Positions 1 to 64,000 of a stretch of 64,000 nucleotides of DNA are shown here, in pieces (positions within the stretch are counted from its first letter, which is position 1; each line of letters begins with the position of its first letter). A model generated the notes under the pieces. The model was not told where the DNA came from. It did no database searches and saw nothing but the letters and a program-made list of their open reading frames with translations. Source of the DNA: a virus (taxonomy: Duplodnaviria > Caudoviricetes); IMG/VR virus record IMGVR_UViG_3300028591_000071. One strand, 5' to 3'. The translations under genes were made by a program, and so were the position numbers.

Positions 1-3000
1 CGCTCGCACCACTGCTCCGTCTGTTTGGTATCGAACTCAGTTACCATGTTATCATAATTGAGTTTGTACTTGGACATTGAGTAGTCAAGGTCGCGGACCA
101 TCCTCATGAATTCGTCATCCCTTTCAAGGTTGTTCCAAAGTGTTGAGTCATGGCCCATCATTGCATATGCGTTCGTTCCGCCGCTTTCGTTATCAGCCTG
201 TTCGTCAACGATAATATCTGATGCCGCGTCAATGGTCTGTCTGTCGAGGTCCCAATGGAACGCCAACTGACCGTTGTTACGAAGTCCGAAGAGACAGTCA
301 TTATCGTAGTTAATGAAAAACCACTTCCTATACTTCTTGTCTGTTCTCCTGTCGTATTTTCCGTTACCATCGGTGAAGAGCATTGTATTCTTTACGAACT
401 GGTCGACAGCACCATATCTCATTAGGTAGATGTAATAACCGGCGAGTTTCCAAACATCAAAGTGCTCCCACTTCTCAGTCTCGAACTTCTTCTGCCTATT
501 CTCTGCGTTGTCAATCAAACCCTGTCCTTCGGCATAAGCATAACTCTCAGCCGTGTCGGTTGTGTAACCATATTGGTAACTATTGATTGTCCTTGCAAAT
601 GAAGCGTCAATGTCAATGAATCCGCTATACTGCGTATCATCTTCGTGTCTCGTTGAAACAATCCACTTAGACAACTCGTACAATGCTTCAGGATTGCTCT
701 CGTAGTCCTCAGGGTCAGGATATCTCGCTTCATATGTCTCCTGCCACTTGAATAGTTGTCCGTCAGGTGTCCTGTCATAGAACCCGTCAGTGGTGATGAA
801 CAATGAAAGCGGGTTGGTATTCTTCAATCCTTCCCATACCTCGACTTTTGAAGAATCGTAAATCATCGTATCCTCGTCTTCAGGGCTTTCGATATCTTCA
901 AATCCGAATACCTCATATGAGCCCTTGTCGTTTATGAAGTTGTACTGTCCCAAGAATACAAGATTGTTCTCGGCGTGAGATGTCCTGTAGAAGCAGACCA
1001 TAGGGAATCCGTCAACTGCGGTTCTGATGTCATCCTGTCCTTCCGCAATACACTGCTTCTGTGCCTCGGTCCTACATACATACTTCTTTTGGTCTCTCAT
1101 GGCCTGAGTATAGTTAGGAATCCTGTAATGAGCGTCGTTTCCTTCTATATCGACCCCATCGTATGTGATGTATTCCTGTCTGTTGATAAGTGCGCTGTCC
1201 TTATATGTCTGATTCGTATAAGAAGCATCTCCGTTATCAAGTAATTCCGTATTTTCAAATATGTCATTCCATGAACGACCCGCACCGACATTGTGCGAAC
1301 ATGATGACTCCATGAAGTCGGCCTTAAGTGTCCACTTTGTTGCCTTGTGTGAATTTGCCCTGAATCTATATTTACCCTTCTTGAGTGCTTTTCCTTCATA
1401 GTCAAGGGTGAAGCAATATGTGTTCCTGAGTGTTCCGTTTGTCTTGAAGTCATCGAAATCAATCGCCTGCCCCGTTCTCTTATCCCTAAGCATCAAGTTT
1501 CCCACGACGCTGTTAGGGTCGAGTTCAAAGTTAGATGCGGTATAAAGGTCTTGGTTGAAGTTCTTATCCTTTGTCTTTAACTTGAAGTTCTTACGAGGAT
1601 AACCAAGTGATGATGTACCCTGCAGTTTCATCTGACAGTTGAAGGAAACGAAATTTCTTTCAGGCTCCTGCCTGTTGATATACTCAACATCGAAGCTTCT
1701 CCACTCCTTGTCCTGTCCGTTATCTACGATATCCTGCATATCTCCCGTGAATATCATCACGGGCAGTTTGTTTGCGACTTCATCAAAACCGATTTCAGTT
1801 GCAGAACCGGCCTTAAGAACATTATTCTTTTCATAGATACCCTGAACATCGTCAGAATCAACAACATAGTTGTTAAACGCTTGGTCAACTGTTATTGCCT
1901 TATCATAGATTCTTATTGACCTTAGCCTTACCTTACATTGTCCCGTAGGGTCGCCGATTGTAAGATAGGATGTTGATTGCATGTTATCTCCATCCTGATA
2001 AAGTGCCGCCCTTTCGAGAACACCATTGACAACAATATAAATCAAATAGTCATCTTCCTGCTGTCCCTTCTTATTTCCGATAAATGCTATCTTAAGACGC
2101 TCGTTATCCTTGAAACGGGTATTAATCTTAACGCCATTTGATGTTGAGAACTCCGCATTCGTCGCGGTAACCCTGAAGTATGCTTCATTTTCTTGTGCAT
2201 TATCTTTACATTCGCATATAACGGCATCCTCATTTTCCACGTCAAAAGTTTCAAGGTCAATTTCAACCGTTCCGCCTTGATTAACCCAGTCGTTGAACAT
2301 CGGCTGAATATTAAGTCCGACGGTTGCACCGTTTGATATGACGAGTGATTCCGTCTCCTCGTTCCATCCTTGCTGTGCATTCCAAGAGAATCCGCTGAAC
2401 GTAGCATAGTACCTCGTTCCGTTAGCGCCAACACAATCCCATACATCCCTGTCGGAATCGGTATTTCTTCTACCCGTTGATTGGAGTTTAAGTATGAGAC
2501 GGTCTGTTGCTTCCTTGATACCGCTTGTCGTCTCGGCGACATCGACATTGATTACATATTCGAAAATCTTTTCGTCATCCTCGTCAATCGCATAGACCTT
2601 CAATTCCTTTCCGCTTCCATAATCCATCGGCCTATAACTGAAAGTGCTTATTGCCTCGTTTCCAAATACCTCGGATGATGATATTACCTTTCCGTCGTAC
2701 TCAAAATAAATAACCAATTTCCTTCCGTTGAAGTCATAGATGGACCAATCGAAAGTAATCTGTTCAAACTGAGAAAGTGATATCGTAAGGTTTTCACCTT
2801 CAGGAACGACTGATGTGTCTCCGTCAGCAACCCTGTACATAAGGAATGATGTGGTCGTATCACCTGCTTTCGCAAATGTATAGAAATGAGTAGGCGTGTA
2901 GAAGAGTGTTCCGTCGGATGCCCTTACATATGCCCTTACCTGAAGCGAGTGTTGCCCTATTGCGAGGGATGATATGTCAAGTGTTGCTATACTGTCCCTC

Positions 3001-3743
3001 CTGATATCACTGATTACCATTGATTCGGAACTGCTTACGCTAACTCCGTCAATGAAGAATTCAAGGTATTTCGTGTCGCTACATTCGATTATGTATGGAA
3101 CGGTCATCGTATTTCCTGTCTTAGCCACATTGTAATCGAAATCCACATTGAACATAAGGTCGAATATACTGTATGTAAGAACAAACTGTGTTGACGCCTT
3201 CGTTGACATACCGCTTATCTTAACTGCAATGCTGTTTGAACCGTCACGGAGATAATCATCAACGGTAACGGAGAACGGCGTCCAATCACCCGCGATAACG
3301 GGGATTTCATTCGTGAATTTGCTGCTTATTCCTGAGCCGGTGAATGACATCTCAATCTTCGCCCTTGCGTCTGCAGTCATTCCGTTCTCATCAACGATTT
3401 TGAACTTGAATCCGACTGTATTTCCCGTAGTGCCCTTCAATACACTATAAGATATGACGAGACTATCTTGGTCTATCTTCACATCATAATTTGACTTCAT
3501 CTCATATGAACTCAATACGAGCGATTCGTCACCCGTATCAATAAACGCCGCCTTGTCATCTTCATTTGCGAAATAATAAACGACATTAATCCCTTCCGGC
3601 TTATAGACAGCACCTATCTTGGTATTCAACTCGTCCTTGATGAACTCCTGAACCCTACTACCCTTTACAGGCAAAAAACCCGTTGAAGCATCGCCTCCCC
3701 AGTCAGTATTCCTTGTTATCTTGTTGTCGTATTGCTTGGCCAT
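1..3743 (-). CDS. Large tail-fibre/structural protein with CotH-like kinase domain (3' end runs off the left edge; missing from the ORF track)
   Basis: ATG at 3743; the segments I translated are open in this frame: MAKQYDNKITRNTDWGGDASTGFLPVKGSRVQEFIK..., later QGTSSLGYPRKNFK, TLKADFMESSCSHN, RTAVDGFP, GQYNFINDK. These motifs are typical of CotH-domain tail proteins of Bacteroidota phages. Confidence 0.8.
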   Translation of the reverse strand, partial: MAKQYDNKITRNTDWGGDASTGFLPVKGSRVQEFIKDELNTKIGAVYKPEGINVVYYFANEDDKAAFIDTGDESLVLSSYEMKSNYDVKIDQDSLVISYSVLKGTTGNTVGFKFKIVDENGMTADARAKIEMSFTGSGISSKFTNEIPVIAGDWTPFSVTVDDYLRDGSNSIAVKISGMSTKASTQFVLTYSIFDLMFNVDFDYNVAKTGNTMTVPYIIECSDTKYLEFFIDGVSVSSSESMVISDIRRDSIATLDISSLAIGQHSLQVRAYVRASDGTLFYTPTHFYTFAKAGDTTTSFLMYRVADGDTSVVPEGENLTISLSQFEQITFDWSIYDFNGRKLVIYFEYDGKVISSSEVFGNEAISTFSYRPMDYGSGKELKVYAIDEDDEKIFEYVINVDVAETTSGIKEATDRLILKLQSTGRRNTDSDRDVWDCVGANGTRYYATFSGFSWNAQQGWNEETESLVISNGATVGLNIQPMFNDWVNQGGTVEIDLETFDVENEDAVICECKDNAQENEAYFRVTATNAEFSTSNGVKINTRFKDNERLKIAFIGNKKGQQEDDYLIYIVVNGVLERAALYQDGDNMQSTSYLTIGDPTGQCKVRLRSIRIYDKAITVDQAFNNYVVDSDDVQGIYEKNNVLKAGSATEIGFDEVANKLPVMIFTGDMQDIVDNGQDKEWRSFDVEYINRQEPERNFVSFNCQMKLQGTSSLGYPRKNFKLKTKDKNFNQDLYTASNFELDPNSVVGNLMLRDKRTGQAIDFDDFKTNGTLRNTYCFTLDYEGKALKKGKYRFRANSHKATKWTLKADFMESSCSHNVGAGRSWNDIFENTELLDNGDASYTNQTYKDSALINRQEYITYDGVDIEGNDAHYRIPNYTQAMRDQKKYVCRTEAQKQCIAEGQDDIRTAVDGFPMVCFYRTSHAENNLVFLGQYNFINDKGSYEVFGFEDIESPEDEDTMIYDSSKVEVWEGLKNTNPLSLFITTDGFYDRTPDGQLFKWQETYEARYPDPEDYESNPEALYELSKWIVSTRHEDDTQYSGFIDIDASFARTINSYQYGYTTDTAESYAYAEGQGLIDNAENRQKKFETEKWEHFDVWKLAGYYIYLMRYGAVDQFVKNTMLFTDGNGKYDRRTDKKYRKWFFINYDNDCLFGLRNNGQLAFHWDLDRQTIDAASDIIVDEQADNESGGTNAYAMMGHDSTLWNNLERDDEFMRMVRDLDYSMSKYKLNYDNMVTEFDTKQTEQWCE

Positions 3744-3761
3744 TTAATAAAAGTTTTTATA

Positions 3762-3932
3762 TTAATTCTTCCATGAATCTTCGTTTAGCCACGGCCTCTC
3801 ATTAATCCAATATCCACTACCATAGCAAGAACGGGCCATTTGCCAAACGAGAAATTTTCCATGGTACACCTCACTCAACGGAAGTGTACCACGGATTATT
3901 TCAACTAATTCTTTCTTGCGTCTTTCAATCAT
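3762..3932 (-). CDS. Small Trp/Cys-containing tail-associated protein (56 aa, below the ORF-track cutoff)
   Basis: Manual translation MIERRKKELVEIIRGTLPLSEVYHGKFLVWQMARSCYGSGYWINERPWLNEDSWKN*. The VWQ..RSC.G.G.W....PW....W motif resembles the small gene preceding CotH-type fibre genes in Bacteroides phages. Confidence 0.75.
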   Translation of the reverse strand: MIERRKKELVEIIRGTLPLSEVYHGKFLVWQMARSCYGSGYWINERPWLNEDSWKN

Positions 3933-3957
3933 ATATTGATATTAGATTTCAAATGTG

Positions 3958-6711
3958 TTATGCGTTCTGCGCACCTTGTGGACCCTGAATACCGTCAGGA
4001 CCCTGAGGTCCCTGAGGGCCGTCATTACCATCGACCCCGTTTTCGCCGGCTACGCCCTGAGCACCCTGTGCACCGTCACTGTATTCGAACCCTGCAACAA
4101 TGCCGTCGGTTGTGATGACGTAAACCGTATTTCTTCCGTTTGCCGAATTAGGCGCTGAATAAATGCTCTCAATTCCTGTACCTTGAGGGCCCTGGACACC
4201 GAAGGTCATACCGCTTTCACCGTTTTCACCCTGAGGGCCCTGAGAACCCTGAGGTCCCTGAGGACCATCATTACCGTCGACTCCGTTTTCACCGGCCGCA
4301 CCCTGTGCACCATCGGCTCCGGCAGGTCCCATAGGACCCTGAACACCGAGGGTCATACCACTTTCACCGTTTTCACCGGCTTCGCCCTGAGGGCCCTGTG
4401 CTCCATCAACACCTGTTAGTCCGTCAGGACCCTGAGGACCTTGAGGTCCGCTTTCGCCCGCTGTGCCCTGTGCTCCGTCAGCACCGGCAGGACCCATAGG
4501 ACCCTGAACGCCCTGTCCTGAGCCATTCATACCATCATTACCCTGAGGACCCTGAGCGCCATCTACTCCGTTAGGACCCATAGGACCCTGAACACCAGTA
4601 ACACCGCTAACCATTGAGCCTTCAAGTGCGGCAACCCTTGCTTCAAGGTCTGCAACCCTCTGAACAAGTCCAAGAAGTTCGCTTACCTTAACCCTGATTT
4701 CATATGATTCACCCTCTGCAAGGAATGCGTCGTACATCGTCTGAAGTTCTTCGTCTGACTTAGGAGTGTGCTTGCCATTGTAATTGGCCTTGAATGCAGC
4801 GAAATCAGCAACCTTCTCGGTATCTGCAACATTGTTTCCAAACGCATAAACAAATTCTGTGTCCTGGCCTGAACGGTCTCCGTTCTTGGAAATCTTCTGC
4901 TCGAAGACAACTGAATTTGCATCTGTTGTCAAAGTGTTGGTTGAGAGAAGGATGTCGTCCATCTTGTGGTCAACATCATCATATGTCCAAACAGTCTCAA
5001 TCTTCTTTCCTGCGAACTTAATCTTACTGTCTGTTTCAAGGTTGATGTTAAGCTCGTTAGGAGTCCACAGTGTGGTCTTAGCCCAAATGTTGGTCTTTTC
5101 CCATCCTGATACCAAGTTGCCGTCTTCGTCGTAAACCGCTCCTGCTACCTGATTCTCATAGTATTCAATTTCTTCTGCAGATAATGTTGCAGGGTCTAAG
5201 TTTGCCTTCTTTGTAATCGGCTTTGTTTCGCCGTATTTTATTGATACATTCTTAGTACCCTTGTAAAGATACTTTGTTGGGTCCTCATAGAATGATTCTT
5301 CGCCGGCGCCCATTGCAACGATTGTATAACTACTTACAGAGCCTGTTGTTATATCACACTTGGTGTTATAAACAATTGTTCCTTCTGCGGCTGCTGTCTC
5401 TCCATCTGCTAAAACGGTGTTTACTGAAGCCTTGTAATAGACCTTATCCTTATCATTGTAGAAAGACTCGTTAACATAGTTGACAACTCTATCACCCTTT
5501 ATGTGCGGTTCACCAAATTCGTCGACGGTCGTCGTTTCTTTCGGATTGGTTGCTTCCCATGTATATTTACCGGTTACATCAACTGCGAAATTACCTTTGC
5601 TCTTTCCAAGTTTCACATATTGAAGACCATCAGGAAGAGCGTCAATGTAATGCTTATCAAGAACCCACTGTTCTGATGCAAGCCCCGTAGTATCGATATG
5701 CATGTCAGTCATTGCTGATGCTACAACATCTTCAACCTCATCCCTCGTTACGAATACGCTTGTGTCGATGCCTTCTCCGCTAAGAGCAGCCTTTGCAACT
5801 GCTGCATTAACAGTGTCCTCAAGATTCTTGCACTTATTAGCAGCGTCAAGAATTTCGTTCCAACTTGCAGAAGGGGTAGTAGCGTTGATGACATCCTTGA
5901 AATCGTCTGACTGTGTTGGATAATCAATCTTTCCGGTTGATGTCACTGCAGGCGTGTTCCTTGTAACGCCATAGACCTTCGCATCACCCTTGAAACGGTA
6001 GTCTCCCGTGTAAAGTGAAGTGTGAAGGTTGTTGAATGTACCGAACTCAAGACCCTTACCTCCTTCCTTGCAGTATGCTGCGGTTGCACCGATTTCGCTT
6101 GTCCTGTCACTTTCGAACTTAATCTTATTTTCCTTGCCATTGCTGTCGGTTCCTGCAACCTGAAGGGCAATTCCACCGTGGTCATAGCAACGGAAGTCCA
6201 TTGCACGGGCCTTCATCTTAAGATAAACAGGACCTGTCGTACCAACGACCTCTCCGCCGTTCCACTTGTCGTTCCTTACCTTGATGTCGATTGAATCGGC
6301 ATCGAATTCTGTTGTGTTGCATTTCTGATTATCAAGCGTCAATTCGGCTGCATTAACCTTAAGTCCGACAACGCGTGTTGCCTTTGGCTGTGCGCCGTTA
6401 CATACCTTGAATGTGAATTCAGTTGCATCAGCACCATGCTGCTCACAGTCGAACTGTACAGCCTCCGGCTTTCCATTCTCATCAATACCAGGCTTAATCT
6501 GAACAGCCTGTGCAGCAACGAGATTCAACTTCTCGCCACCTGCAACAGCGGCATTGACTTCGAAGTTGTTAGATGCATTTACATAGATTCCCTTGAGGGT
6601 GGCCAAAGAATTGACCATCCCGCTTGTTATTTCGGTTCCATTGACATATTTTGCGTCAATGTAATGTGGGGTTCCACTGATTAAGAACCCTTTAATTGCG
6701 TCTGCTGCCAT
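3958..6711 (-). CDS. Collagen-like fibre/structural protein (917 aa)
   Basis: Long ORF; coiled-coil segment VQRVADLEARVAALE followed by about 200 aa of G-X-Y (mostly GPQ/GAQ/GVQ) repeats at the C-terminus. Confidence 0.8.
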   Translation of the reverse strand: MAADAIKGFLISGTPHYIDAKYVNGTEITSGMVNSLATLKGIYVNASNNFEVNAAVAGGEKLNLVAAQAVQIKPGIDENGKPEAVQFDCEQHGADATEFTFKVCNGAQPKATRVVGLKVNAAELTLDNQKCNTTEFDADSIDIKVRNDKWNGGEVVGTTGPVYLKMKARAMDFRCYDHGGIALQVAGTDSNGKENKIKFESDRTSEIGATAAYCKEGGKGLEFGTFNNLHTSLYTGDYRFKGDAKVYGVTRNTPAVTSTGKIDYPTQSDDFKDVINATTPSASWNEILDAANKCKNLEDTVNAAVAKAALSGEGIDTSVFVTRDEVEDVVASAMTDMHIDTTGLASEQWVLDKHYIDALPDGLQYVKLGKSKGNFAVDVTGKYTWEATNPKETTTVDEFGEPHIKGDRVVNYVNESFYNDKDKVYYKASVNTVLADGETAAAEGTIVYNTKCDITTGSVSSYTIVAMGAGEESFYEDPTKYLYKGTKNVSIKYGETKPITKKANLDPATLSAEEIEYYENQVAGAVYDEDGNLVSGWEKTNIWAKTTLWTPNELNINLETDSKIKFAGKKIETVWTYDDVDHKMDDILLSTNTLTTDANSVVFEQKISKNGDRSGQDTEFVYAFGNNVADTEKVADFAAFKANYNGKHTPKSDEELQTMYDAFLAEGESYEIRVKVSELLGLVQRVADLEARVAALEGSMVSGVTGVQGPMGPNGVDGAQGPQGNDGMNGSGQGVQGPMGPAGADGAQGTAGESGPQGPQGPDGLTGVDGAQGPQGEAGENGESGMTLGVQGPMGPAGADGAQGAAGENGVDGNDGPQGPQGSQGPQGENGESGMTFGVQGPQGTGIESIYSAPNSANGRNTVYVITTDGIVAGFEYSDGAQGAQGVAGENGVDGNDGPQGPQGPDGIQGPQGAQNA
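3961..4610 (-). repeat. Collagen G-X-Q triplet repeats with internally duplicated blocks
   Basis: The GENGVDGNDGPQGPQG and GENGESGMTxGVQGP blocks each occur twice; the DNA copies differ mainly at synonymous positions (e.g. ~4001-4050 vs ~4247-4296). Confidence 0.9.
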
Positions 6712-6734
6712 AATGTTATATTGTTTTTTTCTTA

Positions 6735-7685
6735 TTATGCTATTATAAATCCGTTTTCGTTCACGGAGAAATCATTCAGGTTGATAAATCCATCGAGTTC
6801 TTCAATCGATTCTATCACCACATTATTGTCCTCATCAAGAAGTATGCTCCTATTCGTAGGTATTATCGGCGTGATTGAATCAAGGTCAATGAATCCGTCA
6901 ACAAGAGGCGCATTGAGTGTTATAAACCCATCATTTTCTTCAATATTCAAGAACGAAATCATGTTCCCGCTCAATGTATAAACCGTTCCGCCTGATTCCG
7001 GTTCCGTTTCTCCTTCGTATATGCAATAATATATGTCGTCTGAGTATTGGACCATCTTTCCGTCGATGATTACCGACCCGCTTGCAAGCAGTTCGTCGTA
7101 CTGCGCCCTTGTCAAGAACTGATGGTCTCCGCTTCTCCTTACATTGCTTATCTGCTCGTCTATGTATTCCCTTAGGGTAACTAACTCTTCTTCATTGTTT
7201 GTTGTTGCCGCACTTATCTCAACGATATCGTTTGCCATTTTCGCAGCCCCTGTGGTATCATTGATAATCCATTCCGCTATTTCCCTGAGAGTGTCGAACC
7301 TCGTATCAGCCGAGTCAATCACCTTAACCACCTCAAGTGATGCAATTTCCCTTATATGCTCATCGGTAACCGCTTCCGGCGTGGATGCACTTATGATGTT
7401 TATCCTCTCATTCAGGAACTGTTCAACCGCATTTACATATTCAACGGTCTGTGCCGATGTAAGATAATTCTCTCGTAAAAAATCCTTTATTTCATCGGGG
7501 GTCGTGCTTCCCGAAATGGCAACGCTGCTTATCTTAACGACTTCACCCCTCGTATTTATGAGATAAATTGCTTCAAAACCCGGCTCGTTGGAAATAATTA
7601 TCTCACCGGTACTTACGAACTTATCTCTTGTTATCTGAGAAGAGTTATTATAATGTTTGTTTAATACTACTCTACCTGAACTCAT
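6735..7685 (-). CDS. Tail-fibre-associated protein (316 aa)
   Basis: Motifs FDTLREIAEWIIND and FLTRAQYDEL...DDIYYCIYE resemble those of phage fibre/upper-fibre proteins; C-terminal DGFI repeats; six S[GA]xT motifs. Confidence 0.65.
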   Translation of the reverse strand: MSSGRVVLNKHYNNSSQITRDKFVSTGEIIISNEPGFEAIYLINTRGEVVKISSVAISGSTTPDEIKDFLRENYLTSAQTVEYVNAVEQFLNERINIISASTPEAVTDEHIREIASLEVVKVIDSADTRFDTLREIAEWIINDTTGAAKMANDIVEISAATTNNEEELVTLREYIDEQISNVRRSGDHQFLTRAQYDELLASGSVIIDGKMVQYSDDIYYCIYEGETEPESGGTVYTLSGNMISFLNIEENDGFITLNAPLVDGFIDLDSITPIIPTNRSILLDEDNNVVIESIEELDGFINLNDFSVNENGFIIA

Positions 7686-7706
7686 AATGCTGTGGCATAT
7701 TTTTCT

Positions 7707-7714
7707 ATAAATAG
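7707..7714 (-). promoter_or_regulatory. Putative phage late-promoter motif CTATTTAT
   Basis: The same 8-mer lies 6-50 nt upstream of ATGs at 7685, 27794, 40825, 60566 and 62008, each time just downstream of a terminator hairpin. Confidence 0.6.
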
Positions 7715-7735
7715 ATTAGTCAGGGTAAAACATTA

Positions 7736-7767
7736 AACAAAAATTGAGTACCATTGTGGTACTCAAT
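7736..7767 (-). terminator. Rho-independent terminator
   Basis: Perfect 11-bp stem ATTGAGTACCA/TGGTACTCAAT followed by a T-tract on the minus strand. Confidence 0.75.
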
Positions 7768-7843
7768 CTTAATCTTAGTCTATGTATTCTGCATTTAAAG
7801 GAACCGTTGCCGTCATAGAATTCTACCAGCCCCGTCACTAATA

Positions 7844-10558
7844 TTATAGCCCATTGCTGAACGTATACGAGAAGATAGCCGTTGACGGCATCATCTGTTC
7901 GACATACTTAAGGACCACATTTTCTATATATGTCTTGTATTCTTCACTACTTCCTGTAACGAAATCAATATTGATGTTCTTTAAATTTATAACGGAAAGT
8001 GCGGCACTCTCATCAAACTGTCCTTTCTTTTCAGGTGAAACAAATTCAGGATAACCCCACTTCCCCGTATTCTCATCGTCCTTATCACCCGGCGTCTCAT
8101 CCGTATTGTCACACTTCATAAACGAGTCTTTTCCATTTTCAAAATAGAAACACTTCACATCTGAAGACACAACATTAACGTCGAATCCTATACTTGTTAT
8201 CGCACTAAGGATATCCGCTTCTTCTTCAATGTCAAGCCTTGAGAACAGTCCGTGTTCAACCTCGTGTTTAAAGAGTGTATTATAATGGTCGACATAACTG
8301 CTTCCATCGTCATAACTTCCATATCCCACGTGTGGATTATTGCCGATGAATGTGGTCTTTATAGTTTCCATATAGAGAACTCGCTCGCCGTCGCACGTTA
8401 TGTTACCGCTTCCGTCAAATTCTTCAGTAAAGACGTTTCGCCATCCATAACAATCAAATATGTCATTGCTTACATACCCGATGTTCGTGGACAATTCCTC
8501 GGTCTTCAGTATGAAATAATGTGAGAAACCGCTAAAGCCGTCGGTAATCTTCGCACTGTCTTCTGCATTTGCCACATATTGGTCTTCTATACCTGTAATG
8601 TCTTCAACATAGCATACGCAGTTCTCGAACAGATTATCCGTCGTCAATCCGGTCAATTCATATAGGTTTGCCGCATATTTCATATATTGCAGCGTTTCCC
8701 CATAGAGCCCTATGAAATCGCCGTTTATCTTTTCTATGGTGGTCATCGCGCTTACAAGATGCTTGGTGCTCTTATCCTTCATTCCTTCCCATCCACCAAA
8801 TTGTTGGAAATAAAGCCCCGAACCGTAGACGGCATTCTTATCATACCAAGGTATAATGTATTTGTCTCCAGGTTCGCCACCCTGAGGACCTTGTGGCCCC
8901 TGTGGTCCTTCGGGCTCTTCGGTAGGAGGAGTTACTTCCGTTATCGGCCACTCAGCGAGAACATCGTCCCCATAGTAATAATTGTCATAATAAGGGAGAC
9001 AGGTCTTGAATTCATAAGATTTAGGGAAACGATTCGCTATTCCGAACTGTTCCGTTATCGTGTAATCGCTCGCACTCATTCCGAACATACCGAGAATAAC
9101 TTCTATACCCCGCTTTGTTCCCTTCAGCGACTGTATATAATCTGAATTCAATATCATTCTCCTTATAAAACCGATATTGGAATCAGCAGCCGTATATCCC
9201 GAATATGTAGTACCTGAATATATGACGTCACTGATGACGGTCCTGTCAACCGTAGGCCCGACATTATATGCGTCCCACCCATCATTTTCAAGGCAATCGG
9301 TAAGGAAATAATCAGGAGTGTTGCTCTTTTCGTTATATGTAATTGCATTTGTCGTCTTTATGTTATTCGCATATCTCCTTATGTCGTCAAACTGCCGCCC
9401 ATATAACTCTATTGCACCCCTAATCTTGGTATCATCTATATCGGAAAGGTCCTGTTCATCGCCATCTTCCTGCCTGAAAAATGTCCAGTCAAGGTTTTTG
9501 ATTGATTGGTGGGTGAGCATCCTCCAAAGATTCCCGCAATCATATTCGTCATAATATTCCGCGAGATGTATGAGTGCCTTCAAATATCCTTCCAGCTTAG
9601 GACCGCTTGTGTGCGGCATCGGATAATTCTGCATCGTAGATGCACTTGTTGAAGGCCACGTATATCTCTTCATCGTATAATAGTGACCCTCGCCGTCAAA
9701 ATAAGGCGTTTCAAGTTCGCACGTGAATTGCGGCTTTGAATCAAGGGTTAAGAGAATCTTCTCGAAATCGTCAAGTTCATCATACTTCTCCTTAAAATAT
9801 TCAGGCTTTGGCTCAAGGAAAACACCCTTAGGTCCCGTCACTATATATTCACCACTCCTAATTCTGTAAGTAATAAACGTAGTCCTGTTAATGGTTGTCG
9901 TTGCCACCTTGTTTGCACAGCCAGTATCTCCTGAACCAGCTGTTATGGCGAAACTTGTCACGGGGCTGCCGTTCAGCATATACTTGTCATAACTCAAAGA
10001 CAGCACCTTGAACGGGTCATTGGTTCCTTCAACTGATTCCGCAGGGGTCCATATATCGAGCCCAAAATAATTTTCAACGACCGTTACCCCTGATGGTAAA
10101 GATGGTAAATCAGGTATTAGCTTCGAATAATCTTCATATGCATCGCACAAACCACCCGGATATCTCAATATGATATCCCTGACTGTCGCTTTCATCAACT
10201 CCGTTGCTGAGCCATAATAAGCAAAATCCCTGACCGAAGAATAATCCGGCTTAAGGACTATCTTCGATTCATCCGTCGTAACACCCGAGCAATCCCCCTC
10301 TGTCCAATATTCAACGCTCGCGCCTGACGGCGGAATCCAAATCCCCGAAAAATGTTTCTTTTTCCCGTTTATATCACTTCTTACCCTGAACTTGAAGTTT
10401 GAATCGGAAAACATTATCACATCCTCATCGTACACACCATCTTCGGGAACGATGGTCATATGGTCGTTCTCAAAAATTGTACCGTCGGCTGTGGAAGAAT
10501 GCTTCTTCCTGTAAACAAAGTCAGTCTTACTCTTTATGTATTGGGTCCTTCTGCTCAT
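7844..10558 (-). CDS. Baseplate/tail structural protein (904 aa)
   Basis: Long ORF in the baseplate operon. SLKGTKRGIEVILGMFG and terminal YVEQMMPSTAIF are typical of baseplate-wedge/tail-I-like regions; short GPQGPQGPQG insert. Confidence 0.6.
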   Translation of the reverse strand: MSRRTQYIKSKTDFVYRKKHSSTADGTIFENDHMTIVPEDGVYDEDVIMFSDSNFKFRVRSDINGKKKHFSGIWIPPSGASVEYWTEGDCSGVTTDESKIVLKPDYSSVRDFAYYGSATELMKATVRDIILRYPGGLCDAYEDYSKLIPDLPSLPSGVTVVENYFGLDIWTPAESVEGTNDPFKVLSLSYDKYMLNGSPVTSFAITAGSGDTGCANKVATTTINRTTFITYRIRSGEYIVTGPKGVFLEPKPEYFKEKYDELDDFEKILLTLDSKPQFTCELETPYFDGEGHYYTMKRYTWPSTSASTMQNYPMPHTSGPKLEGYLKALIHLAEYYDEYDCGNLWRMLTHQSIKNLDWTFFRQEDGDEQDLSDIDDTKIRGAIELYGRQFDDIRRYANNIKTTNAITYNEKSNTPDYFLTDCLENDGWDAYNVGPTVDRTVISDVIYSGTTYSGYTAADSNIGFIRRMILNSDYIQSLKGTKRGIEVILGMFGMSASDYTITEQFGIANRFPKSYEFKTCLPYYDNYYYGDDVLAEWPITEVTPPTEEPEGPQGPQGPQGGEPGDKYIIPWYDKNAVYGSGLYFQQFGGWEGMKDKSTKHLVSAMTTIEKINGDFIGLYGETLQYMKYAANLYELTGLTTDNLFENCVCYVEDITGIEDQYVANAEDSAKITDGFSGFSHYFILKTEELSTNIGYVSNDIFDCYGWRNVFTEEFDGSGNITCDGERVLYMETIKTTFIGNNPHVGYGSYDDGSSYVDHYNTLFKHEVEHGLFSRLDIEEEADILSAITSIGFDVNVVSSDVKCFYFENGKDSFMKCDNTDETPGDKDDENTGKWGYPEFVSPEKKGQFDESAALSVINLKNINIDFVTGSSEEYKTYIENVVLKYVEQMMPSTAIFSYTFSNGL

Positions 10559-10559
10559 A

Positions 10560-11420
10560 TTAGTCGTCCATTACATTGTCATATGTCTGATTAGCATCGA
10601 TTGTCTCCCTCTTTCTCTTAATATCGTATAGAGGGACACCGAGCCTGCTCTTCTTCGTATAATAGTCGTGTTGCTGATAAATTTCGTTCTCTTCGTTGTA
10701 AGTGGTGATGATTCCGTGGTCCCTGTCCCTTGCCTGGTCACCCTCGAGCATATAGGTTATGGTATCTGCATCGTGTTCGACCAACTCCACTTCAATGAGT
10801 TTTGGAGTGAAGAGTGTATTGGTGAGGATAATGTCCGCACCGGGCGTTCCTATATTCGGTCTTGCGTTCTGAGCAAAACTTGGTGATGATGACGGGGATA
10901 CGGTACAGAAAACAAGAGAACTTGATGTGTCCTCAAGGTTATATCTCGTGGCTTTTGGATAACCATCACCAATGGAAACCGTTACGGGCGCACACCTGTT
11001 GCAGGATTTAATCATCCTGATTTCGCCGGTATCAACCAACTCCATCCTATACCCGACAAGGTCACTTATGCCGGCAAGCGAATCTATGTTAAGGACAACA
11101 CCCCTCACGTCAGGATATGAAGACAATACACTTACATCAACTATTTTTGCCTTAATCTCTTTCGGTCTGATAAAGATGGTATAAATACCCTTCCTGTTGA
11201 ACTCGTCCAATGGGAGTCTGAGGTCATAAACACCATCTATCTGTTCCTTGTCGTCATCAGTGACGGCAGGAATGAGGCATTCGGCAGGGTCAAGAGGCTT
11301 ATATCCCTGAAAATTTTCGTCATCCGTACCTCTCGTCGGCCTATAGTGATATAAAACTTCTGCATCCCTATATGGTTCTATCTTGGCGGGCCTTATTGAC
11401 CCGAAAACACCACTAATCAT
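10560..11420 (-). CDS. Structural protein, probably baseplate (286 aa)
   Basis: Long ORF tightly packed (1-5 nt gaps) in the structural operon. Confidence 0.55.
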   Translation of the reverse strand: MISGVFGSIRPAKIEPYRDAEVLYHYRPTRGTDDENFQGYKPLDPAECLIPAVTDDDKEQIDGVYDLRLPLDEFNRKGIYTIFIRPKEIKAKIVDVSVLSSYPDVRGVVLNIDSLAGISDLVGYRMELVDTGEIRMIKSCNRCAPVTVSIGDGYPKATRYNLEDTSSSLVFCTVSPSSSPSFAQNARPNIGTPGADIILTNTLFTPKLIEVELVEHDADTITYMLEGDQARDRDHGIITTYNEENEIYQQHDYYTKKSRLGVPLYDIKRKRETIDANQTYDNVMDD

Positions 11421-11425
11421 CTTCT

Positions 11426-13789
11426 TTATAAATTATAATAGTTATTACCATAATTCTCAAGGTCTTCCATAGAATTGCATTCTGAAAGTTTGAAATGCCT
11501 CTCAAATGCAGCTGCGGAACCCCTGTCCATCGTCACGCTAAACCTACTCTTCGTATCTCCCATAAATAGCGGGACATCTTCTCTTGTAAACACCGGAGCA
11601 TCAAACATATCATCGTCATTGAACATCGTTCCTATCTCCATCCCGATGATTGTCGCAAGGTTTGCCATTCTATATGTGCCATACTCTTCGCTATACACTT
11701 CCTTCTTCGTCGATTCGGTATCAATCTTGTCGTAATAGATTACTATTCCGTCCCTTCCGTCTATCCTTATCTTTTTCTTCATTCCGTGTACATAAGGATA
11801 AGTCTCCTGATACTGTATTCCGGTATTTTCCACATATGTGTATTGTCCGTCGCTACCCTGTAGTTTTGCACCAATCGTATAAGTTATCGTCCACGAACTG
11901 TCAACTATTTCAATGCTGTTCACGTAATCCCCGACATACAAGTTATCATCAATCTCATATATGTTATGGGCAGAACCCTCGGTATACGGTATCCTGAATG
12001 TCTGAAGCCCTTTGCTTCCCATCGTGACCGGCTCACCCTGTCCCGAAAACATATACCCATTGTCTCTCTTGACCATAAAGTAATATGTATCGCCGTTTGA
12101 CGGGGTTAAAACCATATTCTTGAAGCATTCAAGAATGGTAACCGTCCTGTATTTGTTCTTTCCCTTCGTTGCCTCAGCACTTTCACCATCCGCACATTTG
12201 ATTGCGGCGGCTTCCGATTCGGTTAATCTTGTGCATTCCCACCATTTATAGTTATAGACAGTATAGCCCGTCGTCGTTGTCTTTATTCCGTGCCCATGGG
12301 AATCATTCACTTCTTCTTCCGACGTAGCGTTTGGCATATTAACCGGTGTTACACTCTGAAGGAGAACCCTGTCAACATCTGTTCTTGTCAGGGCAGGTAC
12401 TTCTTCCGTGCCCTCTAATGTACCCCTTTCTACATAATCGCTATTATCATAAACAATTACATATGAAATACCTTCGCCCGTAACACTGCTGTTGTCCTCA
12501 TAATACGTGCACTTCAACAGGTTTGTCTTTTTGCCTTCCTCAGGAAAATCAACCCACGCCCCAACCAATCCTTCAACGGTCTCCGCATCATCATCTATAA
12601 CATAATACAACTTTGATTCAACCGTTGCTGAAATTGCTGAAAACACCGGAACAACCGTACCGTTCTGTGTATAAGCACTCTTTGATTCTATGTATGATTC
12701 ATAAACGGTCTCATAAGAGCATTCCTGTTCAATTGATATAGGGAAGGAAATATATGGAGCGACAAACGTCATTCCCATTCCGTTATCCGGAACACTTGGT
12801 ATTGATTGCGGAAATTCCAATTCGTTAGCCCTCTTCTTGAGAAAATCATACATTGCATCTCCGCCGTGTTCGTTCCATTCCTTAAGGCCCTGCTCACTCT
12901 TGTTGCCCTTTCTCTTCTCAAACCAATCTATATGTTTCTGTATGTTCGTATAAAACACAAAATCAGGTACATATATTCCACTTATATTATACGGAACCTC
13001 AATCTTGCCTATGACATACTTGTCAACAAACTCCATGAACTGATACAGTCCAACCTCGTTGTCACTCCCTTCGAACATCTCGAGACACCACGTCTTGCCG
13101 GTATGTACGTACTTGTTTTCTTCAATGTCCGTATATTCCGTTTCAGCACTGAACCACCAATTCTCTATCTTTTTCAACTCATCGTAATCATCAACTATGA
13201 CATAGAACTTTCCCCGCTCTATATCTTCCTCCGTGGTTGTCATGCCGTAGATGTGCCTGTCTTTTGCATAATTACGCGAATCAACGGGTATGAATTCATA
13301 TCTTGCCCTTTTCAAGCCCGAATAATCTTCTTCCGATATCAGGTCGGTAAGGCAAAGGGCACTGGTCTTGTTCTCAATAACAACCGTTTCGCCGCAGCCG
13401 CTCCCGTATATACCGACAACGTTTCTCCCGCCAACAAAGGTCGGCACCTCGATTTTTTCGCCATCCATTTCTTCAATATGTACGGTCTCGTCAACTATAT
13501 TCGTTTCATTGACCACACACTTTGTCCTGATGCCCGATTCTATTATCCTGTTGGCTTCATTGTACCTTCTTATTATGTCGCAATACCTTACCCTGTCAAC
13601 GACCTTTTCCTTCTCCGTCTTTTTTTCAAGTATCCCGATGTCCGAAACAAGCATACCCCAATTCCCGTTCTCATTCTCATTCGACACAAGATACATTTCC
13701 GGGTCAGAATTGAACGGAATATATGGCAAGACCCCATTGGTCCTGCTCTTGCTCTTCTCTATGCTTATCTTTTTCCTAACTGGCTCCAT
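11426..13789 (-). CDS. Structural protein (~787 aa; likely start MEPVRKK at 13789 rather than 13822)
   Basis: Long ORF; C-terminal MDRGSAAAFERHFKLSECNSMEDLENYGNNYYNL; the start overlaps the upstream stop. Confidence 0.6.
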   Translation of the reverse strand: MEPVRKKISIEKSKSRTNGVLPYIPFNSDPEMYLVSNENENGNWGMLVSDIGILEKKTEKEKVVDRVRYCDIIRRYNEANRIIESGIRTKCVVNETNIVDETVHIEEMDGEKIEVPTFVGGRNVVGIYGSGCGETVVIENKTSALCLTDLISEEDYSGLKRARYEFIPVDSRNYAKDRHIYGMTTTEEDIERGKFYVIVDDYDELKKIENWWFSAETEYTDIEENKYVHTGKTWCLEMFEGSDNEVGLYQFMEFVDKYVIGKIEVPYNISGIYVPDFVFYTNIQKHIDWFEKRKGNKSEQGLKEWNEHGGDAMYDFLKKRANELEFPQSIPSVPDNGMGMTFVAPYISFPISIEQECSYETVYESYIESKSAYTQNGTVVPVFSAISATVESKLYYVIDDDAETVEGLVGAWVDFPEEGKKTNLLKCTYYEDNSSVTGEGISYVIVYDNSDYVERGTLEGTEEVPALTRTDVDRVLLQSVTPVNMPNATSEEEVNDSHGHGIKTTTTGYTVYNYKWWECTRLTESEAAAIKCADGESAEATKGKNKYRTVTILECFKNMVLTPSNGDTYYFMVKRDNGYMFSGQGEPVTMGSKGLQTFRIPYTEGSAHNIYEIDDNLYVGDYVNSIEIVDSSWTITYTIGAKLQGSDGQYTYVENTGIQYQETYPYVHGMKKKIRIDGRDGIVIYYDKIDTESTKKEVYSEEYGTYRMANLATIIGMEIGTMFNDDDMFDAPVFTREDVPLFMGDTKSRFSVTMDRGSAAAFERHFKLSECNSMEDLENYGNNYYNL

Positions 13790-15935
13790 CGTTATATTCA
13801 AGTTTCGGTTCGAACAGGACAAGTCTTATGTTCCCGTCTTCATTTATCGCATCAGGTATGGTGTAAACATACTTTTCATCAATGTACTGCACTCTTACGG
13901 GGATGTAAAGATTTTGCATGAAATTAGCTACCGTGAGTGCACTATAACCGTTGTCATCATGCGGCCAAATTATCATTGGTATTGTTTTTCCGTTACCGGC
14001 GTGATTGAATTCAACCTTCATATAAATAGTTCTGTAGGTATTTCCACTATCTACCTTTTCAGCATCATCCTTGAACAGATAAATATTAAATCCCTCGCTT
14101 GATGTCATCATATTGTATTCATTTTCAATCACTATCTCAGTGTCAAGCCTTGCTGATGCTGAGTTGTTGTCAAAGAACACAATAGGGACTGACAACTCCT
14201 TCTTCCCGAGCAGGGATGCCCTAAGAAGAAATTGTTTCATGAACTTTCCGTACAATGCGGTGGTGTCAAAAAACGATGTTGAATAATAAAGCAGTTTCTG
14301 TTCCACCGGGTCTTTGGATGTGTAATAAGAGAACCTTAAGAACGACTTGGACACCTTTGACTTCCTGTACATTATATCGCTGTCCGTGAAATCAAGCACT
14401 CCTATCATATCGGAAACCTTCCCGCTCGCTTCAACAAACTCTTTCATCTTTTGCGGGCTGAACGTCGCTTCCTCATAATCCATCCCGTTCCACCATATGG
14501 TCGCCGCCGAATCCGGGTTTATATTCCACCCATCGAGATATGGGCTGTAATCTAAATCAAAGCCTATTGCCTTCGCCGCTTCCTGTGATTCCTTGTCTAT
14601 CTCTTCACGCTTCCTGAAATGGAAATCAAACGTTATTGACGTTGCGGGTTTCAATCCATCTTCACCGTAATCAATGTGCGGTGAATATTTAACCTTTTCC
14701 ATGTCAATGACATCAGGAATGGCCGCATCCATTATCCGTTGGGCATAAACCAAATCTGATTCGTCATTTACAACGGTTCCAATCATATCTTCGGAAGAAA
14801 ACGCAAGGAACGGGACTTTCCAATATCCCGAATATCTGGTCAACTCCACGTGGCTTATCCCCGGTCTCTCATATACCACCTTTCGTGGTTGGTTTTCATT
14901 ATTTACTTCAAGGATTGGCCACCAAGGGTCTCCCCACATCGTACATCGTTTCCTCAAGTCCTCCGAATACATGAAAGTATAGTAGTATTCATTATAAACA
15001 GGCTCGAAATACGATGCGTGTTCTATAAGATATATCGCAGCATCATAATTGTCTTCTATGACTTCTCCCGATGGATATTTGCCTATCGTGGACGCTGACG
15101 TGAAGAGAATTGCGTTCCTACTGAATGATGACGGACAATATGTGTATGTATATACCTTGAAATCATAAGGATAACCGCTTATGTCGTACTTTCCGCAAGT
15201 ATCATATCCACTATATGTCAAAGTGTCGGCAGACGTAACCGTCATCGGAATACCCGTGAATGGAATCGATACGCCGTCAATGTATCCTATCCTGTTTCCG
15301 TTCATATCAAAGGCACACAACGAAAATCCGCTCAAATAATCATTTGCCGCCGCAATATCCTGTTGGTATATGCCGTGCGGTTCGTTGAACCTTATCAGGA
15401 AATGTTCGTATTCAACATCATCTTCCGTCTTCCCGCTGACGTGCATGACCGAGTCGTCAATTTTAAGGCCATCGTCTTCCATTACAATCAGATAACCCAT
15501 CTTAGGGTCAAAATACCCTTTCCCAACGGACATTGATGTGGCAGACATCGCTTCGTCGGTATCTCCGCTAAATGTAAGAAGGGTATGAATGTCGGCACTT
15601 GTGGATGCAGAAATTATCTTAAGGTCGTAATTCCTATCCCTGAGATATAGTTTTCTCTTTGGCGGAAGCGTTGTATACATGGCGTCCCATATTCCGTTCT
15701 CGTCTTCAAATTCAGTCTTTTCAAGAATCTGAACAGGCGACGTTGCCGTTTCATAAACGCCGTCATCCCCATAGACAATCCTCCTGAAATACAACATCTC
15801 CCCGATATTCATCTTCCAATTGATATTGTTTGTGAACACAATAAAGAGCCTGTCGCCTTCCTCAGCCATCATATAGACATCGGTCGGATAATATCCGTAT
15901 ATCTTCTTCCTTGAGTTTACCTTTATCGCATCCAT
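13776..15935 (-). CDS. Structural protein (~719 aa; likely start MDAIKV, TAATG overlap)
   Basis: Long ORF; KSFLRFSYY and IYMKVEFNHAGNG motifs; seven S[GA]xT motifs. Confidence 0.6.
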   Translation of the reverse strand: MDAIKVNSRKKIYGYYPTDVYMMAEEGDRLFIVFTNNINWKMNIGEMLYFRRIVYGDDGVYETATSPVQILEKTEFEDENGIWDAMYTTLPPKRKLYLRDRNYDLKIISASTSADIHTLLTFSGDTDEAMSATSMSVGKGYFDPKMGYLIVMEDDGLKIDDSVMHVSGKTEDDVEYEHFLIRFNEPHGIYQQDIAAANDYLSGFSLCAFDMNGNRIGYIDGVSIPFTGIPMTVTSADTLTYSGYDTCGKYDISGYPYDFKVYTYTYCPSSFSRNAILFTSASTIGKYPSGEVIEDNYDAAIYLIEHASYFEPVYNEYYYTFMYSEDLRKRCTMWGDPWWPILEVNNENQPRKVVYERPGISHVELTRYSGYWKVPFLAFSSEDMIGTVVNDESDLVYAQRIMDAAIPDVIDMEKVKYSPHIDYGEDGLKPATSITFDFHFRKREEIDKESQEAAKAIGFDLDYSPYLDGWNINPDSAATIWWNGMDYEEATFSPQKMKEFVEASGKVSDMIGVLDFTDSDIMYRKSKVSKSFLRFSYYTSKDPVEQKLLYYSTSFFDTTALYGKFMKQFLLRASLLGKKELSVPIVFFDNNSASARLDTEIVIENEYNMMTSSEGFNIYLFKDDAEKVDSGNTYRTIYMKVEFNHAGNGKTIPMIIWPHDDNGYSALTVANFMQNLYIPVRVQYIDEKYVYTIPDAINEDGNIRLVLFEPKLEYNDGAS

Positions 15936-18652
15936 TAGTAACAAATATTGTTCAGATTATTATAAAAATTGTATACCGAACTCAAGTCGAGCCTGTCTGA
16001 CGAACTCTCAAGCCTGAAATATTCCATAGGGTTGTATATATCCGTACCCTTAGCCCACAGCAGGCCGAAATCACCGAACGGGTCCTGTCTCCTTAAGAAG
16101 AACGTTATATTCTTTTCAATATAGAAATGCCCGTTGGCAAAAGGTATGTCATATAGTTCGGAATCCTGTGTCATGAGTGACGGACTGACAAACCCCCTCC
16201 ATACAAACGACCTTGTCTCCTTGTCAAACGCGGCATAAGTAGGTATGGCATCTTCGCTGTAATACGCCCTGAATCGCCTATCGGGGCCATTGGATAGGGC
16301 TCCCTTTATCTCGTCACTTGTCTTCCCGAACGGAACGCCCTCAAACGAAAGGGTAAGTTTCATACTGTCCACTTTCTTTATCTCACCCCACGCAATTACC
16401 GGCGGGTAATAAACACCGTCAACGATTCCGCCTTCGTCATAAAAAGCGATATAGTCACCCTTCTTGAAGTTATAATCGGTTGGAACGGCTATCTTTATGG
16501 TTGTGTTCTCAAGTCCCTCAACACCTACGACTTCTCCAAACTTATAATTAATCAATTTCGCCCTTCTTTTCTCAACAGATTCGGAATCTTCCTTCAACTG
16601 AATCCTTGTGTGCGGATTATAGAAATACCCTTCAGGACAGATATTTGCTGATATTACAACTTCTTCTCTATTATACTTGGTTTCTGAAAGATTCTCTTCT
16701 TTAACCTCGAATCCGGCTAATCGTCCGCCGCTCTCCTGCCTGAAGTCATAATCATCGGATTTTAACTTATCATATGGCATTTTGGTATACTTGGAGCCCT
16801 TATATTCCCTCTGTGCCGTATTGAATCTGTATAGAACAGGGGTTATCTCCGTTTCAGTATAATACGACGGGTCAAATTCAACGACATTACCATAAAATGT
16901 ATCGTCATCAATCGTTATATCATAACAAACTGCAGATGGAACGCCAAACAGGATTGTCTGACCGAACGAAGAACACGCTAAAAGGTCCCCCGATTCATAC
17001 ATGGTTGTTCCTGTTATGTCTATATTATGCAGATATCGTATGTTATAATCGAACTGTGCCGCAGACGACGGCCCGAAGTCAACACCCGCAGTAACCTCGC
17101 CGAAGCAATGCGAAAACTCTATGCCCGAAGACGAATAATCATTTGTGCTGTTGTCATACCACTCATCGTGCCCCGCATTCCTCTTGACTACCGTGAAATA
17201 GATTTCAGAGACGGGTCTGCCGCGATGGTCCTCAAGTTCACTGATATCAACATCGTCGGTAAAAACTACCTGTGCGACCCTGTCCCCGTAGATATTCTCC
17301 GCAAACGCAAGTTTATTGACATCACTCCTTAAGTTCTGTTCATCTCCGTTGGAGTCCTTTCTCTTTATCTTCTTGTATATCCTGAAATAGTACTGACACT
17401 CGCTTCCGTTCGACACTTTCTTATAGAACATCTCTTCGGAGATGTTTTCATATATGTTCTTCACGTCACTTATTCTTATGCTGAAATATCTGTCCTTTTC
17501 AGCCCCGTCAAGATTACCGACAGATGAAATCTTGACCTTTAATGGATATTTTACGAACGGCAGGCCTTCGGCATTCGATGCGGTATCCCCTGAATAATAA
17601 TAGATATTTATGTAGCTTCCGACAGATAAAGTATGCTTGAAAGACGACTTATACATAATGGTATTGTCATCAACATATGCCGCCTCGGTACTTATTGTCC
17701 CCCCATATCCCCCGCAAACGGTATCAACCATATCAGTGTCCGCCGAATATGGATATGTAAGGCAATAGTCCCAATTCTTTTCAGGCCTTTGTCTGAACTT
17801 GTTGTATTTCGGCAGGAAGGAATATAATGAACGGTCAGGATACATATCTATGAACTCACAAGCTTTGTTGTTTGCGAGCATCCTGTTTATCGTCACGCCA
17901 CTGCTTTTTCCTCCGGAATTCGGTATGTCAATGTATCCGGGATTTGTAAAACCAATCCACCCGTCCTTCTCCTTTATTCTATTGAGATATGCGTCCCTGA
18001 GAGTCGTTATGCTCTCTGAATTATAAAGATGAAGCCTAGTCTTTTCCATGTCGTTTGGATTAATCATGTTCTCTATGAAATTTCCTTCACCATCACGCAT
18101 ATAGTCTTTTATTGTATTATAGACCTCCTTGCTGTCAGGCTTGGTAGTGTTGTTCATCATATTCACATGAGCGAAAGTATCTGACCTCAGCATATGGTTG
18201 TTGAATATATCCATTCCGCAATGATAGACGAATCCTCCGTTTGACTTATGGCTATACTCGGTATCTTTTATCGCCTGTTTCCTCGTTATCTTGGATGTGT
18301 TCTGAATCGTATCAGCCACCGTTCCGTCTTCCCTCTTCACATCTTCGGGATTTATTGCGGAGGTCTCAAGGTCCGTAAGTACAATGGCATCTTCAGAGCC
18401 CTCGTTTTGAACAATTTCGGTCTGCACATTAAAAAGAACGTTGCTGCAGATTGGATTTACTACAAATATAAACCTATACTTATCACAAGCATCCCTTTCA
18501 GCGAGATACTGTTCATATAGGGAAAGATTTGCATAAATGCTATTCCCTTGGAGTGTCTTTGATTTCGTTGTCAAATCCACTCCAATGGTATTGCTCACAT
18601 TCACAGCATCCCTATATCGGTTTTCTTCTAATAGTATCTTCGTTCCCATCAC
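15935..18652 (-). CDS. Structural protein (905 aa)
   Basis: Long ORF, translationally coupled on both sides in the baseplate operon. Confidence 0.6.
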   Translation of the reverse strand: MMGTKILLEENRYRDAVNVSNTIGVDLTTKSKTLQGNSIYANLSLYEQYLAERDACDKYRFIFVVNPICSNVLFNVQTEIVQNEGSEDAIVLTDLETSAINPEDVKREDGTVADTIQNTSKITRKQAIKDTEYSHKSNGGFVYHCGMDIFNNHMLRSDTFAHVNMMNNTTKPDSKEVYNTIKDYMRDGEGNFIENMINPNDMEKTRLHLYNSESITTLRDAYLNRIKEKDGWIGFTNPGYIDIPNSGGKSSGVTINRMLANNKACEFIDMYPDRSLYSFLPKYNKFRQRPEKNWDYCLTYPYSADTDMVDTVCGGYGGTISTEAAYVDDNTIMYKSSFKHTLSVGSYINIYYYSGDTASNAEGLPFVKYPLKVKISSVGNLDGAEKDRYFSIRISDVKNIYENISEEMFYKKVSNGSECQYYFRIYKKIKRKDSNGDEQNLRSDVNKLAFAENIYGDRVAQVVFTDDVDISELEDHRGRPVSEIYFTVVKRNAGHDEWYDNSTNDYSSSGIEFSHCFGEVTAGVDFGPSSAAQFDYNIRYLHNIDITGTTMYESGDLLACSSFGQTILFGVPSAVCYDITIDDDTFYGNVVEFDPSYYTETEITPVLYRFNTAQREYKGSKYTKMPYDKLKSDDYDFRQESGGRLAGFEVKEENLSETKYNREEVVISANICPEGYFYNPHTRIQLKEDSESVEKRRAKLINYKFGEVVGVEGLENTTIKIAVPTDYNFKKGDYIAFYDEGGIVDGVYYPPVIAWGEIKKVDSMKLTLSFEGVPFGKTSDEIKGALSNGPDRRFRAYYSEDAIPTYAAFDKETRSFVWRGFVSPSLMTQDSELYDIPFANGHFYIEKNITFFLRRQDPFGDFGLLWAKGTDIYNPMEYFRLESSSDRLDLSSVYNFYNNLNNICY

Positions 18653-21600
18653 TGTTCAAATTTATATTTATAAGTTGCTTTTTGAGTATTCTTTATCAGA
18701 ATCTCATAACTACCTTCTCCAAATATCCAACAATGCAAGACTAAATCGAATCTGTTGCTGTTAATTGATAGCGGATTGCTGCCAGATAACGGTATCTCTA
18801 AGAGTCCCGTGGTCAGACTGCTTGCGGTAACCTCTCTGGAGACCATATTTCCATTGATTGTATACCAGAACGAGACAGAACCCGTAATATTTTTAACTTC
18901 AATCATTGGCAATGATGTAAGTTTGATATATTCAATATTTTTGCCATATTCAGCCGACGCCACAACGAACTCGTCATTGCTGTCATTTATTTTTTCTATC
19001 TCAACCGATGGCGAGATGAAATCGCTCTGTTCGCCGTCATCACCTTCACCGCCTTCACCAGGGTGGCCTCCTCTCTGATAAATAACCAATGTTGTGGTAC
19101 CGGTAGGCGGACCTTGCCACGTTAATTCTATCTTACGTTCTCTTTCTTCCTCGTTTTCGTTCGGATAAACTGTTATAGATACCGGTACGTATTGTGTACC
19201 ATCCGCATCAGTACTTCCGCCACCGTAAGTTATATCAAAGAAATTAGACTCCGATGTAGGACTTATAGTATAGTCTGTCGCAGCGCTGAACACTTTGGCG
19301 TAAATCTCCACGGTTTCACCCGAAGAACCAACCGTAACCATTGTTATAGCATTTTCATCGCTCGGATTATCAATAAATAACGCAAGGGCATACCTGCCTT
19401 CAAGCGTGTTAGATGCAACTGGGTCTAAATAAATTCTATATACATTTCCATTGGCATTCCCGTTTTCGTCTTCAAAATGTTGAACACCTATTACGATGAA
19501 TCGGTCTGCGCCCCTGGTGGACATAGGTTCTCCAGGGACAATAGCACTACTACGGTCTAAACGACTCTTTATCGCCTTGGACATGGACCATGTTCCCCCA
19601 CTGACAACCGTCGACAATATCTTTATGGACTTCCTGAATCCAATCTTTGGTTTCCCCTTCTCCGGTGGCATGTTCATCGTAGAAGCCGATGCTTCAGCCA
19701 AATACCTTTCCAAATCTCCTATTCTAATGCGGTTTTGTTTCGACACTTTTATCGCATGAATCTTGTAGTCGGATTCGCCGTTATCACTATCACCATCGTC
19801 GGTTTCTTCAGTCCAAGGAAGATATGCTTTTATTTTTCTTCCTTCATCGGCTATCTGTATAATAATATCACCACCGTAAGTATCATAAATAGCCCCCTCT
19901 TCAAAGTATCCTAATACATAAAGCATCTTAGGACTATTAAAGAGCGATATTCGCGGATATGTCGGCACATACTTGTAATTATCCTCATAGAAAATGTCAT
20001 CACTCCTACCTTCAAACGGGACAAGATAATATGTGATATTATCATATCCACCCTCGCTGTCACCCCACAATCTTATTTCATCATTTCCCACCAATTGATA
20101 ATACATGGTATTATGGAACGCACTTCCCATTTTTAGTTCGACCGATACCGCTTCTGCCTTATATGCATTGTAATTCTCATATAACGTATCAGTGTCCAAA
20201 ATCTTGTATGCCAGTATATCGTTACCATGAACATAATAAGGGAAACCTTCTGTTATCCCAAATGACGGGTCATCAATGCGTTCATCAGTAAAGCCCGATA
20301 CTTGTTTGCTCCTATTTGCTGTTAAACCCATATAATCAGGCAGAGGGCCGACATTTATTTGTGTCTTCCCCTCATTGTCGCTATTATCGGACCTGTTATA
20401 GATTCCGGTTATATAGGAATCCCCTGCAAAACATTGTTTGAAAGTGACTCCATTCATTATGTCAGCCTCAATCTTTTCCCCGCGAATTTCCGATACCGCC
20501 GTAGGCTTTGAAATCCCATCAGTATCTGTAACCATTTCCAACTTGGTATCCATTATTTCGAAATAGTTTACTTTGACTTCGAAATGTTTCTTGATTACAG
20601 GATAATTGATGGTTGGATAAACCACTCCGTTCTCATACAGTCCACCTTCGTCATCATCACCAAACAGGGTTATGCTTCCTCCGCCGGGATTTACATAAGC
20701 AGGCATAACGTTACCATACGGAACAGGTTTAAATATGCATCCATCCCCTTCCCTTAATAACGATGACGAAGCATCCAACGCCTTAGTCATGCCATTCTTG
20801 TTGGTGATAGTAGACGCATAATTTCCACAAACCATGGAATCGTTCACCGTCATGGCATTATAATTATAGATTGGTCTTTCCGGCTTTTCGTTTATTGTTA
20901 ATGTGGCATAATAAGATGCATCATCATCCAAGGAATAACCATCAGGTATTGCAATATCATATTCGGCTGATGATATAGGTTCGTTTTCATTAATATAAAC
21001 ACCATTAACTGATTGTGGGCTTCCAAACAACCATTTCAACCCGTTTATAGGTCGCACGTGACTTGAGAACGGCACTAATTTACCATATGGATATAGGATA
21101 CTCTTCTTTATATCCCAAGCCAAAAAACTACCGGTCGTGTCTTCTAGATAACTCCTCCACCAGTTATCAGGCGTCATCGCATCACCCGCAAGTTCCTTAT
21201 ATTCCGTTGCCAACACCGGGCCCATGGTGAGATTAAGGGTGCTCGTATCCAAAAGGGTAAATGATGATATTTTCAGATAAACGGCATTCCCGCCATTGCA
21301 CCGATAACTGACATAGATGTCATAAGGAGTATTTGCTGAATTCAAATAAAGATATGTATCCCCGCCTTCAACAACCGTAACGGATTTCTCCGCATTACCT
21401 GCGGGGTTTCCTCCTTCGGCCACGGCCACAAGCTTCAGGTCACTGATTTCAGTTTCTTCATCATCTTCAGGGATATTAATTTTAACATCGGTTCCAAGTA
21501 TGTATCCACCTTCAAAAATGCTGCCGCCACCCCTGCTGGTATTCTGCCAAATCTTATTGAAATCATACTTTTCGAACGACCCTCCAATTACTCCGGCTCC

Positions 21601-24600
21601 CACTGAAAATTCAAGAGTGGCCTCGCTTCCATTAGCGTCAGTAACTATTATCTTATGCTGTCCAATACTTAAGGTAAAACCTTCAATATCATTTTCATCT
21701 TCATATATATGCCTCTCGCCGTCTATGTTAATGATTAAAGGTGGCTCCATGTTACGGACATAAGGCACAACCAATGATGTACCATCACAAATCGAAAAAT
21801 CATCGACAGAAACATAAATCGATGGCTGCCTTTGTGATAAGGTTGATGTCTCGCACTCAGAGAAAAACTGTTTGTTAAACTCATCAAGAGCCGTAGAACC
21901 ATCCCTTAATCCAAAATAGAAATAGAAACTATTTTCATACTGAGGAAGATACATGATTCCGTTCTTGTCTTTGCCGAACTGCCTTACGTGTCTTTCCTTG
22001 AGTTTTTTAACATCATCATATGTCAAGCCGAACCTGAACATATAATAATCTATGCTCGGGAATTCTATGGTCCTTGTCTTCGTATTGGCTGTTTCGTTTT
22101 CATCGTAATCATCCCTTGTATTGCCTGGTAGGATGCCAAATTTGCTCAGCCAATTACTTTCTTCCTTAACGCTCGTTATTTTCTGGTTATAAGGCGTTGA
22201 AACACCGGCATACTTAGTAAATTCCCCATTGAAATTTATTGGGTTGGAATGCTGAAAATCATAAACCTTATATCCGTTGTCGGGATTAACCTTATCTGCA
22301 ATCAATCTGTTCTTGTTCATTGTCGCAAACATCTTGCGGAAATCATCATCTATGATTTCCTCGCCGGAAATAAAGCCCGTAGGTGCGATATACGTATATT
22401 CCATCTTGGTGTCTCCGTCATTCTCATTCACATCACGGACTTCTTCCCTCCTCTGTGACATTGAAACCCCAAGTTCACATATTCGTTCAAGATTAATGCA
22501 TGACTTTATGTTTGTCTGTGAATTGACGCAAGATAGCCCAAGGAAATGCCCACCGGGATAATACAACTTATTTTTGTCAATCTTCCCCTGTCCAGGACCT
22601 GTATAATTCCATGCAATTCCAGCGGATTCCGTCATGGCGATAGTGTCACTAGGGTCATCATACTGAGTATCATAATTTTCACTTGCGCCGCTGAAAAATT
22701 TCAGTTCGTTATAAAGAGCGGTGTCACCCGAAATCGGTATGACCCTTACCGGTTTCTCAAGTTCAGACAATTCTGTTTTTTCCGTTGTTTGATTTCCCGT
22801 TGAACATATTGTTCCCTTATCACCATATGAATAAAGCGGCCCGCTCTCTTCCATATTTGTGAGAGCAAGGTTTGTCGGCATGATATATGAAGACCCAACA
22901 AGATGCTTGAACGCTTGCGGTATTCCATATAAATCACAATTGTTGAGTGAACCAAGAAGAACTATATCGGTAGCAAAGAGATTTATCTTCCTGTGGAGAG
23001 GAGATGTGTTGTTCGTCCATTCACAAGGTTTGAAATAATACACATGGTGTCCGTAAATAGTCTCCTTCTCATGGCAGATACCCCCATTTTTCTTAAAAAT
23101 GGTTTGTTGGGTAAGTCCTCTTTTCTTATGAAGGTTATTGGATTTGACGATTTCTTTATCCCCCCAAAGGGATGTTGTCACCTTTGAATATGTATTGTAA
23201 TTACCGACCCTCTGTCTCTCAAAGCCCATTGAACACATCTGTGTATAGCGTCTTGACTTTGAGAAAGTCTTGGTGTCATCCATACAACCCTTTATCTTAG
23301 CCCTTGCTACGGTGATACCAAGAAACTTGCGTTTTTTTCTCATATATCTCACGAACCTAGGGACATATATGAGACCGTTAATCCAATCATTATAGAAGTC
23401 AAAATTAATTACCTTATATTCCTGTGCAAGGTTCATCTCAATGCAGGAAATAAGATAGTCGGTCCTAATTGTCAAGCACGTCGCCTTATCGTCCGTATCC
23501 TGATTTTGGTCATCTATTGACTCCTTATCGTCATCCGTAGTGATGCCCGTTAATGTTTGTTTAAGGAGATTATATGGCTCTAAACCTTTAGGCGGGTCAG
23601 ATGTTGTCCAAAGGTTTTTGAGAAACATTGGTGCAAAATACCAATTCTCTAAGTCAGGACATAATCCCTCGTCAATTACATTCATCTTAAGGGTTAGCGC
23701 CTTTCTGTATTGTTTCTTAAATGGATGCCACGTAATTAACTTGGATTTTCCCAACTTATTTAGGACATAATTTGGTAAGGCCCGAAGAATACCTCCCGCT
23801 ATATCAATTTCTCCAAGGCCAGCCAGGAAGTTACCAAACGCTGAAATAACCGTATTAACAACTCCGGTCACCTTTATGAATGCCTTAACCAACAAGCATA
23901 TCACCTTGAACATGAACGGCAACCTGATTCTAATGTTGTTGTACGGCATCGGATTATTTCCGCCAAAGTTTTGTACATGCTTGATGCCTGAGAATTTATC
24001 CTCTTTCCATCCGCCCACCTTTCGTTTCTGAAAACGCGGGATATATGACTTTACCGTGTAAACATTGTTCCAAAACAAATCCCTGAATGATTCATCCTTG
24101 GTATAAGTTCCGAACTCGTAATCATAATCCTCATGGTCAACGCCATCCAAATTCTGCGGATTGTGCGGAACAAGAACCTTCGGCCTGAAGAAATTCTCGG
24201 TATTCAGTTCCATATCCTGAAGGGATATCCTGAACCTTACCCTTGTCCTTGTAGGAATACCCTTGTCCGGGTTGTCGGTAGGAACCATATTCCCGTATTC
24301 GTCGGTAATCATATAATCAAGATTCATAGGAATCTGATAGCACCAAATTCCGTTTCCGTCAATCAACTCCGTTCCCTTGACCTGAAATTCCTCGACACTC
24401 CCGCCATAGGTCTTCCTAATCATCTCGATGGTTCCCTTACCCGTAACCAATTCGTCCATATTTCCCATACTTGGGGTCGGGATACACTTCTTCGAAATAC
24501 CATTCGACGCATTGTCGCCTGCAATACACCCCATGAAAACACAAGTAGGCTCAAACTTGTACGCTACGTCAATGTCCGCCCTTGTGATTCCAATGGTTTC

Positions 24601-25296
24601 ACCCATTCCTTCGTTCCCCCAAAACGGCTGTACATACACGGTCTTGTCCTGGGTGAATATTTGGCTCAGATTAGTGTATGATGTTCCCGTCTTGAACATA
24701 TTCGGATTCTCGAACTGTTCCACGGTATAACCCTTGTAGATAAAGTCCCTCGGCCTTTGTGAAAGGATTCCACAATCGGACAGGTCAAGGTCCATGTGTA
24801 TCGTATGGGTTCCCGTAGGAACACCGCAAATCATATAGTCGCCCGCATTGTTTGTTCTTGTGGTATATTTGTAATACTTCTCAAATACCTCCATGATAAC
24901 GTCGTTATCGAGAAGATATCTTTTATTCGGAAACGTACCGACAATCTGATGGCAGTCACCGACCTTCTCATCCGGAAGAAGATTATATCTTACCCCATCC
25001 GAGCCCCTGCTGACGCTTGACGAATAGGAGTAAATTTTTTGCATCTCCTCGCTGTCAACGGAATCGGCACTGATGAATATGCTTATCTTGGCATTCGGTA
25101 CGCCAAATCCGCCGTTCGCCTGCACCCTTCCCGCAACGACGCCGTAATTGGAATTATGAAGACGATACACATCCGAACTTGTCAGTTTCATTGACAATAT
25201 ATCGAATGTGTCATAATCCTGTTCAAGGTTAACGCTTACGTAGGTATCATTACCTATCGTCGTCTTTATCCTATATGACTTGCTGTTCTCCGACAT
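18649..25296 (-). CDS. Very large baseplate/tail-tip protein (2215 aa) with a hydrophobic segment and C-terminal BACON-like domain
   Basis: N-terminal carboxypeptidase-regulatory-like region (GVVAGRVQANGGFGVPNAKISIF...TTRTNNAGDYMICGVPTG); hydrophobic FMFKVICLLVKAFIKVTGVVNTVISAF; BACON-like SITVYPNENEEERERKIELTW...LVIYQRG. Confidence 0.6.
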   Translation of the reverse strand: MSENSKSYRIKTTIGNDTYVSVNLEQDYDTFDILSMKLTSSDVYRLHNSNYGVVAGRVQANGGFGVPNAKISIFISADSVDSEEMQKIYSYSSSVSRGSDGVRYNLLPDEKVGDCHQIVGTFPNKRYLLDNDVIMEVFEKYYKYTTRTNNAGDYMICGVPTGTHTIHMDLDLSDCGILSQRPRDFIYKGYTVEQFENPNMFKTGTSYTNLSQIFTQDKTVYVQPFWGNEGMGETIGITRADIDVAYKFEPTCVFMGCIAGDNASNGISKKCIPTPSMGNMDELVTGKGTIEMIRKTYGGSVEEFQVKGTELIDGNGIWCYQIPMNLDYMITDEYGNMVPTDNPDKGIPTRTRVRFRISLQDMELNTENFFRPKVLVPHNPQNLDGVDHEDYDYEFGTYTKDESFRDLFWNNVYTVKSYIPRFQKRKVGGWKEDKFSGIKHVQNFGGNNPMPYNNIRIRLPFMFKVICLLVKAFIKVTGVVNTVISAFGNFLAGLGEIDIAGGILRALPNYVLNKLGKSKLITWHPFKKQYRKALTLKMNVIDEGLCPDLENWYFAPMFLKNLWTTSDPPKGLEPYNLLKQTLTGITTDDDKESIDDQNQDTDDKATCLTIRTDYLISCIEMNLAQEYKVINFDFYNDWINGLIYVPRFVRYMRKKRKFLGITVARAKIKGCMDDTKTFSKSRRYTQMCSMGFERQRVGNYNTYSKVTTSLWGDKEIVKSNNLHKKRGLTQQTIFKKNGGICHEKETIYGHHVYYFKPCEWTNNTSPLHRKINLFATDIVLLGSLNNCDLYGIPQAFKHLVGSSYIMPTNLALTNMEESGPLYSYGDKGTICSTGNQTTEKTELSELEKPVRVIPISGDTALYNELKFFSGASENYDTQYDDPSDTIAMTESAGIAWNYTGPGQGKIDKNKLYYPGGHFLGLSCVNSQTNIKSCINLERICELGVSMSQRREEVRDVNENDGDTKMEYTYIAPTGFISGEEIIDDDFRKMFATMNKNRLIADKVNPDNGYKVYDFQHSNPINFNGEFTKYAGVSTPYNQKITSVKEESNWLSKFGILPGNTRDDYDENETANTKTRTIEFPSIDYYMFRFGLTYDDVKKLKERHVRQFGKDKNGIMYLPQYENSFYFYFGLRDGSTALDEFNKQFFSECETSTLSQRQPSIYVSVDDFSICDGTSLVVPYVRNMEPPLIINIDGERHIYEDENDIEGFTLSIGQHKIIVTDANGSEATLEFSVGAGVIGGSFEKYDFNKIWQNTSRGGGSIFEGGYILGTDVKINIPEDDEETEISDLKLVAVAEGGNPAGNAEKSVTVVEGGDTYLYLNSANTPYDIYVSYRCNGGNAVYLKISSFTLLDTSTLNLTMGPVLATEYKELAGDAMTPDNWWRSYLEDTTGSFLAWDIKKSILYPYGKLVPFSSHVRPINGLKWLFGSPQSVNGVYINENEPISSAEYDIAIPDGYSLDDDASYYATLTINEKPERPIYNYNAMTVNDSMVCGNYASTITNKNGMTKALDASSSLLREGDGCIFKPVPYGNVMPAYVNPGGGSITLFGDDDEGGLYENGVVYPTINYPVIKKHFEVKVNYFEIMDTKLEMVTDTDGISKPTAVSEIRGEKIEADIMNGVTFKQCFAGDSYITGIYNRSDNSDNEGKTQINVGPLPDYMGLTANRSKQVSGFTDERIDDPSFGITEGFPYYVHGNDILAYKILDTDTLYENYNAYKAEAVSVELKMGSAFHNTMYYQLVGNDEIRLWGDSEGGYDNITYYLVPFEGRSDDIFYEDNYKYVPTYPRISLFNSPKMLYVLGYFEEGAIYDTYGGDIIIQIADEGRKIKAYLPWTEETDDGDSDNGESDYKIHAIKVSKQNRIRIGDLERYLAEASASTMNMPPEKGKPKIGFRKSIKILSTVVSGGTWSMSKAIKSRLDRSSAIVPGEPMSTRGADRFIVIGVQHFEDENGNANGNVYRIYLDPVASNTLEGRYALALFIDNPSDENAITMVTVGSSGETVEIYAKVFSAATDYTISPTSESNFFDITYGGGSTDADGTQYVPVSITVYPNENEEERERKIELTWQGPPTGTTTLVIYQRGGHPGEGGEGDDGEQSDFISPSVEIEKINDSNDEFVVASAEYGKNIEYIKLTSLPMIEVKNITGSVSFWYTINGNMVSREVTASSLTTGLLEIPLSGSNPLSINSNRFDLVLHCWIFGEGSYEILIKNTQKATYKYKFEQ

Positions 25297-25531
25297 TCTT
25301 ATTCAACCTGAATATTTTATCTAAAACGATGTGCTCGCCCCTTACCGCTTTTACAATGACATAAACAACCATAAACGGTATAACCGGTATTAACATCAGA
25401 CATATGAAGAGATTTTCAATCTTTGCTAAGACGCTTCCTCTTATATTCGTCTTCTTGTTCTTCGGCAGATTGTCCCCGTATTTCTTATGTAAGTAATCTA
25501 TCTGTTGATTTACCTTGCAAGCACACGCCAT
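25271..25531 (-). CDS. Small membrane protein (86 aa) with N-terminal CxC
   Basis: MACACK start; one strong hydrophobic helix LFICLMLIPVIPFMVVYVIV; fills the gap between two baseplate genes. Confidence 0.6.
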   Translation of the reverse strand: MACACKVNQQIDYLHKKYGDNLPKNKKTNIRGSVLAKIENLFICLMLIPVIPFMVVYVIVKAVRGEHIVLDKIFRLNKNVGEQQVI

Positions 25532-25532
25532 A

Positions 25533-27401
25533 TTATCTTTCCTTTATCCTTACTATAATGTCCGTTCCCGGATTCTTGATTTCAACCATAGTATCGCCAT
25601 CGTTATATATCACGCCATCCGTCACTTCCAAATCCAATATCTCTTCGCCCTCATCATTGATTGCAATAGGCTGCGACGGGGATGTTTGCGAATATCCGTC
25701 ACCCGCACCGTTCTTAGGGGATATCTCGATGCCAATCAAGTTTATGACACCGTCAACCTTTGATACTTCCTTTTCAAGGTCTCCGACATATATCTCTTCG
25801 CCCATCATATGGTCATTGATGTCGAAATATGTACGAACGGTTTTTATGATGTTCTTGACAACATCAGACTTATTGTAATTCTTGTCTATGATGGCGTCAA
25901 CCTTCACCCCGACATTGATTATCCGGCCGGCTTTTATCTCAACGAAATCATTAATCATCCTATACCTTTCAAGATATCTCTCGATATTCTTTATGAGTGT
26001 TATAGGAAGCAGGTCGCTGAGTTTCCCCTCGTTGTCAAGCCCAAGAAGATAGACTGCAATCTTGTTATTTTCTTCTGCAACGCCAACCCTGAACGGGGTT
26101 CCATATCTCGGAGGCATATTCAGAATCCTGTCAACATAATCCTTGACCGTGACACACCTTTCCTGTGCGGCATTATGGTACTTAATCAAATATCTCAACT
26201 CCGCGTTTGACGGCATATCCTTTCCTGAAACGGACGGGGTTGTATTAATGACACTTATTGCGTGTCTTTCGCCCCTATACTCAACGTTCAATTGTGAAAT
26301 CCTGCTTATGGCCCCCGCGGCAACGTTGCTTGACGCACCGCCGCCTACCCTGTAAAGAACATATACGGTACTGTTGGCATTAGGAAGGACACCAAGTGCA
26401 TTGTTGTTGAGAATCCTCGTTATTTGCCACTTTGAGAAATCCGACATCCCGTCCCCGATATTGACGTTTCCAACACCGGAGCCGAAAATTATCTTCAAAT
26501 AGCCATTGTCAGTGTATTCCGTAATGAATTTGTGCGAAACAGGCTCCCATTTACCCTTCGTTACGCAATATATCGGCTTTCCTGATGACGAGTAATAATA
26601 ACGCTTGGCTATATTTGTTTTCTCGTCAATATCATCAGTCCATCTGTCGGGCTGTGCAAGGTTGTCAACTTCGAAAAACCTTGTGATAAGTCCCTCGCAA
26701 ACAATCTCTCTGTTGTCATAGAACTGTCCATATGAAGGAACATTGTCTGTTGACTTACCCTCAGCAATAAGGACTGATTCGACGTTCATTACATTTTCAG
26801 CCGGAAGGATAATCTCCATAAATGGCTTTATGTCCTCAGGTGAAAGGCTCTGTCTGTATATCCTCGTGTCTCCCGCAACGACAACGGCAAGTTTGGATAC
26901 GGTATATCCCGTTATTACGCCATTGGTGTTAACATTTGGAACTATGGTCCTGTCGCTGACGCCATCATCGTTGAACTGAGACTTGAAGTCCACATCGTAG
27001 AGCAATTCGAACTGCTGTGATGCGGAACCAACCTTCGTTCCCCTCTTCACTATCGGCGCTTCTTCCCAATTAGGGTACTGCCCGTTTGCCGGCAACTGAC
27101 AAGAAAACCTTACCTCGGCCATTGAACCCTTCGGCCCCGGTATTTTCACTCCGTTGTTCCTTGCAATGTTATAGAGTGATGCACGTTCATTTGCGCTGTC
27201 AATATTCGTTTCCTGATAAACCCTGTCAATATGATACGAAAGGTCATCGGCAACCGCAGCATTGATTCCTATAAGCCACGCTGCAACTGAAGCGTCATCG
27301 TATGTTACATTGAATTCAGGAAAATACTTCTTTGAATATTCCACCAACGCCCTTCTGTAATCGGCGTATGTCCTGTTTAAATATGATATACCCTTTTCCA
27401 T
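25533..27401 (-). CDS. Baseplate wedge subunit (T4 gp6 / baseplate J-like)
   Basis: ISYLNRTYADYRRAL..., DDLSYHIDRVYQE, IIFGSG, LYRVGGGASSNV, AQERCVTVKDY. Confidence 0.85.
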   Translation of the reverse strand: MEKGISYLNRTYADYRRALVEYSKKYFPEFNVTYDDASVAAWLIGINAAVADDLSYHIDRVYQETNIDSANERASLYNIARNNGVKIPGPKGSMAEVRFSCQLPANGQYPNWEEAPIVKRGTKVGSASQQFELLYDVDFKSQFNDDGVSDRTIVPNVNTNGVITGYTVSKLAVVVAGDTRIYRQSLSPEDIKPFMEIILPAENVMNVESVLIAEGKSTDNVPSYGQFYDNREIVCEGLITRFFEVDNLAQPDRWTDDIDEKTNIAKRYYYSSSGKPIYCVTKGKWEPVSHKFITEYTDNGYLKIIFGSGVGNVNIGDGMSDFSKWQITRILNNNALGVLPNANSTVYVLYRVGGGASSNVAAGAISRISQLNVEYRGERHAISVINTTPSVSGKDMPSNAELRYLIKYHNAAQERCVTVKDYVDRILNMPPRYGTPFRVGVAEENNKIAVYLLGLDNEGKLSDLLPITLIKNIERYLERYRMINDFVEIKAGRIINVGVKVDAIIDKNYNKSDVVKNIIKTVRTYFDINDHMMGEEIYVGDLEKEVSKVDGVINLIGIEISPKNGAGDGYSQTSPSQPIAINDEGEEILDLEVTDGVIYNDGDTMVEIKNPGTDIIVRIKER

Positions 27402-27404
27402 CTC

Positions 27405-27794
27405 TTAAAGTTTTATTGATACGGTTGTATCTTCTATCTTATTACCGATTGTTACTGAATATGACAGCGAAACGATTACCCCGTTTTCTGAAGTCTCGTC
27501 ACTGTATACCGTTATGTCCTTGAATTTTGCCGCAGGCACATACTTGTTGACCTGTCTTGTTATCTCGCCTTTTATTTCCGCATATGATTCATCATCCTTC
27601 GGACCGAAAATATAGTTGATTAGATTCGTCCCGAAATCAGGATTCCTTACCATCTGTCCCCTTGGCGTAAACACGACGTGTACCACCTGTGACTTTATGC
27701 TTTCCGAATAGGTTTTATTGACATCCATATAGATATTGTCAATGTTGTTATTCGAAAATGGATATTTTATTCCATATGTCTGTCCTTTAACCAT
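27405..27794 (-). CDS. Baseplate wedge protein, GPW/gp25 family
   Basis: YGIKYPF...FTPRGQMVRNPDFGTNLINYIF motif; directly upstream of the gp6-like gene. Confidence 0.85.
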   Translation of the reverse strand: MVKGQTYGIKYPFSNNNIDNIYMDVNKTYSESIKSQVVHVVFTPRGQMVRNPDFGTNLINYIFGPKDDESYAEIKGEITRQVNKYVPAAKFKDITVYSDETSENGVIVSLSYSVTIGNKIEDTTVSIKL

Positions 27795-27811
27795 CTATAA
27801 ACGATTTTTAC

Positions 27812-27819
27812 ATAAATAG
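27812..27819 (-). promoter_or_regulatory. Putative late-promoter motif CTATTTAT heading the baseplate operon
   Basis: 17 nt upstream of the gp25 ATG; recurrent motif. Confidence 0.6.
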
Positions 27820-27874
27820 TAATGAGCATATTTTCACTCTCCTTAAAATAAAGACTTAATCGCTAATAGTGAAT

Positions 27875-27901
27875 AAAAAACGCGGTCAAAAAACCGCGTT
27901 T
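27875..27901 (-). terminator. Rho-independent terminator ending the glycosyltransferase operon
   Basis: Stem AAACGCGGT/ACCGCGTTT with a T-tract on the minus strand. Confidence 0.7.
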
Positions 27902-27904
27902 CCA

Positions 27905-30900
27905 TTAAGTGTACATTCCTTCTTCCTGTTTTTCATATGGAATCTTCAAAATCTTCTCGTCCTTGAAATTATGCTGCAGCCATAATGTCCAAACTCTCTC
28001 TGAAAGGAATCCGAGAATCGAGCATTGCCACTTGAACGCCCTCTCAGGTATGTTCCTGTTTCCCTCATATCTCGGGTATTTTCCCACTTCGAGGTTATAC
28101 TTCACGTGTTCCTCAAGTTCTTTCTGCGAATGGATGCCCGTCATCGTAAGATATCCGTCAAGACACTTGAACAAGAACTCACAGTATCTGTCATAGTCCT
28201 CGGCTTTCATTATGAACCCGTTTGAATAATATAGGTTCGGCCCGTTCTTGATGTATTTGTCGTAGTCTTCCGCATAATCAGGGTAGAACGCCTTTATAGC
28301 CATCTCCAACACATAGAGGTCATCAACGCAGTTTGAGAAAGCATAGCCCTGCTCTACGGTATCAGCGGGTATGACCATCGGCTCTTTCTCTGTAGGTGTC
28401 TTGTGGTCAGGATGATAGAATGGCTCGCAAGTAATCACATCATACTTCTCAAGCGTTTTCTCGATATCAAGTTCCGTAATCCCGCTGAACGGCCTTCTGT
28501 ACTGCATCTGTCCCTTAATCTTCGCATCATGGACATTCTTCCAAATCCAATATGTTCCCGTATTCTCGATATAGAGATAATTCTTGTCGGAAATATTATC
28601 TCCCGTATTGTCCTTCGTCCTGCAGACATCTGTTCCGTTTGCCGCCCCAACCTGCAGCGGCGTGATGCAATCGGTGTTGATGAATTCGAAATTCTTCTGC
28701 GCATAACATAGTGAATAAACCTTGATATCGTCTCTCTTCGGCACTATTGCTTCTTCCTTCGGGAGGAGATAACTCATATCGATTCCAAGTTCGTCCTTGA
28801 ATATCTGCACCTTTTCCTTAGTCACCTCGTTGGTTCTGAAGAAACGGGTTTCAATAAGGTTCTTTACGCGGCTTCCGTCCCACAATTGGTCAGGGAAGCC
28901 CCTCCTCATCTTTTCGCAATATTCTCTTGCCGTCTTTGTCGTATAATGCCTGAATGCTGCGATTTGGAAATCAACCGGAGCAAACGGGGACTCTGAATCA
29001 ACGTGAAAACCCACATTGTTGCAACATCTTAGATTGTTCGGCGACGGTGTGTGGGTAAATCCCTTTCCTTCCCACTTTATATCGTCAAGTCCGCCCCTAA
29101 TGATTGAACTGACATGCATATCCTCAGGGAAATTATAGGCAATGCACCTGTCTGCGGGAATAGGGTCGGGAAATCTTACCCACAAGGGCTCATCAGTGAC
29201 ATCGGTCTTCCCGCAGTCTCCGAATGTCATAAGGTTTACGTGAATCATGTCGTAATTTCTGAACTGCGGCATCGCAAGATATTGACCGACGGTCATCTGT
29301 CTTGCAAACGTAAGATATTCATCACCACAGTCAATGAAGAGAATCCAATCGTAATCGTTCTTCATCTCCGCATAACAATCAGTATAACACTTCAACTGAA
29401 TGACCTTCTGCCCGCGAACATCGACGATTTCAACAAAACCATCATTGATGTAATCACCAATGACATCTTCGAAACGTTCCCCGTCAGGGTCGTTATTGTC
29501 ATAAATCCTAATGTGTGTAATTCCAAGATTCCTGTACCACTCCACATAATGGCGGACATATCTGTTCTCATTCTTTCCGATGCAGCAAATGAGTGTCTTA
29601 ATCTCTTCTGCCGTCTTGTATTTCGGTTCCTCGATTCCAAGTTCAGGGAAACGCTGCATAAACCTCTTCCTTTCCTCTACGGCTTCGGTATTCGGGTAAG
29701 ACACCCCTTGTGGATGGAAAAGTGTCACGGTATCATCAATAACCGTCTTAAGCCCCATCTGTTTTGCAAGATAATAATGAGCCTCGCCGCCCCATCCGTA
29801 CTTGTTATCCTCGAAATTTTGGAACGGATAGATACGGTCTGCAATATCCTTCCTTACTAGACGGAACCACCCTTCAGCACCTTCAACCACACGGAAGCCG
29901 TTCGAGCCCTGTTTGAACTGATGTAGATTCTCAGCAATGAATCTCGTCTGTCCCATACATTTTGACCCAGGCTCTGCAGACGGCTCATAAACGCCGACAT
30001 CATTTGACTGTACTACCTTCTGCACCGAATTGATGAGTGCCGTCACATATTTCTCGTCTCGCATCTCAACATCGGAATCAACGGTCATCATCCACTTCGT
30101 TCCGTCTTCCACCATCTTGTTGTAGGTTATAATCCTCTGTCCACCATTGTAAACATTATGTTCCAAAAGGATATGCGGGTCATTGCCGAACTCCCCGAAA
30201 GGATTGCCAAGACCGTTATCAAGGCACTTCGTATCAATAATATATGTATCAAAATAATCCTTGAACCTACGATACCATAATGCAGCGTTCTCGTCATTAC
30301 CATAGTTAAGGATTGCGAATGTCACTTCGGTTTTAAGGTTGCCGAACGCATCATAATCTATGAACTGTTTCCAGAATTCCCAATCGTATCTCTTGTAAGC
30401 GTGGCATCCAAATGGAAGTTTGTTCCCGTTTTGCTTGTATTGAATCGAAGGGGAAACCTCAAGCGAGAATAATGATGCCTCCTGAGGGGTAGGGATATTG
30501 AGAGATTTGTCAAAATTAGCCGCAAAGAATCCGTCATCGGTTCCTTCGTGCGGAAGCCCCTTGCCGAGGAATTTCTTAAGGTATGTTATAATCGAATCGA
30601 TTTTCCTGAGTGAAAAACCTCCGTTGCCAACGAACAGCCCCCTGTCAGAGAACCACTTTACGAAAAACGGCGCACCGATATAATCATATCCTTTGTCGCA
30701 CCACATATCGAGTTCGTCACGGAAAACCCAGCAATCGGTCTGATAAACCAACATATATTCGTAGTCCGCAAACCTCTCGTAAAATTCGACGGAATTCATA
30801 AGCCGTCCATAATCAAGGCGTGATTTGAAATAATCTGCCTTAAATCTCTCAGAAGCCCATGTCTCGCCTAATGGAAATGAATATTCCTGAACATCCATTC

Positions 30901-31801
30901 CTTCAGGGCAAACAAGCCTTATATCATATTTTCCAAGAACGGAACGCAACCTTATCAGCGACTGCCTTTCATCTTCACTCACCTGCGGTTTGTATGCAGG
31001 AACTATTATAACACATTTCTTATTTTCCATATTTTTGCATTTTTTAAATTTGTACGGCTCAACTTCTTTATTAAACATATATTTTTTGTTCTTCGTTATT
31101 TTTACAGGTATCCTTACATATGTTCCATGCCAAAACATCTTAAAATAACTTCCATCCAAGATATTGTCGCCAAGCGGAAGGACTTTCAAATGGCTGTACT
31201 CACTATTGACAACAAATGAGAATATAACTTGGTCAAGTCTGTCAATTCTCGACTCATAAGCAAGTTGCCTCATTAGCGAAAGTGTTTTATCACATATCTC
31301 CCTGTTGGTTTCAGTATTCTTATGAATCATTACATTGCCCTGAAATATACCCAAATATCCATCAACATCATATCCGCTATCCCTTATGAATCCAAGTGTC
31401 TTTTCCGTCTGTCCATGTTTATAGTTTCTGTATTTTTCCCAAACGGACAACTCCTCAGCAAAATTATATCTCTCAGGGTGTATGAACAACCCAATATCAT
31501 ATCCGCCCTTTATAAATGTTTCATATATCTCATCTGTATCTCCACATGGGGTCGTTGTTCCATCTATCCTTATAACAACATCCGTAGAAACATAATCAAA
31601 CGGATTGAACCTAATAGTATAACAAAGGTCCATATTGTCTTCCGGGTGTTCATTTTCAACATAAACAACATTCCAAGTTGAAGATGTTATGCTTTTGTCA
31701 TCCGTCACATAAACATATTCGCAATTTTCGGACGGGTTCTCAACTTCGTGCAAAACCTCATATCCTCCTATGTTGTATGTTAATATACTATATTTTTTCA
31801 T
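27905..31801 (-). CDS. Multi-domain glycosyltransferase (1298 aa; about five GT-like domains: DUF616-like, DUF5672-like, GT2-like, GT2_4/GT92-like, DUF4422-like)
   Basis: Successive motifs: YVYVTDD/IRIDG/HPER/RLDQ; VYQTDCWVF..DYIGAPF..VGNGGFSLRK..PFGCH; TVDSDVE..YGWG; IGKNENRY..IYDNND..FIDCGDE..HYTTKT; DNTGDNISDKNYLYIENTGTYWIWKN..QYRR..GFLSER. Confidence 0.8.
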   Translation of the reverse strand: MKKYSILTYNIGGYEVLHEVENPSENCEYVYVTDDKSITSSTWNVVYVENEHPEDNMDLCYTIRFNPFDYVSTDVVIRIDGTTTPCGDTDEIYETFIKGGYDIGLFIHPERYNFAEELSVWEKYRNYKHGQTEKTLGFIRDSGYDVDGYLGIFQGNVMIHKNTETNREICDKTLSLMRQLAYESRIDRLDQVIFSFVVNSEYSHLKVLPLGDNILDGSYFKMFWHGTYVRIPVKITKNKKYMFNKEVEPYKFKKCKNMENKKCVIIVPAYKPQVSEDERQSLIRLRSVLGKYDIRLVCPEGMDVQEYSFPLGETWASERFKADYFKSRLDYGRLMNSVEFYERFADYEYMLVYQTDCWVFRDELDMWCDKGYDYIGAPFFVKWFSDRGLFVGNGGFSLRKIDSIITYLKKFLGKGLPHEGTDDGFFAANFDKSLNIPTPQEASLFSLEVSPSIQYKQNGNKLPFGCHAYKRYDWEFWKQFIDYDAFGNLKTEVTFAILNYGNDENAALWYRRFKDYFDTYIIDTKCLDNGLGNPFGEFGNDPHILLEHNVYNGGQRIITYNKMVEDGTKWMMTVDSDVEMRDEKYVTALINSVQKVVQSNDVGVYEPSAEPGSKCMGQTRFIAENLHQFKQGSNGFRVVEGAEGWFRLVRKDIADRIYPFQNFEDNKYGWGGEAHYYLAKQMGLKTVIDDTVTLFHPQGVSYPNTEAVEERKRFMQRFPELGIEEPKYKTAEEIKTLICCIGKNENRYVRHYVEWYRNLGITHIRIYDNNDPDGERFEDVIGDYINDGFVEIVDVRGQKVIQLKCYTDCYAEMKNDYDWILFIDCGDEYLTFARQMTVGQYLAMPQFRNYDMIHVNLMTFGDCGKTDVTDEPLWVRFPDPIPADRCIAYNFPEDMHVSSIIRGGLDDIKWEGKGFTHTPSPNNLRCCNNVGFHVDSESPFAPVDFQIAAFRHYTTKTAREYCEKMRRGFPDQLWDGSRVKNLIETRFFRTNEVTKEKVQIFKDELGIDMSYLLPKEEAIVPKRDDIKVYSLCYAQKNFEFINTDCITPLQVGAANGTDVCRTKDNTGDNISDKNYLYIENTGTYWIWKNVHDAKIKGQMQYRRPFSGITELDIEKTLEKYDVITCEPFYHPDHKTPTEKEPMVIPADTVEQGYAFSNCVDDLYVLEMAIKAFYPDYAEDYDKYIKNGPNLYYSNGFIMKAEDYDRYCEFLFKCLDGYLTMTGIHSQKELEEHVKYNLEVGKYPRYEGNRNIPERAFKWQCSILGFLSERVWTLWLQHNFKDEKILKIPYEKQEEGMYT

Positions 31802-32610
31802 TTTAGTCCACTTACTAATTCATTATATAAGTCCTCTTTTTCCTGTGTCCACTCATTTTGGCTGAAAAACATATTCATATTCAAGGCATTCGGGTCTAAC
31901 GAAAGGGCCCACCCCTTCCTTATCTTATTGGTAACAAATTCTTCTATGGTTTTCATCGAATAATGATTAAGAGCAACATTCTCATAACCGCAACCGCCTC
32001 TTATCGTATAGTTCGTAACAGGAATGCCATTCGCATTGACCGTATTCTTTACCCCATTTGCCAACACAAGATGCGGTATTCCGTCATTGGAATGATGAAC
32101 TGCGAAATCACTTATTCCTCCGCGAACAATCGCCTTCGTCCATCTTCTTTGACGCGGGAATGGCGTTGTAAACCTCTTCATCAACGAATAATCTCCATCC
32201 TTAACCCTAACAAACCCGTTGTCTCCATATTCCCTCCACGGAACCCTTATAAGGTCAGCTTCGCTGAAACATCCCATTGAAAGGAAATTCTCAATGTTAT
32301 TTTCGAACCGCTCGTTAAGTACAAGGAACTCATCGATGTCAAAGAACGCAATCCAATCATATTCACCACCAAAACAATTATATCCGTGCTGATAAGCCGT
32401 ATATTGAGCATCCGCGAAATTATGGAGAGGAAATATTCTTGCAAACCCTTCATCAGCATAATCCCTGATAACATCTATGATTCTTTCACCGCCATAATCA
32501 TTATTGTCAAAAATTATGACATTAGTGAATCCGATTGACTTGTACCACTCGGTCCACTCTCTGACATAATTGTTTTCCATCTTCGCAACGGCCAATACTG
32601 CGGTTTTCAT
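31798..32610 (-). CDS. GT-A glycosyltransferase (GT2_4/GT92-like)
   Basis: AVAKMENNYVREWTEWY..IFDNND..WIAFFDIDEF..NHYSMKTIEEF; paralogous to domain 4 of the 1298-aa protein. Confidence 0.8.
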   Translation of the reverse strand: MKTAVLAVAKMENNYVREWTEWYKSIGFTNVIIFDNNDYGGERIIDVIRDYADEGFARIFPLHNFADAQYTAYQHGYNCFGGEYDWIAFFDIDEFLVLNERFENNIENFLSMGCFSEADLIRVPWREYGDNGFVRVKDGDYSLMKRFTTPFPRQRRWTKAIVRGGISDFAVHHSNDGIPHLVLANGVKNTVNANGIPVTNYTIRGGCGYENVALNHYSMKTIEEFVTNKIRKGWALSLDPNALNMNMFFSQNEWTQEKEDLYNELVSGLK

Positions 32611-33518
32611 AAAACTCCATATTCTTCAAGGACATAGTTAAACACCTGTCTTATTTTTCTGAACGCAAATTCTATTTTCTTCTCAAAATAATGTAGATAT
32701 TTTGGAAAATTTGCCTTGATGTCGTCACCTATGTCAGTGTTATACTTCCCATATTCATTTGCAACCGCTTCTATCATCTCCGCATCAAACGACTTTATGT
32801 TTTGCAACAACACCGCCTTAGCCCACAAATAGGTCTTATAGACACTCGTTTTTTTCAACGCCGCCAATAAATCTTCTGCAGAAACACGCTCTTTACCACC
32901 TATAATCGCATTTATCTCCGGCGGAATTTGTGAAACATACGACTGTATTTCGTGGTAATAGCAAAAATATGACATCAATATAAACTTATATCGGTAATCG
33001 TTGACGATGGATTGGCTGTAAATAATCTTCTCTGAAATTTCGCTGAACCCATCTTCGTCAGTAGGGCCCTGTTCACTTTCTATCTTTGCGTGTGAAAGTT
33101 CGTGCGTTATTGCTGCCTCCACCTGTTCCTTCCATCTGCTTATGTCAATGCTCGATATCTCATCGTACAAAGGGGCTGACACCTCCAACGCAAGAGTGCT
33201 TCCACTAATCTCGCTTGTTGCATTTGCTTTCTGATTCGGCATTGCGTTAACGGATATTGAGAGCCTGTCGAGGCCTTTCAGATTCTTAAACTCCCAATCC
33301 ATCACTTCGCTCTTCGAACCGTTTTTAATCATAGAAATTACTTTTTCTGATATTGCATGTGCGTCATCATATTGCCCGTCATAAACGCAATGTCGCTCGA
33401 AAATAGCATCTTTGTCCTGTATTGAAATATATTCCTCGTCAATATGTGCCATTTCGTTTATTATGGACCTTTGGATTTTCCTGATATCTATCTTGTTTTG
33501 CCTATGAATCATTTCCAA
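32607..33518 (-). CDS. HExxH zinc-metallopeptidase-like protein (303 aa)
   Basis: ITHELSHAK followed by a downstream YYHEIQSY glutamate. Confidence 0.55.
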   Translation of the reverse strand: MEMIHRQNKIDIRKIQRSIINEMAHIDEEYISIQDKDAIFERHCVYDGQYDDAHAISEKVISMIKNGSKSEVMDWEFKNLKGLDRLSISVNAMPNQKANATSEISGSTLALEVSAPLYDEISSIDISRWKEQVEAAITHELSHAKIESEQGPTDEDGFSEISEKIIYSQSIVNDYRYKFILMSYFCYYHEIQSYVSQIPPEINAIIGGKERVSAEDLLAALKKTSVYKTYLWAKAVLLQNIKSFDAEMIEAVANEYGKYNTDIGDDIKANFPKYLHYFEKKIEFAFRKIRQVFNYVLEEYGVL

Positions 33519-34510
33519 TAGCTGTAGATTCCCTTTGTTATCTCATAGTTTTCCCACTTGTACTGAGGTCTCATCGGCTGTGTCTGAGCCCATTTCCACA
33601 TTTTCTTCAGCCCTTCTTCGAGAGAAGTTTTCTGCTCATATCCAAGGAGTTCTATTGACTTATCCGGCTTCGGAACTGCGTGTTTAACCTCATGCCGGGC
33701 TTCCCTATGTTCAACCTTGTCATATCCTGTTATCTTGCACAGTAATTCTGCGGCCTCATTGATTGAATAGCCTCTTACTCCGCCAACATTGATAATTTCC
33801 TTCGATGCCTCAGGGAACACTGCAGCATTCCAAAATGCAGAGAGACAATCTTCAATATAACTAAAAGCCCTTGTCTGCTCTCCATCTCCGTAGATGAGCA
33901 TCGGCTTGTTGTTGAGAATCTGATACATCCAAATGCCAAGCACATTACGGTACTTGTCCCATATATTTTGCTTTTCACCAAAAACATTGTGCGGACGGAT
34001 GATACACCAATCAAGGCCGTGCTGTTCTCCTGCAATCTTGATGTTCATTTCACAAGCATACTTTGAAACAGCATACGGGTCAATCGGCTCAGGCCTGTCA
34101 TTCTCGTCAAACTCCTCGCCACGGCGTTCGCCCCATCCATAAACGGACATTGACGATGTATAAATAAGCCGCTTCACATCGTGGCTGATGCACTCGTTTA
34201 TCACATTATCAGTCGAAAGCATGTTGTTCCTATCGTTGAACATCCTCATAAACGGGGAAAGGCCTTCCGCCGCATACGCAGCGAAGTGATATACATATTC
34301 AAACTCGTGCTTGTCAAATATATCCTTAATTGAATCCGTGCTCAGTTCCCTTCTGTAAAAAACAACGCGTGGGTCAATGTTTTCAACATATCCTCCAAAA
34401 AGGTTATCAATTCCGACAACCTCATACTCTGGATGATTCTCCAAAATCCAATCGGCCATCCTTGAACCGAGAAGGCCAGCATTTCCTGTTATTAAAATAC
34501 TTTTTCTCAT
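33509..34510 (-). CDS. NAD-dependent nucleotide-sugar epimerase/dehydratase (extended SDR)
   Basis: ILITGNAGLLG Rossmann motif, TSSMSVYG, catalytic YAVSK, IYGDGEQTRAFSYI. Confidence 0.9.
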   Translation of the reverse strand: MRKSILITGNAGLLGSRMADWILENHPEYEVVGIDNLFGGYVENIDPRVVFYRRELSTDSIKDIFDKHEFEYVYHFAAYAAEGLSPFMRMFNDRNNMLSTDNVINECISHDVKRLIYTSSMSVYGWGERRGEEFDENDRPEPIDPYAVSKYACEMNIKIAGEQHGLDWCIIRPHNVFGEKQNIWDKYRNVLGIWMYQILNNKPMLIYGDGEQTRAFSYIEDCLSAFWNAAVFPEASKEIINVGGVRGYSINEAAELLCKITGYDKVEHREARHEVKHAVPKPDKSIELLGYEQKTSLEEGLKKMWKWAQTQPMRPQYKWENYEITKGIYSYWK

Positions 34511-35316
34511 TGTATTTGTCTGATTAATTCGTTATATCCTTCCATAAATTTATCATACTCCCCATAGTGCCTAACTACATCATCAAAGTTCCCATCACCA
34601 AAAAACTCAAACTCATCCCATTTTCCTTCAACACAATTATGCCCTCCTGTTTTACACATTACATATCCGCGATTGAATGTCCTCTTGTATATTGATGGTA
34701 GTTCTTCAGCAAATGCTCTATCGTTGAATCGTTTAAGTTCAACCTCGCCGTTTTTTATATCCTTACTTAAGGTCATCGGATTTGTCCAATAAAATGTCCC
34801 TGCAAGTATGCAATTTGTTTCGTCTGTATAAACAAGTGGCAACGAACCCCAAAACACATATGGTCTTCCATGAAATATTGTAAAAAGTTTTATTTCCGCT
34901 TCACGAACAAATTCTAAAGAATAGAAATACAACGCATAAATCCATTTTAAGAAAAATTCCCTGTTGTTTTGGAACATAACAACATCACGAACGCCCTTCG
35001 TGTGCCCAAAAAAGACCATTGTTTCCTCCATCTCGTCTATTTTGTCTATCACATTCTCTTTGAATGTTCTTGCCTCAAAAAACGGGTCGTTTTCAATCTC
35101 CTTAAAGCGTATGTCCTTACACTTAAAAACATTTATAATATTACATTTTACATCGTTAATATATTTTTTTGACATGTCAGTTGACGCTATGAAAAACTCT
35201 GCACTGTCAAACACATTGCAATATTTTGCAAGACACCCATAATGAACCTTAATGGCTATATTTGTCTCATAGTCATCAGGAATAAAAAAATGAAATACCA
35301 AATGTTTTTTTATCAT
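34507..35316 (-). CDS. Putative glycosyltransferase, unnamed family, paralogue 1
   Basis: HLVFHFF..FEARTFK..FFGHTKG..WIYALYFYSLE..GTFYW..RAFAEELP; shared with three other ORFs in the window. Confidence 0.55.
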   Translation of the reverse strand: MIKKHLVFHFFIPDDYETNIAIKVHYGCLAKYCNVFDSAEFFIASTDMSKKYINDVKCNIINVFKCKDIRFKEIENDPFFEARTFKENVIDKIDEMEETMVFFGHTKGVRDVVMFQNNREFFLKWIYALYFYSLEFVREAEIKLFTIFHGRPYVFWGSLPLVYTDETNCILAGTFYWTNPMTLSKDIKNGEVELKRFNDRAFAEELPSIYKRTFNRGYVMCKTGGHNCVEGKWDEFEFFGDGNFDDVVRHYGEYDKFMEGYNELIRQIQ

Positions 35317-35323
35317 AATATAT

Positions 35324-36100
35324 TTACACTCTACCCATTAACTCATTATATCTCTTTGTAAAAAGTTCAAAGTCGCCGAAAAATTTGACGACAATATCGA
35401 AATCAACATTGTAATATCCGCATGGATGTGTCCAAGCGTTATTGTGGCATGCAACCCTGTGAAGTGTTTCTGACTCGGTATAGATAAACGGAAGGTCTTC
35501 AACAAACGACCTGTTCGCCACCTTCGGTATCTTTACAAGGCCCGACTCAATATCATTATATAAAAGAGACGGGTTCAGCCAAAAGAATGTCCCTGGATAA
35601 TTGAATGTAGCCCTTTTGTCATAAGTCGTCCTGAGCGCCCCGTAAAATGTGGCTTGCCATGGGTGTGAATAGAAAAGCATCCTTTCTGCCTCACCAACAA
35701 ACTCAAGGTTGTAAAAATAAAGGGCGTATATCCATTTCTTTATATCCTCATACCTTTCGGGGTGGTCTTTTTTATTCGTAACACCTTTCGTGTGTCCGAA
35801 GAACACCATTCCTTCAAGTTCTCCAAGCCGGTCTATTATATGCTTCTTGAAAGTAACTGATTCGGTTAATATAGTGTTTTCCTCAATTACCATCCGTATA
35901 TCATTATTAAACCCGAGAGAAAGGATGTCGTGTTCCACTTCATTTACAAGCTCATCTGTCTTCTCCTCGAAGCATATCGAAAATATTGCAGAATCAAAGA
36001 TGTGTGCATATTCTTTCAGGAAAACGAGATGCATCCTTATCACCTCGTTCTCCTTGTACTCCTTCGGCACATAAAAATGGAACACCAATGTCTTCTTCAT
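35324..36100 (-). CDS. Putative glycosyltransferase, unnamed family, paralogue 2
   Basis: TLVFHFY..TESVTFK..FFGHTKG..WIYALYFYNLE..GTFFW..RSFVEDLP. Confidence 0.55.
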   Translation of the reverse strand: MKKTLVFHFYVPKEYKENEVIRMHLVFLKEYAHIFDSAIFSICFEEKTDELVNEVEHDILSLGFNNDIRMVIEENTILTESVTFKKHIIDRLGELEGMVFFGHTKGVTNKKDHPERYEDIKKWIYALYFYNLEFVGEAERMLFYSHPWQATFYGALRTTYDKRATFNYPGTFFWLNPSLLYNDIESGLVKIPKVANRSFVEDLPFIYTESETLHRVACHNNAWTHPCGYYNVDFDIVVKFFGDFELFTKRYNELMGRV

Positions 36101-37419
36101 CGTCCTATGCTATCATATTTGAAGCCGGCCCTTAACATAAGGTCCTTATAGAACGCATTCCTTCCGTCAATGAATACATCACCGCGCATTAACTCTTTAA
36201 CCTTATACATGTCAAGTTTGCATAGTTCATCCCACTCAGTAACAAGGAAAACAACATCCGCTCCTTCAACTGCTTTGTACGGGTCTGTGATATATATGAC
36301 TTCATCACCAAAAATCTTCTTTGCATTATCAATTGCAATCGGGTCATAAACGACAACCTCAACCCCCTCTTCAACGAGGTCCTTTACAAGGTTTATTGAA
36401 GGGGCTTCCCTCATGTCATCTGTTCCTGGCTTGAAAGCAAGACCAAGGACACACGCCCTCTTTGCTGATTCGTCCTTGAAAAACTCAATATATTTCTCAT
36501 AAAGTTTATCCTTCTGTATCTCGTTGACGGCATCAACGGCACCGAGGATAAGCATATTCTGACCGTTTTCCTCAGCCGTTTTCATCAATGCCTTCACATC
36601 CTTAGGGAAACAACTTCCACCATAACCGCATCCAGCCTTAAGGAATTTCGGACCAATCCTGCTGTCAAGGCCTACACATCTCATCACACTTTCTATGTTG
36701 GCCCCTACCGCTTCGCAGAGGTTTGCAATCTCATTGGTGAAACTGATTCTCGTTGCGAGCATCGCATTTGATGCATACTTCACCATTTCTGCCGAACATA
36801 TATCGGTCAGGATTATTTTATCTTCCTTCACGCCCATTACACTCTCATATAACCTACACAATTCTGTTCTCTCAAAAGAATCATTCTTTCCGCCGTCCCT
36901 CAGTCCGAGGACAACCCTATCAGGATGCAGGCAGTCATTAACAGCAACACCCTCCTTGAGAAATTCAGGATTGAAAGCAACACGAATGGCGTGATGCTCG
37001 CCGAGAACACTTTCTATGATACGCCTTACATTGTCGGTTGTACCTACGGGAACGGTTGATTTTACAACAACCACGCACTTGTGGTCATAATGGATATGCT
37101 CGACTATATTCCTCGCCGCACCGTAAACATATTCAAGGTTTGCACTTCCATCTTCCTTCTCAGGAGTTCCGACACATATGAAAATGATAGTGGATGAATC
37201 AACCGAAGAATAGTCGGTTGAGAAATGGAGCCTCTTGTTCTGTATCCCGTACTTTATCATCGGCTCAAGCAGTTCTTCATATATCGGCGATTCGCCCCTT
37301 TTTAGTTTATCAATCTTCTCCTCGTCAATGTCAATGCAGGTCACATCCGCACCTTGGTATGCCATGCATACGCCGTTTACAAGACCGACATAACCCGTTC
37401 CGATTATAGTTACATTCAT
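36097..37419 (-). CDS. ugd: UDP-glucose 6-dehydrogenase (start MNVTIIG at 37419)
   Basis: IIGTGYVGL, ICVGTP, KSTVPVGT, FNPEFLKEG, GYGGSCFPKD (catalytic Cys), GLAFKPGTDDMRE, DGRN. Confidence 0.95.
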   Translation of the reverse strand: MNVTIIGTGYVGLVNGVCMAYQGADVTCIDIDEEKIDKLKRGESPIYEELLEPMIKYGIQNKRLHFSTDYSSVDSSTIIFICVGTPEKEDGSANLEYVYGAARNIVEHIHYDHKCVVVVKSTVPVGTTDNVRRIIESVLGEHHAIRVAFNPEFLKEGVAVNDCLHPDRVVLGLRDGGKNDSFERTELCRLYESVMGVKEDKIILTDICSAEMVKYASNAMLATRISFTNEIANLCEAVGANIESVMRCVGLDSRIGPKFLKAGCGYGGSCFPKDVKALMKTAEENGQNMLILGAVDAVNEIQKDKLYEKYIEFFKDESAKRACVLGLAFKPGTDDMREAPSINLVKDLVEEGVEVVVYDPIAIDNAKKIFGDEVIYITDPYKAVEGADVVFLVTEWDELCKLDMYKVKELMRGDVFIDGRNAFYKDLMLRAGFKYDSIGR

Positions 37420-37435
37420 AGAAATCTGTTTTCTA

Positions 37436-37467
37436 CAAATATAAGTATTTCGTGGACATTTGTCAAA
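37436..37467 (-). promoter_or_regulatory. Bacteroidota-type housekeeping sigma promoter (-33 TTTG / -7 TATATTTG)
   Basis: Minus strand TTTG (37467-37464), 20-nt spacer, TATATTTG (37443-37436), 16 nt before the ugd ATG; matches the TTTG-N19-21-TAnnTTTG consensus. Confidence 0.75.
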
Positions 37468-37468
37468 C

Positions 37469-37491
37469 AAAAATCCCCGCTATTGCGGGGA
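37469..37491 (-). terminator. Rho-independent terminator of the tail-fibre gene
   Basis: Stem TCCCCGC/GCGGGGA with a T-tract on the minus strand. Confidence 0.75.
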
Positions 37492-37501
37492 CTTAAGTTT
37501 A

Positions 37502-40500
37502 TTATATTCCAAGTTGTCCTTCAATCTTGTCGAGTCTCGATTTTAGTTTTTCAACTTCTTTCTTCAGTGCGGCGTTCTCTTCGTGCAGTTTATCCACCGC
37601 AGCGAGGGCAACGACCGAAAGTTTTTCGTAACAAACACCAAGGGTTCCATCGTCTTCGCCTGACACGAGTTCAGGATACAGTTCTCTAAGTTTCTGTGCA
37701 GATGTACCAATGTTCATCTTGCTTCCGTCAACTTCTTCATCCTTCCATTTGAAATACTTCTTAGGTAGAGTCTTAATCTTGTCAAGGTCAACTTCAACAT
37801 CGTCATAGAAGTCCTTAAGCCTTTCGTCTGATGATGCATATAGGTTCAATCCTGTCCAATAGATTCCTGAACCCGTTGCTGCACCTGCCCTGTGGGTATT
37901 TGAAGGTGACAATGTTGTAGCAGCCGTAGATGTAGCATTACAGCCAATAAGGTAATGGTTTCCTGAATTACTCGTAGTCAATGACAATGATGAACCCTCG
38001 GCTGCAGGGCCTTGGTCTCCCTTCGGTCCTTGTGGTCCTTGAACACCCGTTGCATTGGTTCCGTCGCTTCCTTTCGGTCCTTGTGGCCCTTGCTTTCCGT
38101 TAGTTCCATTTGTTCCGTTAGTACCCTTCTGCCCCTTAGGACCTTGAGGCCCCTGACTACCCTTAGGGCCTTGACGACCTTGGGCACCATCTTTGCAATC
38201 CCCTCCGGCCATGAGCTTGGCAGTATAATTGGTTCCGCTTGTTCCTATTATCTCCAATGCACCAATCATCGTCCCGTATCCCGAATAATATTGTATACAT
38301 ATAACTTTGTCTCCAATTTCATAGGTCTCGCCATTTGGGTCTATACCGAGTTCTCCCTGTGACACAAACGTTATGCTAGACACTACTCCAACCTTTGTTC
38401 CCCTTATCCCCTGTGGACCCTGAGGTCCTTGATTACCGTTTGCTCCATTTGTTCCGTTTGCGCCCGCAGGGCCCTGAGGTCCCTGAACGCCCGTGGCGTC
38501 ATTACCATTCTGCCCCTTCGGACCTTGCGGACCCTGAACACCCGTAGCATCAATTCCTTTTGGACCCTGTGGGCCTTGGTCACCTTTATTTCCTTGAGCA
38601 CCTGTCGGACCCTGTGGACCCTGAGCCCCATCGGTTCCATTAGTACCATTGGTTCCGTTTGCGCCCGCAGGACCCTGAGGCCCCTGACTACCCTTAGGAC
38701 CTTGTGGGCCTTGATAGCCACCTTCAGGAAGTGATGCCGTTACATTTACGCCACCGATAGTTGCTATGGTCTTTGGCTCCCCGAATGCAAGAGCCGCATT
38801 GCTATTCACGACAGGAATAGTTAGTTTGTTGGATGCAATGGTTGCAGCCGTTCCCGTAGTCGAAATGGTTACCGCACTTACATAACTTGAATTGACCTTC
38901 GTCAATGTGGTATTCATCGTTGCGGTATTCGATTTCAGCGTCGTTATGTCGCCCGTTGCACCCGTGAGGGTGGTGTACATCGAGGCACTGTTCTCGGCCA
39001 GCTTAGTAATCTGATTCTGCAATGAACCGCTATTTGCTTCCAACTTGGCGATTTGATTATGCATTACACCACTGTTTGCTTCGAGTTTAGTGATTTGATT
39101 CTGCAGTGAACCGCTGTTGGTTATTAATTGAGTGACCTTATTTGTTAAATCTCCTGTTGCTGACTGCAATGTCGTTATGTTGCCCGTAACCCCCGTAAGC
39201 GTCGTGTACATCGAACCGCTGTTCTCGGCCAACTTGTTGATTTGATTCTGCATTACACCGCTATTTGACGAGAGTTTCGTAACCTGATTCTGCAATGAAC
39301 CGCTATTTGTCGTCAATTGTGTAATCTGATTCTGCATCAAACCGCTGTTCGTTGTCAATTTTTCAATCTTGTTTCCGTGGTCTGAAAGGGTTGAATTGGT
39401 TGCTCCCGTATACCCGTTATAGGTCTCGGCTGTTACATATCCTGAAAGGTCAACAGTTCCGGCAAGAGGGTCCCACCTCTCTCCACTCCACGTCCAGTTC
39501 GTTCCCGCAGGTGTATTTCCACTTGCAGCTACTACATTGTAGGTATCTCCCGTTTCCGCATTGTTAGGAAGATTCGAACAAGACGCTACCGTTCCCTTAT
39601 ATTTAAATACGCTCGATAGTTTGGTATTCACTGCGCCACTCAATGACACAACGCTTGCGGAAAGCGTAAAAGCGGATGTCTTGACTGCCGAAATATCACT
39701 GTTAATCGTCGCCACCTTTCCATCAACGTAGGTCACAACATTCCCGCTGAGTGTCTTCGTGAGACTTGACGCGTATGCCTTCGCCCCATAAATGGTATTC
39801 GCATCCTTATTGTCGGTGGACTGTCCTATGACATCACTCTTGGCCTGTGTATAAGCATATCCCGAGGCGGAGCCCACAAACGACTTCGTTGCATAATTAC
39901 CCTTTATTGTAACAACCTCACCTGAAAGGGTGCTCAGATTCGAATTCGTCGTATCCAATTGAGCGTTTGTTGCATATTGTCCAAGGTTAAGGGCTTCTAT
40001 CTGCCCATAAGTGTATGCCGTGGATGCATTATATGCGCTCGTTACTGCTGCATCAATCTTTGTCTTCGTTTCCGCCGACGTCCAATATCCGCTTCTGACC
40101 GTTGCACTTATTGCGTCAGCCGTTCCCTGTGCGGTCGCTATTGATGAATTGGTTGCAGCCGTATATCCCGTATAGGTAGTCTTATCAACGAAATTCGTGT
40201 CAACATAACTCTTCGCACTCGTAATTGCCTTTGACACTGCACTTGTTATCGCATTCCCTGAAGCATTCTTCACCTCATCGTGAGTAGCATAATTTCCAAC
40301 CTTTGAATATAAGTCTGTAACCCATCCTGAAAGGGTTGTTGCAGATGACTTGAGTGTTGCCAATGTCGAATCGGTTGTTGACGAGTATGTCTTGACAAAA
40401 TCAGCAAGTCCGTCGGTATATGCCTTTGCCGATGCTACTGAAGCGTTATACGCACTTGTTACCGCAGCGTTCTTTGCTTCATCAATCTTACTCTTCGTTG

Positions 40501-40825
40501 TAGCAGAAGTCCAATAGGTTGACTTCACTGTTGCACTTATTGCAGATGCGTAGGTGAATGCACTTACTGCAGTGTCCTTAGCCGTTGCAATGGCAGAATC
40601 AGTTGTCGCAGTATATGATTCATAACCCGTCTTTGATGCGTATTTCGCCTCGTTATATGTGTCTTCGTGGAATTTTGCTATCGACCCGTCATATTTTTCT
40701 GTCGCGAGGAATGATTTTCCTGAGCCGCTAGCATAGTTTATTGCAAGTTCACCGAATTCGAGATTCGATGCCGAAGGTGTCTTATCGACTACCGCACTTT
40801 TCTTGAGATATACTTTTTGTGCCAT
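37502..40825 (-). CDS. Long tail fibre with coiled-coil repeats, collagen segments and C-terminal intramolecular chaperone (peptidase S74)
   Basis: N-terminal VYLKKSAVVDKTPSASNLEFGELAINY (fibre-attachment motif), Ser/Thr/Ala-rich shaft, FKYKGTV..GDTYNV..WDPLAGTVDLSGY, G-X-Y repeats, SSDERLKD...GTSAQ...YEKLSVVALAAV plus terminal coiled coil. Confidence 0.85.
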   Translation of the reverse strand: MAQKVYLKKSAVVDKTPSASNLEFGELAINYASGSGKSFLATEKYDGSIAKFHEDTYNEAKYASKTGYESYTATTDSAIATAKDTAVSAFTYASAISATVKSTYWTSATTKSKIDEAKNAAVTSAYNASVASAKAYTDGLADFVKTYSSTTDSTLATLKSSATTLSGWVTDLYSKVGNYATHDEVKNASGNAITSAVSKAITSAKSYVDTNFVDKTTYTGYTAATNSSIATAQGTADAISATVRSGYWTSAETKTKIDAAVTSAYNASTAYTYGQIEALNLGQYATNAQLDTTNSNLSTLSGEVVTIKGNYATKSFVGSASGYAYTQAKSDVIGQSTDNKDANTIYGAKAYASSLTKTLSGNVVTYVDGKVATINSDISAVKTSAFTLSASVVSLSGAVNTKLSSVFKYKGTVASCSNLPNNAETGDTYNVVAASGNTPAGTNWTWSGERWDPLAGTVDLSGYVTAETYNGYTGATNSTLSDHGNKIEKLTTNSGLMQNQITQLTTNSGSLQNQVTKLSSNSGVMQNQINKLAENSGSMYTTLTGVTGNITTLQSATGDLTNKVTQLITNSGSLQNQITKLEANSGVMHNQIAKLEANSGSLQNQITKLAENSASMYTTLTGATGDITTLKSNTATMNTTLTKVNSSYVSAVTISTTGTAATIASNKLTIPVVNSNAALAFGEPKTIATIGGVNVTASLPEGGYQGPQGPKGSQGPQGPAGANGTNGTNGTDGAQGPQGPTGAQGNKGDQGPQGPKGIDATGVQGPQGPKGQNGNDATGVQGPQGPAGANGTNGANGNQGPQGPQGIRGTKVGVVSSITFVSQGELGIDPNGETYEIGDKVICIQYYSGYGTMIGALEIIGTSGTNYTAKLMAGGDCKDGAQGRQGPKGSQGPQGPKGQKGTNGTNGTNGKQGPQGPKGSDGTNATGVQGPQGPKGDQGPAAEGSSLSLTTSNSGNHYLIGCNATSTAATTLSPSNTHRAGAATGSGIYWTGLNLYASSDERLKDFYDDVEVDLDKIKTLPKKYFKWKDEEVDGSKMNIGTSAQKLRELYPELVSGEDDGTLGVCYEKLSVVALAAVDKLHEENAALKKEVEKLKSRLDKIEGQLGI
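38930..39370 (-). repeat. 14-aa (42-nt) tandem repeats with NS[G/A] core
   Basis: Eight units such as ITQLTTNSGSLQNQ / ITKLEANSGVMHNQ, arranged as two blocks of four. Confidence 0.85.
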
Positions 40826-40875
40826 ATTATAGAATATATTCTGTTATCCTTATTGAAGGTGAATTATTATCTACA

Positions 40876-40883
40876 ATAAATAG
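40876..40883 (-). promoter_or_regulatory. Putative late-promoter motif CTATTTAT for the tail fibre
   Basis: Recurrent motif 50 nt upstream of the ATG at 40825. Confidence 0.55.
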
Positions 40884-40894
40884 ATATGGGCAAC

Positions 40895-40919
40895 AAAAAA
40901 CGCGGACCGAAATCCACGT
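40895..40919 (-). terminator. Rho-independent terminator downstream of nrdG
   Basis: Minus-strand RNA ACGUGGA-UUUCGG-UCCGCGU (the G-U pair works only on this strand; UUCG-type loop) followed by U6. Confidence 0.7.
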
Positions 40920-40965
40920 ATTTTGAAAAATTATCATCTCTACAAAAAAAAACGGAAGTAACCCC

Positions 40966-41445
40966 TTACCCCCGCTTCCAAAACTTGTATGTTATGTCTT
41001 CGAACTCCAATTCCAAATCATCCCCATTAACCTTGTGGTGGACCTTGTACATCCTCTGATTCGTTGTTTCCTTGTTGAGAGGACCGAATTCTTCAATATA
41101 TGGGCCCTCCTTAAGATAGGTGAATACCGCCCCGAGTTCCGCTTCAACATCGGGCCTTCCCGAATAAAGTGCTGCCGCCAAACCCCTCTGTGCGACTATC
41201 AGGGCGAGGTCCAAAAGCCCTTCAATATCATTACCCTCACCCATAAAGCAAACACAGGTGATACCTTCATTCTTATCAATAAGGTCATTGAGTACTTCGG
41301 GAGTGAGTTCTTCGCCGACATCTTCCCTAAGCCAAGGGCTGTGACACCCTTCACAATGATTCTGACAATTACTAATGTTGATTGCAAGTGTTATTTCGTC
41401 AGGGATTTCCTCAAATGTAACAGCTGTTTCTAAATATTTTACCAT
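40966..41445 (-). CDS. nrdG: Anaerobic ribonucleotide reductase activating protein (radical SAM)
   Basis: FEEIPDEITLAINISNCQNHCEGCHSPWL (CxxxCxxC), FMGEG, GPLNKETTNQRMY. Confidence 0.93.
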   Translation of the reverse strand: MVKYLETAVTFEEIPDEITLAINISNCQNHCEGCHSPWLREDVGEELTPEVLNDLIDKNEGITCVCFMGEGNDIEGLLDLALIVAQRGLAAALYSGRPDVEAELGAVFTYLKEGPYIEEFGPLNKETTNQRMYKVHHKVNGDDLELEFEDITYKFWKRG

Positions 41446-41477
41446 ACGCCCTTAATATACTAAAAATTTCCAAATAA

Positions 41478-42329
41478 TTAAAACGGCAATAAGCCATGGT
41501 ATGGGATGTCGCAGTTCTGAAGCCTCGACCTCATGCCGTCCGCAAGAAAGTAATCTCTCACGGGAAAAGACAGACTCATCTGCGCCAAATAAATCTCATC
41601 AAACTTTTCAATGTTTTTCACATAAACCTCCTTATTCCTTTGGGCATAAGATTCCCACTTCTCTTTCAATGCCGTTGGGTCGATGAACTTAAGATGGAAT
41701 CCATACATCCTGCAACAATCGTCATAGTTCTTTATTTCCACTCCCTGTATCGGTCTTGCAAACCCATAGTGATTCCCCGGGGTCGGAGTGAATTCATCAA
41801 AGTCGTTAACCAATATCATAGTCGGCTTCATCCCGCCTACCCAATAATTTGCGAGGACCCCATCTACTGCGTGGACCAACTTATTCTTCTCGTCACATAT
41901 CCACCCGAGCCGTTTGTCCATTGAAGGCGGAAAAAGGTTGACCATGTTCTTATAGAAACAATTATATCCCCGCCATATGCGGTCTTCTGTCAGGGCTGCC
42001 TTTATGTCAACATCCCCGTTGTAAAAAAGAACCTCATCGAAATCGGTGAATGTCATCCATATCAATTCGTTACCGTTTCCCTGTCGTCTTTTGCATTCAT
42101 AAAATGCAGACCTCTGCAATTCACACTTCGCCCTGTCATCAAAAACACCACCCGTGTCCCATCTTCGTATCTCAACAAACGGATATTTGCTAAGCATCTC
42201 GACGGTATTGTCGGTACTCCCGTTATCATAAACGATAAATTTGTCATACCCAAAATTCTCAACATAAGGCATGACATAAGGAATGTATTTTCCCTCGTTA
42301 AACGTACAAGTATATCCTATTATTTCCAT
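41478..42329 (-). CDS. GT2-like glycosyltransferase
   Basis: YTCTFNE..VYDNGSTDNT..FTDFDE..PGNH..FHLKFI. Confidence 0.8.
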   Translation of the reverse strand: MEIIGYTCTFNEGKYIPYVMPYVENFGYDKFIVYDNGSTDNTVEMLSKYPFVEIRRWDTGGVFDDRAKCELQRSAFYECKRRQGNGNELIWMTFTDFDEVLFYNGDVDIKAALTEDRIWRGYNCFYKNMVNLFPPSMDKRLGWICDEKNKLVHAVDGVLANYWVGGMKPTMILVNDFDEFTPTPGNHYGFARPIQGVEIKNYDDCCRMYGFHLKFIDPTALKEKWESYAQRNKEVYVKNIEKFDEIYLAQMSLSFPVRDYFLADGMRSRLQNCDIPYHGLLPF

Positions 42330-43192
42330 TGATTGTAAAATTTGTCCTTAAAAACCAATTTTCCCCAACAGGAATCTAAACGGCCACCATATATGTCATT
42401 TATATCGATGCTCTTCCATTTCTCAGCAAGATATATCTGCATCGGATAGGACGAAGAATATATACGCCGTATGAAGTTTTCATCCAACAAGGAATACCCG
42501 TCTATCACTATGGGCCTTTTTTTATATTCTGCGTTCTTCTCAAGCCCATAATCGTGAAAATAATACTTAAAATGAAAAACAGACATCGGACACGGCAACG
42601 CATTTTTCACATTGTCGTGTTCACACAAGGCGTAATGGTTGCCCGGAACAAAATAGAGATTGGCAAAACTGTTGACGTGAAACAAAATCGGCTTCGAATA
42701 CTGATGATTGACGACGACACCGTCATACTCATGCGGGAAATTCCCGTCTGCGATGAACTTTCTCACCGTTTCTTCATCATATCCCTTTGGCAGCATCGGC
42801 TGAATCATCACGTCATAAAAACAATTGATTTCCCGTTGAGTCAAACTATTAAGATACTCCTTGAATTTTATATCATAAAAATAATATAAAACCTCATCGA
42901 AGTCGGTAAACGTCATCCAAACATCATCTCCCGTCGAATTCGCTATTTCCCTGCTTTCTACATATGCATCTATCTCAAGCCCCCTTTTCTTAACGTCGTC
43001 AAACACCCCGTTGGTATCCCATTCCCTAATTTCAACGAACGGATACTTACTGAGCATTTCCACCGTCCTGTCCGTTGACTGATTATCCCATACCACAAAC
43101 TTGTCATATCCAAGGAACTGTACATAGGGCATCACAACGTCAATTATCTTTTCAACATTAAATGTTGTCGTATAACCAATTAATTTAATCAT
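42320..43192 (-). CDS. GT2-like glycosyltransferase (paralogue of 41478-42329)
   Basis: YTTTFNV..VWDNQSTDRTVEMLSKYPFVEIREWDT..FTDFDE..PGNH..FHFKY. Confidence 0.8.
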   Translation of the reverse strand: MIKLIGYTTTFNVEKIIDVVMPYVQFLGYDKFVVWDNQSTDRTVEMLSKYPFVEIREWDTNGVFDDVKKRGLEIDAYVESREIANSTGDDVWMTFTDFDEVLYYFYDIKFKEYLNSLTQREINCFYDVMIQPMLPKGYDEETVRKFIADGNFPHEYDGVVVNHQYSKPILFHVNSFANLYFVPGNHYALCEHDNVKNALPCPMSVFHFKYYFHDYGLEKNAEYKKRPIVIDGYSLLDENFIRRIYSSSYPMQIYLAEKWKSIDINDIYGGRLDSCWGKLVFKDKFYNQWK

Positions 43193-44022
43193 ATTTTCTT
43201 CCTTATCTCATTCAAAAATTCCTTGAACCTATCCGCATCTCCAAGAATTGCCAACACCTCATCCCACTTCTTATCGTCAGCATAGTAAAGATTGAGATTG
43301 GTTGCATCAAGAATCGCGTCATTATGGCTTGTCATACCGCACCCATAAGCATAACGCTCGAACCACATTCCCGGATACTCCTCGGCAAAATACCTACTGT
43401 CAGCTTCCACGTCCTTTACCGTACCAACCATCCTGCAGTTCTTGTATTTCGGCATGTTTATCCAATAGAAAGTGCCGCTATACTCAAGGCCACTGATATT
43501 ATTTGGCATTGCGTGGCACACATTTGTCCTATATTTCGGAAATTGGGTGAGGAATGTGCCGTAGAAGACCTCCGACGCCCTCAGGTTACCGTTAAAATAA
43601 CCTTCCACCTCATTGAGAAATTCAAAATTATAGAAATACATGCCACAGACCCACCTGAAAATGGCCTCTCCGTTAACTTGTGGGTTTTTCATGTTCATCG
43701 TTCCCTTGTTATGGGCGAAAAACACATATCCGTCAAGATTTTCATAACCTTTCAATATCTCCGTCTTGAATGTCTCAACCTCATAGAGTTCAGTGTTCTT
43801 CACTATCCTGATGTTCTTTACCCCATTATGATTTAGGGATAGAATCCACTGCAATCCGTCGGCAATCGTATCCCTGTCGGACAAATCGTCAACGGATATC
43901 GTAAACCTGATTTCATCAAACACCTTTATATACTTGCTAAGGCACATAAAATGAACCTTATTTGCCATATTTTCGGAAAAATCCTTTCCGCAATATAGAT
44001 GGTATACCAATATCTTTTTCAT
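43189..44022 (-). CDS. Putative glycosyltransferase, unnamed family, paralogue 3 (start MKKILVYH at 44022)
   Basis: ILVYHLY..YEVETFK..FFAHNKG..WVCGMYFYNFE..YSGTFYW..RYFAEEYP. Confidence 0.55.
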   Translation of the reverse strand: MKKILVYHLYCGKDFSENMANKVHFMCLSKYIKVFDEIRFTISVDDLSDRDTIADGLQWILSLNHNGVKNIRIVKNTELYEVETFKTEILKGYENLDGYVFFAHNKGTMNMKNPQVNGEAIFRWVCGMYFYNFEFLNEVEGYFNGNLRASEVFYGTFLTQFPKYRTNVCHAMPNNISGLEYSGTFYWINMPKYKNCRMVGTVKDVEADSRYFAEEYPGMWFERYAYGCGMTSHNDAILDATNLNLYYADDKKWDEVLAILGDADRFKEFLNEIRKKI

Positions 44023-44088
44023 CGTAAAGAATATACAAAAATAGATTGAAAATAGCAACCCTATTGGATATATTAAAATAAAAAATCA

Positions 44089-45450
44089 GTCAGCAACCCA
44101 CGACTAAAGTTTGTGGGCTTGACAAGGAATGAACCTCGTCGTATGGGAGGCTGACAACTCCCTGCCGTCCAGGAACTTAAGCGTGCCGTCCAACGGCAAC
44201 GCATTCGGGGACGGGTGATTCGCCCTTGTGGCGATGTTGACTGCCGCGTTCCAGTCAGCGTCAAAGACGAGCCCGTCGGCACATACGTAACGGCACCCCT
44301 TGCGGAGCCCGTCCCGGTTGCCGGTCCGGCAGTCCATCTGACTGGTGTACGTTGGCGAAACCGTTTCCACGCGTTTTCCGCGCATCTGTGCCTTGTATGC
44401 CAACATGTCCCGGAATGCTCGCACCGGGACCTGCGAGAACATGTTGTTGTGGCGCTTCCGCTTGAAGCCCTCGTCGGTCTTCGCCGTCTTGGCCTTTATC
44501 TTGGACAGGTCTTCCACGACAAGCACGGAGGCGTCCGTGGAACGAAGCAGGGCGTTCGTCGCCCTGTGGAGCATGTCCATGGATAGGTTCCGTTCGCGCT
44601 TGGAGACTTTGGCGAGATGGCGCCGCGCCGACCTCGAGTTCTTTGATTTCTCCTGGAGTTTCCGCTTTAGGTGACGCACCTTTCTCCGCTCACGGAGGTA
44701 CGTCTTATCCCTGAACGCCTTGCCCTCGCTCGTGACGAAGAGCCTCTTGATGCCGAGGTCAACCCCAACGGCGTTATCGCCGGAAGTGGCGATTGTCGGC
44801 GCCTGGAACGGGATGGATAGGAACATCCTCCCGTCGCGGATGAATATCGTTGGGTCGCACGGCTCGCTGGTGGCGAGAAGTTCCACAACCTTCGGGTAAA
44901 GGACGAACGGGATTTTTACTCGTTTCCTCGCGACCTCGCTGGTGATGACAATCCCGTCGGTGTCAATGCGGGTGTAAAGCCGCTTGTCAAGCCGGAGCGA
45001 AAGCCCGCGCTTCTGCGGGACGTCGGCATTGCGGTGCTTGTTTGACCGGATAGACTTGAACGCCGGGATGACATCCTTGTAGAGGCGGATGACGCCCTGC
45101 GACGGGAGTTCCGGGTACTTTGCCCGGAGCCAGTCATAGACTTTCGAATGGACGGCCTTCATGGACAAGGGAACTTTGTTCTCCGCCAGGAACGTGGCGC
45201 AGTCGTTGTACGCTTGCGCATACAGCCCGAGCAGCCGCTCCCAGTAGGAGAAGGTTGCTTCGGTTGGCTTGAGTTCCACGTTGTAGGTTATCACATTCAT
45301 ATACTTAACATATGTTCTATATATAAATAATATATATTTTGAAAAAAGTTAAGAAATTTGTATATTTTTATTGAAAAATAATTGTTTAACAAAAGGAATT
45401 AACCGCAATTCCTCCCACGGCTGAAACCCGTGGGTTTCCTTGCGGTGATT
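44089..45450 (-). mobile_element. TnpB-only IS200/IS605-family (IS1341-like) element
   Basis: GC-richer ORF flanked by related subterminal hairpins: CCCACGACTAAAGTTTGTGGG (44097-44117, followed by a TGAC end at 44089 on the minus strand) and ACCGCAA..CCCACGG-CTGAAAC-CCGTGGG..TTGCGGT (45402-45446). No tnpA. Left boundary approximate. Confidence 0.8.
44104..45300 (-). CDS. tnpB: RNA-guided endonuclease TnpB
   Basis: RuvC-I VGVDLGIKR, RuvC-II VVEDLS, TSQMDCRTG...C (degenerate Zn finger), RuvC-III DADWNAAVNI. Confidence 0.9.
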   Translation of the reverse strand: MNVITYNVELKPTEATFSYWERLLGLYAQAYNDCATFLAENKVPLSMKAVHSKVYDWLRAKYPELPSQGVIRLYKDVIPAFKSIRSNKHRNADVPQKRGLSLRLDKRLYTRIDTDGIVITSEVARKRVKIPFVLYPKVVELLATSEPCDPTIFIRDGRMFLSIPFQAPTIATSGDNAVGVDLGIKRLFVTSEGKAFRDKTYLRERRKVRHLKRKLQEKSKNSRSARRHLAKVSKRERNLSMDMLHRATNALLRSTDASVLVVEDLSKIKAKTAKTDEGFKRKRHNNMFSQVPVRAFRDMLAYKAQMRGKRVETVSPTYTSQMDCRTGNRDGLRKGCRYVCADGLVFDADWNAAVNIATRANHPSPNALPLDGTLKFLDGRELSASHTTRFIPCQAHKL

Positions 45451-45453
45451 ATC

Positions 45454-46254
45454 ATGAACAACATAGACATATTCATCTTCTCGCAAGGAATTCCCAAGGT
45501 GTACCCGAAATCCGATGAATACAAACTTGTTTCAGTCGGGGAAATCGAGGAGCCTTGTGAAATTCAAAAGATAGATGTAGGAAAATATGACGACCCGCTC
45601 CTTAAAATGGAACACGCATACAGCGAAGGAGCCCGCATCCACGCCTTATGGAAAAACTACCCGTTGAAAAAGTATGTTGGAACCGCACATTACCGGCGTT
45701 ACTTCGACTTCTTTGATAAGGTTCCCGATATGGACACAATATTCTCGACACACGATGCAATATATCAGTCATTCGACATAGGATGGCCATCAATACGGGA
45801 TAACTATGCGGGATGCCATAACATAGACGACCTTAATCTATGTGTTGAAATCATTAAAGAAAAATGGTCGGATTACGCGGGTGCAGCAGACTATGTGATG
45901 GGAAGCAAATATTTCGTTCCGTGCAACATTTTCGTCCTCACAAGGGAGATGTTCTGCAAATGGTGCGAATTCGTATTCGGCGTTTTGGATGAATATAATG
46001 AAAGGATGGGGTTCAAAACCGACCTTGACGTGTGTAATCACGTAGTAAACAATATGGATAGATATGTGGAGGGGAAAGGTGGACCGCCAAACAACAACAC
46101 GTCGTATCAAAGCCGTATACACGCCTTCCTTATGGAGCGAATATCGTCTATCTTCTTCAAACAGAACATAAAGAATCCGTATTACAGCAACATTCTGCTT
46201 ACGGAAACGCATTTTGACTTCGAAAAAACCTATTTTTACCAATATGAGAAATAA
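45454..46254 (+). CDS. DUF4422-like glycosyltransferase (start MNNIDIF at 45454)
   Basis: YSEGARIHALWKN..VGTAHYRRYF..CNIFV..WCEFVFGVL..RIHAFLMER; paralogous to the C-terminal domain of the 1298-aa protein. Confidence 0.8.
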   Translation: MNNIDIFIFSQGIPKVYPKSDEYKLVSVGEIEEPCEIQKIDVGKYDDPLLKMEHAYSEGARIHALWKNYPLKKYVGTAHYRRYFDFFDKVPDMDTIFSTHDAIYQSFDIGWPSIRDNYAGCHNIDDLNLCVEIIKEKWSDYAGAADYVMGSKYFVPCNIFVLTREMFCKWCEFVFGVLDEYNERMGFKTDLDVCNHVVNNMDRYVEGKGGPPNNNTSYQSRIHAFLMERISSIFFKQNIKNPYYSNILLTETHFDFEKTYFYQYEK

Positions 46255-47479
46255 AATTACGGCAATAATAGTAGATAAAGATTATAACTATCACGATTAC
46301 AGCGGAGTAAAATACGACGACGGCAATAAGTGGTCAGAAAACACATTTGACCTTACGATTTGCGACACCGGCGTTGGAATTGCAAAGAAATTGTATGAAA
46401 AACGAGGCTTTGACTCCATAATCACAATTGGCGATACATCATTGTGGGGAGACCTACAATATATGCCATTCTTCGTCAGGAAGAAATGGGTTCACCTTGA
46501 CGAATTCAATGCAAACAACATCGTTTCGTCGATTATCGCCACTTTTAAACGGAATACGGTTAAGCGGGATGATGAACCGACACTTTTCTCGTTCTTTACC
46601 TGTACGTACAACACGGGATATGATAAATTCAAACGTCTTTATGACTCAATGTGCCGTCAAACATACCCCGAATGGGATTGGTTCATAATCGATGACAGTC
46701 CTAATGACGAAACGATAAAAATGATTGAATCGTTCAAGGACTTAAGGATAACTATCATAAAAAACGTGTCAATCCACGGAAGCATCGGGTTCAACAAACA
46801 CGTTGCGGCAATGGCTTGCGACGGAGATTATCTATTGGAAGTTGACCACGATGATGAACTGACTCCCGACTGCCTTTCAACGATACTTGCGGCAAGGGAA
46901 AAGTTTCCTAACAGCGATTTCTTCTATTCAAACTGTCTTGAACTGAAACATCCTGACGAAGTGGCGATTATGTATGGCGAAGGATGGGGTTGGGGCGAAG
47001 GCCTCACAAAAACGGAGGTCGTAAACGGCAGAGAATTCACATTTTCGGAGTCTCCGGGAATAAATCCGTTCTCAATCAGGACAATTTATGCACAACCGAA
47101 CCATATAAGGGCTTGGAAAAGGGATTTTTATCACAAAATACAGGGGCATAACCCTAATTACTCTGTCCTCGATGACCAAGAATTATTAATAAGGACGTTC
47201 CTTAACGGGGAAATGACGAAAATCGACAAGGTTCTATATATACAACACGAGGGCGACGGCGAACGCGGGGTAAGCAAAGACAATACCCAATCCGTCAGGT
47301 TCGGCGAAATACAAAGAACAACAATCCTGCTTAAGGAATTGTATGACCTTCCTATACATAACAGAATCCTTGAACTCGGGTTCAATGATATTGCTTGGGA
47401 TTACAGTCGCGGATATTCGACATTATGGAAGCCGCACACTCCCGGACAGGAAATGATGAATAACTTTTATACACCTTAA
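46244..47479 (+). CDS. GT2 family glycosyltransferase (start MRNKIT at 46244)
   Basis: FTCTYNT..QTYPEWDWFIIDDSP..LEVDHDDELT..DDQELLIRT. Confidence 0.85.
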   Translation: MRNKITAIIVDKDYNYHDYSGVKYDDGNKWSENTFDLTICDTGVGIAKKLYEKRGFDSIITIGDTSLWGDLQYMPFFVRKKWVHLDEFNANNIVSSIIATFKRNTVKRDDEPTLFSFFTCTYNTGYDKFKRLYDSMCRQTYPEWDWFIIDDSPNDETIKMIESFKDLRITIIKNVSIHGSIGFNKHVAAMACDGDYLLEVDHDDELTPDCLSTILAAREKFPNSDFFYSNCLELKHPDEVAIMYGEGWGWGEGLTKTEVVNGREFTFSESPGINPFSIRTIYAQPNHIRAWKRDFYHKIQGHNPNYSVLDDQELLIRTFLNGEMTKIDKVLYIQHEGDGERGVSKDNTQSVRFGEIQRTTILLKELYDLPIHNRILELGFNDIAWDYSRGYSTLWKPHTPGQEMMNNFYTP

Positions 47480-47482
47480 TAA

Positions 47483-49900
47483 ATGAGACCACAAGACATA
47501 AAGATACTCGGAGTAACCGTAACATATAACAATGAGGATAAAATTCCTTACGTAATGCCGTATTATGAGCGAATCGGCATCGATAAACTCGTTGTTTATG
47601 ACAATGGAAGTTCCGACAGGACGGTGGAAATGCTCAGCAAATACCCGTTTGTTGAAATCCGTTCCTATACTACGGAAAGATATGACGAGGGGCTTATCCT
47701 TAAATTCAAAACCGAAATACAAAATGAATTCAAGGGTCAATATCATTGGTGCATATCGACTTATTTCGACGAAGTATTCTACTCCGACCGTGATTTCAGG
47801 GAAGTGCTGTATGAAAAAATGTGTGAGGGTAAGACATACTTCCTTAAAACGGGGTTGAATATCTTCAGCCGAACGTTCCCGCCATCCGACAATGGAAAAC
47901 TCATACATGAAAATGTCGGCAGGGGGTCTTTATGGACTTCTGATGACGGAATAATCGGAGTCTTCGGAAACAAAGTAGAATTGTTCAATATGAACAAAGT
48001 CTACGTAAGATATCATATGGGCGGCTGTCACGAGTGTCAAATATTCGGAGAAGATTCACCTTTCGAGGACGACATCGCCTTTTTCCATCTCAAATTCATC
48101 GACTTTGATTTCATCGTCAAATCCAACGAACTGTACAGGCAGAGAACGGAAGGAACCGATATCCTTTGTTACGATTATTTTGCAAAAAACATGGAAAAAG
48201 TGTATCAGCTGATGGAAAAGAGAGCGATTTCCATAGAAGAATACATGAACACTCCGATGCATTACCTTATGCCACAGCAGGTCGTGTTCCTAATCAATGA
48301 AGCCGACAAGGAGATGCAGAAAAAATATATAGATGCAATCAAAGAGGCGTCGGATAGCGGGCCGGTACAACAATACGGAATATTATTCTATGGCGTCTCG
48401 GATGAAAATTATGACGAGATATGGTATTACGGGAGGCATCTTGGGTTACTGATTATGAACCATAGCCATACCAATAACGGCAGGGATGCTGTCAAGGGCT
48501 TCGGTGGTATGTTTGGAACGACATTAAAGCCGGAACCTTGGATTGCCGAGATTGGTGATGTGCGTATTCTTACCCCGTCATTCTTCAGGCATTTTGAAAA
48601 ACTCCTTATCGAATCTCATAAAAAAGGCATCAGGGACGTATCCACCAACGGTATCAGGTTTATTAAGTATAATAAATTCATTGAAGGCAATCAACCGTCA
48701 ACGCTTGGATGCTATATGATTGTACGTGATGAGGAGCAAACCATTAAAAATTGTCTTGACAGCATCATCAATATCTGTGATGAGATTGTGATTGTCGACA
48801 CCGGATGCGTTGACAAGACGATGGATATAGCAAGGGCTTATGGCGATAAGATAAAGACGTATGAGTTCAAGTGGATTAACGACTTCGCCGCTGCGAGAAA
48901 CTTTGCAATGTCAAAAGTCAGCACCGATTATTCATTTACCACCGATGCCGATGAGATATTCTCGCCAAGACTCAGGGAAACTATTATAAAACTTAAGGAA
49001 CGGAATTTCAATGGGCTTGATTCCGTAGATATCTATCTCCTGAACCATAACGGAACTGACGTGCCGAACTATTATGTCGGCGGAAGGCAAATAGTGAAGA
49101 ATTATCCAAGCAACATTTGGAAATATAAGATTCATGAGAAACTTTATTTCCGCAGAAACACTTTTACGACAATCGATTTGTTCAGCGGATACATACTGCA
49201 TAAGCATAACACAACGAAGTCGTCCACTTCTAACTACAACAAATATGCGGAATGGTATTATAAAGACCTGAATATGGGTGACAGTTATGTCCTTTCCAAA
49301 GAAAACGGGGCACATTACTTCTACTACCTGTTCTATACGCTCAGATGGATGGATGAACTTCGGTCAAGGCAATATCTCAAGGAATTGTACAACAAAGACC
49401 GCATCATATCATATACCGAAGACCAAAGAGCAAACATGTATCCGTCATTTATTAGTTTTGAAGAACTTTTTGTGTTCGAACTGCTGAATAACTCTACGGA
49501 CGCATCTTATATGGCCGCCATGTCTGAACATATAAACGAAAAATTTCCTAAATACCTCCTGTTACACAGAGCATACGAGATAGACAAGAATGTGCTGTCA
49601 CAAACAAATTGGATAAACCTGTCGTTCATCTCATACAACTATGGCCTTATCGATGAATTCATAACCACTACGGAAGAATCACATAAGAGATTTCCAAACA
49701 ATTCAACGATAAAATATAACATGAATTTCATAAATAGCACCGTCAGGCCGATATACAACTCAAATCTTTTGATTTTAACCACCGATGGGTTATATGTGGA
49801 ATCTACCAAAAACTATTATTCGCATATGTTCAAAAAGGCGGAAAATAATTTCTATGGAAATTATGATTATCAGATAGACCTCGGCGATACGGGCAATTAA
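47483..49900 (+). CDS. Two-domain GT2 glycosyltransferase with helical C-terminus (805 aa)
   Basis: Domain 1 is paralogous to 41478/42320 (YDNGSSDRTVEMLSKYPFVEIR). Domain 2: MIVRDEE..CLDSI..VDTG..WINDFAAARNFA..DADE..WKYKIHE (SunS/flagellin-GT-like). Confidence 0.8.
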   Translation: MRPQDIKILGVTVTYNNEDKIPYVMPYYERIGIDKLVVYDNGSSDRTVEMLSKYPFVEIRSYTTERYDEGLILKFKTEIQNEFKGQYHWCISTYFDEVFYSDRDFREVLYEKMCEGKTYFLKTGLNIFSRTFPPSDNGKLIHENVGRGSLWTSDDGIIGVFGNKVELFNMNKVYVRYHMGGCHECQIFGEDSPFEDDIAFFHLKFIDFDFIVKSNELYRQRTEGTDILCYDYFAKNMEKVYQLMEKRAISIEEYMNTPMHYLMPQQVVFLINEADKEMQKKYIDAIKEASDSGPVQQYGILFYGVSDENYDEIWYYGRHLGLLIMNHSHTNNGRDAVKGFGGMFGTTLKPEPWIAEIGDVRILTPSFFRHFEKLLIESHKKGIRDVSTNGIRFIKYNKFIEGNQPSTLGCYMIVRDEEQTIKNCLDSIINICDEIVIVDTGCVDKTMDIARAYGDKIKTYEFKWINDFAAARNFAMSKVSTDYSFTTDADEIFSPRLRETIIKLKERNFNGLDSVDIYLLNHNGTDVPNYYVGGRQIVKNYPSNIWKYKIHEKLYFRRNTFTTIDLFSGYILHKHNTTKSSTSNYNKYAEWYYKDLNMGDSYVLSKENGAHYFYYLFYTLRWMDELRSRQYLKELYNKDRIISYTEDQRANMYPSFISFEELFVFELLNNSTDASYMAAMSEHINEKFPKYLLLHRAYEIDKNVLSQTNWINLSFISYNYGLIDEFITTTEESHKRFPNNSTIKYNMNFINSTVRPIYNSNLLILTTDGLYVESTKNYYSHMFKKAENNFYGNYDYQIDLGDTGN

Positions 49901-49960
49901 CGAGAGAGCAAGCATTCCACGAATATACTGAACTAATGTTTGGAAGGGAATCTAAAATCA

Positions 49961-49993
49961 AAAAAATCGGAGGCTAAAAAGTCTCCGATTTTG
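49961..49993. terminator. Bidirectional terminator between convergent genes
   Basis: AAAATCGGAG...CTCCGATTTT inverted repeat with A/T tracts on both sides. Confidence 0.7.
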
Positions 49994-50789
49994 TTTTTTC
50001 ATATTCATTGTCAAACTCTTCCATGCTCATTTCCGAGCGGCTGCACCATTCTTCAAGTAGTTGGTCAAACTGAGAATACGGGTCCCATCCCGTTGTGGCG
50101 GCAACATAACAGGTAGTGGCCACAAGTTCGTAACTTATCGTGTTTCCCGGAAAATTCTCAGAGAAAAACCGCCCAATCATCCTTGGCTTCTCAATATTCC
50201 TCGTCTTCATCACATCCTTCAGCGTCGATACATTGACCCAAAAGATTGAACCGAGATAATAGTACCTGTTAAACGGAAGAACCTCGTTCGGCCTCCCGTC
50301 AGTATACCTGCAGTCAGTCATAGGAAAGCCATAGAAAACCTTCGTGTTCTGAACCAACCAATAATCAATCTCCCATTCTCTTGAAAGAGCGTAATAATAA
50401 TTGGAAAATACCCATCTTGCCGTGTTTTCCGTATTGTTACTCTCCCCGCGAAGATGCGAGAAGAATACCAACTTATCGTTGTTGGATTCATTGTCGAGAA
50501 TTTCCTCCTTGAAGTTCTTCGATTCCCTCAGCGATGTGTTTTTCTCAACCACGAACTCAACATTTTCCGTGTAACCAAGCGACATGATGAAATCTACATA
50601 TTCCGATATCAGTTTTGTATTCCCTATAAGGTCTTCCTTGACGGAAAGGATGAATTTTGCCTCATCAAACACGCTCCTCCACCTTTTAATGCAAGCAAAA
50701 TGTACCTTAGCGACAAGAACCTCGCTGCATCGCTGCTGCGGGGTCCTGTCGTCACCAATATAGATGAAAAATATTAATTTTTTACGCAT
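49974..50789 (-). CDS. Putative glycosyltransferase, unnamed family, paralogue 4 (start MRKKLIFF at 50789)
   Basis: KVHFACI..RESKNFK..FFSHLRG..WVFSNYYYAL..YLGSIFW..RFFSENFP; the start overlaps the nrdD stop. Confidence 0.55.
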   Translation of the reverse strand: MRKKLIFFIYIGDDRTPQQRCSEVLVAKVHFACIKRWRSVFDEAKFILSVKEDLIGNTKLISEYVDFIMSLGYTENVEFVVEKNTSLRESKNFKEEILDNESNNDKLVFFSHLRGESNNTENTARWVFSNYYYALSREWEIDYWLVQNTKVFYGFPMTDCRYTDGRPNEVLPFNRYYYLGSIFWVNVSTLKDVMKTRNIEKPRMIGRFFSENFPGNTISYELVATTCYVAATTGWDPYSQFDQLLEEWCSRSEMSMEEFDNEYEKTKSETF

Positions 50790-52959
50790 AAAATCTCTTG
50801 TTGGCCTCAATCTGCCTTGGCTCTGCGAAAGATGAAATCCTCTTTAAATATCCGATAACCCTCGTCAGGTAATCAAGATTCGTACTTCCACAGTGAGGGC
50901 ACTTGTCAAGCGTATGCTTACTGATGAAGCCACAATCATTGCAAACCGTATTCTTAACATTGAATGTAAAATAATTGCAACCATTCTTTGCTGCAACCTT
51001 CATTAACTGACGATATTGTGTCTGAGATAGATGTTCAGCCAAATTTTCATGGCACGCTGAGCCCCCATCCAAATATTGAACAAACTCTTTTCCGTGAAGT
51101 TTCATTTTCTCTATCACGCTTATGGTCTCGTCTTCAGGGTTATAGAAGTATGAACTATAAAGATTCCTGTTAGGGCTTACCCAATAGCCATCCTTCTGGT
51201 CCCACTTGTAATTCTTTGCAGCAAGATTCTCGGCGGGAACAAATTCAGTATTGAACATGCAATCCCTCGTCTTGTCCGCCTTGTTTGCAATGTTGATTGT
51301 TTCAAGGATGTTGTTTACGAACTCCTTGTATTCGTCATTAACGCTAACCTTGATTCCAAGGAACTCTGCCGCATCGGTAATTCCGTTTACACCAACGGTA
51401 AGATATTGCTTCCTCATGTCAATGAACCCTGCACGATATACATCAAGCATATTCGCATTCAAGAAGTCCTTTATTGTCTCGTTGAACGCCGTCTGATACT
51501 TGTGCACACGCTCTGTAAGTTCCCTGACCTCATTCCTTATGAACTCATAAAGTTCGTCCTTATCATACTTAAGTCCCTGTTCGGGAATGTTCTCGCCAGC
51601 GATGAGGGTCTGTCCCTTCGTGCGGAAATACTTTATCGTGGCATCCTGAACAAGTCTCGGAAGGTTCATCGTCATGACGGACTTTGACCCCGTTGCAACG
51701 GATGCTGTTCCCATTGAATATTGGTGTGTGGTATGATTATGCTCCGCATCCTGATTGTCCTTCAGTGAATTTCTTAGTCTGCAGCAGCTACTCAATGAGT
51801 CGGGGCTATCCGAAAGATAGCAGAAGAAACTGTGACCTTCGCTCCACATCTCGGCGGTGAAGTCCGCATATTCCTTATCCATAAAATCATCAGCACCATC
51901 TGTAAGAAGAGCCATCGTTTCAACGGGGAAAGTGAATGTGTATGTAAGCCTCTCATTGTTGAACCACTTCATGAACCTCTTCTGAAGCCATGAAAGAGTT
52001 TCCCACTTAGGGGCAGTTCCATCAGGGAACCTGAAATCTCCGAATACGCCTTCAAAGTAATATTTGTCGAAATAGCCAACATTCCAGAAGACCGTCTGAT
52101 AGCCACGGTTGCCTGCCGGCATGTTCATCGAATGAACAACCTGTTGAAACGCATTGTCAATTACATCTCCAATAGTCCTCTTCTTTCTGCTTAGGTCAAC
52201 AACCTCATCAATGTGATTGATATAGTCCTCGCCATAATCCTTGCGGATGAAATAATCCATATACATAAGGAATTCAGGTGTTGCAACCGCACCCATAAAT
52301 TGAGAAGACACTGAATACACTAAGTTAATGAATTCTCCGCAGAAAGACTTAAGGTCTGTTGGAGCAATCGACTCTCCGCCGAGCCCCTTTAGTCCATTTT
52401 CAAGGAACGGATACATCGTGATTGCTACACAATATGGATATCCTGGCGTTCCGCTTTCATCATGCTTATACAGGATGTGACTTTCAAGGTCTGCAATATA
52501 TTGGTCAGCCAATTTTTTTGAATACATCTTGCGAATCTTATCACAAAGGATGTAACGATTCTGTTTGATGTTGTTTTCCTTGTAGAGTTCCTGTCCCAAT
52601 GTAACGATGTTCTTGTTGCTGACATTAGCATTGGAATCAAACTTTGAGCCGGTTGCCGCATTGGAAGCATTGATGTACTCTTTGATAAAGTCCCTCTTCT
52701 TGTTAAGGTCTTTCCTGTCGTCGTTGTTCTCAATATACGCCTTTGCAACTTTTTTGTTGATGCTCATCAGCGCATTTTCTACCTGTCTCCTGATTTCCGA
52801 ACTACTAATGTTTTCGTAAAGATAAAGACTATTGACGACATTTTCCAACATCTGTTCATCGCAATCTTCGTTCATCGCCTCGAATGCTTTACATATTCCC
52901 CTCTTAACTTTCTCACTTTCAAACTCCTCGATGGAGCCATCACTTTTTCTTACATTCAT
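50782..52959 (-). CDS. nrdD: Anaerobic (class III) ribonucleoside-triphosphate reductase with ATP cone
   Basis: N-terminal ATP cone VRKSDGSIEEF, YPYCV, SSCCRL, TEFVPAE, C-terminal CNDCG..CPHCG and glycyl-radical RVIGYL. Confidence 0.95.
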   Translation of the reverse strand: MNVRKSDGSIEEFESEKVKRGICKAFEAMNEDCDEQMLENVVNSLYLYENISSSEIRRQVENALMSINKKVAKAYIENNDDRKDLNKKRDFIKEYINASNAATGSKFDSNANVSNKNIVTLGQELYKENNIKQNRYILCDKIRKMYSKKLADQYIADLESHILYKHDESGTPGYPYCVAITMYPFLENGLKGLGGESIAPTDLKSFCGEFINLVYSVSSQFMGAVATPEFLMYMDYFIRKDYGEDYINHIDEVVDLSRKKRTIGDVIDNAFQQVVHSMNMPAGNRGYQTVFWNVGYFDKYYFEGVFGDFRFPDGTAPKWETLSWLQKRFMKWFNNERLTYTFTFPVETMALLTDGADDFMDKEYADFTAEMWSEGHSFFCYLSDSPDSLSSCCRLRNSLKDNQDAEHNHTTHQYSMGTASVATGSKSVMTMNLPRLVQDATIKYFRTKGQTLIAGENIPEQGLKYDKDELYEFIRNEVRELTERVHKYQTAFNETIKDFLNANMLDVYRAGFIDMRKQYLTVGVNGITDAAEFLGIKVSVNDEYKEFVNNILETINIANKADKTRDCMFNTEFVPAENLAAKNYKWDQKDGYWVSPNRNLYSSYFYNPEDETISVIEKMKLHGKEFVQYLDGGSACHENLAEHLSQTQYRQLMKVAAKNGCNYFTFNVKNTVCNDCGFISKHTLDKCPHCGSTNLDYLTRVIGYLKRISSFAEPRQIEANKRFYA

Positions 52960-52987
52960 ACTAAAATTGTTTATATAATAAATAAAT

Positions 52988-53023
52988 CTTCCCCGTCTTT
53001 TTGTTCAAAAAATAACGGGGAAA
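52988..53023 (-). terminator. Hairpin between helicase and nrdD
   Basis: TTCCCCGT...ACGGGGAA inverted repeat; a TATTTAT motif lies just downstream. Confidence 0.6.
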
Positions 53024-53028
53024 ATTCA

Positions 53029-54582
53029 TTATTCAAAGTCTTTTTTTCCTGCCATATCCAAATCTTCTATCCTTCCGATATAGTTTCCGCTAACCTTCTG
53101 TTTTTCAGTAGGATACGAGGTTTTTCCATAATTTTCAGCCCGCTGCTCGTTCTGAATTGACCTTATCTTTCTCGTGCGTTCTTCCTCTTTCTTCTTCGGG
53201 GCTTCATCGGCCCAAGAAAGGTCGTCATATTCCTCTACATCATCACAGGAAATCGTACATGTTCCATTGTCAAATCTAACATTGTTGAAAATCTTTCCAG
53301 ACTTACCTGACCTGTTCTTTAGAACCGATACAACCGCCCTTCCACGGTCAATATCTCCGATACCCCTTGCAATGGATATTATAAGTTGTGCCACATGAAC
53401 TTTCTTTGCAGAGCCACTTGCCTGGTCCATCCTAACGACTTCGGGACTGTTCATGCTGTCCTTTGTTCCTTGAGTAGGAACCCATATTGCTATGTCAAGG
53501 TCATGTGCGATGTTCTCAAGTTTTCTCATTGTTGTTCCTTCGCGTGACCATTCGCTATCAGTCTGATAGCCGCCCTTCTCATGGGCAAGACACTCAAAGT
53601 AGTCAATGATAACCATATCAGGCTTAAACCCGCTGTTGATGAGCCGCTTGATAAACAATTCGATATCCGTTGCGCTCTTGGTCTCGGTCTTGAACCTCTT
53701 AAGCCTGAGGTTCTTCTTGAGCATTTCCTTATTAGCATAGTTTTCAAGAAGTTCGGCCACGCTCTCCCTCTGCTCATCGCTGAGTCGTTTGAATGTTCGT
53801 GCTTCCCTCTGTGTTATCCTTGAAAAATGCTTTCTCGTAACATCAACATCATCATCCTCGAAGTAAATCTGAAGGACTTTAAAGCCCTCATAGTTGTTCT
53901 GCTCGCACTTATACGATGACGCATATGCGGCGATTGCCGTTGTGAAAGATGTTTTTCCGAATCCGGCCGGTGCAATAATGAGACCGATTTTTCCCTTGTC
54001 AAGGCCCCCGCCGAGCACTTCATCAAGTTTATCAACACCTGTCGGTATTGACACCGTGTAATCGCTTGACAATGCCTTCTCCATCAGGTCATATATACTA
54101 TGCCCGAAATCGTCTGAAAGCCCTACCTGTGCCGCCTCGTCGAATATCCTTTGGCACTCTTCATATCTGTCAACATCGCCTTTCGCCGCTATCTCCAATA
54201 TCTTGTTGGCCGCTTTGATAAGGTTTTGCTGTTTGAAAAATCTTAGTGCAATGTCCTTGACCGTATCGCATCCTTCAAATGTGGTTTCAGATTTCAGTTT
54301 CTTTATAAGGGCTACCCATTCTTCCAACTCTATCTTAGTCCGTGAGCGTTCCCTTAACTGTATCTCAACCGTATCGTAATTTGGAACGAGACCATTTTTC
54401 ATGTAATAGTCTTTTAACGTTCCTACGAATGTTCTTAAAAGTGAATCTGTAAATGCATTCGGGTCAATGATTGAAACAAGGTCTTCAAAAAATCTGGGCT
54501 CTTCGATAAAATACTTGGCAAGTTTATACTGAAAGCCTAAATCAAGGTATCCAAGGTTACTTTTATCTACTTCTTTTCCCAT
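53029..54582 (-). CDS. dnaB: Replicative DNA helicase (DnaB/T4 gp41-like)
   Basis: IPTGVDKLDEVLGGG, Walker A APAGFGKT, Walker B VIIDYFE, VPTQG, LKNRSG. Confidence 0.9.
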   Translation of the reverse strand: MGKEVDKSNLGYLDLGFQYKLAKYFIEEPRFFEDLVSIIDPNAFTDSLLRTFVGTLKDYYMKNGLVPNYDTVEIQLRERSRTKIELEEWVALIKKLKSETTFEGCDTVKDIALRFFKQQNLIKAANKILEIAAKGDVDRYEECQRIFDEAAQVGLSDDFGHSIYDLMEKALSSDYTVSIPTGVDKLDEVLGGGLDKGKIGLIIAPAGFGKTSFTTAIAAYASSYKCEQNNYEGFKVLQIYFEDDDVDVTRKHFSRITQREARTFKRLSDEQRESVAELLENYANKEMLKKNLRLKRFKTETKSATDIELFIKRLINSGFKPDMVIIDYFECLAHEKGGYQTDSEWSREGTTMRKLENIAHDLDIAIWVPTQGTKDSMNSPEVVRMDQASGSAKKVHVAQLIISIARGIGDIDRGRAVVSVLKNRSGKSGKIFNNVRFDNGTCTISCDDVEEYDDLSWADEAPKKKEEERTRKIRSIQNEQRAENYGKTSYPTEKQKVSGNYIGRIEDLDMAGKKDFE

Positions 54583-54585
54583 ACA

Positions 54586-55344
54586 TTAAAGACTCCCGAA
54601 TGCCGCTCTTGCTGAATCGTTATTCCATTCGTTGATTATTCCATCAACGGTTGTGGTGTAATCCGCACTGTTCTGATAACTGCAGGCGTAACAGATGCTC
54701 TTTATAATGCCATAAACGAGGTCGTTCTTGCCTTCAACCATCTTGTAAAGAAGATACTGCTCGAAAGAAAGACGGTCAATGTCGTCTTCGTCAAATTTGC
54801 CTCTCTTGTTGGAAAGGTCAATCTTGTCGCGGACAAACTTAGGATAGTATCCGTCCCACTCTACGGAACAGACATCCCTCTCGTCAACCCTGAAGGTGAA
54901 TTTGTAAGTCGTCTTGTTTGCCTCGACATCGTTCTCAATCAATTCTCCATCATCGAACTTTCCTTCCAAAGCCTTATACTTTCCTTCTCCCGCATAGAAA
55001 TAGTCGTTCTCGTTATTGCCACGGACAACAAGCCCTTCGCCCAAAGAAAGACGCCCCCAATTCTCCTCGTTGGAGACATATGCCTCAAGTTCCTCGATGC
55101 TGCCGAATGCCTTCGGAGCGTACCTCTCAAGGTAAATTGCGGTCTTATCCTTCAGGTCGTTGTCAATCACACTCGCACAATGGCGGATGGCTGATGTCAG
55201 TTCATATGACTGAAGGGACTTTGGGTTAAACGAATTGATTCTGAAATAACGCTGGCAAATGATGTTGCCTCCCGTGGTTAAAATGAACTCGAACCTTTCT
55301 TTATAGTCGCGCTGTTCGTTCGACTGCTTTTTAATTTCTGTCAT
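54586..55344 (-). CDS. Hypothetical protein between exonuclease and helicase (252 aa)
   Basis: Long ORF with own upstream motifs; FEF.LT..GNIICQRYF and WDGYYPKFVR motifs; function not recognised. Confidence 0.7.
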   Translation of the reverse strand: MTEIKKQSNEQRDYKERFEFILTTGGNIICQRYFRINSFNPKSLQSYELTSAIRHCASVIDNDLKDKTAIYLERYAPKAFGSIEELEAYVSNEENWGRLSLGEGLVVRGNNENDYFYAGEGKYKALEGKFDDGELIENDVEANKTTYKFTFRVDERDVCSVEWDGYYPKFVRDKIDLSNKRGKFDEDDIDRLSFEQYLLYKMVEGKNDLVYGIIKSICYACSYQNSADYTTTVDGIINEWNNDSARAAFGSL

Positions 55345-55406
55345 TTATATTTTATAAATAAAGTTAAACATCCCGACTTCCGGTGTCGGTTACCGTTTTT
55401 GTTTAA

Positions 55407-55438
55407 TGAATATACAAAAAAATGCTTGTTTGAACAAA
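55407..55438 (-). promoter_or_regulatory. Host-sigma-like promoter TTTG-N20-TATATTCA
   Basis: Same spacing as the ugd promoter; the extended TTTTTGTATATTC core is repeated at 44029-44041 and 56691-56703. Confidence 0.55.
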
Positions 55439-56674
55439 CTAATTTTCGTCAATACTTTCCTTATATCTCCTTATCTCCCTGTTAGCGAGGTCATTAAACT
55501 GTACAAAAAAGTTTGCAAAAGAATTCTTGTCCATCAATTGTTCTATTCCGTCCCGCTTTATCATCGAGTAAAGATTCTCGAATGAACGTCCTTCGGGGTC
55601 TATCGGGGCATACATAAGGGCCTCGATGTCTTCTTCCGCCGATTTTGTGAGTAAAGGGTGTTTCAAGTCTATGATTTTCTCGTTTATCTCGTAGAAATCG
55701 CCGTCATATTCCTTGTTTGACACGCCATTAACTATATTTTCGTGCCATTGAAGCGGTTTCTTCTTCTCGTTAACCCTTTCGTCAATCCTCTCCTGTGCCC
55801 TTTGTTTCACCTCTTCTATCGTTACGGGACGCTCCGCAATCTCGGGCATCAATTCCATCAACCTGTTTTCGGAAAGACCCTTGATGTTCCCTATGTTGTC
55901 GCTTGCATCTCCGCAAAATACTTTCTTGATAAGCACATTCTCTACGGGATATCCCTTAATCCTTTGAAAATTTGACGGCTTCAGATACTTTTTAATCATC
56001 CTGTTATAGACATTGACCGTTGGAGAGATAAGTTGCGTGAGGTCATTATCCGTGCTTACGATGACAACCCTTTCTTCGGGCTTCTTATGAAGTACATAAT
56101 ATGCAATGAAATCATCACCCTCTGTCCTGTCGTCGAAAAGGACCCTTATGTACATCTCAACGCAGTACATCATTATTATATTGCGCTCCCGCTCGAAATT
56201 TTCATCCGCTATCTCCTTTTTCCTTCTCCTCAGCTCCTGTTCAATTTTTTCCTCCTCTGTGAGTTCTTCTTCAGCCTTCTTCTTTTTCTTGTTGTATATC
56301 GCACGCTCCATTCCCTTCAGCGTCCTGTTCAACCTCTTCCAATAGTCGCTTTCCTCTCCGTCTGCTATGAGATGCTTAGCATAATTCTTATCTCTATTTG
56401 CCTTATATTCGTGATAAAGTTGGTAACGGAGTATTCCACTGTCGGTATCGTCAAACACAACATAAACATAATCATACCTTATTTCCCTCATCAATAGTTT
56501 TATCTGAAGGAAGAACTGAAATATTCCGCCGTAATGTATTCCATCCGAATTAATCTTGTCATCGGCCATGGCTTGACGCAAAAGATTATTACCATCTATT
56601 ATTAATGTATAAAACGGCTTTTCTGCTATTTCCGGATGATTATCCTTTATGATTTGTCTAACGGGCTGTCCCAT
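55439..56674 (-). CDS. 5'-3' exonuclease / flap endonuclease (T4 RNase H-like; start MGQPVRQ at 56674)
   Basis: LIIDGNNLL, VVFDD, YKANR, EGDDFIA, STDNDLTQL, GDASDNI. Confidence 0.9.
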   Translation of the reverse strand: MGQPVRQIIKDNHPEIAEKPFYTLIIDGNNLLRQAMADDKINSDGIHYGGIFQFFLQIKLLMREIRYDYVYVVFDDTDSGILRYQLYHEYKANRDKNYAKHLIADGEESDYWKRLNRTLKGMERAIYNKKKKKAEEELTEEEKIEQELRRRKKEIADENFERERNIIMMYCVEMYIRVLFDDRTEGDDFIAYYVLHKKPEERVVIVSTDNDLTQLISPTVNVYNRMIKKYLKPSNFQRIKGYPVENVLIKKVFCGDASDNIGNIKGLSENRLMELMPEIAERPVTIEEVKQRAQERIDERVNEKKKPLQWHENIVNGVSNKEYDGDFYEINEKIIDLKHPLLTKSAEEDIEALMYAPIDPEGRSFENLYSMIKRDGIEQLMDKNSFANFFVQFNDLANREIRRYKESIDEN

Positions 56675-56700
56675 GTTGAAATGTTTTATTGAATATACAA

Positions 56701-56732
56701 AAAAAATCCGAGAAACGCAACGTCTCTCGGAT
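56701..56732 (-). terminator. Rho-independent terminator
   Basis: Stem ATCCGAGA/TCTCGGAT with a T-tract on the minus strand. Confidence 0.7.
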
Positions 56733-56785
56733 GATAATGTTCTACATTCTTCTATTATTGAGCAGCCCATGTATGTCAAATATAT

Positions 56786-59020
56786 TTATCTGTTTTTATC
56801 TATATTATTATATATCTCGTAAAACTTGTTTTTCACCTCCATTATTGCATTATTTGCACTAATTTGTTCTCTCATCATATTGGCAACGCTATCTATGGTG
56901 TTTTTTACAACCTGTTTTATCGCCAATGGTGAATTTTCATCGGCGGAACCTTTTTCGAGGCCTTCCTTGACAACATACTGTCCGTTGTTCTGCCTTGCAA
57001 TCCATTCCTTAACATCTTTTCCCGCAATTTTCCTATCTTCTTGGAAATTATCTCTTGCTGCTCCGTGTGCTGATACAAGAACATATTTCGGAAGTCCTTC
57101 CTGTGCCGTTCCGCCGCCAACAACCTTTATGTCTCCGTTGTCCCTTCCGTAACATATCCTGCACTTATAGCAGTCAACCTTCGTTGATGAGTCGTTATTT
57201 TTCTCAAGTTTGTAAATTTTTCCGTTGAATGAAACGACTTTCTTGCTTCCCGCCCTTTCACCATTGAACTCACCTACGGTACAAGGCTCGGGAACTTCGC
57301 CCTTTTTCAATTCGGCCTTGCTTGTTTCAACATACTTCATCTTTCCTCTTCCGCAAGGGCACTTATAATAATAACCCGCAAGCCGTCCTTCGTCGACAAG
57401 CGGCATGTACATCGGGGTAATGGAATCACCCGTGAGGGGACCATCATAAGTATCCGTAAGTGCATCGTAATCCTCGGGCTCCACGGCATAGAAAAACCTT
57501 GCAACTGCGGGTGAATTCTGTCCACTGACAAGTCCTTCCTGAGATACATTTAAGACGATGTTTTTCACCTTCTCATAATTCAATGCCCTGCAAGTATAAG
57601 CGGCGACAACAACTCCTGCAAGTTTGAAATCCTCTGCCCACTTATCCCATACATCAACAAGCCACTGTCCGATAAAGTCTCCGTCCTCGTTAAGGCGTAC
57701 GGTGTTGACCCTCTTTGTTTCCCTTAATACGTCAACCACTTCTTCTCCGAACTTTCCCTGAATCTCGCCAATGCTTAGTTTGCTGAGTGAATCCTTGGTA
57801 AATCTTCCTTTATATCCGTTTTTATTCAGCACCTTAAGGGCGGCATCGTAATTGAAAATATATGACCTGATGAGTTCGAGCATAAGGTTTGTCAATGTCT
57901 CGTCATTTTCCGTCTGTTGCCATATAAGACTTGTCCTAAGGTTTCTGTCAAACGTATTGTCATAGTTCTTCTCTGTTGTTCTTGCATAGCAGGCGTCTTT
58001 CAACAGGCACTCATTCCATGCGGGGCATCTAAGTGCAGCACTGAAGTTGATGATGAGCGTATCTTCGTCAATTTTCTGATTTCCGTATGAGAACACGCTC
58101 TTTCCGTCACCGAAGTTAAAGTCCATCCCATAAGTCTTCTTGACATACCTTGCGGCAACCTGTTTTAACTTACCCACCCTTGCAATGTCCACAAGGCCTT
58201 CCTTGCCATTTTTTCCGTTCCATGCGGGGTCTGTTGGCTGAACCTTTACAGGGATTCCCGCAGGGGTGTACCTGTTAACATCATACCCAAGTTTCTCGAG
58301 TTCTGCGTTTATCCACTTAATCCTCGTTCCGTCATAATAAGACTTTATGTCGGCATCTGAGATGTTTGAAAAATCGAGATTGAGTTCATTTACGGGCGTT
58401 GTCCAATCAGCATCCGCCAAATTGACGCCATATCTTGTTGAAAATGACGCAGGCTTGTTCTGCGGTCTGTATAAGAACGTAAGACCTTCCTTGTCAAGAA
58501 AGTCCCTGACCATCAACAAATGTTCCCTCTTGCTTGCGGGAAGCGTATCGAATATATTTTCGGTCTTTTTATTGATGATATTTCCGTTATCGTCCCTTGA
58601 CCTTGTTGCAATCTCCTTTCCGGCCTTGAATTCCTTGTTATGGCCATAAACCATCCTAAGCGTCGGAAGTGCGGATTTAACCCAATCCCCTATTTCCTCG
58701 TTCTTCCTGGTAAGAAGGTCTTCTATCCTTGATGCGACTCCTTTGTTATATTCCTTCTTGTCCAAATTTCCCTTAAGCGAGTCAATGTTGATGCCGTTTT
58801 CTCTCGCCTGTCTGATGATATTGTCTCCCTTGGGGTCTTCATAACCTTCGTCTCCATAACCATCGATGGAAGACTTCGCTTTCTGAGCAAGATAATCCGT
58901 CACCTGCTTGAGTTTGGACGCACCGAATTTACCGGCATTCTTTTCCATGAATATAGACTCGGAAATCTGCCTTTCGACAAACTTCTTCAACTGCTCTTCT
59001 GTTATGTAAACTTTCTTCAT
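56786..59020 (-). CDS. GP88-like Cys-rich (putative Fe-S/radical-SAM-related) protein (744 aa)
   Basis: GNQKI..INFSAALRCPAWNECLLKDACYA, VRLNEDGDF, AYT, CPC, CYKCRICY; N-terminal MKKVYITEEQLKKFVERQISE. Confidence 0.6.
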   Translation of the reverse strand: MKKVYITEEQLKKFVERQISESIFMEKNAGKFGASKLKQVTDYLAQKAKSSIDGYGDEGYEDPKGDNIIRQARENGINIDSLKGNLDKKEYNKGVASRIEDLLTRKNEEIGDWVKSALPTLRMVYGHNKEFKAGKEIATRSRDDNGNIINKKTENIFDTLPASKREHLLMVRDFLDKEGLTFLYRPQNKPASFSTRYGVNLADADWTTPVNELNLDFSNISDADIKSYYDGTRIKWINAELEKLGYDVNRYTPAGIPVKVQPTDPAWNGKNGKEGLVDIARVGKLKQVAARYVKKTYGMDFNFGDGKSVFSYGNQKIDEDTLIINFSAALRCPAWNECLLKDACYARTTEKNYDNTFDRNLRTSLIWQQTENDETLTNLMLELIRSYIFNYDAALKVLNKNGYKGRFTKDSLSKLSIGEIQGKFGEEVVDVLRETKRVNTVRLNEDGDFIGQWLVDVWDKWAEDFKLAGVVVAAYTCRALNYEKVKNIVLNVSQEGLVSGQNSPAVARFFYAVEPEDYDALTDTYDGPLTGDSITPMYMPLVDEGRLAGYYYKCPCGRGKMKYVETSKAELKKGEVPEPCTVGEFNGERAGSKKVVSFNGKIYKLEKNNDSSTKVDCYKCRICYGRDNGDIKVVGGGTAQEGLPKYVLVSAHGAARDNFQEDRKIAGKDVKEWIARQNNGQYVVKEGLEKGSADENSPLAIKQVVKNTIDSVANMMREQISANNAIMEVKNKFYEIYNNIDKNR

Positions 59021-59024
59021 TCTA

Positions 59025-60566
59025 CTAGTGTACAGTGATATTCAATCTTATTGCTGCCCTGTCTCTATTGTTGTTAAAATGGTTTGTGCCGTCAATTGGT
59101 GGTGTTTCCAAATAATCTCCTGGCCTACCTATCCCTTCCGTAGTTACGGTTGTTACATAATTAAATGTTTGAATAGTATTGCCGGTTAGATATCCCCCAT
59201 CAACACTCATTTCATCAAATTCAATTTCATCTTGTCCTACAGAAACTTCAAGGATATCTCCGTCAACTAAAGTTATGGTTGTGTAAGGCCCATAATTATT
59301 AACAAAGTTTCCTCTTAATTCTACCTCTTCATTTGTTCTTTTGTTTTTTACAAAAATTGTATGATGTGAATTTAGTACACCAAATTGGTAGTCGGAATAT
59401 GTAAACAAAATCAACTCATATTCAAGTCCTACCTGAGCAATTGATGTTACTATGTTGTTGTTACTATCAAATGTCACGCTGCTGGTCATTAGGTAGTAAG
59501 GGCCGCTAATTCTCTCCCATTCTACCCTGTATGGAATTTCGCTATCTGAAGTTTTATTAAATTGTCCAGAAGACTGTACGTTAGTATATCCAGATAATAG
59601 GGTTTCACGCCTATTAGCCTTAGCCGTGTTGTTATTCCCATATACAACAGCAGCAAACGTTGAAGCGGTTTCAGCGCTTAAACCATTAATTGTTTCAATT
59701 CTATCATTCCATGTTATCGCCGTTGGTATTACATCCAAATACACATAATATGAGGTTTCTTCATAAATGCATGCTTCGATATTATATTGTGACATTCCAC
59801 TGAAATTCGTATTAACAATATCCGTCGGAGATACCCAATCGTCAACATAGAAATCTGACACTTCATCTTCAATAATTTTTTTCCATATCAAACTGCCCCT
59901 TTTTAAGCAAAACCTGCCATATTCTTCTGCTACGCCACGTACCGTACATGCATAATCCGGTTGGTCCACTTCTATCGTACGGTCAGCTAGACTAATCGAA
60001 TCAACCTCGCCCATTGCTTTCACTTGCTCCATCGTGTAATCATCCGAAAAAGTTATACTACTTGTAGCATCCTGCGCTATACTATAGTCTTCATCAGGCC
60101 ATGGATTCATCCCTAAATATATATAAACATCCACGCTTGACCCACCTGTGAACGTGATAGTATATGTTGTGGTGGCACTTATATGTATTGGCACCGGGGT
60201 TTCTACACCACCCTTAATCTCTACCCCACCGAAGAGAATGTAAGGATTAAGGGCTATCGAATCCTGAACTTTTATTCCCGCATATTCCCCATTGTTTGAT
60301 GTAGGGTCGTCATATTCAGTATCCATTGCTGTGTCATCACCCGGATGCCAAGTAAATCCTTCTAATAACCCACCTTCCCTGTTTGGAACCTGATAAATCT
60401 CATCCGTATATACCGCATTGTTTATCTCGGTCCTCAACGCAGGGGAGTATGGAGTATACGCCGTTGATGATATTCCATAACTCGGAGTATAAGATGAAAA
60501 GACATACTTGTAAAGCATGTCGAGATTAATGACGCTATTTTCTATTAATGAACTATTTGCAAACAT
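59025..60566 (-). CDS. Hypothetical acidic beta-rich protein, probably virion-associated (513 aa)
   Basis: Long ORF with CTATTTAT upstream; Thr/Ser/Tyr-rich; S[GA]xT motifs (SATT, SAET, SGYT). Confidence 0.55.
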   Translation of the reverse strand: MFANSSLIENSVINLDMLYKYVFSSYTPSYGISSTAYTPYSPALRTEINNAVYTDEIYQVPNREGGLLEGFTWHPGDDTAMDTEYDDPTSNNGEYAGIKVQDSIALNPYILFGGVEIKGGVETPVPIHISATTTYTITFTGGSSVDVYIYLGMNPWPDEDYSIAQDATSSITFSDDYTMEQVKAMGEVDSISLADRTIEVDQPDYACTVRGVAEEYGRFCLKRGSLIWKKIIEDEVSDFYVDDWVSPTDIVNTNFSGMSQYNIEACIYEETSYYVYLDVIPTAITWNDRIETINGLSAETASTFAAVVYGNNNTAKANRRETLLSGYTNVQSSGQFNKTSDSEIPYRVEWERISGPYYLMTSSVTFDSNNNIVTSIAQVGLEYELILFTYSDYQFGVLNSHHTIFVKNKRTNEEVELRGNFVNNYGPYTTITLVDGDILEVSVGQDEIEFDEMSVDGGYLTGNTIQTFNYVTTVTTEGIGRPGDYLETPPIDGTNHFNNNRDRAAIRLNITVH

Positions 60567-60612
60567 TTGAATATATTTTTTTATAAATAGTCAAATAAAG
60601 GCTTAAAAACAC

Positions 60613-60640
60613 AAAAAATCGGGGCATCTCTACCCCGATT
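60613..60640 (-). terminator. Rho-independent terminator
   Basis: Stem AATCGGGG/CCCCGATT with a T-tract on the minus strand. Confidence 0.75.
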
Positions 60641-60646
60641 GAACGA

Positions 60647-62008
60647 TTAATCGCTGATAATACTTAATATATCACTTGGCTCATTTACATATTTCCCAAC
60701 CTCACTATTATCTATATAATCATTAAACACCGCATCAAAATAAGATATCAGTTTTATTCCGTTGTTTTCACAAATTTCTTTTTTCTTGCGGTCCCTTTCC
60801 AAACAATATTTATACATTCGTCTTATGTCAGCCTCTGTCAGTTTCTTTGAACGGTATTTAACCTCCATAAAATGTTGCACGCCTTGGCATTCAATTCCAA
60901 CATTGTAATCTGGTAGATAAAAATCCAAAGACTGCCTTCCAAAAATTTCTTTATTGTGATATTGCCAAATGTAATTGATATTATTCTCTTTCAAAAATAA
61001 CTCCATTTTTCGTTCAAGATAAGGCATCTTGCACTTCGGACATCCTCTTCCATTTAAATGAGAACCTGGCGTCTGCCAAAATTCACCATGCTCCGGGCAT
61101 ATTATACGCACCTTTGTATGGTTATTAATATATTCAACCTTTGAATAATCATATTTTTCTCCGTATATTTTTTGAGCCTTTTCAATAAACAAATCCTTGT
61201 CTAAAAAATTCTTCGAACAAAAATGACACCCAGTACCTCTTAAATGGTTGTGTGGCGTCTGCCAAAACTCACCATGCTCTGGACATATTATACATACTTT
61301 TGTATTATTATTGACATATTCAACTTTTGAATAATCATATTTGTCACCATGAATTTTCCTCGCACGCTCCACAAAATACTCCTTATCCATGAATTGTTTT
61401 GAACATTTTGAACATCCGTGTTTTCCATCTATATGTGACGCCGGTGTTTGCCAAAATTCTCCGTGCTCAGGACAAATTATACAAACCTTTGTATTTCTGT
61501 TAACATATTGAACTTTCGAGTAGTCATATTTATCTCCATGAATTTCTATTGCCTTTTTAATAAACTCCTCTTGCCCCATGGCTGTACTACTCCCTCGTCT
61601 TTCATTATAGCACTCAGGACACCCGGCTCCGTGAAGATGATTCTTTGCTGTTTGCCAAAATTCACCATGCCTCGGACAAATAATACACATCTTTTCGTGG
61701 TTTCGTATATTTTTTGCCTTTGAATAATCATATTTATCACCGTGTATTCTCTTTGCCTTTTCAATAAAATATTCATCTCCCTTCTTTAGCCCATTAATAG
61801 TTCCAATTATTCCGCATTTTGGGCACCCATGTCCTGCATCAATGTGAGAATGTGGTGTTTGCCAAAATTCACCATGCTCCGGGCATATTATACACACCTT
61901 TGTATGATTATTAATGTATTTCACTTTTGAATAATCATATTTATCGCCATGTACCTTCTTTGCTTTTTCAATAAAAACATCTTTCGTTAACCTCATAATT
62001 TGTGGCAT
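60647..62008 (-). CDS. Free-standing putative homing endonuclease: five zinc-ribbon repeats plus PD-(D/E)XK (Vsr/DUF559-like) nuclease
   Basis: 5x F(I/V)xxAxx(I/V)xGxKYDYSK...CPxHGEFWQT...H...GCxxC; C-terminal LDFYLPDYNVGIECQGVQHF. Confidence 0.75.
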   Translation of the reverse strand: MPQIMRLTKDVFIEKAKKVHGDKYDYSKVKYINNHTKVCIICPEHGEFWQTPHSHIDAGHGCPKCGIIGTINGLKKGDEYFIEKAKRIHGDKYDYSKAKNIRNHEKMCIICPRHGEFWQTAKNHLHGAGCPECYNERRGSSTAMGQEEFIKKAIEIHGDKYDYSKVQYVNRNTKVCIICPEHGEFWQTPASHIDGKHGCSKCSKQFMDKEYFVERARKIHGDKYDYSKVEYVNNNTKVCIICPEHGEFWQTPHNHLRGTGCHFCSKNFLDKDLFIEKAQKIYGEKYDYSKVEYINNHTKVRIICPEHGEFWQTPGSHLNGRGCPKCKMPYLERKMELFLKENNINYIWQYHNKEIFGRQSLDFYLPDYNVGIECQGVQHFMEVKYRSKKLTEADIRRMYKYCLERDRKKKEICENNGIKLISYFDAVFNDYIDNSEVGKYVNEPSDILSIISD

Positions 62009-62035
62009 TTACCAATAAATAGTGCCTAAAAAGTA

Positions 62036-62060
62036 AAAATCGGGAAATTCCCGATTTTTT
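62036..62060 (-). terminator. Rho-independent terminator after recA
   Basis: AAAAATCGGGAA-A-TTCCCGATTTTT inverted repeat overlapping the stop codon. Confidence 0.7.
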
Positions 62061-63303
62061 ACTCTATTATTATGTCATCATCATCTTGTTCTTCGAACTC
62101 TATATCTGACATATCTGTTATCTTAGCAGAGCCATTTTCTTCTGCAATTTCATTTAGTTTTTTTAATAAAATTGGGGCTCTATTTTTCTTGTATTCTTCC
62201 TGTTCCTCCTTGCTTGTCCCTATTATACCTATATCAGTGCAAATGAACTCGCCTTCGTATGTAACATTAAAAGGACTTGGTAATTGATTTTTCAAAACTT
62301 TTATCTTCGTTTGTATTCCCCAATTATAATTCAGCCCCTTCGATGTTGCCGTTAGTTTTTTAACTGATGCTTTTAGCATTCCGCCAAGCAAAAGTATGAG
62401 TCTTGAGCGATATGTTATTGATTTTCCACCCTTCATCTCAAGGCTAGGTGGTCCAACCGGATTTGTTGTGCCATCAAGCCATACTTTATTTACGACAACC
62501 ATTGTGTTCGTATACGGAGAAGAAATCTTTCTTGAAGAAGGTATTGCATTATCCATTATATCCTGAAATGCAGCGGATATCGTGCCGGCGTCAAACATCG
62601 CGTTTCCAACCTTACTATTGTATGCCTTTAATCCTCCAATTGTTCCAACGGAATCCCACAAAAACACGAATCCTTGTTCTATGGTTCCATCCGCTTGAAG
62701 GTCTAAAAACTCGTTTATTGAATATACGATATCTTCAAGAACAGCCTTTGTTCTTTTCTTCCCCGTTCTTTTACCGGTTGAGTAGTCTATATCGCCATAT
62801 CGGTCTTTCAAAATGCTTTGATTAAAATAAAAAAAAGTTCCATCGTATTCAACTATCCTTTGTTCCGTTTCAATCCTTACTTCACCCGTTTCACTATCCA
62901 TAACTTCGACTTCAACATCTCCATATACAGGCTCCGCTTCCATGCCCATATCTATTGCATATTTAAAGTCAAAATTGTTTTCAGTGTCGTAGATAACAGG
63001 AATCAATCCTTGCCTTTGAGCTGCTACGATAAGATGATTTATCAATGTGGATTTTCCGACATTGGGGTGCCCACAGAGGCAACTGCAAAACCCCATAGGG
63101 AATCCAGGTAGCTTCAATGCATCCTGAAAAGCCTTTGGCATAAGGAGCCATTCAAGCGGTTTATCAGCATTACTTGCCCCTTGAATTTTTCCCTTCTCAA
63201 GTTTGACGCCGAACCCCATCTTTGCCTTGAGGTCGGCTATAGTCGCCTTTTTCTTGATAGGCGCTTTCTTTAATGGTTGTGCCATATTATTCAATATTTT
63301 CAA
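62059..63303 (-). CDS. recA: RecA/UvsX-like recombinase (possible start MAQPLKK at 63285)
   Basis: Walker A GHPNVGKST, YDTEN, Walker B FLWDSVG, VVVNKVW, MKGGKSI, VLKNQL. Confidence 0.85.
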   Translation of the reverse strand: MKILNNMAQPLKKAPIKKKATIADLKAKMGFGVKLEKGKIQGASNADKPLEWLLMPKAFQDALKLPGFPMGFCSCLCGHPNVGKSTLINHLIVAAQRQGLIPVIYDTENNFDFKYAIDMGMEAEPVYGDVEVEVMDSETGEVRIETEQRIVEYDGTFFYFNQSILKDRYGDIDYSTGKRTGKKRTKAVLEDIVYSINEFLDLQADGTIEQGFVFLWDSVGTIGGLKAYNSKVGNAMFDAGTISAAFQDIMDNAIPSSRKISSPYTNTMVVVNKVWLDGTTNPVGPPSLEMKGGKSITYRSRLILLLGGMLKASVKKLTATSKGLNYNWGIQTKIKVLKNQLPSPFNVTYEGEFICTDIGIIGTSKEEQEEYKKNRAPILLKKLNEIAEENGSAKITDMSDIEFEEQDDDDIIIE

Positions 63304-63305
63304 AT

Positions 63306-64000
63306 TTATTCATTTTCTTCTTTTATAAATTGCGGTGGCTGCGAGATTACGGTGTTAGGGTCAACCAACTCACCATCCCTGTCTTTCTTAGCCTTCACAA
63401 TCACCTTTCCTATCTTTGTAAGATAATCGTTAATCATCCTTTTCGTGAGGTTTTTCCACCAATTGAAATGCTTTCCGAAATTAGTCATACATATATTTTC
63501 AACTGACTGTATGAAATAAGGAGTATCGTTATTCAACTGATTGTTTATAATCATCAAATTCTTATATACAGAAGTTCCTTTTATGATTTCAAACGGGTCT
63601 TCGCTTGGATTGTCCATTATCACCCTGTAATAACTGTTTTCGTGGGCGTCTCGCTCGAACTTATTGGCATAATAAACTGAATAACCGACCACTTGTTCAA
63701 AATAGTCCCTGCTGTTAGTTAATCTGTGGGCCGCATTATATATCTTCTTTGAACTTGTCTTTGTCAATAAATTTTTACCGTGTTTGGATGTTTGGTATGC
63801 GTGCTCTATTTCGTGCTGAAGAGTGCCGCCGTAATCTATATATCTGTTTTCATCTCTCACATAAACAACCGTTGTATTTAAAGCCTTGTTGTCATCATCA
63901 TATCCGCCCGACCATTTTATCGGCAACGATTTCGCTTCTTCATTGGTATCAACGAAATATAATTTATAGTTGATATCAATAGCCTTTCCAAACAGATTGA
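63306..64000 (-). CDS. HExxH metallopeptidase-like protein (5' end beyond the right edge)
   Basis: The frame stays open to the window end (..NLFGKAIDINYKLYFVDTNEEAKSLPIKW..); LQHEIEHAYQ and YANKFERDAH; similar layout to 32607-33518. Confidence 0.65.
   Translation of the reverse strand, partial: NLFGKAIDINYKLYFVDTNEEAKSLPIKWSGGYDDDNKALNTTVVYVRDENRYIDYGGTLQHEIEHAYQTSKHGKNLLTKTSSKKIYNAAHRLTNSRDYFEQVVGYSVYYANKFERDAHENSYYRVIMDNPSEDPFEIIKGTSVYKNLMIINNQLNNDTPYFIQSVENICMTNFGKHFNWWKNLTKRMINDYLTKIGKVIVKAKKDRDGELVDPNTVISQPPQFIKEENE

Follow-up and report, generated by a model that had tools for sequence, protein, structure and literature searches.

Does the short motif S-[G/A]-x-T (S[GA]xT) in the tail proteins of a phage mark sites at which the phage's own enzymes attach sugars? 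The question arises from the window, the whole stretch of 64,000 nucleotides analysed here, in which tail and baseplate genes lie beside a 23-kb island of sugar enzymes (Table 1). A sequence-only reading had taken the motif for an O-glycosylation sequon and the island for the machinery of a glycan coat, and our analysis partly supported this interpretation as a whole.

Table 1. Features of the window, with S[GA]xT sites found and, in brackets, expected.
Feature	Position	Strand	S[GA]xT	Basis or remark
917-aa collagen-repeat tail fibre	3958..6711	-	4 (0.84; p=0.007)	Pfam Collagen and PHROG tail-fibre matches
316-aa helical fibre-like protein	6735..7685	-	6 (0.23)	sites at 58, 77, 99, 125, 158, 231
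904-aa putative baseplate/tail protein	7844..10558	-	8 (0.7)	
286-aa conserved tail-module protein	10560..11420	-	0 (0.14)	homologues in all clades
798-aa tail-module protein	11426..13822	-	2 (0.46; p=0.08)	excess not significant
722-aa tail-module protein	13776..15944	-	8 (about 0.37-0.39)	
905-aa tail-module protein	15935..18652	-	3 (0.5; p=0.011)	
2215-aa giant tail/baseplate protein	18649..25296	-	7 (1.46; p=0.001)	
Baseplate J/wedge protein (T4 gp6-like)	25533..27401	-	0	Pfam Baseplate_J, PHROG baseplate wedge
1298-aa multidomain soluble glycosyltransferase	27905..31801	-	1	Pfam DUF5672 + GT92/GT2_4 + DUF4422
270-aa GT92/GT2_4 glycosyltransferase	31798..32610	-		Pfam
333-aa SDR nucleotide-sugar epimerase/dehydratase	33509..34510	-		Pfam Epimerase; under every NCBIfam equivalog cut-off
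Two DUF8361-like paralogues (269 and 258 aa)	34507..36100	-		Atlas neighbours are viral DUF8361 clusters; no Pfam match
UDP-glucose 6-dehydrogenase (Ugd)	36097..37470	-	0	three Pfam domains; NCBIfam NDP-sugar dehydrogenase, 442 bits
1107-aa Ser/Thr/Ala/Gly-rich repetitive fibre	37502..40825	-	7 (3.2; p=0.045; local shuffle p=0.06)	inside island
Two GT2_4/GT92 glycosyltransferases (283 and 290 aa)	41478..43192	-		Pfam
289-aa DUF8361-like paralogue	43189..44058	-		BLAST to same G002 paralogues as 258-aa protein
Glycosyltransferase operon: DUF4422 (274 aa), GT2 (421 aa), GT2_4+GT2 (805 aa)	45430..49900	+		Pfam
278-aa DUF8361-like paralogue	49974..50810	-		BLAST
513-aa Thr-rich protein	59025..60566	-	3 (0.51; p=0.013)	among replication genes; no match in Pfam and PHROG searches

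The enrichment in the window's tail proteins was confirmed as genuine. Where about 4.6 S[GA]xT were expected, nine non-repetitive tail and baseplate proteins held 37 (z=15, about 8-fold), a concentration stronger than had been claimed; it survived global shuffles, none of which reached 37, and local shuffles within blocks of 10-50 aa (0/2000 reached 37; mean about 5, maximum 15). When all three-residue patterns of the forms a-b-x-c, a-x-b-c and a-b-c were scanned without bias, SAxT ranked first (20 vs 1.7, p 4e-15) and SGxT second (17 vs 2.9, p 1e-8), so the motif is no post-hoc choice. Direction mattered: S[GA]xT was enriched 8.0x, T[GA]xT 2.6x, S[GA]xS 1.7x and T[GA]xS 1.5x, and the reversed motif Tx[GA]S occurred 8 times against 4.6, the same-composition controls (Tx[GA]S, T[GA]xS and S[GA]xS) thus lying near expectation. 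Each site has its own sequence context, with Y/F/L/V (hydrophobic or aromatic) favoured at position -1, and the Ser codons are a mixture of AGY and TCN, so the signal lies in the protein and not in the DNA. The Bacteroidota sequon D-(S/T)-(A/I/L/V/M/T), from which the motif had been held distinct, was indeed not enriched (26 vs 27.3), and neither was N-x-S/T.

The excess was restricted to tail, baseplate and fibre proteins, the distal part of the virion, with baseplate J free of the motif. The remaining 25 window proteins held 3 sites against 3.6 expected, replication and sugar enzymes were at expectation, and our recount agreed with the absence of the motif from NrdD, DnaB, the RecA-like protein and Ugd and with its single occurrence in the 1298-aa enzyme. 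The hand counts of the sequence-only reading were right for the 316-, 904-, 905-, 917-, 513- and 1107-aa proteins and for the one put at about 790 aa (798 aa), and too low for the 722-aa (8, not 7) and 2215-aa proteins (7, not 3-5); the excess in the 1107-aa fibre is weak. Two of the four sites of the collagen fibre fall in 'GE-SGMT' linkers joining collagen runs. Every site of the 2215-aa protein lies past residue 855, in the C-terminal 60% only, and its homologues had an excess in the island-bearing clade but only the expected number in the clade that lacks the island.

The number of sites is kept while their positions change. In the family of the 722-aa protein, 64 homologues held 192 S[GA]xT against 19 expected, about 3 per protein, and each site of the window protein was kept in just 1-9 of the 65 sequences in the alignment, which includes the window protein, three of its sites falling in lineage-specific insertions. 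Full-length orthologues 41-49% identical to window proteins had 1, 2 and 0 sites where the latter had 8, 8 and 3; these include the G001 orthologues of the 904-aa (44% identical, 1 site) and 905-aa proteins (49%, 0 sites). In such comparisons sites arise inside conserved flanks, as in the 904-aa protein, where they stand at the places of NQVN, PQSM, VGYN and others. An AF2 model of the 722-aa protein (pLDDT 87) put the sites in loops, at helix N-termini and at strand ends. Because orthologues of like fold lack the sites and positions shift, the motif is not required by the fold; judged from these alignments, it behaves like a sequon, a place for modification and not something that folding demands, and sugar attachment is most plausibly its meaning.

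We searched for relatives with baseplate J as anchor and obtained 75 from IMG/VR. The excess recurred in tail proteins of many distant relatives, reaching 3.5x genome-wide in G006 and G007, where SAxT or SGxT was the top pattern of the whole proteome, and about 2x in G001 and G008. In T4 gp34-38, Flavobacterium phage immuto, Microcystis phage Mel-JY01 and LR756508 the motif was at expectation, and as far as these sequences tell, enrichment is lineage-specific. Island-free relatives had been expected to lack it, and the two non-enriched genomes that were searched whole, the complete G003 and G004, in which NrdD, NrdG and baseplate J are contiguous, agreed. The tie to the island was nevertheless not supported in the form proposed: BLAST with the island proteins gave no match to the 1298-aa enzyme in G006, G007 and G008, yet all three are enriched, and G004 is not, although it carries three GT-A genes. 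The island is thus neither necessary nor sufficient for the motif.

Its content was largely as described. Glycosyltransferases, Ugd and an epimerase were recognized by Pfam, but the roughly 11 glycosyltransferase-like ORFs reduced to 7 with about 10 glycosyltransferase-type domains (DUF5672, GT92/GT2_4, DUF4422 and GT2), the other four being DUF8361-like paralogues, of which G002 carries five. Homologues of the 1298-aa enzyme, in which we looked for a transmembrane segment and found none, adjoin baseplate J in the 51-69% clade only. Neither a membrane protein nor a flippase, polymerase or polyprenyl-phosphate transferase was found in the window's island, and its acceptor should therefore be soluble.

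A gene known from the relatives follows the motif better than the island does. This gene, GT-B, encodes a conserved, virus-specific glycosyltransferase of GT-B type (GT4-like) of about 410 aa; it is not among the genes encoded in the window and was present in every enriched relative examined. Of 325 G001 ORFs, only the GT-B and PhoH families occurred in all of G006, G007 and G008 but in neither G003 nor G004; as these last two belong to one clade, the correlation reflects essentially a single loss, plus outgroups. In G008, GT-B was found first, and the genome-wide count then showed enrichment (85 vs 45), with a motif-enriched 1256-aa protein directly beside GT-B. Four further phages have the GT-B operon back-to-back with tail-fibre genes (sites found/expected 41/7.6, 12/1.5, 8/0.6, 12/1.8 and 7/0.6). 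Its other neighbours are nucleotide-metabolism genes (dUTPase and a GMP-reductase-like gene), and given these GT-B could act on DNA.

The best explanation, to which we give a probability slightly below one half (about 0.45), is that S[GA]xT is an O-glycosylation sequon, with GT-B as candidate priming enzyme and the soluble GT-A/Ugd island as a lineage-specific elaboration. The motif would be a short linear site of modification on the exposed fibre and baseplate proteins of a jumbo phage's tail. Most likely, soluble glycosyltransferases encoded by the phage would O-glycosylate its Ser or Thr in the cytoplasm of the host, either before the tail is assembled or while this happens. GT-B, known from relatives, may prime, whereas the GT-A enzymes of the island, Ugd and the SDR enzyme may supply UDP-glucuronate-derived sugars and extend the glycan. 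That the motif is modified at all, by sugar, by which enzyme and why, we infer; the glycan might serve in shielding or mucus binding, and either residue may be the acceptor. Against this reading, the relatives with the strongest enrichment lack the island enzymes. Nor do other proteins of enriched phages avoid the motif (43 sites against 38 expected in the rest of the G007 proteome), as one would expect them to if a promiscuous cytoplasmic enzyme recognized a sequon of four residues.

That Ser/Thr/Gly/Ala-rich loops or repeats raised the count by chance or composition is effectively refuted: compositional bias does occur in the 1107-aa fibre and the collagen protein, whose excess is weak, but the shuffles, the unique contexts, the near-expected controls and the recurrence of the signal in independent genomes all speak against it. 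Less easily dismissed, though still unlikely, is the view that the fibre and baseplate folds of this phage group prefer hydrophobic-S-[G/A]-x-T as a strand-exit turn or helix N-cap, which is inherited, re-invented by module shuffling and never covalently modified. The residues at -1 are those expected where a buried strand ends, and the lack of avoidance elsewhere fits as well. In the 316-aa family (20 homologues), conservation is at least 90% at S77/T80 and S158, and the sites lie at helix starts or ends, the sites of the window protein falling at breaks between predicted helices (AF2 model of low confidence, pLDDT 57.6), and the G006 and G007 fibres have periodic units ('LSAxTIYSGxTNLEDVI', 'LSGATFTG') within Pfam PTR repeats; in both, the motif keeps its position and recurs periodically, like a structural element, which counts against a sequon. 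A structural preference, however, has to accommodate full-length orthologues of the same fold without sites, the constant count at moving positions in the 722-aa family, differing secondary-structure contexts inside one protein, and enrichment in non-homologous, non-repetitive proteins when tails of T4, immuto, Mel-JY01, LR756508 and G003/G004 show none; nor does a turn readily explain 8x for S..T versus 1.5x for T..S.

Somewhat more improbable, in our judgement, is a selected site with a non-sugar purpose, such as another Ser/Thr modification or docking of an assembly or decoration factor, while the island enzymes and GT-B act on a different soluble target, for example phage DNA. Sequon-like properties would suit any factor that reads the site, the island is neither needed nor enough for enrichment, and the GT-B operon contains the nucleotide-metabolism genes named above. 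Hypermodification of DNA with glycans by phage glycosyltransferases is known (Pyle et al. 2024, cited in PMC12619734). On the other hand, the only families that co-vary with the motif are GT-B and PhoH, and none is a kinase, an acyltransferase or another enzyme that would modify Ser/Thr in a different way; the G001 homologue of thymidylate synthase is a genuine DHFR-ThyA fusion, not a hydroxymethylase, so no DNA acceptor pathway was seen; and motif-rich tail-fibre genes adjoin GT-B in several lineages.

If S[GA]xT is an O-glycosylation sequon, several known systems invite comparison. In mycobacteriophages of Che8 type, glycans sit on C-terminal extensions of capsid and tail-tube subunits (Freeman et al. 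2023, cited in PMC12619734). The parallel would be that glycosyltransferases of the phage act in the cytoplasm on its own virion proteins, with a glycan coat as the proposed outcome; the candidate sites here, however, are internal, conform to a defined pattern of four residues and belong to tail fibres and baseplate, and the phage, a jumbo myovirus-like one, is unrelated. Chloroviruses and Mimivirus are likewise large viruses with their own soluble GT-A and nucleotide-sugar enzymes, multidomain glycosyltransferases and non-canonical sites, and they do not depend on membrane machinery of the host; in PBCV-1 the glycans are attached by N-linkage to Asn in the capsid protein (Vp54), whereas our motif contains no Asn and is found in the tail proteins of a virus that infects bacteria. 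General O-glycosylation in Bacteroidota also uses a short Ser/Thr sequon across many unrelated proteins, but is periplasmic and lipid-linked, unlike an island without a membrane component. Influenza HA and HIV gp120, with host-made N-glycans on enveloped viruses, are an evolutionary analogy only: there too, site number is held while positions change in exposed distal parts. In the cytoplasmic O-glycosylation of flagellin (Maf/FlmG) and of autotransporters (AIDA-I/TibA heptosylation), soluble enzymes modify many Ser/Thr of folded or folding fibre-like substrates before export or assembly, at strand-loop junctions with hydrophobic residues nearby; we know of no strict four-residue sequon in these systems, their target is not a phage tail, and no homology to their enzymes was found. 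The second domain of the 805-aa protein had its best NCBIfam match, a weak one, to SunS-family peptide glycosyltransferase (48.6 bits, cut-off 350).

Almost all genes of the window lie on the minus strand. The tail/baseplate operon runs from a wedge protein to a collagen-repeat fibre, and upstream of the wedge gene lies an island of ~23 kb (27.9-50.8 kb) with seven ORFs carrying Pfam glycosyltransferase (GT) domains. The island also holds UDP-glucose 6-dehydrogenase (Ugd), an SDR enzyme, four DUF8361-like paralogues, TnpB, a repetitive 1107-aa fibre and NrdG, and beyond it come NrdD and then a DnaB-like helicase, a 5'-3' exonuclease and a RecA-like protein. The nearest neighbours of the four paralogues in the Atlas are viral DUF8361 clusters, and five copies occur in the relative G002; because these proteins always stand among GT genes, they may represent an undescribed family of sugar-modifying enzymes. 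TnpB homologues are also present in the relatives G001, G003 and G004, at different locations.

Features of the window and of related phage genomes (G) and contigs (L)
Feature	Location	Strand	Remarks
Collagen-repeat tail fibre, 917 aa	3958-6711	-	last gene of tail/baseplate operon
Proteins of 2215, 905, 722, 798, 286, 904 and 316 aa		-	in this order downstream of wedge gene
Baseplate J/gp6-like wedge protein	25533-27401	-	Pfam and PHROG; start of tail/baseplate operon
1298-aa GT			island; DUF5672, GT92/GT2_4 and DUF4422 modules (Pfam)
805-aa GT			island; two-domain (Pfam)
Ugd and SDR epimerase/dehydratase			both inside island; Pfam, NCBIfam
Four DUF8361-like paralogues, 258-289 aa	34507-36100, 43189-44058, 49974-50810		no Pfam-A match
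NrdG	40966-41445		island
IS605-family TnpB	44104-45300	-	OrfB_IS605 and Cas12f1-like TNB domain; between minus- and plus-strand GT operons
NrdD	50782-52959		beyond island
453-aa zinc-finger protein	60647-62008	-	treble-clef (DUF4379, DUF723) and CapR-homology domains; flanked by RecA-like and 513-aa genes
GT-B of G001	L087:506-1747	-	alignment A2; L182-L261
GT-B operon of G012	L276:12134-18999	+	transcribed divergently from five motif-rich tail-fibre genes
Fused DHFR-thymidylate synthase, 539 aa	G001:336918-338534 (L092:16918-18534)		PF00303

The sequence-only reading had proposed Ser-(Gly/Ala)-x-Thr, S[GA]xT, as a phage O-glycosylation sequon, and its hand counts proved essentially correct on recount. 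The enrichment persisted after shuffling: nine non-repetitive structural proteins contain 37 sites, compared with 4.6 expected from their own composition (z = 15), and block shuffles of 10-50 residues, which keep local Ser/Thr/Gly richness, gave ~5 sites and at most 15 in 2000 trials. The 1107-aa fibre, which had been stressed in that reading, was only marginally enriched given its composition (7 vs 3.2). Because the motif had been picked by eye, we scanned every a-b-x-c, a-x-b-c and a-b-c pattern, and SAxT (20 vs 1.7) and SGxT (17 vs 2.9) came out as the top two, ahead of the rest by many orders of magnitude. The 25 other window proteins showed no comparable outlier pattern and contained three S[GA]xT sites against 3.6 expected. 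The signal is directional, at 8.0-fold for S[GA]xT, 2.6-fold for T[GA]xT, 1.7-fold for S[GA]xS and 1.5-fold for T[GA]xS, with reversed and S/T-swapped control patterns near expectation, and the N-x-S/T sequon is not enriched in the window's structural proteins. Whereas the targets of general O-glycosylation in Bacteroidota over-represent D-(S/T)-(A/I/L/V/M/T), the tail proteins of the window do not (26 observed, 27.3 in shuffles), so that the two motifs are distinct, as had been claimed. A compositional or low-complexity artefact was ruled out by the global and local shuffles together with the same-composition controls. Since both AGY and TCN Ser codons are used at the sites, the signal lies at the protein level, and a DNA-level motif was rejected. 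Over 468 non-redundant sites the flanks are mildly biased: position -1 favours Y/F/L/V and is depleted in Arg, and Pro and Arg are depleted at x.

A search with the wedge protein returned 75 IMG/VR contigs, many of 150-390 kb, and seven whole records were taken. Samples of rumen and gut are rich in close relatives of this group. In relatives at 51-69% identity, a homologue of the 1298-aa GT stands beside the wedge gene, and the giant protein and its neighbours are motif-enriched. The genome of G001 contains 112 sites (57 expected), with five proteins below p = 1e-3. Enrichment was also found in the distant genomes G006 (133 vs 38) and G007 (237 vs 66, with single proteins reaching 36 vs 3.1), in both of which SAxT and SGxT lead all patterns across the proteome, and in G008 (85 vs 45), where it is ~2-fold as in G001, compared with 3.5-fold in G006 and G007. 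Recurring in distant phages, the motif excess in tail proteins is a genuine signal of high significance. In the complete genomes G003 (55 vs 43) and G004 (45 vs 39) no protein fell below p = 1e-3, and the prediction that island-free relatives would show no excess was borne out in the 42-44% identity clade.

The role given to the island as the cause of the motif did not hold. No homologue of the 1298-aa GT was found in the enriched genomes G006, G007 and G008, which rules it out as a necessary reader of the motif, and BLAST found no homologues of the island's small proteins there. G004 carries three genes of the GT-A class and is not enriched; it has GT2/GT2_4/DUF4422/GT92 domains, so their presence was discarded as a predictor. 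The island is therefore neither necessary (G006, G007, G008) nor sufficient (G004). NrdG and NrdD, which are separated in the window by ~9 kb of GT genes and TnpB, are contiguous with the baseplate J wedge gene in the 42-44% clade, where the island is missing; thus, from gene order in the window and in relatives (L022-L030, L057 and L070), the sugar island looks like an insertion, and resembles two, one on each side of nrdG.

When the 325 ORFs of G001 were compared by gene content, only two families occurred in G006, G007 and G008 and were absent from G003 and G004: PhoH and a ~410-aa protein with weak matches to GTs of the GT-B class (GT4-like; Glyco_trans_1_4, Glyco_transf_4 and PHROG glycosyltransferase). 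The latter belongs to a very large, virus-specific family (1901 proteins at E <= 1e-100; metagenomes, Atlas) with invariant blocks including PSDxxGVGxYR, DxDDxW and FNEVKSELK, and no close homologue was found in cultured phages. One member is present on 279 gut-metagenome contigs, adjoining a VWA-domain gene. G008 served as a follow-up test, in which the GT-B was found first and the genome-wide enrichment was then confirmed; an enriched 1256-aa protein is encoded immediately beside the GT-B gene. In four further, diverse phages the GT-B operon and a group of fibre genes adjoin back-to-back, and one of these fibre genes carries a Peptidase_S74 chaperone domain. The five consecutive fibre genes on L276, from the genome G012, contain 41, 12, 8, 12 and 7 sites against 7.6, 1.5, 0.6, 1.8 and 0.6 expected, and the fibre genes adjoining GT-B in the other three phages are enriched too. 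The GT-B operons themselves are nearly motif-free, with no site in three and one against ~1.3 expected in that on L277. The G012 operon encodes five small proteins, then a dUTPase, an IMPDH/GMP-reductase-like enzyme and also a Glyco_tranf_2_5 GT. In the 735-kb phage LR756501 the surroundings of a GT-B-like gene contain no fibre genes and bear on the link neither way. Among the genomes examined, GT-B occurs in all enriched and in no non-enriched ones, a pattern drawn from few independent contrasts in which the fully searchable non-enriched relatives form one single clade; it is known from relatives, and the 64-kb window encodes no copy.

A structural turn or capping preference is an unlikely explanation of the motif, as orthologues on the same full-length alignment can have far fewer sites. 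The 904-, 722- and 905-aa proteins of the window carry 8, 8 and 3 sites, and their G001 orthologues, aligned over the full length at 41-49% identity, carry 1, 2 and 0. At many of these sites the flanks are conserved and the motif residues alone have changed (YWTEGDC-SGVT vs YWTEADC-NQVN; TYPY-SADT-DMVDT vs TYPF-LKDY-DLVDT; NG-Y-SALT vs NGNY-VSLT). The 722-aa protein has 728 homologues in the full library searched; 64 homologues aligned with it contain 192 sites against 19 expected, or ~3 per protein, while each of the eight sites of the window protein is kept in just 1-9 of the 65 aligned sequences and three of them fall in lineage-specific insertions. In a confident AlphaFold (AF2) model of this protein (pLDDT 87), the eight sites are predicted at loops, helix N-termini and strand ends with no single common structural context, and Foldseek found no fold match for the model in the PDB. 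The tail proteins of T4 (gp34-38, 5 vs 4.2), the Flavobacterium phage immuto (15 vs 11.4), the Microcystis phage Mel-JY01 (6 vs 6.8) and the uncultured phage LR756508 (5 vs 3.9) stand at expectation, which also speaks against a turn preference and rules out a general trait of myovirus tail fibres. Such a preference would fit the 316-aa family, where several sites are positionally conserved between predicted helices (in a poor-quality model), and the motif is not avoided in the remainder of each proteome. Periodic fibre repeats that include SAxT and SGxT account for part of the excess in G006 and G007; these PTR (PF12789) fibres and two sites in the collagen protein are the only cases of the motif inside a recognisable repeat. 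The 316-, 904-, 722-, 905- and 2215-aa proteins of the window showed no periodic repeat family, the Pfam scan covering all but the 2215-aa protein, and their site contexts are unique. Judged from these alignments, site number is conserved while positions turn over independently of fold, with the exception of the 316-aa family, and the motif acts more like a recognition site for some factor than like a folding need.

The role of jumbo-phage GTs has mostly been guessed to be modification of DNA or of the host surface. That the motif is a non-glycan site and the GTs serve DNA seems to us improbable, even with a dUTPase and a GMP-reductase-like gene in the GT-B operon. T4-type DNA glycosylation pairs GTs with a dNMP hydroxymethylase, whereas neither this nor any other enzyme creating a DNA acceptor was found within the 64-kb window. 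The single candidate checked, a PF00303 homologue in G001, was ruled out as a hydroxymethylase, being a genuine DHFR-ThyA fusion (318 bits against an equivalog cut-off of 108). G001, G006 and G007 have PF00303 homologues, G003 and G004 none. As to the host surface, loci for lipid-linked polysaccharide or serotype conversion have membrane components, whereas the island proteins show no membrane-spanning segments (hydrophobic stretches occur only at two uncertain N-termini) and the island ORFs include no Pfam family of flippases, polymerases, polyprenyl-phosphate transferases or GtrA/B/C. Transfer of the island's sugars onto a lipid carrier is therefore unlikely.

The mechanism best supported is one in which soluble phage enzymes O-glycosylate presumably exposed tail proteins, and we assign it a probability of about 0.45; the whole account is built on sequence statistics and comparative genomics, and the modification itself is predicted. 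Priming would fall to the conserved GT-B, a better candidate than anything inside the window, and the island could act in extension as a lineage-specific kit using UDP-glucuronate-derived sugars. Glycosylated virions are on record for a few mycobacteriophages and for giant eukaryotic viruses, but we know of no sequon for any phage. As in mycobacteriophages, the GTs are phage-encoded (the seven GT-domain ORFs, with Ugd and the SDR enzyme). The mycobacteriophage sites lie in C-terminal tails of capsid and tail-tube proteins, whereas the candidate sites here are internal and in fibre and baseplate proteins, the window having no capsid or tube genes. More tentatively, a core sequon-directed O-glycosylation system might be common to a vast set of jumbo phages distributed worldwide, from rumen, gut, freshwater and other metagenomes. 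The virus-specific GT-B would prime Ser/Thr in the tail-fibre copies of hydrophobic-S-[G/A]-x-T, the glycan would be diversified by lineage-specific islands of GT-A genes (the 23-kb island being one), and sites would be gained and lost by analogy with the glycan shields of animal viruses.

Our literature search turned up neither the S[GA]xT motif nor glycosylated fibres in phages of this kind. If confirmed, S[GA]xT would be the first glycosylation sequon defined for phage virions, and it would hold across a very large set of uncultured jumbo phages. A countable four-residue site would make virion glycosylation predictable from any genome sequence, and would indicate the substrate proteins, a candidate priming enzyme and a direct target for mass spectrometry. 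Phage therapy and gut ecology would be concerned too, since sugars coating the receptor-binding apparatus influence its recognition by antibodies, its resistance to proteases, its adherence to mucus and the host range. Even without a sugar, a strongly selected, fast-relocating tail-protein motif across distant phages is unexplained biology.

Several other observations were made in these genomes. Collagen-like triplets are in huge excess, as GxTG/TGxT in G001 (L076-L094; 318-392 vs ~50) and as GQG/QGxQ/QYQ in G002 (L166-L181); both phages encode very long collagen-type fibres whose triplet composition is lineage-specific. Homologues of the 453-aa zinc-finger protein vary in position among relatives and adjoin baseplate J in L013, L016 and L017, a shifting location as would be expected of a mobile nuclease-like gene. 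For the genome of the window, a near-identical contig of 156 kb, JAEEGL016279931.1, was found. Among non-structural proteins of the window and of the G003, G004 and G006 genomes, CPxC and CPxH are the top over-represented patterns (CPxC, 32 vs 1.5 in G003; CPxH, 5 vs 0.15 in the window), which may mark a family of small proteins with a zinc-binding or redox role.
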